A DNA stretch of 62,187 bases from positions 3,933,899-3,996,085 of the forward strand of contig NC_057760.1 of assembly GCF_004010195.1 (NCBI RefSeq). The letters run 5' to 3'. The notes under the pieces are model-generated. The model had not been told where the DNA came from, ran no database searches, and saw only the letters and a program-made list of their open reading frames with translations. Below are positions 1 to 62,187 of this stretch, in pieces (positions within the stretch are counted from its first letter, which is position 1; every line of letters starts with the position of its first letter). The position numbers were made by a program, and so were the translations under genes. This DNA is from Chiloscyllium plagiosum (Eukaryota).

Positions 1-766
1 CAACCCTGCTAAGTGTGAGGTTGTCCATTTTGGAAGAACAAATAAGTATGCGGAATACAGGGTTAATGGTAGTGTTCTTAGTCAGGTGGAGGAACAGAGG
101 GATCTTGGGGTCTATGTACATAGATCTTTGAAGGTTGCCACTCAGGTGGATAGAGTTTGTAAGAAGGTCTATGGAGTATTATCGTTCATTAGCAGAGGGA
201 TTGAATTCAAGAGTCGTGAAGTGATGTTGCAGCTGTACAGGACTTTGGTTAGGCCACAGTTGGAGTACTGTGTGCAGTTCTGGTCGCCTCACTTTAGGAA
301 AGATGTGGAAGCTTTGGGGAGGGTGCAGAGAAGATTTACCAGGAATTTGCCTGGAATGGAGAATAGGTCGTACGAGGATGGGTTGAGAGTGCTAGGCCTT
401 TTCTCATTGGAATGGCGAAGGATGAGGGGTGATTGGTAGAGGTTTATAAGATGATCAGAGGAATAGATAGAGTAGACAGTCAGAAACTTTTTCCCCGGGT
501 ACAACAGAGTGTTACAAGGTGACATAAATTTAAGGTGAAGGGTGGAAGGTGCAGGGGGGATGTCAGGGGTAGGTTCTTTACCCAGAGAGTGGTGGGGGCA
601 TGGAATGCGCTGCCTGTGGGAGTGGCAGAGTCAGAATCATTGGTGACCTTTAAGCGACAATTGGATAGGTACATGGATAGGCGCTTAAGCTAGGACAAAT
701 GTTCGGCACAACATCGTGGGCCAAAGGGCCTGTTCTGTGCTGTATTGTTCTATGTTCTATGTTCTA
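1..766 (+). mobile_element. CR1-clade LINE 3' end
   Basis: ORF2 C-terminal motifs (RDLGV, LYRTLVRPQLEYCVQFWSP, VQRRFTR) followed by a 3' UTR ending in GTTCTAT repeats. Confidence 0.9.
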
Positions 767-2959
767 AGGAGAACATTCAGGTGATGCAGAGAGTTAATAT
801 GCAGTTCATTCACTTAAGAACTGTGCTACAATTCAGGTTAAAAGTGGTGTTTTCACAAGTAACTCTCCTCTTTTTCCTACAACCCAGCAGAGAATTAGAA
901 GTTAAATTTACCTCAACATTCTCAATCTAGTTTCATATGTGCCAGTCCATAGCACAACATGTCAAAAAAGTGCTTAATTGTAAATTTGACTCAGAGTTCT
1001 GACAGAAACGAGAGTAGCTCAGAGTTGCATGAAGAGTGAAGTAACATTTCCCATATCCTAAAGAACTATGGATGATGAAATACATATAAGGACAATGTTT
1101 TAGGCAAAGCTTTCAGTGCCACCAGCTTCAGAAATTTTTACTTTCTCTGCAGGATTGAATTATTTTTCAATAATTAGTAGCTTTGACTTTATTAAATGTG
1201 AGGAATTAAATTATATTGTTAATTGTAGTTAGTTGCTAAAAGACCTTTGTTGGCATGAAAGCATATGTCATAAGTCAAAACTAAAATTTACATTTGCTTG
1301 TTGTTTTATGGCTCAGATTTATATAAACTAAGGTTGATTCATAAAAATGCTTTTGAAATGGACATAGCTTTTACTTAAAGACACAACCATATTTGAAAAT
1401 GGTAACTTAAAAATATGTAATAGGTATATTTGTAACATATGGTGGAGTCACACATGGCTCTTGTAGTTAAACGACATTGATAGATTTTCTAGAATTCTGA
1501 AATGTCTCACTTGGGTCAAATGTCAATTACTAGAAAGCAATATTACATACTCCAAGCAAATGGCCTAACTGTTCACCAGTTCATCTTTTCTTGGCAAAGA
1601 TCAATGGAAGCCTCAGAGAGTGAACCTGTTATGAAAAGGATGACCATATAAAATGATTGACTTGTTAAAGAATGAATAATGAGGCACTAGAGAAATATCA
1701 CTCAGATGACTATTAATGTGAAAGAGGAATAGGAATTAGCTACAGAGTACCTAGCCAATCCAAGAATGACCATGAACAAAAAAAAAACAAAGTGTGAATG
1801 CTATAAATCGAAAACAAAATCATTGTAAAAACTCAGCATGTCTGGCAGCATCTGTGGAGAGAAATCAGAGCTATTGTTTTGGGTCTAGTGACTTCTTCAG
1901 AACTGATTACAGCTAGGAAAAGGTTGCTACACATATGCTAGACAAGGGATGGGAGGTGTGGTGGTGGTGGTGGTGTTTTGGATGGATTGGGGAAGGAGTA
2001 AAAGATGGGTTGGGTAGGAGACAGGTAAGAAAAAAACAGCTGGGCAGACAAAGGAAAGAGTAAAGGTCAACCCAAGATTGGCCATGAATGACTTTTGCCC
2101 TAATAAGCCAATAAGAGTTTAAATGCCTCTGGTTATGGCTCTGGGTAGCAGTTAGTTGGGGTGAATAAGGTCTGGTTCTTAATGCTATGGTCTGCAGAAG
2201 AACGAAGGAAGATTAATGATGAACTGATCAATATCACTGAGTCAGATATAGTATGAAACCAGTATGAGTGCATGAGTTTTTGGAATGCTAATGAGAATTT
2301 ACTTGCACCGGGAGAGCTTTACAAGCAGACAAAGTAAACATTGAAGAATATCACCTTGTTTTCATTTAGAAGCATCAGAGATTGCTTGTTGTAAGAAAAA
2401 GACACATAGCTTAGAAACCCTGAGGCTTCAGTTTGCAGACGTCCTGAAACTGGATATACGGAACAGTTCTCTGAGAACAAGGAGATAGAACTCAGAACAG
2501 CTAGAAAGAGATAACTTGAGATTAAGGGCTTAGTTTGAATGTTCCAGACCAGAAGTGCTCGTTTGAACCCTGACGGAGTATTTTGAATTTGAAAAAGTCT
2601 AAGTTCAGTTGTGTTAATAATCAAGACCAGGTATTGAAAACAGGAATTAAGTCAAACCTTCCCATGTGATGGGAAGGGAATTCTCTCTGGTGTTACAAGT
2701 AAAGGTTTGCTGCTGCGATAGATGGAATGTTGTATGTTTATTTGGTTTCAAAATCTTTCAAGTTGTGTTAGATATAAATAGCTTGGTTTTTCATTTTTTA
2801 TCCTCATTTCTTTTGCGTAATAAACTTCTATTTATTGTTCAAACCAAATCTGCAGCACTACAGTTTCTGTTTCAGTCAGATAGCACCATGTTAAATAAAA
2901 AAACAATGACCTATCAAGGCAGATCTGACTTGTGTGATAATAACATCAGCTAACATCAG

Positions 2960-3225
2960 AAATCATTAAATCTGAAATTGCAAAACAAAAATGACGACCA
3001 TGAAACTATCATCGATTGTTATCAAAACCAATCTGGGTCATTAATGTCCTTTAGGGAAGGAAATCTGCTATCCTTATCTGGTCTGGGTCTGTGACTCCAG
3101 ACCTACAGCAATGTGGTTGACTTGTCACTGCTGTCTGCAACAGCCCAGCAAACCACTCAGTTCAAGGCCAATTAGGATGGGCAACAAATGCTGGCCTTTC
3201 CTCCCAAGAAAGAACAACAACAAAA
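2960..3225 (+). mobile_element. old SINE-like repeat fragment
   Basis: Similar to the reverse-oriented copy at about 19655-20005 (taatgtcc..agggaa, gtgactccagac, gcaatgtggttgact, aaatgctggcc). Family not named. Confidence 0.55.
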
Positions 3226-3744
3226 AATCATAGTTGAATGCCATACTGCCCTCAGCACACATAGGTATACTTTTCACATCAATGAACAAGGATTCTGCCG
3301 AACCTCGTCCCCTCGAATGAAGGATGCTCAAGCTCTGGCAGCAAGGCATGTGGATTGAGCTTGGAATGTCCTGCTCAGTATGGATTGACACCACAATTGG
3401 TAGCACATTCACCCAATAAAACAAAAATTTACAGCAAAAGTCTCTAAGGGTTTCTGATTTAGGGACATTCACCATAGGCAGAGGCTCACAATCACATGAT
3501 GGAGGTGCAGTTCCTTGGGAATGAACTTAAAAGGATTGGTGGAAAAAACTGTTGTGACATTGCTTTGGAAGTCTAGTCTAAAGAGAAACATATAGTGGGC
3601 TGGGAAGAGACTTTCTCATCACTTGAGGCAAGTACATTAGTTTGTAGGGTGAAGGTGAGTATACACAGCTGTGAGACAGCAATAGCACCAGTCAGCAATA
3701 AAGTCTCTTACACTAGTTTCTACAATATCACCATGTACACTAAC

Positions 3745-3928
3745 CTGGCCTTCTCGCTGGCATCAGTACGATGTACGTTTGAAAGCTGGCCAAGGCAGAA
3801 GCGATCTCCTCCTGAAGGATCCACATAGCCATCGACTGTCACTACTGGGCAGCTTGAGGGAACTTTGAACATCTCCCCCACTTGCACATCCATTTCAAAG
3901 TATGTGATTGAACACCAGAACTCTGGAC
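3745..3928 (-). CDS. smad10: co-Smad MH2 first exon, 184 nt
   Basis: (G)[61 protein letters not shown]. Acceptor ccttctatag|GT, donor GCCAG|gttagt, phase 1 to 2. Confidence 0.96.
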
Positions 3929-4659
3929 CTATAGAAGGGGACAGAGCAAAGAAGATGGAAGCACACCAATGGGTAGAGGGAAAAAGCAATCAGGACAATT
4001 TGACAGTTGCTGCACACCAATTACCATGCACAGTTAAGGAATATATGAAAGGGGCCAGTAAAAATAAAAAATCTAAGATTGGAAAGTTTTTGGAATACAG
4101 GAAAGGAGGACCAAGACACTGAGAAGGAAAGAAGAATAGAATATGGACACAATCTGGCAAGGAACATAAATGGACTGTAAAAGCTTCTATAGGTGTATAA
4201 AAGGACATGTCTGACCAAGACAATGCAGATCTATTACAGGTAGAGAAGGGAGAATTTAAAATTGATAATATAGAAATGGCAGAGAAACTAAATGATTACT
4301 TTGTGTCTATTTTTAGACTATAAGATATAGGAGCAGAAGTTGGCCATTTGGCCTACTCTACCATAGCTGAGGAAGGTGCAAAACATCTCCCAAAATTAGA
4401 GATCCGTGTGAGTAGGGAGAATGAGGAGTTGAAGGAAATTAGCAATAGTAAGATTATACTGAAGAAATTAACAACACTGAATATTAATAAATCCCCAGGA
4501 CCTGACAGTCTACCTCCCCGTGTGTCAGAGTGGCTATTCAAAATTCTATAGGTACTACAATGATTCCTGCAGATTGGAAGTTAGCAAATGTCACCACACA
4601 ACGAAAGAAGACAGAAAGACGGAAACAGGAAGCATGGATCTGTTCATAGTACATTAGTA

Positions 4660-5460
4660 CAGTCAGAGAACTATTGGCTCATACAGCACAGAAACAGACC
4701 TTTCGGTCCAACTTGTCCATTACCAGACATCTCAACTGCTCCTTGTCCCATTTGCCAGCATTTGGCCCATATTCCTTTAAACCCTTCCTATTCATATACC
4801 CACCAGATTCCTTTTACATATTGTAATTGCACCAGCCTCCACCATCTCCTCTGGCAGCTCATTCCATACACACACCACCCTCTACATAAAAAAGTTACCC
4901 TTCCAGTTGCATGTTAAAATCCTTCCCCTCTCACCATAAAGCTACGCCCTCGTGTTTTGGGCTGCCCATCGTAGGCAAACAGCTTGGCTATTTAACATAC
5001 CCATGTCCCTCATGATTTTTAAAACCTCAATTAGGTCACCCCTCAACCTCCAACACTCCAGGGTAAAAAGCCACAGCTTATTCAGCCTCTCACTAGAACT
5101 CAAACCTTTTAGTCCCAGTAACACCTTTGTAAATCTTTTCTGCACCATCTCAAATTTAACAATATTCTTTCCAGAGCAGGACAACTAGAATTGTACGCAA
5201 TATTCCAAACATGGCACTACCAATATCCTGTCCAACTGCAACATGACGACTCAACTCCTATACTCAGCACACTGACCACTGAAGGCAAGTACCAAATGCC
5301 TTCTTCACAACCCTGTCTACCTGTGACTCCACTTTCAAACAACTATGCACCAACACCCCTAGATCTTGGTTCAGCAACACTCCCCAGGGCCCTAATGAGA
5401 CAACTCCTGCCATGGTCTGCAATATTGCACATTTATCTAAATTAAACTCCATCCGCCACT
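4660..5460 (-). mobile_element. CR1 LINE 3' fragment
   Basis: Minus-strand peptides MEFNLDKC.. and [16 protein letters not shown]. Confidence 0.8.
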
Positions 5461-6145
5461 TTTCTTCCTTTTTTCATTTCATTTATCCATTATTTGATAC
5501 TATAGTTGGACTAAGTTAAGCTTAAGAGTAAAAATGGCAGGAGATTCCAGACCATGTAATGCTCCTCGTGTTCAATATGGGAGTTCAGGGATGCAGCTGA
5601 TTGTCCCTGACTCCTTCTCGTGCAGGAAGTGTGGCCAGTTGCAGCTCTTGTTAGACCGCATGATGGCACTGGAGCTGCGGATGGACTCACTTTTGAGCAT
5701 CCATGATGCTGAGGTGGTCGCGGATAACACGCTTAGCGAATTGGTCACACCGCAGATCAGGATTGTTGAGGGAGAAAGGAAATGGGTGACCAAAATGCAG
5801 AGAAAGAGCAGGAAGGCAGTGCAGGTATCACCCGCGGTTATCTCCCTCCAAAACAGGTATACCGTTTTGGATACTGTTGGGAGAGATGACTCACCAGGGG
5901 AAGGCAGCAGTAGCCAGGTTCATGGCACCGTGGCAGGTTCTGCTGTACAGAAGGGTGGAAAAAGAGTGGAAGGGCTATAGTCATAGGGGATTCAATTGTA
6001 AGGGGAGTAGATAGGCAGCTGTGTGATTGAAAGTGAGACTCCCAAATGGTATGTTGCCTCCCACGTGCATGGGTCAGGAATGTCTCAGATCGGCTGCAGG
6101 ACATTCTGAAGGGAGAGGGTGAAAAGCCAGCTGCTGTGATGCATA

Positions 6146-6975
6146 TAACCCTATCTAACCCTCTGATTATCTTATGCGTCTCGATTAAGTCACCTCTCAA
6201 CCTTCTTCTCTCCAACAAAAACAGCCTCACTTCCCTTAGCCTTTCCTTGTAAGACATTCCTCCCATACCAGGCAACATCCTAGGAAATCTCCTCTGAACT
6301 CTTTCCAAAGTTTCCACAACCTTCCGATAATGCGGTGACCAGATCTGTACACAATACTCCAAGTGTGGCCTTAACCAGTGTCTTCTACAGCTGAAGCATG
6401 ACCTCGTGGCTCTGAAACTCAAGCCCCCTACCAATAAACGGCAACACACCATATGCCTCCTTAACAACCCTATCAACCTGGGTGACAACTTTCAGGGATT
6501 TATGCACCTGGACAATCAGGTCTCTCTGTTCATCTGCACTGCCAAGAATTTTACCATTAGCCCAGTACTCTGTATTCCTGTTACTTCTTCCGAAGTGAAC
6601 TACCTCACACTTTTCCGCATCAAATTCCATTTGCCACTTCTTAGCTCAGCTCTGCATCTTATCTATGTCCCTCTGTAACCCTCAACATCCTTCAGCACTA
6701 TCTACAACTCTGGCTACCTTAGTGTCATCCGCAAATTTACTAACCCATCCTTCTACGCCCACATACAAATCATTTATAAAAATGACACACAGCAGTGGCC
6801 CCAAAACAGCTCTTTGCAGCACACCACTGGTAACTGAGCTCCAGGATGGACATTTTCCATCAACCACCACCCTCTGTCTTCTTTCAGCTCGCCAATTTCT
6901 GATCCAATTAATCACCTTCAATCCCGAAACTGCGTATTTTGTACAATAGCCTACCATGTGGAACCTTATCAAACC
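6146..6975 (-). mobile_element. inverted CR1 RT fragment inside the + strand CR1
   Basis: Minus-strand peptides [26 protein letters not shown]. Confidence 0.85.
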
Positions 6976-9113
6976 TAGGGCTTGGATTAGTACTTGGGAG
7001 TATGATGTTATTGCTATTACTGAGACTTGGTTGAGGGAAGGGCATGATTGGCAAATAAATATCCCAGGGTACAGGTGCTTTAGGTGGGATAGAAAGGGAG
7101 GTAAAAGGAGTGGAGGAGCTGCATTTCTGGTCAGACTGGATATCGCAGCTGTGCTGAAGGAGGGCACTATGGAGGACTCGAGCAGTGAGGCAATATGGGC
7201 ATGGCACAGAAATAGGAAGGGTGCAGTAACAATGTTGGGGCTGTACTAGAGACCTCCCTACAGTGAGTGTGAGATAGTGGTACAAATATAGAGACAGATT
7301 ATGGAAAAATGTAGGAGCAACAGAGTGATGGCGATGGGAGACTTTAATTTTCCCAACATTGACTGGGATTCACTTAGTGTTAGAGGTCTCGGTAGAGCAG
7401 AATTTGTAAAGAGCATCTAGGAGGGTTTTCTAGGGCAGTACATAAATAATCCAACTCAGGAAGTGGCCATACTGGACCTGGTGTTGGGGAATGAGCCTCG
7501 CCAGGTGGTTAAAGTTTCAGTAGGGGATTACTTTGGGAATAGTGATCACAATTCCGAAGTTTTAGAATACTCATGGACGAAGACAACAGTGGTCTAAAGG
7601 AAGAGTGCTAAACTGAGGGAAGGCCAACTATACGAAAATTTGGCAGGAGCTGGGGATTATATTTTTGGAGCAGCTGTTTGAGGGTAAATTCACATTTGAT
7701 ATGTGGGAGGCTTTTAAAGAGAGGTTGATTAGAATGCAAGACAAACATGTCCCTGTGAAAATGAGGGATAGAAATGGCAACATTAGGGAACCATGGTTGG
7801 CAGGTGAAATTGAGAGATTAGCTAAGAGGAAAAAAGAAGCATACATAAGGTCTAGATGACCGAAAACAGACAAAGCTTTAGAAAAATATCGGGAAACTAG
7901 GACCACTCTGAAATAAGGAATTAAGAAGGCTAAAAGGGGTCATGAAATATCTTTAGCAAACAGGGTTAAGGAAAATTCCAAAGCCCTTTTTTCATATATA
8001 AGGAGCAAGAGGGTAACTAGGGAAAGGGTTGGCCCACTCAGGGACAAAGGAGGAAAGATATGGGTGGAGTCAGAAAAAATGGATGGATGTTGAGGTTAGG
8101 GATAGATGCTCAATTACTCTAGGTCAAGTTGGTATAAGGAGGGAGGAAGTGTTGGGTATTCTAAATGGCATTAAGGAGGACAAATCCCCAGATCTGGATG
8201 GGATCTATCCCAGGTTACTGAGGGAAGCAAGATAGGAAATAACTGGGGGCTTAACAGACATTTTTGCAGCATCCTTGGACATGGGGGAGGTCCAGAGGAC
8301 TGCAGAATTGCTAATGTTGTTCACTTGTTTATGAAGGGTAGCAAGAATAATCCTTCAACCGGAAGAGATTGAAGTCCTGAGTAGGCGTCTCAACTTCTGC
8401 CCCACCACCAAAATGGACCCGTTGGTTCTGGCAGCAGACACGGAGGAGTTCATCAGACGAATGAGACTCCGGGAATTCTTTCAAGGTGCCAGCAGTGATC
8501 CCAATGAGCCCACTGATGAACTGGAACAGTCATCACAGGGATCTGTAGAGGAGCAACCAACGAAGGTGGCAACATGGACCCCACCAGAGGGCCGCTGCCC
8601 TGGGCTTGACATGTATGCTCAAACTCTCAGGAAATATATAAATGCCAGATTCATCAACTGTACCCACAAGGTAGAGCAAAACATCACCCGTTCACAGCGC
8701 AATGACATCCAGGCTCTTAAAACCAATCACAACATTGTCATCAAATCAGCAGATAAAGGAGGAACCACTGTCATTCAGAATAGAACAGATTACTGCAAGG
8801 AAGTGTACCGACAACTGAACGACCAGGAACACTACAGGCAACTACCAGCTGATCCAACCAAAGAACACACCTGAGAATTAAACACACTGATCAGAACTTT
8901 GGATCCAGTCCTTCAAAGTTCCCTACGCGCCCTCATCCCACGTGCATGTGAGAGTGTGGGAGTGTGTGTCTCTTCAACTGCCTTTCAAAGGTACACAAAG
9001 CCAACACACCGGGATGTCCCATCGTGTCGGGCAATGGGACCCTATGTGAGTCCGGCTATGTGGAAGGCATCTTGAAACCTATTGTACAGGGGATCTCCAG
9101 CTTCTGTCGCGAC

Positions 9114-9350
9114 ATTAAGGGGGGGTAGGTATAGGACAGATGTTAGGGGTAGGTTCTTTACTCAGCGAGTCGTGAGTTCATGGAATGCCCTGCCAGTAGC
9201 AGTGGTGGACTCTCCCTCATTATGGGCATTTAAGCGGGCATTGGATAGGCATATGGAGGATAGTGGGCTAGTGTAGGTTAGGTGGGCTTGGATCGGCGCA
9301 ACATCGAGGGCCGAAGGGCCTGTACTGCGCTGTATTCTTCTATGTTCTAT
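9114..9350 (+). mobile_element. short CR1 3' tail inserted into the Penelope RT
   Basis: RGRFFTQRVVSSWNALP, then a 3' UTR ending ttctatgttctat. The Penelope sequence resumes afterwards. Confidence 0.8.
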
Positions 9351-10466
9351 TTCTTACAGAAACTAGCACTCACGGACCAGTCGAATCTGGAACATTCCTC
9401 AGCACAATGGACGTTTCCGCACTCTACACCAGCATCCCCCACAAGGATGGCATCGCGGGGCAAGAGCCTCAGTACTCAACACCAACAACTGCCAATCGCC
9501 AAACACCATCCTACAACTCATCCGCTTTATCCTTGATCACAACGTCTTCACCTTTGACAACCAGTTCTTCATCCAGACACACGGAACAGCCATGGGGACC
9601 AAATTTGCACCCCAATATGGCAACATTTTTATGCACAGGTTCGAACAAGACTTCTTCTCTATGCAGGATCTCCAACCAACATTGTACACCAGGTACATTG
9701 ANNNNNNNNNNNNNNNNNNAAACTACACAGTGACATCAACAAGTTTCATCCCACCATCAAACTCACCATGGACAACTCTCGACTATCTGTCTCATTCTTG
9801 GACAAATGCATCTCCATCAAGGATGGACACCTCAGCACCACACTCTACCGCAAACCCACAGACAACCTCACAATGCTACACTTCTCCAGCTTTCACCCAA
9901 AACATATTAAAACAGCCAGCCCCTATGGACAAGCCCTACGCATACACCGGATCTGCTCAGATGAGGAGGAACGTGACAGACACCTAGAAATACTCAAGGA
10001 TGCCCTCACAAGAACGGGGTACGATGCTCAACTCATCGACCGCCAGTTCAGACTTGCCACAGCAAGGAACCGTAATGACCTCCTCAGGAGACAGACATGT
10101 GCTGCAACTGACAAGGTACCCTTCATTGTTCAGTACTTCCCAGGGGCTGAAAAATTACGCCATGTTCTTCATGACCTGCAACACATTATCAATGAGGATG
10201 AGCACCTCACCAAGACCTTCCCCACACCTCCACTACTTGCCTTTAAACAACCGCCAAACCTCAAACAGATCGTTGTTTGTAGCAAGCTGCCCAGCTCCCA
10301 GGACAACTCCATACAATCCTGTCACGGTAGACGTTGCAAGACGTGTCAGATTGTGGACATAGATACTACCATTACACGTGGGGACACCTCCCACCTTGTA
10401 CGTGGCAGGTACTCATGTGACTCAGTCAACGTTGTCTGTCTTATACGTTGCAGGCAAGGATGCCCG

Positions 10467-10674
10467 GAGCTGAAAATGTGTTGCTGGAAAAGCGCAGCAG
10501 GTCAGGCAGCATCCAAGGAGCAGGAGAATCGACATTTCGGGCATGAACCCTTCTTCAGGCTCATGCCCGAAACGTCGATTCTCCTGCTCCTTGGATGCTG
10601 CCTGACCTTCTGCGCTTTTCAGCAACACATTTTCAGCTCTGATCTCCAGCATCTGCAGTCCTCACTTTATCCTA
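10467..10674. mobile_element. palindromic hammerhead-bearing mini-element (family A) with 11-bp TSD
   Basis: Inverted arms aaaatgtgttgctggaaaagcgcag... and ...ctgcgcttttcagcaacacatttt. TSD AAGGATGCCCG at 10456-10466 and 10675-10685. Confidence 0.85.
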
Positions 10675-10966
10675 AAGGATGCCCGAAGGCATGGTACATT
10701 GGGGAAACCAAGCAAAGGCTACGACAACGGATGAATGGGCACTGCACAACAATCAACAGACAGGAGGGTTCCCTCCCAGCTGGGGAACACTTCAGTGGTC
10801 CAAAACATTCAGCCTTGTACCTTCGGGTGACCACAAGATGGACATCGGGACAGGTAGCAGAGAAAAGTGGCCGAGCAGAGGCTGATAGCTAAGTTCAGTA
10901 CCCATAGGGAGGGCCTCAACCGGGACCTTGGGTTCATGTCACATTACAGGTGACTACTATTGCACT

Positions 10967-11022
10967 ATACACACACACACAGATACTCCTACACACACAC
11001 ACACACACTCTCACGCACACAC
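10967..11022 (+). repeat. (CA)n microsatellite region in Penelope 3' part
   Basis: Interrupted CA runs seen directly. Confidence 0.85.
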
Positions 11023-11415
11023 GAATTTGTACTTGCAGGGTTACATTGTACTTTGCTCAAAAACTGCATGCATTCATGCAGAACTCTGAGCTCAAAAACT
11101 GCATGAATTTACGTAAAACTCCGTTATCTCACTTTTTAGATTAGCATCAATATTAAGCATCATGGCATAGACAGAGAACACAGGGGGCTAACACCTTCAA
11201 CATATTGCCTAGCTATCACCATTGCTAACAGCTAACCCGAAATGCAACTTTTTAAAAAAAAGTTTTGTGATTTACACATGAAAGAAGTGAACTATCACTG
11301 TATTCTAACAGATAAAAGGCTTAACAGACGATCAATTTTTCAATGCATAATTTCAGTTACATCACATTGTAAATTTTTGCTATAAATTCTGTGTTACGAT
11401 TGAGCCCTCCACTAT

Positions 11416-11450
11416 CACCTGATGAAGGAGCGTCGCTCCGAAAGCAAGTG
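11416..11450 (+). ncRNA. minimal type-I hammerhead ribozyme-like motif in Penelope tail (cleavage site mutated)
   Basis: CAC-CTGATGA-A-GGAGC-gtc-GCTCC-GAAA-GC-AA-GTG. Stem I is CAC/GTG. The UH position reads AA here but TA in the related copy at about 52531-52546 (minus strand). Confidence 0.65.
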
Positions 11451-13799
11451 TGCTTCCAATTAAACCTGTTGGACTATAACCTGCTGTTGTGTGATTTTTA
11501 AACAGGAATAATCTAGGCAACTATAGAGCAGTTAGTCTGATACCACTGGCAGGGAAGCTGCTGGAGAAGACACTGAGGGATAGGATCTATTTAAATTTGG
11601 AAGAAAAAGTGACAGGCAGCATGGTTTTGTGCAGGGAAGGTCATTTCTTACCAACTTAATAGAATTCTTTGAGGAAGTGACAAGTTGATTGATAAGCTAA
11701 GGGCTGTAGATGTCATATACATGGACTTCAGTAAGATGTTGATTAGTTTTTCATGATAGGCTGATGGAGAAAGTGAAGTCGCATGGGGTCCACGGTGTAC
11801 TAGCTAGATGGATAGAGAACCGGCTGGGCAACAGGAGACAGAGTAGTAGTGGTAGGGAGTTTCTCAAAATGGAGACCGTGTTACAGCTGTATAGGACTTT
11901 GGCTCGGCCACATTTGGAATTCTGTGTACAGTTCTGTTCACCACATCACCAAAGGATGTGGATGCTTCGGAGAGGGTGTAGAGGTGGTTCACCAGGATGT
12001 TGCCTGGTCTGGAGGGTGCCATCTATGAAGAGAGGTCGAGTAGATTAGGATTATTTTCATTAGAAAGACGGAGGTTGCGGGAGTCCTGACTGGGGTGTAC
12101 AAAATTATGAGAGCTATAGACAGGGTGGATAGTAAGAAGTTTTTTCCCCAGACTGGGGAACTCAATTACTAGGGGGCACTAGTTCAAGTGAGAGCAGAAG
12201 AGTTTAAGGGAAATATATGTGGAAAGCTCTTTACGCAGAGGATGGTGGGTGCCTGGAATGTGTTGCCAATGGAAATGGTAGAAGCAGGCATGATAGTGAC
12301 ATTTAAGATGTATCTCAACAGATATATAAATGGGTAGGGAGCAGAGGGATACAGATCCTTAGAAAATAGGCAACAGGTTTAGATAGAGGATCTGGATAGG
12401 CACAGGCTTGGAGGGCCGAAGGCTCTGTTCCTGTGCTGTAATTTTCTTTGTTCTTTATTCCTCGGCCCAGTAATCAGGGGAACACTAAAATCTATTATAA
12501 AGGATGGGATAAATAGACACTTGGAGAAAAATGATCTGGTTAGGCATAATCAGTATGGTTTGCAATTGGAAATTGTGTTTGATGAACTTGTTGCAGTCTT
12601 TTGAGGACGTTACAAAAAAACTTGATAAAGAGGATTGAAGGATGAAATGTGCTTAGATGTTCAAAAGGTTTTTGATCAGATTCAAAGCTTTTGAGGGGCA
12701 CAGACAGAGAGAAACTGTTTTTCCACATAGTAGAAGGGTCAATAGCTTAAAACTGTGCCTCTGGCTAAGGAACAAGATGTTAGAAGAGGATTTGAGGAAA
12801 ACCTTTCACACAGAGGATGGTGAATATTTTGAACTCATTGCTAAAAAAGATGGTAGACACAGGTATTTAGATAAGCACTTGAAGCATCATGACATTGAAG
12901 GTGACAGATCAAGTGCTGGAAAACGGGAACCGTATAGATGAATGCTTAAAAATTCTATGACTAACTCCATGACTCTATTCCCATGGAAGGCTGGGTGGCT
13001 AATTAAAGCAAATGGGATAAGTGGTAATGGATTAATAGAGGTCATAGGTGGCAGGCATTAATGATTGGCTGACATACAGTAAACAGACTAGGGAATAAAT
13101 GTTATCAAATTTGTGTTGGCAGGCTGTGACTGGTGGGGTATGACAAGGATCAGTGCTTTGGCCCCAGCTATTCACAATATTCATCAATACTTTAGGGACA
13201 AATATAATATCTCCAAATTTTCAGGTGACACAAAGCTGAGCAGGAATTTATGTCATGGGGAAGATGAAAAGACCTTCAGGAGGATTTGGACTGGATACAA
13301 ACATGGCAGACTGAATATAATGTGGAAAATATGACGTATCAGTTTTGGTAGGAGCAGATGATGTATGGAACATTTCTTAAATGGTAAAGGGTAGGAAACT
13401 GTACATATAAAAGGGATCTACGAGTCCTTGTAGATAAGTCAGAGAGATAACATGCAGGTGCAGCAACCTATAATGACAGTCTTTATTGCAAGAGGATTTA
13501 AGTACAAGAGTAGTTAGGTCTTACTTCAACTGTCATGGAGCTTGGTCAGACCACAATTGATGTACGTATCCAGTTTTGGTCAAATGGAAAGATATTAGTG
13601 AAAATATGGAATAAATAATAGATCGATTTAATGGGAAGTTACATAAATATAAAAAAGAGAGAAAGAAAGGAACAGAAGGATATATTTATGGGAAAAGAGC
13701 TGGAGATTCATGCCAAGTATAAACAATGGCATCGACATGTCAGTCCAAGTGAACAGTGTGCGTTGTTCATTCAATGTACACTTGGAAAAGCTAAATTAC

Positions 13800-13853
13800 C
13801 TGGATGGTTGGAGATCAGCTGTTGATAGGATGCTCCATTGTGATGTGAAGAGC
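13800..13853 (-). CDS. smad10: co-Smad linker exon, 54 nt, ending ISNHP
   Basis: ttgtcactctag|GCTCTTCACAT...AACCATCCAG|gtaatt gives (C)SSHHNGASYQQLISNHP(G), matching SMAD4 ..PPISNHP. Phase 1-1. Not in the ORF track. Confidence 0.9.
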
Positions 13854-14689
13854 CTAGAGTGACAAATAACCATTGTTATAAAGTGCAATGATTTGAAAAT
13901 CACTGGGCGCTCCAAATTTTAACAGGTATCCTCAGAAGTTATAGCAAAGAGTTGATTTTGAACTTGAAATATTTTTCAGTTTGTCATTCATATAAATTCA
14001 AATAGTCATTCTTAAATTCATTTTTAATCAGGTGTTAAGTTAATGACAACAAAAGAAGATTATCCAAAGTCCCTGTGTTATTTACGCTTTGATCTGGAAA
14101 TTCTTTATGGTGTAACACCATGAAAATCAAAGCTTCTTCTCATCATGACAATGATCACAACCCTAAAGTATTTATTGAACTCTTAACTTCAATGTGCGTT
14201 TCCTAAAAACTGCTACTCCAGCCAAAAGATGACTGTGGATGTAAATTCAGCAACTGTGTGGACCCATGGAATGTCAACCAGGACAAAATCAGGGAAGTTT
14301 TAGAAATTCAAAACAGAAAGACTAAGAGGGTGGAGATCATAAGAAGTTGAAAACTGCCCCTGCTCACTTACTCACCCACTCAGCAGGGAGCCAGCAACTT
14401 CAGACCTGTTTGTGGTATATCCTTCCAGGGATATATCAAAATAAAGTTAAAAAACAAATGCAAGTCCAGGTCTTTATTAGCTTTTATTGTCATCTGCTAT
14501 CAGTTACTAAAAAATTCCCAAGCTTGTGGCCTCCCACTATAGTTTCTGCTGCTTTGTGCGCCTTAGTGACTGAATACTCTCCTTGACTAACCAGTTGTTG
14601 TTCAATCTTCTCACAGAGTCCTTCTTTTTGACCAGAATAATTTTTTGCTGAGCATTACAAAACATCTGCTTAAATACCTGCTAGATGAA

Positions 14690-17600
14690 CTAATCATCCC
14701 CTCGGTCTATTTTCCCAGCCTCCTTCAAACCTGCATAATTCTGTTTTTCAGTGGCAGCAGCAACTCGAAGGGCGGGAGCATGGACCAGGGGTCTGCTGGG
14801 AGCAGTGAGTCACTGATTTGAATTTTAAAAACTTACCTCGAGTGTGGGAGTCCTCCATTTCTGTTTTTCAGCGGCAGCAGCAACTCGAAGGGCGGGAGCT
14901 TGGACCAGGGGCCTGCTGGGAGTGGTGAATCACTGATTTGAACTTGTATATTTGAAATCAGAGAGCAGAGATTTCTGGAAAAGGAGGGACTTCTTTTTAT
15001 TTCCATCCAGCTATATAAGTCAGCTGAACACATGGTTGCAAGGATGATGCAGGAGGGAGGGCTTCAGGTACTTGGATAATTAAGGGTCATTTTAGGGAAG
15101 GTGGGACCTCTACAAACAGGAAGGTCTTCACTTGAACCAGAGGGGTACTAATATCCTGGGTGGGAAATTTGGTGGTGCTATTTAGGTGGTTTTAAACTAG
15201 TTCAGCAGGGGGATGGGAACCTGCGGTGTCGTTGCAGTGCACAGGAGGATGAGAGTAGGTACTACAGTAACAGGATTTCAGGGTCACAGGAAGGTGCTGG
15301 CAGACAGCGAAGTGGTTTGAAGTGTGTCTACTTCAATGCTAGAGTTATCCAAAATAAGGTAGATGAGCTTGCAGCATGGATACATAAATGGGACTTCGAT
15401 GTTGTGGCCATTTTGGAGACATGGATAGAGCTGGGTGAGGAATGGATGTTGCAGGTTCCAGGGTTTAGATCTTTCATTACGAACAGGCAAGGTGGTAAAG
15501 GAGGAGGAGGAGGTGTGGCCTTGTTGGTCAAGGATAGTATAACGCTGGCTGAAAGAACTTTTGACGAGGACTCGTCTACTGAGGTTAGAAACAGGAGAGA
15601 AGAGGTCACACTGCTTAAAGTTTTTTATAGGCCTCCACAGAGTTCCAGGGAGGTGGAGGATAGGATTGGCAAAATTATTCTGGGTAGGAGTGAAAGGAAC
15701 AGTATGGTAATTATGGGGGACTTTAACTTCCCCAACATTGACTGGAAATGCTATAACGTTAGATGGATCAGTTTTTGTCCAATGTGTACAGGAGGGTTTC
15801 CTGACACAGTACATCGAAGGGCCGACAAGCAGGGAGGCCACACTGGATCTGGTGCTTGGCAATGAACCAGGCCAGGTGTTTGATTTAGTTGTAGGCGAAC
15901 ACTTCAGAGATAGTGACCATAATTCAATTACGTTTAGTTTAGCGATGAAAAGGAATAGGTACATGCCACAGGTCAAGAGTTATTGATGGGGCAAGGGCAA
16001 TTATAATGCGATTAGGCAAGAATTAGGATGGATAGAATGGGGTAACAAAATGCAGGGGATGCAGACAACGGAAATGTGGAGCTCGTTTAAGGAACAGATA
16101 TTGCATAGGTATATCTTTGTGAGGCAGGGAGGAAGTGATAAGGTAAGGGAACCGTGGTTTACTACAGAAGTTGCATCTCTTGTTAAGCAGAAGGAGGAGG
16201 CTTATGTATTGATAAGGCAAGATGGTTCAGATGAGGCTATGGAGAGTTACAGATCAGCTAGGAAGGATTTAAAGAGAGAGTTAATAGGAGCAAAGAGAGG
16301 ACACGAGCAGTCTTTAGCAAATAGAATAAGGAGAACCCTAAAGCTTTCTATAAGTATGCGACGAATAAAAGGATGACTAGGGTAGGAATAGGGCCAGTCA
16401 AAGACAGAAGTGGGAAGTTGAGTGTGGACCCTGTGGAGATCGGAGAGGTGCTAAACGAACATTTCTCATCAGTGTTCGCTCAGGAAAAGGAGAATATTGT
16501 AGAGGAGAAGAATGAGGTACAAAATATTAGACTGGAAAAGATCGAGGTTAGTTATGAACAGGTGTTATCAATTCTAGAAGGAGCGAAAGTAGACAAGTGC
16601 CTTGGGCCGGATGGGATTTATCCGAGGATTCTCTGGGAAGCTAGAGAGGAGATAGCAGAGCCTTTGGCTTTGATATTTCAGTCGTCATTGTCTACAAGTT
16701 TAGTACCAGAGGACTGGAGGATTGCAAATGTTGTGGCCTTATAATCATCTAGCAAGCAACAATTTGATTTCAGCTAGTCAACATGGTTTCGTCAAGGGCT
16801 GGTCGTGTTTCACAAACCTCTGAGTTTTTTGAGAAGGTGACCAAGCGTGTTGATGAAAATAGGGCAGTTGACATGGAATACATGGACTTCAGTAAACCCT
16901 TTGATAAGGTTCCACATGGTAGGCTGTTGGAGAAAATGCAGAGGCATGGAATGGAGGTTGATTTAGCAGTTTAGATTAGAAACTGGCTTTCTGAAAGAAG
17001 GCAGCGAATGGTGGTTGATGGAAAATGTTCAGCCTGGAGTCTGGTTACTAGTGGTGTGTCACAAGGATCTGTTTTGGGACCACTGCTGTTTGTCATTTTA
17101 ATAAATGACTTAGACGCAGGCATAGGTGGATGGATTAGTAAATTTGCAGATGACACTAAAGTCGGTGAAGTAGAGGGCAGTTTGGAAGAATGTTACAGGT
17201 TGCAGGGAGACTTGGATAACTGCAGAATTGGGCTGAGAGGTGGCAAATGAAGTTCAATGCAGCTAAATGTGAGGTGATACACTTTGGGAAGAATAACAGG
17301 AAAGCAGAGTACTGGGTCAATGGAAAGATTCTTGGTAGTGTAGATGTGCAGAGGCATCTTGGAGTCCATGTACATAGACCCCTGAAAGTTGCCGCCCAGG
17401 TTGATAGTACTGTTAAAAGGCACACAGTGTGTTAGGTTTCATTGGGAGAGGGATTGAGTTTCAGAGCCGCAATATCATGCTGCAACTGTACAAAACGCTA
17501 GTGCGGCCACACTTGGAATATTGCGTATAGTTCTGGTCGCCATATTTCGGGAAGGATGTGGAAGCATTGGGAAAGGTGCAAAGGAGATTTACAAGATGTT

Positions 17601-18037
17601 GCCTGGTCTGGAGGGAAGGTCTTATGAGGAAAGGCTGAGAGGCTTGGGTCTGTTCTCATTGGAAAGAAGGAGGCTAAGAGGGGATTTGATAGAAACATAC
17701 AAGATGATCAGTGGATTAGATAGGGTAGACAATGAAAGTCTTTTTCCAAGGATGATGATGTCAGCGTGTACGAGGGGGGCATAACTACAAATTGAGGGGT
17801 GATAGATTTAAGACAGATGTCAGAGGCAGGTTCTTTACTCAGAGAGTGATAAGGGCGTGGAATGCCCTAACTGCCAATGTAGTCAACTCAGTCACATTAG
17901 GGCGATTTAAACAATCCTTGGATAAGCAAATGGATGATGAAGGGATAGTGTAGGGGAATGAGCTGAGAATAATTCACAGGCCAGCTCGACAACGAGGGCC
18001 GATGGGCCTGTTCTGCGCTGTATTGTTCTATGTTCTA
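14690..18037 (+). mobile_element. CR1 LINE, long copy with 5' tandem repeat, APE, RT and 3' tail
   Basis: [56 protein letters not shown]; ends tattgttctatgttcta. Frameshifts and internal deletions present. Confidence 0.9.
14739..14942 (+). repeat. two ~84-bp direct repeats at 120-bp period in CR1 5' region
   Basis: ttctgtttttcag(t/c)ggcagcagcaactcgaagggcgggagc...tcactgatttgaa at 14739-14822 and 14859-14942. Confidence 0.85.
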
Positions 18038-18829
18038 ATTACTTTATATAGGTTGAGGTCACTAGGTGTTGCCCTAGTGGGAGTAAGTCACTAATGAGGT
18101 ACATGTATGAATATTCTGGAAGAGGGAACTAAATGAAATATTTCCAAGTTTGCTGATGACTCAAAACTGGACAGAAAAGTGGGTTATAAGGAGGATGCAA
18201 AGAGGCTTCAAAATGATTTAAACAAATTAGTGGTGGGCAAGCACATGGTAGATGCAGTACAGTGTGGCTAAATGTGAAGATGCACACCGGTGTGAAAAAC
18301 ACAAAGGTAAAGTATTATTTAAATGGTGATTTATTGGGAACTGTGGATGCACAAAGGGATTTGGGTGCCCTTGTACACCGGTCAATTAAAGCAGACATGT
18401 AGGTGCAGCAAGCAATTGGTATATTGGTCTTGACTGGAACAGGATTTGAGTCCAGGAGGAGGGATGTCTTACAGTTTTGATCTCCCCACTGAAGAAAGGA
18501 TCGAGGGAGTGCAGTGGAGGTTCACTAGGCTGATACGAGGGCTGGCAGGATAGTCATATGTAGAGAAATCAGTTGGACTCACCCTGTATTCACTACAGCT
18601 TAGAAGGATGAGGGGAGATTTGAAATGTAAAGGATTCTAACAAGGCTGGACAGACTAGATGTCGGGAGTATGTTTTCGTGGGTTGGGGAGTTTAGAAGCA
18701 GGGATGCAGTTTCAAGATATGGGATAGGTCAGATAGGACTGAAATGAGGACAAAGTTCTTCAGAGGGTAGTGAACCTGTGACATTATGAACTAAAATAGT
18801 TGAATTGGCTGGGTCATTGAGGATATTCA

Positions 18830-21330
18830 TACAGTCTTTCTCCATTTAAAATATATTCAGCTCTTTTATTTTTCCTGCCAAAGTATGTAACCCCACATTA
18901 TATTCTATCTGCTAAGTTTTTCCCACTTATTTAACCTGTCTATATTCATCTCCGGATTCTGCACGTCACCCTCACTACTTGCCTTCCCACCTATTTTTGT
19001 GTTATCCATAAAACTACAGTACATTGACTTCCCTCATCGAAGTTGGCATCTTAGGTTGACACGATGAATAGTACTGCTGTCTCACAGCACTAGGAACCCA
19101 GATTCAATCCCAGCCTTAGGTGACTGTCTGTGTAGCATGTGCACGTTCTCTCCACATCCGTGGGTTTCCTCTGCGTGCTCCGGCATCTTCCCACGGTCCC
19201 AAGATATTTAGATTAGGTTGATTAGTCATGCTCAATTGTCTGTAGTATACTGGTGTGTGCAGGCTAGGTGGGTTAGCCATAGGAAATGTGGAGTTAAGGG
19301 AATAGGGTGGGGTCTCTGTCCAGGTGATAGGAGAATAGTTGCAGACTCAATGGGCCAAATGGCCTCTTTCTGCGCTGTAGGGATACTATGATTCTATTAA
19401 GGCATTAAAATACATTGCAAATAATTGTGGCCCCAGTAGCGATCTCTGTGGCACTCCACAAGGTATAGGTTGTCATCCTGAAAATGTGCTCCCACATCTT
19501 TACTGCAATTGCGTTTTCTATTTTAGTCACTCATCCATCCTTGCCAATATAATGCCATTATACTTAACTCTTATGTTATTAAGTGCCTAATGCATGATAC
19601 CTTCTCATATCTTTTGGAAATTCAGATATATCTACTGGTTCTTTTTTCTCCAATTCACTCATGGGACATGGGCATCTTTAGCTGGCTAGCATTTATTGGT
19701 CATTCCTAGCCTACTTTGAAATATGTGGCTTGCTCGGTCATTTCAGAGGACAGTTGAGAGTCTACTACATTGCTGAGAGTCTGAAATCACATGTAGGCCA
19801 TACCAGGTAAGGATAGCATACTCCTTTCCCTGATGGACATTAGTGAGCCAGGTGGGTTTTTCTGACAATCAGCAATGATTTCATGGTCATCAGAAGATGC
19901 TTAATTCCAGATATGTTTTTAGTGAACTCAAATTCAATCTGCCAGTGGGATTCAAACACGTGTCCTCAGAATATAGCTGAATTCCTGGATCAATAATCTA
20001 GCAATACCCTTTTATCTATCCCACCTGTCACCTCCACAAAGAATTCTAAGATTTGTCAGCCATGCTTTTCCTTTTATGAAGTCATGGTGACTCTACTTTG
20101 ATTCATTAAGCAATTCTAAATGCTCTGTTATTACATTTTTATAATAGACTTTAACAACGACAGATTTTAACTTAATTGGCCTATGGTTACCAGTTTCTCA
20201 CCTCCCTCTCATTTTGAATAACTGAGACATTGGCAATTTTCCAATCCTCTGGGACACTTTCAGAATCTAAGGACTCTTGGAAGGTTGTTACCAGTGCGTC
20301 CAATATCTCTGTCATTATTTCCTTTAAAATCTTAGGATGCAACACAAGTTTTAGGGTACTCAGCAACTTTAGCCCCATTCATTTCCTTAGTACATTCTCT
20401 TTAGTGATAGTGTATTTATTCGCAAACCCCACATCCCCTTTGATTATTTTGCATTTTACGAATGCTATTAATGTCCTCCACCTAATAACTGTTGCAAAGT
20501 ATTCATTCAATTCCTTTGCCATTTCCCCATTCCCAATTATTATTTCCCCAGGCTCATTCTCTAAGGGTGAAAGTGAGGACTGCAGATGCTGGAGATTAGA
20601 ATTGAGAGGCTTATACTGACTTCGGCCCCTCCTTTTTATACGGTTAACAAAACTTTTACTTTCCATTGTTATATTACATGCTATTTTACTGTCATAGTTT
20701 CGCTCTTCCTTTATTTTGGTTGGGTCATTTTTTGTTGGTTTATAAAATGTTGCCAATCTTCCTGTCTGAGTCAGAGTTATACAGCACGGAAACAAACCCT
20801 TTGGTTCAACTCATTTATGCAAACCAGATAGCCTAAATTGATCTAGTCCCATTTGCCAGCATGTGGCCCATATCCCTCTAAACCCTTCCTATTTATGTCC
20901 AAATGCCTTTGGAATGGTGTAATAGTACCTGCCTCCACCACCTCTTCTGGCAGCTTGTTCCAGATACAAACCACCCTCTAAGTGGAAAAAGTTGCCCGTC
21001 AGGTCCATTTTAAAACTTAACCCTCTCATTTTAAAACCTATGCCCACTAGTTTTGGATTCCTCCACCCTGGGAAAAAGACCATCACTATTCACCCTATCC
21101 ATGCCCCTTATGATTTCATATAACTCTAGAAGGTTACCTCTCAGCCTCTGAAACTCCAGGGAAAAAAGTCTTTTGTCTGTTTTTTTTTCCACAAATTTAT
21201 TATCTTTAACATCCTTGGGTATCTGTGGTTGGTTTATACCCTTCCTAGAATTATTCTTCCTTACTGAAATGTGTTGTTACTGAGTGAGGCACAAACAATT
21301 TTCTTAAAAGTTTTCTATAGTTCCTCAACC
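18830..21330 (-). mobile_element. old CR1 fragments (minus) with nested SINEs and a younger CR1 tail
   Basis: Minus-strand peptides LHPKILKE..VPEDWKIANV and EMAKELNEYF. A CR1 3' tail lies at about 20770-21165. Confidence 0.65.
19055..19397 (+). mobile_element. diverged tRNA-derived V-SINE (HE1-like)
   Basis: tRNA-like head (ctgctgtctcacagcactaggaacccagattcaatcc), V-core (cgtgggtttcctctgcgtgctccgg), CR1-like tail. Confidence 0.75.
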
Positions 21331-23483
21331 ATCTTTTTCTTTCGCAGTCCACTCCAGCCAGGGGAGGAATGGTGCTAAATCAAATAACTAGACTGTAAAA
21401 AGAGCTTTAACTAAACAAGGAGGGGACAGTTCAGGAGGGGAAAATGTAAGCTTACAAGTCAAAAAGGATATGGTGGAACCTGCAGGGCAGCTGTTTTGAT
21501 AATGATAACTGACTTCTAACTTGACTGCATCTGCTGCTAAAACCCTCATCCATACCTTCACTGCCAGACTTGACAATTGCAATGGATCCTTGGCGAAACT
21601 CTCATTCTGCAGACATTTCAGGCCATCCAATTCCACCTGTCATCCAGTGTCATTCACCTACTATTCCTCTCCTTACAGACTAATACTAATTGTTGATGCT
21701 AGCCATGATCTGCACTGGTGATTCTCATACCAAATCAGAAAGGCTGTGGCTTCGCACCCACCCCAGAGAGTTGAGCACACAATCTGGGCTAATTCCAGTG
21801 AGTACTGAGATTGCATTCAGCTATCAGAAATGCAATGTATGCAATGTATCCCATGAGATGTTAACAAAACCTTTCTTATATTAATAGTAAAAAGAAAGTC
21901 AATTTCAAATACAAGATGGTGCCCATTTTATTGCAAACCTGTCAATTTTGCCTAAAAAGCAGGAAAAAAGTCAACTAAAGATGACAACATTTCTGCAAGT
22001 ACACTTCCAGGATTTCACAAATGACAGGATAAGGTTTACTCACCATTGTGTGGCGTGCGTGGTTGAGAGGCTGAGGCAGTGTGACGCAAGAGGAAGGGTA
22101 TCACAGTTGATTGTGATGGCTGACCTGAGAGATCACACAACTATGTTCAGTGTGTGCATTAAAGGCTTTGCAAAACAATATTAAAGTATATTAAAGTTGA
22201 AAATTTATGGCCAAATAGTTCAGATGGAGTTAAAAGTTAGTTTCTCAATATTCCCTGTCTTCCTACAGGTAAAATGCCCACCTTCAGCTTGATTTGCAAG
22301 ATTGGCATTAAGAAATAAGCATACAAGAGCAATGATTTTCTGAATTTCTCTCAAGTATGTAATAATAGTAACTGTGGTGTAGTGGCAATCTACCTATCTC
22401 TGGGACAGAGTTCCACCGACCCTCGAGGTGTGCCATCACAGATTAAACCTCTCTGCCTCAGTATTTTCCAATATTCTGTTCAGAGCAAGTATGACTTGAA
22501 CCTGAGCTTCCTGGCCCAGAAGGAGGGTGACTACCACTGTGCCACAAGAGCCCCCTAAAACCTCCCTGCCGAAAAGGAAAACAAATTAATTCACCTCTAG
22601 GCTACTGACGCAAGGCTGACATTAAAGGAGTGACCATGTTAGTTTATTTAGGCAACCCAACAATATCATATGTCAGCGCAGACAAATGAGCTAGTAACAA
22701 GTGAGAGCAAAGTTAATTCTGCAGAGGCAAATATCTAGGTGAAATGGCTTGGAATCAAAGATAGTCTTGTAAATAATAGTAAGCCAAAAGAAAATGCCAT
22801 TGATGTTGAAAATCTGAAATAGGACCATCAGCCCGCTGAAAGATCAGCTGCCTGATAAAGTGATAGAGTTACATACCATGAAACAGACCTTTCGGCCCAA
22901 CTATGGACTCTCAGTGGAGTGTAGCACAAACAGTCAAGTTTCTGGTATCGAGACAGGCTCTAATGTAATGAGGGTTCCAAGTGATTGATTGTGATAGGGA
23001 ACTCTCTAGTCAGAGGCACTGACAGATGTTTCTGTAGCCAGCAGCAAACAGTCAGAATGATGTGTTGCCTCCCTGGTGCCAAGATCAATGATATCTCAGA
23101 GAGGGTGCAGAATATTATCAAAGGGGAGAGAGACCAGCAGGAAGTCATTGTACATATTGGAACTAACCACATAGGAAGGGAAAAGGATGAGATTCTGAAG
23201 GGAGAATACAGAAAGTTAGGCAGGAATTAATAAAAAGTCCTCGAGGGTAGTAATACCTGGATTACTCCCGGTGCTGCAAAGTAGTGAGGGTAGGAGTAGG
23301 AGGATAGAGCAAATGAATGCGTGGCTTAGGAGCTGGTGCAGGGGAGAAGGGTTCACATTTTTGGATCATTGGAATCTATTCTGGGGTAGAAGTGACCTGT
23401 TCAAGAAGGATGGATTGTAACTGAATTGGAAGGGGACTAGTATACGAGCAGGGAGCTTTGCCAGAGCTGCTCAGGAGGATTTA

Positions 23484-24126
23484 CAGAGGAATCTTGATTA
23501 TCCAAATATCAAGTATCCGAATTTCAGATTATCCGAAGATGATCTCAATGTCCCGCAAAAACATTACATCAAAGAGGAAAATGTATTCGGATTACCTGTA
23601 CTGAAGAACATGTGAAAATGCTGGCAAAAACAAGGAAAGACAGGCACCTCGAGCAACAGCTACTGGAATTTTTTTTAGGTAAGTGTTAGTTACACAGCCG
23701 TTTGCAAAAATAAGTGCTTTTCAAGATATTCCTGTCATTTTGCCAGGCCATTCATGAAAAAAACGGCTGAGAAAGTGCGAAGCGGTGCTTCTGTCTTTTT
23801 ATCACAACAGTGAGTTCACAGAAACTGACAAATACTCTTGTGATCATACAAGCTGTTCGGGACCTTGGTTAACGCTGGGATTTCATATATTTTTGTGATG
23901 GTAAGGGTTTAGTTCTTCTCAGTTTAACCCGTAATTTGCAGAATGCAAAGATTAGTTTGTTTAAATAGCAGACTCATTGAAATTATAGATTTAAAACTCT
24001 CTTGTAGAGCACAGCATTAGATCAGTATGGCTTCCCTTGTTAAAGGTCAAATCAATTATCCAAATAATCAATTGCGCGAATAAAATAGTGCCCGCCCATC
24101 TCATTCAGATAATTGAGGTTCCGCTG
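23484..24126. mobile_element. non-autonomous Tc1/mariner (pogo/Tigger-type) DNA transposon
   Basis: TIRs CAGAGGAATCTTGATTATCCAAAT and (reverse complement) CAGCGGAACCTCAATTATCTGAAT, 18/24 identical. TA on both sides. The host CR1 rejoins as gaggattTAaaccag. Confidence 0.8.
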
Positions 24127-24685
24127 TAAACCAGTATGGTGGGGAGAAGGGACCCAGGGAAATAATGAGGAAAGAGATTGTTCTGAGACTGGTACAGTCG
24201 GGAAAGGGAGTGAGTCAAACAGTCAGGAAGAAGGTAGGATAAATAAATTAAACAGCATTTCCTTCAATGCAAGAGGCCTAACAGGGAAGGCAGATGAACG
24301 CAGGGAATAGTTAAGGACATGGAACTGGAATATTATAGCAATTACAGAAATGTGGTTCAGGGATGGACAAGACTAGCAGCTTAATATTCCAGGATACAAA
24401 TGCTACACAAAGGGTAGCAAGGGGTGCAAGACAGGAGGGGGAGTGGTGTTTTTGATAAAGGATAGCTTTACTGCTGTACTTAGGGAGGATATTCCTGGGA
24501 ATACATCCAGGAAAGGTACTTAGGTAGAACTAAGAAATAAGAAAGGGATGATCATCTTATTGGGGTTGTATTATAGACCCCCTATAGTCAGCAGGAAATT
24601 GAGAAACAAATTTGTAAGGAGATTTCAGTTACCTAAAAGAATAATAAAGTGGTTATGGTAGGGGATTTTAACTTTCCAAACACAG

Positions 24686-25444
24686 TATTATAAAGATGAA
24701 GGCACGTATTGTACCTTTAAGAGAGGGTGAAAGTTGAAAAGCAGGCAAGCACTGGTCATAAGACAGACTAGCAGGCACAAAGTGTACTAGACAATTTGAA
24801 GATGTAACATTTGGCTGTAACCTAGATATATGAATTGTTTTCGCAGCAGTTCGAATTTAACCAGTTTAAATTATGCCCCAAGATATTAAAACCCAATCGA
24901 ATTTGAATTTTACTGTTTTGACAACATTGAAACAATGAGATGACCCGATGTTTGGGTTTATAAAAAAAAAAGCATTTTGGACAGTTAGGCAGAGAAAAAA
25001 ACACCTCCTGCCATCGAAAGACTGCTATTCAAAAACACTCACTAAAAAGGTAACTTTTCCATATGGAACATCTTTGCAGCAGAAGACTGAAGACGACCCA
25101 GGGAGTTCTACAAACAAGAGGAGGATTGACACCGGAGACGACAACTGCTCTCTGGTTGTAAAAACTGATTGCTGTAAATTTAATAGGGGCTTTATCGGAT
25201 CAGTATATTGTTATAGACTGGGAGGGAGATAACAAATCTTTAAGAGAAAGGAGACTTAGAGCTATAAATAGCTACTGTTTAATGTTCACTTTTGGAGTTA
25301 AAGAAGAAAATTGTTATTTTTTTCTTTAAATAGTGGAATTTGGGTAGTTCTCCGTCACTCATACTTTAACAGATTACAAAGCAAGGTGAGCTTTACTGTG
25401 TGTTTGGTTTAATTAATAGGAGGGTTTACTGTCATGTTCTAACA
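24686..25444 (+). mobile_element. probable solo LTR
   Basis: 759-bp insert splitting the CR1 GDFNFPNIDW codons. Starts TATTA (degenerate TGTTA) and ends TAACA. Flanks acag/atag are a 4-bp TSD with one mismatch. Strand inferred. Confidence 0.65.
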
Positions 25445-26923
25445 ATAGACTGGGACTGCCATAGTGTTAAGGGTTTAGATGGAGAGTAATTTGTTAAGTG
25501 TGTACAAGAAAACGTTTGGATTCAGTATGTGGATGTACCTATGAGACAAAGTGCAAACTTGACCTACTCATGGGAAATAAGGCAGGGCAGGTCACTCAGG
25601 TGTCAATGGTGGAGCACATCGACATATATCACAGGCGAGGTGTCGAAGACTGGAGGTTGCTAATGTGGTACCACCATGTAAAAAAGGTGGTAAGGACAAG
25701 CCAGGGAACTATAGACCAGTGAGCCTGATGTCAGTGGTGGGAAAGTTGTGGAGGGAATCCTGAGGGAAGGATTTACACCCACTTGGAAAGGGAAGGACTG
25801 ATCAGGGACAGTCAGCATGTCTTTGTGCATGGGAAATCATGTCTCACAAACTTGACTGAGATTTCTGAAGAAGTAACAAAGAGGATTGATGAGGACAGAG
25901 CAGTAGATGTAAATTATATGAACTTCAGTAAGGTGTTTGACAAGATTCTCCATGGGAGACTGGTTAGCAAGGTTAGATCTCATGGTTAGCAAGTTTAGAT
26001 CTCATAGAATACATGGAGAACTAGCCATTTGGATACAGAACTGGCTGAAAGGTAGAAGATAGAGGGTGGTGGTGGAGGGTTGCTTTTCGGACTGGAGACT
26101 TGTGACCAGTGAAGTGCCACAAGGACCGTGCTGGGTCCTCTACATTTTGTCATTTATATAAATGATTTGGATGTGAACATAGGAGATGTAGTTAGTAGGT
26201 TTGCAGATGACAGCAAAATTGGAGGTGTAGTGGGCAGCGAAGGAGAGTACTTCAGGGTACAATGGGATCTTGATCAGATGGGCCAATGGGCTGAGGAGTG
26301 GCAGAACGAGTTTAATTTAGATAAATGTGAGGTGCTACATTTTGGAAAAGCAAATCAGAGCAGAACTTATACTTAATGGTAAGGTCCTGGGGAGCGTTGC
26401 TGAACAAAGAAACCTTGGAGTGCAGATTCACAGTTCCTTGAAAGTAGAGTCACAGCTACATAGGATAGCGAAGGCAGCATTTGGTATGCTTTCCTTTATT
26501 GGTTAGGGTATTGAGTATAGGTCACGTTGCGGCTGTACAGGACATTGGTTAGGCCACTTTTGGAATATTGCAGACAATTGTGGTCTCCCTCCTAGTGGAA
26601 TGATCTTGTGAAACTTGAAAGGGTGCAGAAAAGATTTGCAAGGACGTTGCCAGGGTTGGATGGTTTGAGCTATAGGGAGAGGCTGAAGAAGCTGGGACTT
26701 TTCCCTGGAGTGTCGGAGGCTGAGGGGTGACCTTACAGAGATTTATAAAATTATGAGGGGCATGGATAGGATAAATAGACAAAGTCCCTTCCCTGGGGTG
26801 GGGCAGTCCAGAACTAGAAGGCATAGGTTTAAGATGAGAGGGGAAAGACATAAAAGGGACCTAAGGGGCAACCTTTTCACGCAGAGGGTGGTGCGCTTAT
26901 GGAATGAGCTGCCAAAGGAAGTG

Positions 26924-27161
26924 ATTAGATTACTTACAGTGTGGAAACAGGCCCTTCGGCCCAACAAGTCCACACCGACCCGCTGAAGCGCAACCCACCC
27001 ATTCCCGTACATTTACCCCTTACCTAACACTTCAGGCAATTTAGCATGGCCAATTCACCTGACCTGCACATCTTTGGACTGTGGGAGGAAACCGGAGCAC
27101 CCGGAGGAAACCCACGCAGACACGGGGAGAATGTGCAAACTCCACACAGTCAGTCGCCTGA
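26924..27161 (-). mobile_element. 5'-truncated HE1-like V-SINE inside CR1
   Basis: V-core gtgggaggaaaccggagcacccggaggaaacccacgcagacacgggg, nearly identical to the copy at 49408-49721. Confidence 0.85.
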
Positions 27162-27949
27162 GTGGTGGAGGCTGGTAAAATTACAGCATTTAAAAGGCAC
27201 CTGATGGATATACGAATAAGAAGGGTTTAGAGGGACATGGGCCAAGTGCTGGCAAATGGAACCAGATTCGGTTAGAATATCCGGTCGGCATGGACAAGTT
27301 TGACCAAAGGGTCTGTTTCTGTGCTGTACATCTGTATGACTCCATGCTGGGCAGGTTTTACAACCTGAACTCGTCCCATTAGCCTGTGTTTGTCCAATAT
27401 CCTTCTAAACCTTTCCTATCAGAGTTTCTGCGTGGAATTGGGTTTCCTCCAGATGCTCCAGTGTGCTCCCACTGTCCAATGATGTGCAGATTAGGTGGAT
27501 TGGCCATGCTAAATTGCCCAGTGTCCAGGGTTAGGTGCATTAGTCATGCAAAATGCATGATTCAGAAGATCATGTCAAAGGTGAACCTTTCAGTTCTGAA
27601 AGCATACAGGGATTCAACATGGGTGCTTTGTCAGGATTTACAGTCTGGCCAAGGGAAACACAGAACAATGCTTTGTCTGTGATGTTCAGTGAGGAATTGC
27701 AATCACAGAATTGTTATAGTGCAGCAGGTAGCCATTCAGTTCATTGTGCCTCAACTGTTTTAGCCACCACTATAGACACCCTTGTTTTCATTAAAGCTTG
27801 CTACTTTGCATCATGCAGATCTGAAGAGCCCACCCTTCCCTCCAGCAGAGACAGGCATGTTTGCACAAATGCCAGTTTGCTGTGCTTGACAAGTTCAGAC
27901 AGTGTAGCATCAGCACCTGGAGATAAAGTCAAGTTTTGTTCAGTTCCCC

Positions 27950-29050
27950 ATCCAAATGTCTTTTAAATGATATAACTGTACCTGCCTCTACCAATTCCTC
28001 TGGCAGCTTGTTCCATATATGTAACACACTCTGTGTGAGAAGGTATCCCTCAGATCCCTTTTAAGTCTTTCCCCTCTCATCATAAACCTATGCCCTCTAG
28101 TTTTAGACTCCCCATCCTAACGAAAAGACCTTGGCTATTCACTTTATATATGCCCCTCATGATTTTATAAACCCTCAGCCTCCTCTGCTCCAGGGAAAGA
28201 AGTCCCAGCCCATCCAGCTATTAACTGTAACTCAAACATTTCAGTCTCGGCAACATCCTTGAAAATCTTTTTGGCATCCTTTCCAGTTTAGTAACTTCCT
28301 TCCAAGAGCAGGGTGATCGGAATTGTACACAGTACTCCAACTTGGGCCTTACCAACATCTTGTACAGCTGTAACATGGCGCCCCAACTCCTGTACACAAT
28401 GCTCTGACCAATAAAGCTAAATGTGCCAAACGCTTTCTTCATCACTCTGTCTACCTGTGATGCTACTTTGAAGAATTATGTATCTGCATCCCTAAGTCTC
28501 TCTGTTCGGCAACACTCCCCATGGCCCCACCATTTACTCTTTAAGTCCTACTCTGATTTGTCCTAATGAAAAGCAAAACCTCACATTTAGCTACATTAAT
28601 CGCCACCTGCCATTCCTCAGCCCACTTGATCAAGATCCCTTTGTACTCTTAGCCTTCGTCAATGTCCACAATACAGGTAAACAATCCTTTAGCCGAAATT
28701 CTGAAATCCAAAAAGCTCCAAAGTTTTTTTGTGAAGATTTTTTCTCATTAACAAGATTATTTGGCCAAGTTAACTCAAGTTGACACCCATTCGATGCGTG
28801 CCACTCAGATACAACGTCAGGGGGCGTGGCCCAGCACTGGCTGGCCTCAATTCTCTCTCAAGGCCCGTTTTACTAAGTGAGTCTGCTCCTCTGGTAAGAT
28901 TTTCAAAACTTTCGCCATCAAACTATCACTTCTTCTGAAATTTGAAAAATTCTGAATTCCAAAAACCAGCTGGTCCCGAGCGTTTCAGATGAAGGATTGT
29001 GCACCTGCACCACCAATTTTGGTGTTATCCACAAACTTATCAACCACGCC
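27950..29050 (-). mobile_element. CR1 3' fragment
   Basis: LQLYKMLVRPKLEYCVQFRSP on the minus strand. Confidence 0.75.
28674..29007. mobile_element. MITE (Tc1/mariner-type TIRs)
   Basis: TIRs CAGGTAAACAATCCTTTAGCCGAAA and (reverse complement) CAGGTGCACAATCCTTCATCTGAAA. TA on the left, CA on the right. Interrupts a CR1. Confidence 0.7.
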
Positions 29051-29129
29051 TCCTACCAGGTTGTAAATTTGCTCGCTCAACTGTTAGATTCGTTCTCAGG
29101 AGTTTTGTCCCCATGCTCAGTAGTCTGGT

Positions 29130-29360
29130 GAAGCTACAGTGCGCATCACGTAACAATCGCCAGAAGGATGTTCCCTCCCAGTTGGGGATCATTGTAGCCG
29201 TCAGGGGCATTTGGCCTTGGTGACTATCCTTCAAGGTTGACTTTGGGATACGCAATAATGTAAAGTGGCTGAGCAGACGCTGATAGCAAAGTTCGGTACC
29301 CATGAGGATGGCCTCAACCAGGACCTGGGTTCATGTCACGCTGCAGGTGACCCACTACAT
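29130..29360 (+). mobile_element. Penelope-like 3' fragment
   Basis: tgatagcaaagttcggtacccatgaggatggcctcaaccaggacc... matches 10883-10953. A CA-rich tail resumes at about 30350 after a CR1 insertion. Confidence 0.7.
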
Positions 29361-29361
29361 T

Positions 29362-30348
29362 TTATCCTGTTCGGGAGCAGCGGAAGACAGAGTGGAGGTG
29401 ACATGGAGATCAGGAGAATATCGGGAAGGTAAGGACTTGGTATATATTTAGGTAGCGGCTAAATCCGAGATACTACACGTGTAGTATCTCTCTACCGCCC
29501 CCTCTCCTCGAACCAGAAGAAAAAGACTCTGTACAGTAAGGTTTTTGTTTTTACTTTTTCTTTTCTTACATATATTTAAGTGTATTGTTTGGTTTTAGTT
29601 AGTTGATATAAAGCTAAGGCTTACAATGGTAGGGGACCTCAGACCGGTGGCATGTGCTTCTTGCTTGATGTGGGAGCTTAGGAACGTGGTTGATGTTTCT
29701 GACTCTTACACTTGCAAGAATTGTATCCAGCAGCAGCTCTTGTTTGACCACATGACGGCTCTGAGCTGCAGATGGACTCACTGTGGAGCATCCGCGATGC
29801 TGAGGAAGTCATGGATAGCATGTTTAGTGAACTAGTCACACCGCATATTAGAAGTGCTGAGGGAGACAATGAATAGATGACCAAAAGGCAGAAAAAGAGG
29901 AGGAAGGCAGTGTCCCTTGTGGTCATTTCCCTCCAAACGAGGTACACCGTTTTGGATACTGTTAGGGGTGGTGGCTCACCAGGGGACGGCAGTTGCCAAG
30001 AGCATTTCACTGTGGCGGGCACTGCTGACCAGAAGGGAGGGAAAAAGACCCTAAGGGCCATAGTCATAAGGGATTCGATTGTAAGGGGAGTAGGTAGGCG
30101 GCTCTGTGGGTGAAAACGGGACGCCTGGATGGTATGCTGCTCCCCATATGCTCGGGTCAGAGATGTCACTGATCGGCTGCAGAGCTTTTTAAAAGGGGAG
30201 GGTGAACAGCCAGTTGTCTGGGTATATAGAGGCAGCAAAGATACAAATAAAAAACGAGATACGTCCTGAAAGGAAAAGTCAGGGAGCTTGGAGAGCAGTT
30301 AAAAAGGAGGACCTCAAAGGTACCGATCTTGGGATTACTACCAGTGCA
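29362..30348 (+). mobile_element. CR1 5' end / ORF1 fragment
   Basis: CASCLMWE..CKNC zinc-finger-like region and AIVIRDSIVRGV esterase motif; homologous to 5534-6145. Confidence 0.75.
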
Positions 30349-31173
30349 ACGCATACACACACCCCATTCACACCTCATACACAGACAAACCCCGCTCCCC
30401 ACACACACACCCTCTCATACATACANNNNNNNNNNNNNNNNNNNNNNNNNNNNNNNNNNNNNNNNNNNNNNNNNNNNNNNNNNNNNNNNNNNNNNNNNNN
30501 NNNNNNNNNNNNNNNNNNNNNNNNNNNNNNNNNNNNNNNNNNNNNNNNNNNNNNNNNNNNNNNNNNNNNNNNNNNNNNNNNNNNNNNNNNNNNNNNNNNN
30601 NNNNNNNNNNNNNNNNNNNNNNNNNNNNNNNNNNNNNNNNNNNNNNNNNNNNNNNNNNNNNNNNNNNNNNNNNNNNNNNNNNNNNNNNNNNNNNNNNNNN
30701 NNNNNNNNNNNNNNNNNNNNNNNNNNNNNNNNNNNNNNNNNNNNNNNNNNNNNNNNNNNNNNNNNNNNNNNNNNNNNNNNNNNNNNNNNNNNNNNNNNNN
30801 NNNNNNNNNNNNNNNNNNNNNNNNNNNNNNNNNNNNNNNNNNNNNNNNNNNNNNNNNNNNNNNNNNNNNNNNNNNNNNNNNNNNNNNNNNNNNNNNNNNN
30901 NNNNNNNNNNNNNNNNNNNNNNNNNAGCTTCACTTGTTAGAATAACAACCATGTGCAGCTACAGAAAAATGTAGATAAAATATTCTACTGAAAGGAAACC
31001 AAGTTACAGGTAAGTCCTTATATGGAGTGCCATTTCTATAATAGTGCATGCAGAATGGATGGGAAGGAGTGACTACTTGAAAGGTGTGTTTGTAATGAAT
31101 GGGTGAATTTATAAAGGTCAGTGAGTTTTATCTACGTACTTCAGACTCAACACAGACAGCAAGACGTACTCAC

Positions 31174-31287
31174 AATAATGGCTGGTGTGGTGCACTGATG
31201 GTTGGTGGTGCCCATGCCCATTTTGTTGGGGCACCACATTTGGTGTATAAGCAGCTGTGCTGCTGCCTGTCCAAGTTGCTGTCGTAT
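31174..31287 (-). CDS. smad10: co-Smad linker exon, 114 nt (start of Smad4 activation domain region)
   Basis: TTATWTGSSTAAYTPNVVPQQNGHGHHQPSVHHTSHY (compare SMAD4 TTTWTGSRTAPYTP...HY). Acceptor gattccatag|AT, donor TATT|gtgagt, phase 1-1. Confidence 0.92.
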
Positions 31288-32624
31288 CTATGGAATCAAA
31301 ACATAGCTTTAAGACTGTTGCAACTGAATTAAACATAAAAAGAATTACATCTTTCCATTAACTATTTCAATAAAACAATGATAGAATGTTTCACAAAGTT
31401 TCTTTCATAGGATGCGGGTGTTGTGGTCATGAGAATTGTCCCAGGAATGAAAAGCTTAACATAGGAGGAATGTTTGAGGACTCTGGGTTTCTACTTGATG
31501 GAGTTTAGAAGGACGAGGGGAGATCTAATTGAAACTTACTGAATACTGAAGGCCCTGGACAGAGTGGATGTTGGCAAGATGCTTCCATTGGTAGGAGAGA
31601 CTAGGACCTGAGGGCACAGCCTTAAAGTAAAGGGAAGACCTTTTAGAATGGAGAGAAGGAGAACTTCTTTCGCCAGAAGAGCGGTGAATCTATGAAATTC
31701 AGTGCCACAGAAGGCTGTGGAGGCCAGGTCATTGAGTTTTTTTTTAAGACAGCAATTGGTTCTTGATTGTCAAGGGTTATGATGAGAAAGCGACAGAGTG
31801 GGGTTGAGAAACTTAACAGCCATGACTTAATGGTGGAGCAGACTTGATGGGATGAATGGCCTAATTTCTGCTCCTATGTCTTACAGTCAAGAGTCAACAT
31901 TTGTTACTGATCCTGAACTGCCCTCAAGGAGATGGTGAGCTGAAGTGCTGTAATCCATCTGCTGTAGGGAGTTGCAGGATTTTAATCCAATGACCATGTC
32001 AATGAAGAAACAGAGTTCCAAGTTGGAAGGTGCTTGGTTTGGAGGGAAACTTGTAGATGATTGCTCCCATGCATTGCCTGCCCTTATCCCTTTAAGTGGC
32101 AACAGATGCGGTTTGAAAACTGTCAAAGGAGCCTTGGTGGGTTGCTCCAGTGCATCGTGCATGTAATTCGAACTGCTTCCACTGTGCTCGTGGTGGAGAC
32201 AATGCATGTTTATGTTGGTGGTAAGGGTACTGATCAAGCTATCGAGATGCCGTCTAATACCTCCAGCTTCAGTCAAGATTTCCACAGAACTGCTGGCAAT
32301 AGTCAGATCAGGCAACATCTGACGAGAGGAATAGAACTAATACTGCAGATCAATATCCATTTGACAGAATTACAAAAGCCCTTCGACCTGAAATGCTAAC
32401 TGCTTCTCTCTCCATGACTTGCCCTAAGCTGCTGTATGTTTCCAATATTTTCTCTTTTCACTTAAAAGTGAAGGCCTCGATAAAACTCGACTCACTGCAG
32501 CATTTACGTTCTGTCAGTGGTTTTAAAATGTTCAAACAACTTCACATGATCGGAAACGTGAGTAAATCTGTTTCTGAAAGAATTAGATCATAATTAATAA
32601 ATGGTCACATTTGTAATTCCAACA

Positions 32625-35600
32625 TTCGATAGCGGGAGCTGGAGCTGGACGAACTTCGGATCATTCAGGAGGCAGAGGAGGTTATTGAGAGTTACAGGGA
32701 GGTAGTTACTCCACAGTCACGTAAAGGTGGTAGATGGGTTACCGCGAGGGGTAGAAAAGGGAACCGGCAGGCAGTGCAGATATCTCCTATGGTGGTTGCC
32801 CTCAACAACAACTATACCATTTTGGATACATTTGGGTGGGTGGGGAAGGCTTACCAGGGGTAAGCAATGGAGCACAGGTCTCTGGCGCAGAATCTGCCCC
32901 TGTTGCTCAGAGGGGAAGGGGGAAGAGGAGCAAAGCTTTAGTCATTGGGGACTCCGTAGTTAGGGGGGCAGATAGGAGGTTTTGTGGGAACAAGAGAGAC
33001 TCACGATTGGTGTGTGCCAGGGTTCGTGAGGTCTATGATCGTGTATTTGGGATCCTTGAGGGTGAGGGGGAGCAGCCCAAAGTCGTGGTCCACACAAACA
33101 TCAATGACATAGATAGGAAGGAAGGTGGGGATCTAAGACAGAAATTCAGGGAGCTACAGCGAAAGCTTAGAGCTAGAACAAACAGAGGTATTATCTCTGG
33201 TTTGTTGCCTGTACCACGTGCTAATGAAGCGAGGAATAGGGAGAGAGCGGAGCTGAACACATGACTGCAGGGATGGTGCAGGAGGAAGGTTTCGGATTCT
33301 TGAACAATTGGAGCTCTATAAACAAGATGGTCTTCACCTGAACCAGAGAGGTACCAATATCCTGGGGGAGGGAAATTTGCTAATGCTCTTCTGGTTGGGG
33401 GGAGGGGGGGTGTTTAAACTAACGTAGCAGGGGAATGGGAACCTGAATTGTAGTTCCAGTGTACAGGAGGTTGAGGGTAGTGATGTCAGGGATAGGTTTA
33501 CTCACGCGAGGGCATCAGTAATCAGGATGTCAGTTTGAAATGTGTGTACTTCAATGCCCCAGGAGCATCCGGAATAAGGTGAATGAACTTGCAGCATGGG
33601 TTTGTACCTGGGATTTTGATGTTGTAGCCATTTCAGAGACATGGCTAGAGGAGGGGGGACAGAAATGCTTGTTGCAGATTCCGGGTTGTGGCATTGTTAA
33701 TCAAGAGTAGTATTACAGCAGCTGAGATAACGTTTGAGGCTACTGAGGAAGTTAGGGGTAAGGTTAGAAACAGGAAAGAAGAGGTCACCCTGTTGGGAGT
33801 TTTCTATAGGCCTCCGAATTGTTCCAGGGATATAGAGGACAGGATAGCTAAGATGATTCTCGATAGAAGTGAGAGTAACAGGGTAGTTGTTATGGGGGAC
33901 TTTAACTTCCCCAATATTGACTGGGAATACAATAGTTTAAGTAGTTTAGATGGGTCAGTTTTTGTTCAATGTGCGCAGGAGGGTTTTCTGACAAAGTATA
34001 TAGACAAGCCAACAAGGGACAATGCCATGTTGGAATTGGTACTGGGGAATCAACCCAGCCAGGTGTTAGATTTGGAGGCAGATGAGCACTTTGGCAATAG
34101 TGACCACAATTCGATTATGTTTAGAACAGCAATGGGCAGAAATAGGTATATACCACAGGGAAAGAGGTATAATTAGGGGAAAGGCAATTATGATGTGATT
34201 AGGCAAGGTTTAGAATGCATAGGATGGGGAAGGAAACTGTAGGAGATGGACACAGTTGAAATGTGAAGCTTATTCAAGGAACAGCTACTGCGGGTCCTTG
34301 ATAGGTATATACCTATCAGGCAGGGAGGTAGTTGTCGAGAGAGGGAGCCATGGTTTACTAAAGAAGTTGAAGCTCTCGTCAAGAGGAAGAAGGCAGCTTA
34401 TGTGAGGATGAGGCATGAAGGCTCAGTTAGGGGTCTTGAGAGTTATAAGTTAGCCAGAAAAGATCTAAAGAGAGTGCTAAGAAGAGCCAGGAGGAGACAT
34501 GAGAAGTTGTTGGGTGATAGGATCAAGGAAAATCCTAAGGCCTTCTTTAGGTATATCAGGAATAAAAGAATTACTAGAGTAAGAGTAAGATAAGGACCCA
34601 TCAAAGACAGTAGTGGAAAGTTGTGTGTGGAATCTGAGGACACAGGGGAAGCACTTAATGAATACTTTTCGTCAGTATTCACATTGCAAAAAGGTAACGT
34701 TAGTGAAAATATGGAGACACAGACTACAATCTTCGATGGGATTGAGGTGACAAAGATGAGGTTTCAGCAATTTTGGAAGATCTGAAAATAGATAAGACCC
34801 CTGGGCCAGATGGGATTTATCCTCAAATCCTCTGGGAAGCCAGAGAGGAGACTGCAGAGCCTTTGGCTTTGATGTTTATGTCGTCATTGTTGACAGGACT
34901 AGTGCCAGAAGACTGGAGGATAGTAAATGTTCCCTTGTTTAAGAAAGTGAGTCGGGACAACCCTGGTAATTAGAGGCCAGTGAGCCTTACTTCGGTTGTG
35001 GGTGAGGTGCTGGAAAAGGTCATAAGAGTTAGGATTTATCATCATCTGGAAAGGAATAATTTGATTAGGGATAGTCTACACGGTTTTGCGAAGGATAGGT
35101 CGTGCCTCACTAACCATAGTGAGTTCTTCGAGACGGTGACAAAACAAATGGATGTGGTGTATATGGACTTCAGTAAGGTGTTTGTTAAGGTTCCACATGG
35201 AAGGCTATTGCACAAAATACGGAGTTTTGAGATTGAAGGTGATTTAGTGGTTTGGATCAGAAATTGGCTAGCTGTAAGAAGACAGAGGGTGGTGGTTGAT
35301 GGGAAATGTTCATCCTGGAGTTCAGTTACCAGTAGTGTGCCACAAGGATCTGTTTTGGGGCCACTGCTGTTTGTCATTTTTATAAGTGATTTGGATATGG
35401 ACGTAGAAAGATGAGTTAGTAAATTTGTGGATGACATTCAGGTAGATAGAGTTGTGGATAGTACCAAAGGATGTTGCAGTTTATAGAGGGACATAGATAA
35501 GATGCAGAGCTGGGCTGAGAAGAGGCAAATGAAGTTTAATGCGGAAAAGTGCGAGATAGTTCACATCGGAAGTAGTAACAGGAAAGCAGAGTACTGGGCT

Positions 35601-36302
35601 AATGGTAAAATTCTTGGTAGTGTAGATGAACAGAGACACCTTATTGTCCAGGTGCATAAATCCCTGAATGTTGCCACCCAGGTTGATAGGATTGTTAAGA
35701 ATGCATGTGGTGTGTTGGCATTTATTGGTAGGGGGATTGAGCCACAAGGTCATGCTTCAACTGTACAAGACACTGGTTAAGGCCGCACCTGGAGTATTAC
35801 GTACAGTTCTGATCATCGCATTATAGCAAGGATGTGAAGCTTGGAAAGGGTTCAGAGGAGATTTACTAAGATGTTACCTGGTATGGAAAGAGGTCTTACG
35901 AGGAAAGGCTAAGGTAAGTGAGGCTGTTTTCGTTGGAGAGGAGAAGGTTGAGAAGTGACTCAATTGAGACATATAAGAAAATCAGAGGGTTAAATAGGGT
36001 GGACAGTGAAAGCCTTTTCCCTTGGATGGTGAAGGCTAGCATGAGGGGACATAGCTTTAAACTGAGGGGTGATAGAGTTAAGACAGATATCAGCGCAATT
36101 TCTTTACTCAGAGTAGTCAGGGCATGGAACAGCCTGCCTGCAACAGTAGTAGACCCGCCAACAATAAGGGCATTTAAATGGACATTGGACATACATATGG
36201 ATAATAATGAAATGGTGTAGGTTAGATGGGCATCAGATTATTTTCACAGGTCGGTGCAACATTGAGGGCTAGAGGGCCTGTACTCGCTGGAACGTTCTAT
36301 GC
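32625..36302 (+). mobile_element. CR1 LINE, near full length, degraded
   Basis: ALVIGDSVVRG (ORF1 esterase), [34 protein letters not shown]; 3' tail ends aacgttctatg, about 75 bp from the exon donor at 36378. Confidence 0.9.
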
Positions 36303-36378
36303 TCAGTTAAAAAAACGAGAGAAATAATTTTCCAGGTTTTCCTCAGTTCCAAGAGCCTTTGAAAGCACAGGTACTTAC

Positions 36379-36537
36379 TCTGGTAAGGCTGTTTTGGTGG
36401 CGGATATCCATTTTGCTGAGATGGATTGGGGGGGGCGGGGGGAGGTGGAGTTGGGGGAGGTGCCATCTGTTGCAGTGATGGGGCAATCTGTAATAAAGCC
36501 TCGCTGTGATTCATAGGAATGAGAGAATTGTTGGTAG
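36379..36537 (-). CDS. smad10: co-Smad linker exon, 159 nt, proline-rich
   Basis: TNNSLIPMNHSEALLQIAPSLQQMAPPPTPPPPAPPNPSQQNGYPPPKQPYQ (compare SMAD4 HSEGLLQIA...QQNG). Acceptor ttctctctcccag|CT, donor CAGA|gtaagt, phase 1-1. Confidence 0.92.
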
Positions 36538-36870
36538 CTGGGAGAGAGAAAAACAAAGTGGGGTTATTTACATTTATATTCCAATTTTAAATGTTCAAGT
36601 AATTCTTCAATCAAGCTATTTGAAATGCATTACTCCCTTGCCAAATAAAGAACCAGTGGTTGCGTGAAGTGACATTTTGTAACAGAAACAGAAACTGCCA
36701 GAGAAACTTAGCAGGTCTAGCAACATCGGTGGTGATACAACAGAGCTAATGTTTAGAGTCCAGTGATGCTTCTTCAGTTCTCCCAGCAATTTGTGTTTTT
36801 GTTTCAGATTTCTAGCATCTACAGTTCTTTGTTTTATTTAAAGAGATATTTTGTATTTGTCTTCACTGTA

Positions 36871-37078
36871 GAAGGAGAAAGTGAGGACTGCAGATGCTGG
36901 AGATCAGAGTCGAGAGTGTGGTGCTGGAAAAGCACTGCAGGTCAGGCTGTATCTGAGGAGCAGGAGAATCGATGTTTCGGGCATAAGCCCTTCATTAGGA
37001 AGGGCTTATGCCCGAAACATCAGTTCTCCTACTCCTCGGATGCTGCCTGAGCTGCTGTGCTTTTCCAACACCACACTC
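36871..37078. mobile_element. palindromic hammerhead-bearing mini-element (family A) with 11-bp TSD
   Basis: Inverted arms centred near 36995. TSD TCTTCACTGTA at 36860-36870 and 37079-37089. Confidence 0.85.
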
Positions 37079-38090
37079 TCTTCACTGTAAAAGGCACAAG
37101 TAACATCTCAGAAACACCTGTAAATATAGAGATGAAAGGTAGAGAGAAATGTAAAACAATTATTCAGCCAGGAAAAAACATTGAGAAAATAATGAGAACA
37201 AGTTCGATATGTCTCCATACATGATGGCTTGCATGCCAGGGTCCCAAAGGTAGCTGCTGAGAAAGCAGATGCTTTGGTTGAAATTTTCCAAAATTCCTTT
37301 ACTCTGAAAAGGTTCCAACAGTTTGTAAAATATCATGCATAACTTTCGTATTCAAGAAAGGAGAGAGAACAATGAGCCAGTTTGCTGACATCTGGCACAA
37401 GGAAAGTGATTCAGCAGGGCACTTAGAACATACTGTTGCATCAAAGTCAGCGCGATTTTGTGAATGGGTAATCATCGTGAACTAATTTAGTACAGTTATT
37501 TTAGCAAGTAACAAGGAAATCTGTAGGTGTGGCGTATTTGGATTTCCAAAAGGCAGTTAAATAAGGTGCGACAAGACATAGGCAGCGGCCAGCACACAAA
37601 CAGAATAAACAGTTGTCAAATTGGGGTGGGGAAAGAGTTCCAGTTGTAATGTACCACCCCAAAACACAATAAGCAGTTTATGACATGCTTTCTATCTATG
37701 GAAATATACCAGACTGAGACGCACTGAATAGATGCTGGACTGAACACTAATAATATTTAATTACTCTTATTTATATGTATAACAATGGCAGAAAGGTACA
37801 GAATCTAACTAATGGTGAAAAGTATAAGCAAACTAAGTTCTCTACAATAATCAGCAATAAGCAGTATATTCCCCACATCCTTATTTGGCTGTGCCCTCAT
37901 CATAACCACACTCAGCAACATGCTGTGGAGGCTCTCAGCAACTACATATTATGTTAGCATAACAGCTTCACAAAACCTTTACAGAACATTTCAACTGTTT
38001 TTGACCCATTGCATTTAATCCATGACCAATGAAACAAAATTATCAGGTATTATTTTAGTATGTGAGCATCCAGTAAAACAATGTACTCAC

Positions 38091-38324
38091 GAGGAGGAGA
38101 CATTGGAATGTTGGGATAGCTGTGCACAGTGGCTCTAGATGTCTCTGGTAAGGAAAGTACTGGAGGTGGGAGGGGCTGGACATAGGTTTCAGAAGATGGC
38201 CGTGTGTTAGTCGGGTGTTTGACTGGCTGAAGCCGATGTTCCTCAGGATGTGGCATGACTTGCGGTCCATCCAGCTGCACACATTCGTGCACAAATTCAT
38301 CCTTCACCAAACGAGTAGGAGGAG
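38091..38324 (-). CDS. smad10: co-Smad linker exon, 234 nt
   Basis: PPTRLVKDEFVHECVQLDG...YPNIPMSPP aligns with SMAD4 MVKDEYVH...FPNIP. Acceptor gtgctag|CT, donor CCTC|gtgagt, phase 1-1. Confidence 0.92.
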
Positions 38325-38454
38325 CTAGCACATAATCAAGCAAATAATTTAGATTACATTCAGTTGATGACCAGACAATGATGAAAAGCACAAGGAACAG
38401 TATCTAGAATTCAAGACAGGTGTGAAAAAAAGTTGTGTCACAATTTAAAACAAT

Positions 38455-38667
38455 CAGTAGCCTGCCGCACACACAGGGGGTATGTTCCAAGACCTATTGT
38501 GGAAGGCCGAAACCGCGGATAGTTGTGAACCCATTCATTTAAATGGGAAATTTACCTTCCCGCAACCCCCTGTCTCTGGAACGTTCCCTGTAATATGTTC
38601 AGGCAACGGTAAGCCGCAGGTAACTGAAACTGCAGGAACTAGACCTGTGGATACGGCAGTCATGTAA
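38455..38667. mobile_element. degraded Tigger-like MITE
   Basis: ggggtatgttccaagacc..gaaaccgcggatag and gtaactgaaactgc..gtggatacgg resemble Tigger-type subterminal motifs from recall. TIRs are poorly preserved. Confidence 0.45.
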
Positions 38668-41115
38668 TCGTCTATGGTATTTTGTTTGGCTATGTTTTGC
38701 TATTACTTCATAGTACTAGTTGTTGACAGCTGAAACAATGTTGGGTACAACTGATTCCCTGCAGAAGCAGCTTCCAACCAATCAGTGTTCAATGTACCAG
38801 CCTCCACCATTTAAATCATCTCCAGCATGAAACTTTAAGTATTACTCACTTTTCAAAAACAATTCTGGAAAGACTTCTGCAGACTGTAAAGTTGCAAATG
38901 TAACTCCATTACTTGAGATGAGAGGGAGAGGGAGAATGAAAAACTACAGACCTAATGATTCAATATCTGTCAAAGGGAAAATATTAGATTCTAGTATAAA
39001 GGATATGATAATAGAACATTTAGACAAAGAAAAGGCAACACTGGACACAGTCAGCATTGATTTATAAAAGGGAAATCATGTTTGATGAACTGGAGATTTT
39101 TGAGAATGTTACTTGTAGTGTAGACAAAGGTGAAACATTGGTATGGTATATTTCATTTTCCAAATTTTGGAAAATGACAATAACCACAAAACTGGGACTG
39201 AATAAATTGTTGGAATTGCTAACTAACAAGTCCCTCATCCTCAGGTCTTGCAAAAAGAAGTTTGTGAGATAGTTGACACATTAGCTTTCATTTTCCACAC
39301 CTCTCTACATTCATGGCAAGTCCCATTAGATTGGAAGGTGGCAAGTGTAATGCCTTGAGAATCCCAGAGGAAGAAAGTAGAAAATTACAGATGAGTCAAC
39401 TTAAAATATGTCTTAGGGAAAATGTTAGAAGCTGTTATGGAAAAATGTTACAGCACGACAGTTTGGAAGGATATTTAAGGAATCAGGCAGAGTCAGCATG
39501 ACTTTGTGGAGAGTAAATCATGTTTAACCAATCTATTGGAGTCTTTGAGGACAAAGGGAAATCAGTGGTTATTTTGTACATGTGTTTCCAGAAAGCATTT
39601 GATAAAGGCTTTTGTGGAAAAGAAAAGCTCATGGGTTAGGAGATTAATATATTGGCATGAATAGAAAACTGGCTGGCAAACAGGAAGCAGAGAGATTGGC
39701 AAGATGTAATAACTGGCCACATAGAACAGTGTTGGGACCTCAACGGTTTACTCTATGTGACTTGGGTGAAGATGATCTCCCACCGTGATGTGGGCTTTGC
39801 CTCTCGTCGGGTATCTGTGTCTGATGCAGCAATGCTTATGTTTGCTCCCATAAGATCTGGATAATATGGTACTTAAAAAGAAAAACATAGGTTTATTACA
39901 ATTCCTGATAGATACGTATATTACAGTCACTGGACACTTCAGTATTTGAGCTAATATTCAAGTAGGCAATTACCAACAATAACATGCTTTCATCAGTTCA
40001 CCATGCCCCATTTAAGATGGAGCAAAGACTTTCACACCTTCAGGTCACATGGTATAGATTATGCAAGTAAATGTGTGGCTCAAAGATTGGTGTGGGAGAA
40101 ATGGGTTTGAATTCATGGGACATTGGCACTAGTACTGGGGAAGAAGGGACCTGTTCTGATGGGATGGCCTTCATCTGAGTTGTGCTGGGACCAGAATTCT
40201 AGCAAATTGCATAACTAGGGCTATATACGCCGGAGGGCGGCGGTGGTGGGGAGGGGGAAATCAGTTCGAGGGAAAATTAAAAAACCCAAATTCAAGAAGG
40301 AGCTGAGACTGCAAGTTCATGATGTGGCAGATGGTTATCAGACAATAAAGGTGAGGGACTGAACACCTTTCAGTGACAGAACAGGTGAACATCTTTATGC
40401 ACCAAGGATTTATAAAAAGTTGGGAAATTTACCAGTGGAACAAATTTAAAAGCCTCGTATCTCAATGCAACAAGTATTCAAAACAAAGGGGATTAATTAA
40501 CTAAATCATACAGATAGATGTAAACAGGGATGATATGATTGGGATTACAGAGACATGATTGCAGGGTGACCAGAGATGGAAACTGAATGTCCCAGGGTAT
40601 TCAGTATTTAGGAAAAACAGGCAAAAAGGAAAAGCTGGTGGAGTGGCTTTGCTGGTTAAAGACAAAATTAACACAATAGTGACAGAGGATATCAGCTCTG
40701 ACAATATGCAGTCTGTATGGATTGAGTTGAGAAATACCAAGGGGCAAGAAACATGATCAGGTGTCATATACAGGCCAAACTGCGGTGGTGATGTTGGGGA
40801 TGGCATTGAACAGGATATTACAGGTGCATGTGATTAGGGAATATCTGTGGTCATGGGTGATTTTAATCTGCACATAGATTAGGAAAATCAAATTAGCTAC
40901 AATGACAAAGAGGAGAAATTCCTGGAGTGTATACAGGATGATTTTCTTGGAGGGCCCAACTGGGGAGAAGGTCATCTTAGGCTGGATACTGTGTAGTGAA
41001 CAGGGAATCATTGCCAATCTAGCTGTGCGAGACCCCTTGGGGATGAGCCACCATAACATGATAGAATTTTTTTTATCAAGATGGAGAGTGAGATAGTTGA
41101 TTTGGAGACTAGGGT

Positions 41116-41275
41116 AGAAATAGAAAGCAGACTACACCACCAGTGCTTAATTAGGAGGCTCACTGAAGATGCTTCCTAGTATGGTGACGAAACATCTGAA
41201 AAGGAACTTTCCAGCTCAGCGAGCAAACCTATATCCAGAACCACAACCTGAGCTACAAATCTTTTCAAAACTCAC
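41116..41275 (+). mobile_element. hammerhead-bearing mini-element (family B) with 13-bp TSD
   Basis: ca-CTGAAGA-tgcttcctagtatggtgac-GAAA-ca-TC-tg. TSD TGGAGACTAGGGT at 41103-41115 and 41276-41288. Confidence 0.75.
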
Positions 41276-42095
41276 TGGAGACTAGGGTGCTAAATCTTAA
41301 AAAAGGAATCTATGAAGATATGAGGCATGAGATGGCCTTGATATACTGGTGAGAGTTACTTAAAAGGGATGACAGTTGATAGGCAAAGGCAAACATTCAA
41401 GGAACGCAATAGGGGAGCTGCAACAACTGTTGATTCCTGTCCGACACAAAAGCAAAATGGGTAAGAGGGCTAATCCATGGATTACAAAGTAAATTAGTAC
41501 CCGATCCAAGGAAGTAGTACATAGATTGGCCAGCAAAAATAATAGGTCTGAGGATTGGGAGCAATTTAGAATTCAAAAAGGACAAAGGATTGATTAAGAA
41601 GGGGAAAATGCAGTACAAAAATAAACTTGCAATGAACATAGAGACTGACACGAAGAGTTCTTTATAGGTACGTGAAGAGAAAGTTATTAGTGAAGACAAA
41701 TATAGGTCCTCTAAAGACATACGGGGGTATGTATAACAGGGGTCAAAGAAATGACTGAGCAACTGAATACATCCTTTGGTCCTGTCTTCACAAAAGAGGA
41801 CAAATCAGATACCAGAAGTGTTGGAGAATGCAAGGTTTATTGAGAAAGAAGAACTGAGGCAGATCAATATCAGTAGAAAAATGGTGCTGGGAAAATTGAG
41901 GAGATTAAAGGCAGATAAATCCACAAGGCCTGATAACCTACATCACATAATAACTTAAAAAGTTCCTCCACAATTAGTGGATGCATCTTTCAGGATTCTA
42001 GAGACTCTGGAAGAGTCCCTACAGATTGGAGGGTAGCTAACGTTACTCCAATATTTAAAAAGGGAGGTAGGAAGAAACCAAGGAATTATAGACCT

Positions 42096-42276
42096 AGGCT
42101 ATAAGTTTGCTCGCTGAGCTGGCAGATTTGTTTTCAGATGTTTCATCACCATGCTAGGTAACATCATCAGTATTACGTAGCATGGTGATGAAATGTCCGA
42201 AAACAAACCTGCCAGCTCAGCGAGCAAACTTACAACCTGAACCTCAATCTGAGCTACAAATCTTCTCAAAAATCAC
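42096..42276. mobile_element. palindromic hammerhead-bearing mini-element (family B) with 12-bp TSD
   Basis: Arms aagtttgctcgctgagctggcag and ctgccagctcagcgagcaaactt. TSD AATTATAGACCT at 42084-42095 and 42277-42288. Confidence 0.85.
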
Positions 42277-43205
42277 AATTATAGACCTGTAAGCCTAACA
42301 GTGGTAATGGGGAAAATTCGTGAATCTGTTATCAAGGACTTTACAGTGGAGCATTTAGAAGGTAGTGGCAGAATCTGATAGTCAGCATGGATTGATGATG
42401 GGGAAATCATGCTTGATAAATCTGTTGGAATTCTATGAAGATATAACTCGTAGAGTTGACAAGGGGGAGCCAGTCAGTGTGATATATTTGGACTTTCAGA
42501 AAGCATTTAACAAAATCCTGCCTAAGAGATTGCGAGATTGGGGAAATTATATTGAGATGGATAGGAAACTGATTGGCAGAGAGGAAACAAAGAATAGGAA
42601 TTAATGGGTCCTTTTCAAATTGGCAGGCAGCAACGAGTGGGGTGCCACAGGGATTGGTGCTCGGACCCCAGCTATTCACAACATGTATTAATGATTTGGA
42701 TGAGGGAACAAAACGTAATATCTCAAAGTTTGCAGGGGGATAATACCAAATTGGTTGGGAGGGTGAATTGTGACGAGGAGGGCAGAGGTCCTTCAGCAAT
42801 GATCTGGACAAGTTGGATAAGTGGGCAAATCAGTGGCAGAAGCAGTATAATTTGGGTAAGCGTAAGCTTATTCACTTTGGAAGCAAAAACAAGGCAGCAG
42901 ATTACTACCTGAATGGCTGGACATTGGGAGAGGGGAAGTGTGCAGAAGGACCTCGGTGTATTTGTGCACCAGTTGCTGAAGGCAAGCATGTATGTGTAGC
43001 AGGCAGTAAAGAAAGGAAATGGTAGTTTGGCTTTCGTTGCGAGACGTTTCAAGTCCAAGAGCAGGGATGTCTTGTTGCAGTTACATAGGATCTTGGTGAG
43101 GGTACATCTAGAATGTGTGTGCAGTTTTGGTCTCCTTTTCTAAGGAAGGACACTCTTATACTTGAGGGAGTACAGGACAGGTTTACCAGGCTGATTCTGG
43201 GGATG

Positions 43206-43295
43206 AAAATGTGTTGCTGGAAAAGCGCAGCAGGTCAGGCAGCATCCAAGGAACAGGAGAATCGACGTTTCGGGCATAAGCCCTTCTTCAGGAAT
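43206..43295 (-). mobile_element. single-arm family A mini-element with intact hammerhead core
   Basis: Minus strand of 43264-43291 reads CTGAAGA-A-GGGC-TTAT-GCCC-GAAA-CG-TC. Confidence 0.8.
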
Positions 43296-45059
43296 GGCAG
43301 GATTGACATATTAGGAGTGATTGCCGCAGTTAGGACTGTTTTTGCTGGAGTTCAGATGAGTGAAGGGGAATCTCATAGAGACTTACAAATTTCTAAAGGG
43401 ACTAGAAAGGGTAGATGCAGGAGGATGGTGGGTGGGTCCAGAACCAGGGGTCACAGTCTAAGGATTCAGGGTGGACCAGTTAGGACGGAGGAGACATTTC
43501 TTTACCCAAAGAGCGGTGAGCCTGTGGAATTCATTAACACAGGAAGTACTGAACGTATTCAAGAAGCGACTAGATATAGCACTTGGGTCAAAAGGGATCA
43601 AAGGTTATGGGGAGAAAGCAGGATTAGGCAACTGAATTGGACAATGATTGTGATTAATGTCGGAGCAAATTCGAAAGGCCAAATGGCCTCCTCCTACTCC
43701 TATCTTCTATGTTTCTATGCCATTATGAGCATGTCTCAAAGGTATACTTCAAACTAGTTGTGAGACATTCAACAGAACATATCAAAGGTATGGCTTGCAA
43801 ATCTACAGATGATACAAAGACAGGGAGGAAAATAAAATATGAAGAGGACAAAAGGAGACTACAGAGAGAGAGAGAGATAAATAGACAACTATTAGATGAG
43901 TGAGGAAATATCTGCTAAATGGAGTATAATGCAGAAAATTCCAAATAATCCAATTTGGCAGTAAGAATACAAAAGACGTTATATCTGAATGATTAGAGAT
44001 TGCAGAGCTCCAAGACATGGAGTGGCCTGGGTGTCCTTGTGTGTGAATCACAGAAGTTGAGGATGCAGGTACAGCAAATAATTAGGAAAGCTAACAGAAC
44101 GGTATCATTGATTGCGAGGGACACTGAAGGCAAATCTATACAGACTGTTCTTCAATTGTACAGGGCACTGGTGAATCAAATCTTGAGTGCAGTAGACACA
44201 ATTAGTCACCTTACTTCACAATGTAAACACATTTGCTGCAGTTCAGAGAAGGATCATTGGATTAATAGAAACAGAGAAGATAGGACTAGCTGTAGGCCAT
44301 TCGGCTCTTTGAACCTGCTCTACCATTCAATACAGTCATGGCTGATCATCTAATTCTGTATCTTGTTCCCACTTGCTCCCATACTCTTTGATTCCTTTAG
44401 CCCCAAGAATTATGTCAAAGTCCTTATTGAAAATATTCAATGCTTTGGTCTCAACTGCTTTCTCTGACAGAGAATTTTACAGGCTCACACTCTGAATGAA
44501 GAAGAACTTTCTCTTAATCTCATACATACTTGGCCTACCCTGTACCTTTGAACTGTGACCCTGGAATGGGTGGGTAAGCTTATGAAGAACGAGTGGACAG
44601 GTTAAGTTAGGTTTGTACCTACTACAGTCTAGAAGAGGAAGAGAGGACTTGATTGAGACATACAAGATCCTGAGAGATCTTGATAAGTTGGATGTGGACA
44701 ACTGAGAGGACTGAGGTCTTTGAAACTCTGCTTCTACTTGTGAGGGTGAGCTGGGTAGGTCGAAGTCACTAAGGTGCCGGAGAAGGTCAGTTTGGATGAT
44801 GTAGCTCACCCTCTAGAGACAGCTTCCAGAAAAAGTAATAACTGTTGCATTGTTCCTTCACTTGGTCTTGTCGTGCATGCTGCGTCTCAGTTAGGGTGAC
44901 AAGTGTAACACTGAAGCACCCAAATTTCCAAATTATGATAGTGGTGCAGTGCTCAGGTCTGTATCTATTAAGTTTCTCCTGGAGTGTCCAGATGTTCCAC
45001 AACCGTGACTTCACACTGATGTGGAAGACAACCTTTTAAATAAAACCTGTGCTGGTTGT

Positions 45060-45610
45060 TAAGAACAAAGAAAATTTACAGTCCAGGGACAGGCCCTTCA
45101 GACCTCCAAGCCTAAGCCAATCAAAATGTACTGTCTAAACCGGTCGGTCAATTCCTAAGCATCTGTATCCCTCTACTCCCCACCTACTTATGCATTTATC
45201 CAAACGCATCTTAAATGAATTTACCGTGCCTGCCTCTACCGGCAATGTGTTCCAAATGCCCACCACCCTCTGTGTGAAGTACTTGCCACGTGTATCCCCC
45301 TTAAACTTTCCATCTCTCACCTTGAAAGTGTGACCTCTCGTTATTGAATCCTTCACCCTGGGAAAAAAGCTCGTCTCTATCCACCCTGTCTATACACTTC
45401 ATGATTTTGTAAACCTCAATCAGGTCCCTCCCTCAATCTCCTTTTCCTAATTAAAATAAACCTAACCTACTCAACCTTCCTTCATAGCTAACACCTCTAT
45501 ACCAGGCAACATCCTCGTAAACCTTCTCTCCAAAGCATCCACATCCTTTTGGTAATGTGGCGATCAGAACTGTACACAGTATTCTAAATGCTGCTGAACC
45601 AATGTCTTGT
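45060..45610 (-). mobile_element. CR1 3' end
   Basis: TRGHTFKV..FTQRVVGIWNTLP; tail reads aagaacaaagaa on the plus strand. Confidence 0.85.
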
Positions 45611-47104
45611 TGAATGGTGTCAATTTCCCAGAGTCGACAGAGCAAAGCTTTGATTGATTGGCAAAGGTATTCCAAGATGACTGCAGGTCAGACTTTGTTG
45701 TTAAAAGTGAGCACAGGCTGCGTACAATCATAATTCTGCAGCCCTACAAACCAATTCTGGACAAATCCTGAATCTCCGCGCTCTCATAAAGTACTCCATC
45801 AGTGCGCCACTAATACTTCTCTTCAAACATCTTCTGGAGTTCACTCTCTAGACCAGTTTGTTGATGCTCCATGCCGACTTCCGCCCTTAAACATTAATAT
45901 TACTCTACCACTAAAACTCTGACCCCATAGCATAGGTATATTGCACTACCCACTCTCTGCAGGATTGCTGTTTTTTACAGGAACCAGTCACATTACCCCT
46001 TTCTCTCATTTACATTCATCACCTGGTGACCAGTAACCATTCTATCTCCTGAATTCTGCCAAGTAGGCCACACCAGCTTTGAGACACTCGATCCAAAAAC
46101 TTGGAGACAAAAAGTCAGCCTGAACTGCTCCAGCCTGTTTCAGTTGAGAACGTTTTGCATGTGGCTGTTATTAACTCTTGACTTGGCCACCTCTGATCAG
46201 AGGTAACCAAACCAAGCAGAACTCATTGTCAGACAGAATTTGGAACAAATCACCACAAGCCTTCTCACGACTCAATCAAATTCATATTGGTGTCAGATTT
46301 GACATCCAGGTAGGTTTCTAGCTACACATCTGTGAAATCACTATGATCTATTACAACCTCTGTAACAACTACGTGGCTTCACCTTGATTTCAGCTCTTCT
46401 GTCACTGAAGTGGTCATCCAAATCTCTTATCTCGACAAACGAATATTCCAACCCAGCAGTGGCTCAGTTCATACATTGTATTACTTGTATTCTTGAGGTT
46501 ATTGAAGACTTCTAATTCACATCATTTAGTTGACCTATCAGTGCTTGCTGACGTACATTACTAAATAGTTAAGTAACACTTTGATTTTAAAATTCACAAC
46601 CTTGCTTTCAAAGGTCCACCCATCCCTCTCCATCTCCTCCAGTCTCAAAACCTTGCAAGATAGTGAACCAATTTCATTTTGCCTTCAATGTCCTGAATTT
46701 TCATGGCCAGTGGAGCATAGTGCCCCAAGCTCGAGAAGCCTTCTGAAGCCTTTCTCCCTTTTCTCCTTTATTACACGGATGTCTTTGACCAGGCTTTTGG
46801 CCATCAACTGTAATATTGACTTCTGTGGTTTGGTGCTATAACATTGCTATGAATTACCTAGGAATCATGTGTTCATAGAGTTTTTTCAACACGACACGTC
46901 CATGCTGCAACATTAATTACAGCACTTGGCTTTTTTTGATTTGAGAAAACACTTGAGCCACAGAAGTAACAATGCAAAGCTGTATTCTATCTAAACTCAC
47001 TCAGTCAATTATTTTTACTCTCCACACGGCCATTCATGTAGGTTTATGAAGCAATAATCCACAGTGCTCCTTTATCAATATAGAGGTTGCATAAATCCTC
47101 TCAG

Positions 47105-48045
47105 CAGAGTGGCAGAATATCCAAGTTTGCTGATGACACTAAATTGAGTGGAAAGGCAAACTGTGCAGAGGAAGTGGAGGGTCTGCAGAGAGATTTAGAT
47201 AGGTTAAAAGAGTGGGCAAGAGTCTGGCAGATGGAATACAATGTTGGTAAATGTGAGGTTATTCACTTTGTAAGTAAAAATAATAGGTCAGAGCATTATT
47301 TAAAGAGGTGAAAGATTGCAGCATGCTATTGTGCAGAAAGACTTAGGAGTGCTTGTACATGAATCGCTAAAAGTTGATTTGCAGGTGTGATGGGTAATCA
47401 GGAAGGCAAACGGAATATTGGCTTTCACTGTCATAGGATTGAATTTAAGAGCAGGGAGGTTCTGCTGCAATTGTACAAGGTGTTGGTGAGGCCACACTTA
47501 GAGTATTGTGCGCAATTCTGGTCTCCTTCCTTGAAGGAGGATATACTGGCTTTGGAAGTGGTGCAGAGGAAGTTCGCTAGATTGATTCCGGAAATGAGGG
47601 GGTTATCCTATGAGGGGAGGTTGAGTCTCCTGGGACTGTACTCTCTAGAATTTAGATAAATGACAGGGGATCTTATAGAAACATATAAAATTATGAAAGG
47701 GATAGATAAGATATAGATAGACAAGTTGTTTCTGCTGGCGAAACCAGAACTAGGGGACATGGCCTCAAGATTATAGGGTAATAGATTTAGGACAAAGATG
47801 AGGAGGAATTGTTTTTTCCAGAGACGAGTGAATCGATGGAACTCTCTGCCCAAGGAAGCAGTAGAGGCAGCCTCATTAAATATATTCAAGACACAGTTGG
47901 ATGGGTTTTTGCATGGTAGGGAATTAAGGGTTATGGGGATAATGCAGATAGGAGGAGCTGAGATGATGGATAGATCAGCCATGATCTTAATGAATGGTAG
48001 AGCAAGCTCAATGGGCAAAATGGCCTACTCCTGCTTCTATTACTT
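47105..48045 (+). mobile_element. CR1 3' portion
   Basis: [43 protein letters not shown] closely similar 3' piece lies at about 60405-60685. Confidence 0.88.
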
Positions 48046-48122
48046 TGAAATTTTGAATAGAGTGTCTTGACAGTGCATGTAAAAACATTTTCAGGTTCAA
48101 ACAAGTAACTTGAAGTACTAAC

Positions 48123-48143
48123 CTGTGTTCTGGAGACTGACAC
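48123..48143 (-). CDS. smad10: 21-nt microexon (G)VSLQNT(A), equivalent to the SMAD4 NES exon
   Basis: Strong acceptor ttctctatttttctgttctgcag|GTGTCAGTCTCCAGAACACAG|gttagt. Phase 1-1, joining SPGI-G-VSLQNT-A-PPTRLVKDE in frame. Not in the ORF track. Confidence 0.85.
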
Positions 48144-48936
48144 CTGCAGAACAGAAAAATAGAGAATTTTTAGTGTCTACTGGAGTCTGGAGGAAGAGAA
48201 AGCAGCAGAGAGAGAAAGGACAGTTCATACCTCCTGGCACCCATTATTTGTGGCCAACTACAAAGCAATACTGCTTTCACCATGCCATAAGGCATGCAAT
48301 GGCTTCACTCTGCAACTAGTCAGATGCTCCATATGTTCCTGAGATGCAATTCTGAAAGATAGCAGCTGACTGGGATTTTCATCCCAGTATTTCCCTGTAC
48401 ACAGTTCAAAGCCATCCCTGCTGTCCTCTGAAAATGTTTTTTTTTGGGGGGGGGGGGGGGGGAAGAGATGTAACACCAGATTTATCTCAGCCATCATAAT
48501 CTCTGCTCTTCTCCTTACAGTTCCTATTTCCTCTGAAACATGGGGCTTTTAACTAGTCACTTCACTAATTGCTGTTCTGCTCTTTCACATATAGAAACTA
48601 CCAACATTTCCCTTTAGGGGTCTGGCTAATTTCAATGCTTTCACTGTGATTGTTCGTGTGTCCATTTGACAGGTTTGCTACAATAAATACTCCATGAATT
48701 CAACCTTGAAACAATTGTAATAAATCCAACGCTTCGCCTGGGCAACTCCAAAATCCTTTTTTTGGGGTCTAGCATCACGCATTTCTGAAGAGGCAATCTC
48801 CTCAGTTACACAATTTCTTGCTAAATCAATATCTACGCTGTGGTTGGCCCCTCATCAACTCGAATGTTTCCCACTTCTTCATTCATCGATTTTTTTCAGT
48901 GACGAGTCCTCAACACCTCGGACAATCATTACATCT

Positions 48937-49172
48937 TCAAAGTTTGTGAGAAGATTTGTAGCTCGGGTGCTCGCTGTTGTGGTTCTGTTTGCCGAGCTGG
49001 GAATTTGTGTTGCAGATGTTTCGTCCACTGTCTAGGTGACATCCTCAGTGCTTGGGAGCCTCCTGTGAAGCGCTTCTGTGATGTTTCCTCCGGCATTTAT
49101 AGTGGTACCAGTGGTCTGCAACACAAATCCCCAGCTCGGCGAACAGAACCACAACAACGAGCACCCGAGCTA
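48937..49172. mobile_element. palindromic hammerhead-bearing mini-element (family B-related) with 10-bp TSD
   Basis: Arms tgtagctcgggtgctcg..ttgcaga and tctgcaac..cgagcacccgagctaca. TSD CATTACATCT at 48927-48936 and 49173-49182. Confidence 0.8.
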
Positions 49173-49407
49173 CATTACATCTAGCTCAATCTCTTAGACA
49201 CTAAAAGCTATGAATTTAGCTTCCTCGGTTTATCTTGTGCCTATAAAATTCGAGCTTTAACACCTACTTCTTGATGTATAGCCTTCTCACCTAATTTCCC
49301 AGAATGCGGAATACTTAAGAATGTGACTTCAGTATAATGACAGCAGTGTATGCCCAAGTACTTCTCCTTTCCCATGCAGAAACTGACTGGCACCATCACA
49401 CAAAGTT

Positions 49408-49721
49408 TTAGATTAGATTCCCTACAGTGTGGAAACAGGCCCTTCGGCCCAAGCAGTTCACACTGACCCTCCGAAGAGTAACCCACCCAGACCCATTTCC
49501 CTCTGACTAATGCACCTAACATTATGGGCAGTTTAGCATGGCCAATTCACCTGACCTGCACATCTTTGGATTGTGGGAGGAAACCGGAGCACGTGGAGGA
49601 AACCCACGCAGACACGGGGAGAATGTGCAAACTCCACATAGACAGTCGTCCAAGGCTGGAATCAAAACTGGGAAACTGGTGCTGAGGCAGCAATGCTAAC
49701 CACTGAGCCATCGTGCCGCCC
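49408..49721 (-). mobile_element. full-length HE1-like V-SINE
   Basis: Minus strand starts GGGCGGCACGATGGCTCAGTGGTTAGCA (Pol III A box), then a degenerate B box, the V-core, and a CR1-type tail ending in AATCT repeats. Confidence 0.9.
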
Positions 49722-49816
49722 TTATGGAATGGGAACAAATAGGTGCAAGGTTAACAACTTTAAATTATTGCGCTTTTCTGCTCTTTGTGAATTCTGTTAA
49801 AGCTAATAACACTTCA

Positions 49817-50044
<228 letters not shown>

Positions 50045-53000
50045 TTAACAAAATATCATCAAATACATTTATACTAAGGCTTAACCATGTCCTGCTACAT
50101 TGGAAAACCCAATAGCTTCAGCATAAACCTTACACTAGCCTGGTGTTATACCGTCAGTTCTGCTCCCTGCTACTAAACATGCAGGCCTTTTGAAAATGAT
50201 TTGTTTTCCATCAAATCATCTGCAGTGCTTAGGAGTCTGAATTGATCTTCCAGTGTTGCAAACAGAAGAACCTGACCACATCCTCAAAATTCCCTCTAAT
50301 ACTCATAATCAACTTCTTATTAAAGATATGTGAAGTTCCCAAGATGCCATCCCTGATGCAAGAACTCAGGTATTCAAAATTATGAACAATTATGACAGTG
50401 AAGGACATTCTGTTTCCACTAGCATATAGGTCAGTAGCCAGGGGTCACAATTTCAAGACTGTCAGCAAGAGAGCTTGGAGTGAGATGAGGAGAAACTTCT
50501 TTCCTCAAAGTTGTTAGGTTTTGGAGCATGCTACCTGGGATAGCGGTGATGGCGCACTCCACAGGCTGTTTAAAAAGACAGCTGGATATATATTTGAAAA
50601 GGTTGAATTTTGGGAGGTAGGGCTGGAGAGTGGGAATAGCTTGGTGGCTCTTTTGGGAGCTGGTACTGACATGATGGGTCAAATGGCCACCTTTTTTATT
50701 GTAAAATTCCAAGACTCTACAACTTAAAAAGGTTTTTCAGTGCCCAAGATTATCTCTGAAACAAAGAAAGAACAAAGAAAATTACAGCAAAGAAAATTTG
50801 GCCCTCCAATCCAGATTCTCTATCTAAGACATTTTTAATGACAGGATCAAATTACAGGCATGGAAGAGAAAATCCATGAAACACTGTAGTTAAACTTCTG
50901 ATTTACTGGCTATCATCTGGATACAAGGAATTTCTGGTGAAGAATTGTTGCATTTTATATCTTTGCTTTCAGTGTAAACAGATTGTAGAGTTTGTCATCT
51001 GACTTAATATATAGGTAAACTTCCAAATTTAGTAAAATATGGCATTAGGCAACTCAACATTCAGTTATCAGATGAAGGGTATTATGGCATGCATTGCCAG
51101 GTAAACAAGGCACGTTCGATGACTGGCACTCAAATTACCGCTTATTTATGATCAGATCAGTTATCCAAATAAAATACTCCCAGCCCATCTCATTCGGTTA
51201 ATCAAGGTTGTAGTGTAGAATGTTCTTTTGATACCTAACTCACCAAAGGGCTTCCTAATGATGCCAAGGAGCAAAAGATCCCTGCCTGCAGTTGTTACAA
51301 CATGCTCTGACATCTTTTTGTCTGATACAATGTAGAATAGATTGGAACTGCTACATTTCATTCACAGCCTACTGAGCTAGCTGATTTCAGCGAAGGTGAT
51401 AGAGCACTGCAGCAATAAATTACTACAGATAAATCTGCACTGAAAACAACAGATGGAGATCACAGTGGGTTGTCTCGACTTGAAACGCTAGCATGCTCTC
51501 AACTCCATGGATGCTGTCTGGCTCACTGTGATCTCCAGCAATTGTTGTTTTCAGTAATAGAGCATGGCAACTGGCTGCAGCGTACTCAGGTCACTGAGAG
51601 ATTATTGGGATGGTTTTAAACTCCTGATTACTGTCCTGCTGGAAACTGGATATGCTTCCAAGTGGTGGGTGAGGGCAGCATCAAGCTTGACTGAAGACCC
51701 GTCATCAAATATGCTGCTGACATTCTTGGCCTTGGGCTGACTCCGTAAGGAATGGCCGCTTTGACAATAAAATGGAGGTCAACAATATCTGCAGAACCTA
51801 AACTCTAGCAAGAACTAGCACATTCACGGCTTCAAAGGGGAGTGCAGGTGGAAACATTCAGATTTGGCTTATCTGGGTTTTCAAAACACAATAGGCTTGT
51901 AATAACAAGTAACAAACATGCTCAATTCTCATTTCATCACATTTAAAATTGCGACAAAACATGAACATAGCAGCAAGTAACGAAACTCAGGAAAGTAAGA
52001 TACATGTTAGCAAATTGGTATGGCAAGAGTTAATAACAACACTGAGAAGTAAAAGATTTCAGCTGATAATCCCAGCACATACAATACACAAAACGTATGG
52101 TTCTGGACATTCCTTTAGTCAGTCTCCACTCTGAAACATGACACTCGCTCCTCGTCTTCAGCGACCCCAATGACCCTGCTCAGTACTTTTTGTTTATTCC
52201 ATTGTGGCAAAATGTCAAAACTTATTGAGTCACGCCGGCTGCACTGGCGCCACTGTGTAAGGTACACCGACTCCATCCCATCAGCACAAGCACACCCCTA
52301 ACTCTCACACACAGCACCGAGCTGCTCCCACAGTTCATTCATAGGCTTAATCATCCTAGTATATTTGATCAAAACATAAAACATATGCAAACAAATTCAC
52401 TTTGACTCAATTCTATGTAGATTTTATCTTACCTAGACACACCATGTTGATCGAACACATAATTCATCAGAAAAATAATTGTTAAAAATCACACAAGACC
52501 ACGTTATAGTCCAACAGGTTTATTTGGAAGTACTAGCTTTTGGAGCACTGAACACACCAAATAGAGCTTTCCAAACCTTTTCCTTTTACAAACCCATTTC
52601 AACGCTTGAAAACTATTGCTATTCTTCAGTGAGAACAAAGCACAGGATGACAACTGTACAGCTTTTACACCCTGGTAAGAGCTCCATGACATTCTAGTTA
52701 GAAACCCATTTTAGGAAGCCCCACGCTATTAACCAAAACAAAACAAGGCATTAACAAAGACAACAAAAAAACAAAAATCAAAATGCCTAAGCAGTAAGAG
52801 CAGATTGGTGCTTCCGGTCTCTACCTTCCTTTCTCAATCTCTCCACCTTTCCAGCCATGCTTATTTTGCTTCCTCCTACCCACCCATATTTATTCCTACT
52901 CACTCATTCTTTCATCCCTTGTGTGCACCAACCTTGCTCTGTTGGCTCACTGACTTTGTATTTGTTTGTCTTTGCACTTCTTATCTGGCACCTCCACTTC

Positions 53001-53836
53001 CCTTTCATTAATTTCCTGCTTTGTTCCCTGCAGCCTGACCCTTGAAATATTTTCCACTGGTGAGGAATACTCTTTTGCAAAAAGGACACTTTTCTTTTCT
53101 CCTTACCTAGATTTTATCCAATTTAAAATAAAACCAGTGAGATTCTCTATGACACTGCTCGCTTTACCTTTAAACAGTACCTAATCTGAACTTTGGAAAT
53201 AGAATTGAGAAAAAACTTTGTACAGAGGTGACATAGTGGAGAAAACTGGATGAACAGCTGGTCTTTGTTTACCCAATATATTGGGAAAAAAAAACTAGCA
53301 TGAAATTGGTCAGAAATCACGAGACACCAGGTTATAGTCCAATAGATTTATTTGAAATCAAAGCTTTTGGAGCAGCACCATATCTTGCATGATATCCTGG
53401 TGCTGTGTGACTTCAGATCTTGTCCACCTCAGTCTAACAACAGCACTTGCACATCATCTCAAGAAATTGGGATTTTCTTACTTGAATAGAGGTGGGTTAA
53501 GGGAAGTCGGATAGAGTTCCTCAAAATTACGATGGGTTAACATTAAAATGTTTCTCAACCGGTTTGCTCATTAATAGAGATAGATTCATCAAAAAAGGAT
53601 TGGAAGGAGGAACTGAAGAAAATTACACAAAATCATAGAATTCCTATGGGAGGCCATTTGGCCCATCAACGCACTGAAGAGAATCCCACCCAGACCCAGA
53701 CCCAGACCCTATCGTATTCTGTAGCTCTGGCTAATCCACCTAGCCTAACGCATCCCTGAACATCATGGACAATTTCAGTATGGCTAATCCACCTAACTGC
53801 ACATCTTTGGACTGAGAGAGGAAACTGGAGCATCCA

Positions 53837-55782
53837 CCAGTACACCACCACCGTCACAGACTTTATCAGCAAGTGTGTGGAGGATTGCGTACCGAGGAAG
53901 TCAATCTGGGTGTTCCCCAACAGGAAACCCTGGATGAATCAGGACATACAGAACCTGCGAAAAACCAGGTGTGAGGCCTTCAGATCAGGAGACCCACTCA
54001 AATATAAGGAATCCAAGTATGACCTTCGCAGAGCCATTAAGACAGCCAAGGACCAATACCGATCCAAACTAGAGACCCAGACAGACACTCGGTGACTATG
54101 GCAAGGCCTGAATGACATCACAGGTTCTAAAAGGAGACAGTGCAAGATAGCAGACGATGACACATCCTCCCAGATCATCTCAATGCCTTCTATGCTCACT
54201 TTGAGCAGAATTTTGGCAGAGAGGGAACACCAATTCCAATAAGTCCTGATGAATCTATCCCAACAGTCACTGCATCAGAGGTCATATCAGTTTTCTTTCA
54301 TGTGAATCCAAGGAAAGCGATGGGACCAGACTGCGTACCAGGCCATGCACTCAGAGCATGCGCAGATCAACTGGCAGAGATCTTCTCGGATATCTTCAAC
54401 CTCTCCTGCAGCAGACCACTGTCCCTGCCTGTTTCTAGAGGGCCAACACCATCCCTGTGCCTAAGAAGGCATGTCTCAATGACTACCGTCCAGTGGCCCT
54501 AACTTCGGTAATCATGAAGTGCTTTGAAAGGCTGATCATGGCATTAATCAACTCCATTCTGGATCAGTGGTGCTGGAAGAGCACAGCAATTCAGGCAGCA
54601 TCCGAGGACAGGCAAAATCGACGTTTCGGGCAAAAGCCCTTCATCAGGAATAAAGGCAGAGAACCTGAAGCGTTAATCAACTCCAGCCTCCCCACTACTC
54701 TTGACCCACAGTTCAGCCTTCAACACTATTATCCCCTCGAGACTCATCACTAAACTTAATGATCTCAGACTAAGCCCCACTCTCTGCAACTGGATCCTCA
54801 GTTTCCTGACCCACAGGCCACAATCAGTGAAGATTGGGGACAATATTTCATCCTCACTAACACTTAACACTGGAGCCCTCCAGGGGTGCGCACCCAGCCC
54901 CCTATTGTACTCACTGTATACCCATGTCTGCGTCGCCAAATACCAGACTAATGACATTTACAAGTTCGCTGATGACACCACCATAGTCGGTCAAATCTCA
55001 GATGGCAACGAAACAGTCTACCGATGGGAGGTTGAAGACCTAGAAAAATGGTGCACTGAGAACAACCTAGCTCTCAACGCCAGCAAAACTTAGGAACTCA
55101 TTATTGACTTTCATGCCCCTCTACACATTAACAGCACAGAGGTGGAACAAGTGGAGAGTATCAAGCTCCTGGGAGTGGTCATCCACAACAAGCTTTCTTG
55201 GACTCTTCATGTGGACACACTGGTTACAAAGGCCCAACAATGTATTTTCTTCCTCGGAAAGCTGAGAAAATTTGGCATGATGGTGAATACCCTTGCCAAC
55301 TTTTATAGGTGCACCAGAGCATTCTGTCTGGATGTATCACTATCTGGTATGGCAACTGTACCATTCAAGATTGGAGACAGTTACAGAAAGTGGTGAACTC
55401 GGCCCTGACAATCACAAAGGCCAAGCTCCCATCTGAAGAATCCATCTACCAGGCCCGCTGTAAAGGAAAGGCTGACAGCATTCTCATAGATGCATCCCAC
55501 TCTGGCAATGCTTTTCTACAACCTCTACCATCGGGGAGAAGGTACAGAAGCCTGAACACACTCACCAGCCGGTTTCAAAACAGTTACTACCGTACTGTTG
55601 TTAGAATACTGAATGGACTCACAAACTCTTAGCATTCGCCGGTACCGGTGTTTTGGCTTTTGCCGCTGTTTACCTATTATTTACTTATCTAAGCTATTTA
55701 ACTATGTGATCCACCTGTATTGCTCACAAGACCAAGCATTTCATTGTGCCTCAGTACATGTGACAATAAATTCAATTCAAAT
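53837..55782 (+). mobile_element. Rex1/Babar-type non-LTR retrotransposon, 5'-truncated
   Basis: [88 protein letters not shown]; ends aataaattcaattcaa. Clade assigned from recalled motifs. Confidence 0.8.
54557..54672 (-). mobile_element. family A-related mini-element with canonical hammerhead core, 13-bp TSD
   Basis: Minus strand of 54620-54647 reads CTGATGA-A-GGGC-TTTT-GCCC-GAAA-CG-TC. TSD TTAATCAACTCCA at 54544-54556 and 54673-54685. Confidence 0.85.
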
Positions 55783-57087
55783 TAAAATCTGAAAGAAAAC
55801 CACGAAGAGACAGGGAGAATGTACAAACTCCACAGAAACAGATGGAATTGAACCCGGGTCCCTGATGCTGTCAGGCAGCAATGCCAACCAATGAGCTACC
55901 GTGCCGCCCACAAGTTAGAGGAAAATGCTTTACTACAAATATCTATTCAAGTAGAGGGTCATCCAATGATCTTTTGAATTATGTTTTCAATGTTTGAGAA
56001 GAATGTGGAGAAAGGTAAACTCCAATTCAAAACATTAGCACCAGAGCAAAGGGGTCATTGGCCTCTGCTTTAATTTCCAAATTCATAAAAACTGGTTTCC
56101 CCCGCCACTGTAATATTCTGTAAATAACATTCATGCCATACAAATGCCAGACAATGACCATCTCCATCGAAAGAGAATTGAACCATCGCTCAACATTCAA
56201 TGGTGTTGCCATCACTGAGTGCTCCATTACCAACATCCAGGGTTCACAATTGACCAGAAACTGAAATGCACCAGCTACATATATACTGTGGGTACAAGGG
56301 CAGGTCAAATGCTGGAAATCCTGCAATGAGTAACTCACTTCTGACTACTGAAAGCCTGTCCAGCTGATAGAATACCCACCACTTGCCACAATGAGTGCAG
56401 CTCCAACACTCAAGAAGTTTGACACCATCCAGGACAAAGTAGTCCTCAGGTTGAAAACACATCCACTCTTGACATTTAGCAAAGCAGTGTGCATCTTCTA
56501 CAAGATGCACTGTAGCAACTCATCATGATGCCTTCGACAGCACTTCCCAAAGCTGTGATCTCTACCACCAAAAACAGTCACATCCAACAAGCAATGCAAT
56601 AAATGGCTCTCTGAGCCCTTGTTCAAAGTCCAGATAAAAATAATTGGAAGATTTTTAAAATTGTCTGGTCAATCAGAAGCCATTTTTCTCCTGGTTATTA
56701 GATTTATTAATAAACCAAAAAACTATCAGCTACAAAGGCTGCAGAGAAACAATCTACCATTAGAAGAGTAACACAGTGTGAATGCTTTCACTCAGCCCGA
56801 GGCTGGACCCATAACAGAGTCTGTGGGATAGACAATGGGTGCCACTGCCTTGTGGAGGATGGGAATGAGAATTGGGCCATTGGAGTCAGATCACTATGTT
56901 GAGAGCAGGAAGGTGGAATGAGAGTGGGAGATTAGTGTGGTGGCGGACTTGAGTCTGAGCAAAGTAATATTAGCAGACAACTAAGCGCTACTTGTTTGTC
57001 CATCTTCCAAGGCAGTGAGGGACGAAGATTTTAACTGGCACACACAAGAACTTTACCAGTGGCAATACTGACTTTGGGCATGCTTCC

Positions 57088-57725
57088 TGTGACGATACTG
57101 TGGCTTTAAGAGGTGTATATTGTGCTTTTTTCTTAAATGAAAAAAGGGTGAGACAGTGGTGACAAGCCGGCTGTTCAAAGTCAATAAAGTAAACAACTTG
57201 GGAGGCCTTGGGGTTTTTTTTTTAAATGTTGGAAGAATAGAAGCAGTCTGAAAAGGTGGGGTCCAGCTCTGACAAAACCAGGAAGTTGAGTTTGAGCTTT
57301 TCGCATTTGATAGGGTCTTGAAGCTGGATGTGGAAGTTCTTATTCCTCTCTCTGTTACTGTTAAAAGTTGGGGATTCTCTTCCTGCGGCTAGAATTGCAC
57401 AAGAGGCAATCTAATTGACTGACTTTGCCAAGGGTGTGTTTACAGTATGTGATTATATTGGCATAGTTAATTAGCAGTAGTTAATTTATGTATTATTTCT
57501 TTAAGCATTTTGATAGTTACAGTTAAACCAATTCTTATACTTTATTTTTGCTTTGTTAGTATTTTAACTGCAGTGTAAAAATAAAGTATGTTTTGCTTAA
57601 AGTCAAATAGTTTTACCAATCGAACTGCATCTGGAACGCAGTGCATTACACTTACCTTTAAAATAAGAAAATGTTAGGGTTTAGGCTACCTTATATTTTG
57701 AGGTGGTTTGGTCTGGTCCATAACA
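57088..57725 (+). mobile_element. possible solo LTR
   Basis: TGTGAC...ATAACA termini with an internal AATAAA. No TSD visible. Confidence 0.45.
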
Positions 57726-58839
57726 ACAAGGATATCAATGTAAACATTCGAAAGTCCCATTAAAATGCCATTTTTCCCAGCTATTGAATTCTGTCAACAG
57801 CAAATCGGTCTTCTTCCAAAGGTAGCACAGCCCTCCATCTGCAGCCCAGGAATGATGGCTTTTTTTAATTGAAAGGAGGGGTAGGAAGTGACCAGGGTAA
57901 ATGGGAAAGAAGTGACAGGAGTTGGTTGATTGGAAGTGAGACTTTCACTTAGCAGCCATTCAAGATAGGTACTATTGTTTTGTGATGCTGCAGGATGAAA
58001 TGCTGTCAAACTCACTGTGAAAGTGAGGGTCACTTTAATGAGGCTACAATTTGACAGCTTTGTTCATTCTTTTCATTTCACTGCAGGGTCAGTGAACCTT
58101 AAACATTTAATCCCACCAAATTCATGTAGTCATTTGAAATGTTGTGCATTCTTCAGTTCCTCCCTGAAGGACTGGACATCACAATGCTCTAGACAAAACA
58201 GTCTTCCCCTTTAATCTGGTTCCTAACACAAGGCCAGTGTAACTTATTCCACTCTAAGATGCAACAAGCTGGACAAGTGAGGGGGGAAGCTGCTTTGCCC
58301 AGCTACAAAAGTCCTCTGATCCTCAGATCAGTACAAACAAGACAGCATCACACCCCAGTCATGCAATCCAGGGAAATCATTTTTATCACGTTAGCCATGT
58401 CTAAACTGGAAGAAATGCACTCTCCTTTGTAAAAGTTGTATTTAGATTAGGACATGGCATCAGTCGAAATAAACTAGAGCAACATTTACTATTCAAAGCC
58501 TGGCTTCAGGATTTCCCAAGGGGTGAAGGGAAATGGTTAAACAGTAACTTCACCTTGCACATTTTTAGCCCTAAATATTATAAATTTGAAAGGAATTAAT
58601 TTGACCTGCTCACCGTTAACTAAACAAATCACTTCACAAATCACAGTTCTAATCAATTTTCACAACTTCATTTGTAATTATGGCATCGAGGCTCTGGGAA
58701 GGTTAATAGCTTATCTTCAGTACAATGGCTTTGTTGCTAATGAAACTTTGAATAGTTCAAGGAGGGAACAATAATCACCAATTTATACAGTAGTACTGCT
58801 CCTGTATCTTACAAACTTATGAACTTGTAATGACATGAT

Positions 58840-60400
58840 AAGTTCATAAGTTTGTAAGATACAGGAGCAGTGCCATCGAGTCTGCTTTGTCATTTGATCA
58901 CGGCTGATATGCTCCTCACTCCATTTTCCTGCCTTCTTTCCATATCCCTTCAACCCATTATCAATTAAAAACCTGCCTAACTCCTCCTTAAATTTACTCA
59001 CTGTCTCAGCATCCACCGCACTGAGGTAGCAAATTCCACAGATTCATAACCCTTTGGGGAGAAGTAGTTTCTCCTCAACTCTGTTTTAAATTTGCTGCTC
59101 CTTATCTTAAAGAATGACCTCTTGTCTGAGAATGCCCCACAAGAAGAAGCATCCGCTCCACCTCTATTTCATCTATACCTTTTAATCTTCTCAGATACCT
59201 CAATTTCATCTCCCTTTATTTTTCTAAATTCCAGAGAGTATAGACCTAAATTTTTCAATCTCCCTTCATAAGACAAACCTCTCATCCCTGGGATCAATCT
59301 AATGAACCTCTTATGAACTGCCTCCCATCCCACTACAACTTTCCTCAAATAAGGCAACCAAAACTGTGCACAATATGCCAGATATGTTCACACCAATGCC
59401 TTATATAGTTGGAACAATACTTCCTCAACTTTATATTCTATTGTTTTAGCTCTAAAAGCTAACATTCCATTTGCTTTCTTGATTACCTATGTACCTGTAT
59501 GCTAGTTTTCTGTGACTCATGAACACGTACACTTAGACGCCTATGCACCAGAGCACCTAAAGTCTCTCCCCATTAAGATAATAGGTTGCCTTCCCATTTC
59601 TTCGGCCCAAATGCATGACCTCGGACTTATACACATTAAACTCTGTCTGCCACGTTTTGGCCCACTCTCCTAACCTATTTATATCCATTTGTAAGGTTCA
59701 TATTTCCTCATTGCAATTTACTGTCCTATTTATTTTTGTGTTGTCTGCAAATTTGGTTATACAGCCTTCTATCCCTGCATCCAGATTGTTAACGTAGAGT
59801 GTAAATAGCTGGGGTCCAAGGACTGAATGCAGTGGCACCCCACTAGTTACATCTTGCCATCCAGAATAAAAAACATTTATTCTGACTCTCTATCTTTTGT
59901 CCATCAGCCAGTCAGCCATGCAAGCTATAAAATTACCCCTAATTCCATATGATTCAACCTTGTGAATTAACATTTTGCATGGCACCTTATCAAATGCCTT
60001 CTATAGTCCAGATATATTACACCTACAGGATCCCCATTATACACTTTGCTTGTTACATCTTCAAAGAAGGAGAAAGTGATGCTGGAGATCAGAGCTGAAA
60101 ATGTGTTGCTGGAAAAGCGCAGCAGGTCAGGCAGCATCCAGGGAACAGGAGAATCGATGTTTCGGGCATAAGCCCTTCTTCAGGAATCATCTTCAAAGAA
60201 CTCTAGCAAATTAATGAAACATGTTCTGCCCTTCATAAAACCACGCTGACTCTGACGAATAGGTCTGACTTTCCAAATGTCCAGATACTGTTTTCTTTAT
60301 AACTGATTCTAACACTTTCACAACAAGAGATGTTAAACTAATTGGTCTGTAATTTCTCACATTTTGCCTCCCTCCCTGTTTGAATCAGGGCGTCACATTG
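58840..60400 (-). mobile_element. CR1 RT/3' portion
   Basis: VHKRFIRLIPGMRGLSYEGRL on the minus strand; 3' tail near 58840. Confidence 0.8.
60069..60187 (-). mobile_element. single-arm family A mini-element with 13-bp TSD
   Basis: TSD CATCTTCAAAGAA at 60056-60068 and 60188-60200. Minus strand reads CTGAAGA-A-GGGC-TTAT-GCCC-GAAA-CA-TC. Confidence 0.85.
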
Positions 60401-61379
60401 GGCTTCGGATTAGGGGGAGTAGATTTAGGACAGAGATGTGGGGATATTGCTTTTCCTCGACAGTAGTGAATCTATGAAATTCTCTGCCCAAGGAAGCAGT
60501 AGAGGCAGCTTCATTAAATATATTGAAGATGCAGTTGGATGGGTTTTTGCATGTTGGGGAAATTAAGGATTATGGGGATAATGCAGGTAGGAAGGGCTGA
60601 GACGACGGATAGATCAGCCATGATCTTAATGAATGGAGGTGCAAGCTCGACGAACCAAATGGCCTACACCTGCTTCTATTATAATGAAACTATTCGCCAT
60701 TTTCCAATCCACTGGAACCTTTTCCATGTCCAGAGAATTTTGGAATATTGTAACATTATATGCAAGATTATTTCAGATATACAACACACAGAAGCCATTC
60801 AAATCAACTAGTCCAGGTTAGGGTTTATGCTTCACTCGGGCTTCCTCCCATAATAAGCATCCCATATTGCCTTTGCCCTCTTACAGTTGGCTATTGCCTT
60901 AATGCATTCAGATAATTTGCTTCAACCATTCCTGGTGATAGCCAAGTTCCCACATCCTGACCAATCTTTGGAGAAAGAAATTCCTTCCAATTTTCCTTTT
61001 GGATTTCTTGGTGACTTATCTTCTACTAGTTTACAAAGTTAAAATTCACACAACACCAGGTTATAGTCCAATCTTCTATTAGTGACCTCCAACGCCATAA
61101 GACCATACAAATAGGAAAAGGAATAGACCGTTCAACCCTTCAAACCTGCTCTGCCATTCAACTGGATTATGATTTACCCAAAATTCCTCATGCCCACTTT
61201 TCTACCCTTCCCCATAATCCTAGACTCACCTACTGATCAAGAACCTATCATGGCCTTAAACAGACGTAAGGACTGTCTGTGGCAAGAAATTCCTCATGTT
61301 GGTCTTAAATTGGCATCCCTTAATTCTGAGACAGAGTTATGCTCTTTCACAAGTTTAAAGGCTTCAATATAATTTCAAG

Positions 61380-62187
61380 AGAACATAGAACATTACAGCG
61401 CAGTACAGGCCCGTCGGCCCTCGATGTTGCACCGCCCTGTCATACTAAACTGAAGCCCATCCCACCTACACCATTCTATGTACGTCCATATGCCTGTCCA
61501 ATGACGACTTAAATGCACTTAAACTTGGCGAATCTACTACCGTTGCAGGCAAAGCATTCCATACCCTTACTACCCTCTGACATCTGTCTTATACCTATCT
61601 CCCCTCACTTTAAAGTTGTGTCCCCTTGTGTTTGCCGTTCCCATACTTGGAAAAAAGGCTCTCCCTGTCCACCCTATCTAACCCTCTGATTATCTTGTAT
61701 GTCTCTCAACCTTCTTCTCTCTAATGAGAACAGCCTCAAGGCCCTCTGCCTTTCCTCGTAAGACATTCCTTCCATACCAGGCAACATCCTATAAATCTCC
61801 TCTGCACCCTTTCCAAAGCTTCCACATCCTTCTTATAATGTGGTGACCAGAACTGTACACAATACTCCAAGTGTGGCCGTACCAGAGCTTTGTACAGCTG
61901 CACCATAACCTCCTGGTTCCGGAACTCAATCCCTCTATTAATAAAGGCCAAAACACTGTATGCCTTCTTAACAACCCTGTCAATCTGGGTGGCAACTCTC
62001 AGGTATCTGTGTACATGGACACCGAGATCTCTCTGCTCATCTGCACTCCCAAGAATCTTACCATTAGCCCAGTACTTTGCATTCCGATTACTCCGTTCAA
62101 AGTGTATCATCTCACACTTGTCCACATTAAACTCCATTTGCCACCTCTCAGCCCAGCTCTGCATCCTATCTATGTCTCTCTGCAACC
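61380..62187 (-). mobile_element. CR1 3' end
   Basis: [34 protein letters not shown]; tail reads agaacatagaacat on the plus strand. Confidence 0.9.

Follow-up and report, generated by a model that had tools for sequence, protein, structure and literature searches.

The small inserts dispersed through the window, the whole analysed stretch of 62,187 nucleotides of Chiloscyllium plagiosum DNA, are in all likelihood the terminal 95–240 bases of four protein-coding Penelope-like families, A to D, and were probably placed by the reverse transcriptase/endonuclease of their parents. The kind of element is ordinary, Penelope ends that are truncated and bear minimal hammerheads having been published already. 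In families A and D, the 5' ends pile up at the hammerhead core's front edge, which goes beyond the Penelope descriptions as far as they are compared here. Such a clade-specific pile-up bears on what the Penelope hammerhead does and on how the inverted pseudo-LTR (pLTR) arose.

Inserts in the window and their parent families

All eight small insertions of a preliminary description are present, and seven carry the exact 10–13 bp target site duplications (TSDs) claimed for them, each flush with the element edges (Table 1); no TSD was found at the edges of 43202–43296. A single duplication is weak evidence, because repeats of at least 10 bp span a random point in 35 of 300 control trials. The inserts had been taken as single units, which holds for four of them; those at 10467, 36871, 42096, and 48937 are two-arm inverted repeats. 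Their late arrival is borne out, the insert at 10467 splitting the Neptune-type frame of the family D element in its GIY-YIG region, that at 54557 an RVT_1 frame, presumably Rex1-like, and that at 43202 a CR1 frame, where it adjoins approximately 70 bp of another repeat.

Table 1. Penelope-like features and host exons of the window; signed numbers are positions relative to the hammerhead core, and the type assignments are putative.
Feature	Coordinates	Strand	TSD	Details
Family A (Neptune-type), two-arm palindromic stub	10467..10674	.	10456-10466/10675-10685, 11 bp, exact	minus arm -1..+92 (core: 10558), tailed plus arm +9..+126
Family A, two-arm palindromic stub, older	36871..37078	.	36860-36870/37079-37089, 11 bp, exact	tail and mutated core both on minus arm
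Family B (Poseidon-type), single arm	41116..41275	+	41103-41115/41276-41288, 13 bp, exact	-48..+113, decayed stem II
Family B, two-arm palindromic stub	42096..42276	.	42084-42095/42277-42288, 12 bp, exact	minus arm -1..+73 (core: 42170), plus arm +7..+112
Family A, single tail-less arm	43202..43296	-	absent	-5..+88; core and loop-3 palindrome intact
Family C (Poseidon-type), two-arm insertion	48937..49172	.	48927-48936/49173-49182, 10 bp, exact	minus arm -58..+111, core at 49048; plus arm from about +31, without core
Family A (older subfamily), single tail-less arm	54557..54672	-	54544-54556/54673-54685, 13 bp, exact	core and loop-3 palindrome intact
Family A, single arm	60069..60187	-	60056-60068/60188-60200, 13 bp, exact	starts exactly at -4; tail present, with 9-nt subfamily deletion
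Family D (Neptune-type) Penelope-like element, broken, 5'-truncated	8335..11503	+		RT, Cys-rich linker, and GIY-YIG pieces; 3' region: TATA-like motif (-38), hammerhead core (11419)
Family A, tail-only stub	20573..20604	-		no hammerhead; absent from the preliminary description
Family B, decayed arm	29058..29144	-		absent from the preliminary description
Family D stub	52482..52550	-		begins within stem II; CUGA core absent
Family D stub	53312..53376	-		begins within stem II; CUGA core absent
Family D, 33-bp end stub	61039..61071	-	13 bp, one mismatch	no hammerhead
smad MH2 exon	3744..3923	-		host context
smad MH1 exon	49824..50000	-		host context

The proposed origin from Penelope terminal repeats by extreme 5' truncation is supported by genome searches, in which longer copies with the same end module reach RT/GIY-YIG frames. 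The hammerhead-plus-tail module caps long copies reaching RT and C-terminal GIY-YIG frames in families A, B, and C. In family A, the module runs on into the 5' body and the ORF start codon (copies L246, L247, and L259), and in family C its translation forms the N-terminus of P0009, an annotated RT protein from a shark; both families thus show a partial tandem layout of end module, 5' body, and ORF start. This continuation into the ORF matches the description, in the portions compared, of PAc, a Poseidon element of Anolis whose hammerhead sits where pLTR and ORF meet (Frangieh et al. 2024, PMC11167929). Families B and C are laid out as PAc, with the ORF reading through stem II, whereas the start codon of family A lies approximately 40 nt past the tail and its hammerhead is thus wholly in the leader. 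No intact full-length ORF was obtained from the family copies. The Penelope pieces among the window frames are unmatched by Pfam at E<=0.01; weak GIY-YIG and RVT_1 matches appear at a looser cut-off, the GIY-YIG ones thus lying below the cut-off.

A Cys-rich linker between RT and endonuclease is present in families A and D and absent in C and, by inspection, in B. This linker-based call suggests that A and D are Neptune-type and B and C Poseidon-type elements, Nematis being also compatible. Short A and D arms make up approximately 1.8% of the sampled DNA, and the genome would hold about 0.9 million arms, against the thousands given in the compared passages on the minimal hammerheads (min-HHR) that metazoan Penelope-like elements carry in their pLTRs (PMC4209133; Cervera & De la Pena 2014). 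Family B was missed by a tail-only search although present, and its truncation points rest on eight unselected arms.

Two-arm architecture and the pile-up of 5' ends

In each family, 3' ends fall at two fixed positions, approximately 35–40 nt apart and 70–126 nt downstream of the minimal hammerhead core; where insertions are paired, the arms use different ones, one each. Four of the eight window inserts are head-to-head, one arm with a 25–40 nt tail and the other without. An inverted 5'-truncated copy, a tail on one arm only, and a TSD are the marks of a Penelope-like insertion; for EN+ Penelope-like elements, the parts compared describe a head-to-head inverted 5'-truncated copy, a 30–40 bp tail at one end, TSDs, TATA and initiator motifs in the pLTR, and a Cys-rich linker in Neptune (Arkhipova et al. 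2013, PMC3846280; Craig et al. 2021, PMC8557442). The inserts here share the inverted pLTR with tail, the TSDs, the TATA/initiator-like motifs, and the Neptune linker, but the two-arm unit is often reduced to approximately 200 bp. TSDs flank 28 of 43 A pairs, 27 of them measuring 13–19 bp. The palindrome junctions are individual, differing from copy to copy, and many contain, around the core, overlaps of 1–13 nt or short duplications of templated sequence. A MITE or DNA transposon was rejected, as the arms are unequal by the tail, the TSDs of 8–19 bp are not fixed, and the junctions differ; a SINE was likewise rejected, since Rfam finds no tRNA-, 7SL-, or 5S-derived head in the window and the markers are shared with long copies. 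As 200-bp hairpins, the short A and D arms can nevertheless be misread by repeat finders as MITEs or microRNA precursors.

In 92 unselected 10-kb stretches, 85 of 129 core-reaching arms of family A and 40 of 54 of family D end in -15..+10 of the core. The stops per nucleotide in this interval are 0.038 (A) and 0.046 (D), compared with 0.005 (A) and 0.003 (D) upstream and 0.006 in +11..+20, a pile-up 7–18 times background that is located at the front edge of the core and not at the cut site. The edge is shared by body-bearing A copies, of which 20 of the 25 reaching +13 stop by -8, and by single arms bounded by TSDs (e.g., 60069). The ends in A and D are scattered over approximately 25 nt rather than falling on one base; in public contigs and reads, loose ends are most frequent at -4. 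Subfamilies with differing upstream sequence account for part of the -4 and -8 peaks, a divergence through which alignment to a single consensus inflated both peaks; a subfamily-independent measure was therefore used. In the compared passages on min-HHR (PMC4209133), neither sharks nor a 5' pile-up at the motif edge is mentioned, and the portions of the PAc study compared (PMC11167929) address neither palindrome formation nor 5' end positions. No earlier description of the pile-up or of a strong-stop reading was found in the literature covered, a body that includes few subscription papers and not Repbase.

Subfamilies have conserved upstream motifs in common: a TATA-like one at -38 in family D and, in family A, TTTATC near -35 and an initiator-like TCATTC with its A at -4; the invariant ATTC may reflect helix I instead of an initiator. 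In family C a TATA-like motif is present at -53, but of its 35 arms only 4 stop 15 nt or less from the core (0.004 per nt) and no pile-up exists, so the spacing from motif to edge lacks confirmation by a third family. An extra G, a weak hint of cap copying, occurs in 10 of 23 against 9 of 44 cases (p=0.046, post hoc), and a G enrichment at -8 was discarded as templated by older subfamilies. Separately, five family C arms end at -53..-60, a post hoc observation that coincides with a subfamily indel.

Possible run-off at a transcript start and the competing readings

From what is described for PAc in the portions compared, where two internal start sites define the tail, both target strands are extended, and the template is uncleaved RNA (PMC11167929), the element protein would nick both target strands and reverse transcription would start internally at the two 3' sites. 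With both priming sites downstream of the core, any cDNA longer than approximately 100 nt would contain the hammerhead. The palindrome would then consist of two short cDNAs joined by their 5' ends, a model that differs from the self-priming or endonuclease resolution to which inversions are attributed in the compared parts of PMC3846280 and PMC8557442. We lean slightly towards reading the A/D pile-up as run-off from an uncleaved transcript whose start lies 4–8 nt before the core, on the pattern of genomic ends; the stubs, which are missing the upstream promoter-like motif, would be dead on arrival. More tentatively, and a little short of what we would call probable, Neptune-type transcripts may start at the first base of the hammerhead, and cDNA primed approximately 95–125 nt downstream may run off the capped end and integrate directly from both target strands, like retroviral strong-stop DNA. 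The stubs, approximately 0.9 million, would in that case record the transcript start in fossil form, the ribozyme would remove a capped 32-nt leader, and only uncut RNA would be copied. The pile-up thus predicts a capped start 4–8 nt before the core and two-sided priming, both checkable by PAc-type assays.

A stalling or joining hotspot, with the same Penelope origin, is a rather unlikely source of the pile-up: the reverse transcriptase would pause at a folded or protein-bound hammerhead, or the cDNAs would anneal via its self-complementary stretches. The overlaps and templated duplications at many junctions fit this, and PAc hammerhead cleavage requires protein, according to the portion compared (PMC11167929), so that protein may bind the hammerhead. 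Furthermore, a poly(A) single-cell RNA run, approximately 2% of which was read, contains no site where many molecules begin or end, including -4 and the cut site; 90% of its 1234 placed reads derive from embedded copies, the run type is unsuited to circular RNA, and a second raw run yielded 0 reads. However, the enzyme arrives from the 3' side, and the stops are at background in +11..+20 and peak past the core; single TSD-bounded arms such as 60069 end at the same edge, and the longer stem II of family C is accompanied by no pile-up.

The preliminary description also considered a separate, non-autonomous retrozyme-like system, against which stand the ORF-bearing long copies, the individual junctions, the rarity of head-to-tail neighbours, and a diagnostic tail deletion carried by short copies (17 of 21) and long ones (8 of 9) alike. 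A self-propagating retrozyme- or SINE-like family arising from short master RNAs, such as promoter-retaining truncated copies, is accordingly improbable, although short arms predominate (167 of 193 A arms begin after -20), pLTR sequences are movable in trans (PMC3846280, part compared), and animal retrozymes derive from pLTRs. In the sections compared, animal non-LTR retrozymes, found also in a cartilaginous fish, form tandem arrays with a hammerhead per unit (bioRxiv 10.64898/2026.07.22.740005); the Penelope pLTR origin, the type I hammerhead, and the large TSD-like dispersal are shared, whereas the present inserts are single or inverted and end at Penelope 3' ends. Same-strand pairs within 500 bp number 4 among 113 A arms and 2 among 53 D arms, and no head-to-tail tandem array exists in the 876 kb sampled. 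Cut sites do not delimit the units, whose 5' ends lie approximately 30 nt upstream of the cut site, body-bearing copies have the same 5' edge, and subfamily markers are common to short and long copies. Within the preferred origin from the parents' own machinery, promoter-retaining truncated copies may serve as occasional templates.

Hammerhead cores and the host smad gene

A core descriptor requiring a stem II of at least 4 bp gives 7 matches in the window, against a mean of 0.43 (maximum 2) across 60 simulated windows. The match at 47130 was rejected as chance, being coding sequence inside a CR1 reverse transcriptase motif, and the core at 41164 is missed since its stem II has decayed. As had been reported, the core of the 36871 insert is mutated, reading CTAATGA at 36998. 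The stated NN-UC core end fails for the core at 11419 in the family D tail, which ends GAAAGCAAG and whose family consensus cuts at UA. A core in each element holds for the eight listed inserts and fails for the stubs at 20573, 52482, 53312, and 61039; the apparently universal core is partly a selection effect, because these coreless stubs belong to the same families. The claim of structural rather than sequence conservation stands: from family to family, stem II changes in concert with helix I and the loop-3 palindrome, although single copies have decayed, and the consensus pairings give a minimal hammerhead of type I, with compensatory helices, in the pLTR. CUGANGA, one extra base, a G-C closing stem II, a palindromic loop 3, and a short helix I are shared with min-HHR, which occur mostly as single dispersed motifs ascribed to truncated elements, with opposite-strand pairs 100–700 bp apart (PMC4209133, passages compared). 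Helix I has only 2–3 bp, versus approximately 6 bp in the canonical helix I of non-LTR retrozymes. An Rfam search of the window gives no hammerhead family match, only microRNA-like hairpin look-alikes below the gathering score, and in cofolding of two consensus cores the minimum-energy fold is not the textbook dimer, a result that carries no weight for a motif this short.

The preliminary description placed several cores in the sense of the smad pre-mRNA, which holds for 7 of 9 (the gene is on the minus strand), but the orientation bias is not significant (two-sided binomial approximately 0.18). An effect of the inserts on this pre-mRNA is unlikely, because only the cores at 43291 and 54647, 2 of the 9 in the window, keep both the core and the loop-3 palindrome, and the palindromic inserts are predicted to fold into long hairpins (-114 to -168 kcal/mol) that bury the motif and preclude the hammerhead fold. 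That the inserts are active ribozymes cutting or regulating the smad pre-mRNA is therefore highly improbable; helix I is also short, single minimal motifs failed to cleave in vitro (PMC4209133, passages compared), and at least one core base is lost in 35 of 81 unselected A arms.

Inserts in the window and their families

The eight short inserts of the preliminary description are all present in the window, and exact target site duplications (TSDs) of 10–13 bp lie at the element edges in seven of them. Four further stubs in the window (short inserts of one or two arms, an arm being one element end piece with or without the tail) lack the hammerhead core. Long inverted repeats constitute four of the eight. 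A descriptor scan requiring a stem II of at least 4 bp matched seven cores against 0.43 expected. The match at 47130 was rejected as chance mimicry by reverse transcriptase (RT) codons of CR1 (CR1 and Rex1 being the names we assume for the interrupted repeats), and such coding sequence is a source of false positives for hammerhead scans. The missing TSD of insert 43202 is explained by its flank at 43297–43365: approximately 70 bp from another repeat separate the family A arm from the point where the CR1 frame resumes, and that frame has lost sequence there.

A minus-strand smad gene, by its appearance a second smad4-type paralogue, encloses the window. A separate hairpin with near-perfect 32-bp arms resembles an inverted LINE 3' end; it matches none of the four Penelope families in the compared loci, and no TSD was found around it.

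Inserts, hammerhead variants (helix I and loop 3 of the family consensus sequences) and host features in the window
Feature	Position	Helix I	Loop 3	Remark
Family A inserts	10467, 36871, 43202, 54557, 60069	C-G, U-A	ACGT	Family comparison
Family B inserts	41116, 42096	A-U, C-G, U-A	ACAT (consensus); ACGT in some copies	Family comparison
Family C insert	48937	A-U, C-G, G-C	ACGT	Family comparison
Family D end of broken Penelope frame	8335–10892; core 11419	C-G, A-U, C-G	AGCT	Frame interrupted by insert 10467
Host smad exons	3744–3923, 49824–50000			Minus strand; MH1/MH2 split as in another smad on contig C1
Hairpin	58795–58871			

Parent elements and classification

The genome was searched with the inserts, and the best 30 of 40 scored loci, which are not a random sample, were examined for each of families A, B and C. 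In these loci, longer copies of all three families are capped by the same end as the inserts and translate into RT and GIY-YIG sequence. Family A frames (530–840 residues) hold the motifs of RT and endonuclease together with a Cys-rich linker; the A module continues into the 5' body at L246, L247 and L259, with the start codon approximately 40 nt past the tail. The Cys-rich linker separates Neptune from Poseidon elements in Craig et al. 2021 (PMC8557442). Since A and D possess it and C lacks it, this criterion, rather than phylogeny, would place A and D as Neptune-type and B and C as Poseidon-type. Translation of the C module gives the N-terminal part of P0009, a shark protein annotated as RT; this layout is also described for PAc, the Poseidon element of Anolis (PMC11167929). 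Chiloscyllium records match a family C protein at 74–83%, which points to a bamboo-shark-like host.

The elements were compared with published accounts of Penelope (PMC3846280, PMC8557442, PMC2377424), minimal hammerheads (PMC4209133), PAc (PMC11167929) and animal retrozymes (bioRxiv 2026.07.22.740005). In all features open to testing the elements agree with truncated EN+ Penelope-like ends, and they belong to this already known kind. The proposed origin as Penelope terminal derivatives is supported, and retrozyme-like units are an unlikely alternative; the elements fail the tested features of retrozymes, MITEs and SINEs. The additions here are a Poseidon negative control, a 5' edge common to body-bearing copies and a weak G signal.

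In an annotated shark MAP3K7 isoform (P0002), approximately 160 residues share 83% identity with the endonuclease region of family C and may represent an exonised or mis-annotated Penelope piece. A splice-acceptor-like stretch, pyrimidines followed by TAG, lies where the long 3' end of family A falls, immediately upstream of the 5' body (L259:733–800); introns are known from Penelope leaders.

Abundance, arm architecture and hammerhead conservation

Arms of all four families occur in an unselected sample of 92 stretches of 10 kb (876 kb): 169 for A, 62 for D, 11 for C and 4 for B. The addition of 20 stretches (1.07 Mb) raises these to 193, 70, 12 and 8, giving, for a genome of 3.56 Gb, rough estimates of 640,000 A, 230,000 D, 40,000 C and 27,000 B arms. 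In the 92 stretches, 86 of the 169 A arms are paired head-to-head, forming 43 pairs, 33 of them abutting; TSDs flank 28 of the 43 pairs and 14 of 83 single arms. Counting from 0 at the C that opens the CUGANGA core, one arm of an abutting A pair ends at +63 to +96 and its partner mostly at +111 to +126. The same two ends, 38–39 nt apart, are found in B and C, where they are confirmed by peaks of loose ends among public contigs and reads, and D arms end at +83 or approximately 39 nt beyond. Junction sequences vary copy by copy. The inverted pseudo-LTR (pLTR) and tail described for published Penelopes (PMC3846280, PMC8557442) have the same architecture as these paired arms. In the account of PAc (PMC11167929), reverse transcription starts at two internal sites, both target strands are extended, and uncleaved RNA is the template. 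The same mechanism may apply here too, and would account for the tail, for the two arms and for the hammerhead being present in any stub longer than about 100 nt. Near-perfect palindromic insertions of 600–1400 bp, with arms 89–98% alike, lie between TSDs at four loci (L019, L092, L111 and L219) and would give long double-stranded RNA within host transcripts.

The core is kept in all family consensus sequences, and stem II (4–6 bp, G-C pair first), helix I and loop 3 change together between families, which bears out the earlier proposal of structural rather than sequence conservation. Judged from the consensus sequences, this joint change reflects selection in the parent lineages. In unselected motif-spanning arms, non-CpG differences from the consensus amount to 3.7% in the core versus 12.1% elsewhere in A, and 3.2% versus 8.5% in D, a lower core divergence that arises largely from subfamily differences; all 11 core bases are intact in only 46 of 81 arms in A and 14 of 31 in D. 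Within the window, core and loop-3 palindrome are both retained only at 43291 and 54647. Because intact motifs are so few, the palindromic inserts are predicted to fold into long hairpins, and single minimal motifs gave no cleavage in the in vitro assays described in PMC4209133, ribozyme activity of the inserts on the smad pre-mRNA is unlikely.

Pile-up of 5' ends in the Neptune-type families

Since a single consensus exaggerates some peaks, the extension of each arm was gauged by comparison with every other arm after masking of inverted partners; the count covers arms that start no later than +20 and away from stretch edges. The interval from -15 to +10 takes in the ends of 85 of 129 arms in A and 40 of 54 in D, corresponding to 0.038 and 0.046 stops per nt, respectively, against an upstream background of 0.005 (A) and 0.003 (D), and 0.006 at +11 to +20. 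The pile-up lies upstream of the core and not at the cut site (+27/+28). Family C shows none, with approximately 0.004 stops per nt throughout, in two samples: 46 arms in 30 loci chosen by tail alone (41 usable) and 16 arms in loci chosen for other reasons (13 usable). Poseidon family C is a negative control for the Neptune pile-up. A further set of A copies, at 37 of 40 places, was chosen for carrying the tail together with 140 nt of the 5' body; these are body-bearing but not necessarily full-length, and the query's own place, one already in the set and one fragmentary place were left out. Among those reaching +13, 20 of 25 stop by -8 and the other five continue as partial tandems; therefore, short stubs and body-bearing copies have one 5' edge in common.

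On balance we lean towards run-off, that is, reverse transcription ending at the 5' end of an uncleaved transcript, as the cause of the A and D pile-up. The product would resemble a strong-stop DNA, and a cap-derived G could mark its end. D has a TATA-like motif at -38 kept across subfamilies; in A, TTTATC is kept near -35, and the ATTC at -4 is invariant and has an initiator-like context. Contigs and RNA reads likewise show a peak of loose ends at -4. TATA and initiator motifs, with the start site, are described inside the pLTR of other Penelopes (PMC3846280). Among the rows listed, two contig consensus rows and three of five joints have G as the base adjoining loose ends at -4. In the compared loci, the preceding base is G for 10 of 23 ends at -4 versus 9 of 44 neighbouring ends (p = 0.046, post hoc), a weak signal. 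Three points count against run-off: family C has a TATA-like motif yet no pile-up, the invariant bases of family A may serve helix I rather than an initiator, and no molecule starts are visible in the RNA reads. The pile-up could instead mark a stall or a joining hotspot, which we regard as less likely.

Five family C arms (L274, L279, L282, L295 and L052) end at -53 to -60, at the TATA-like motif or immediately upstream of it, a cluster that may reflect chance or the alignment effect of a subfamily indel.
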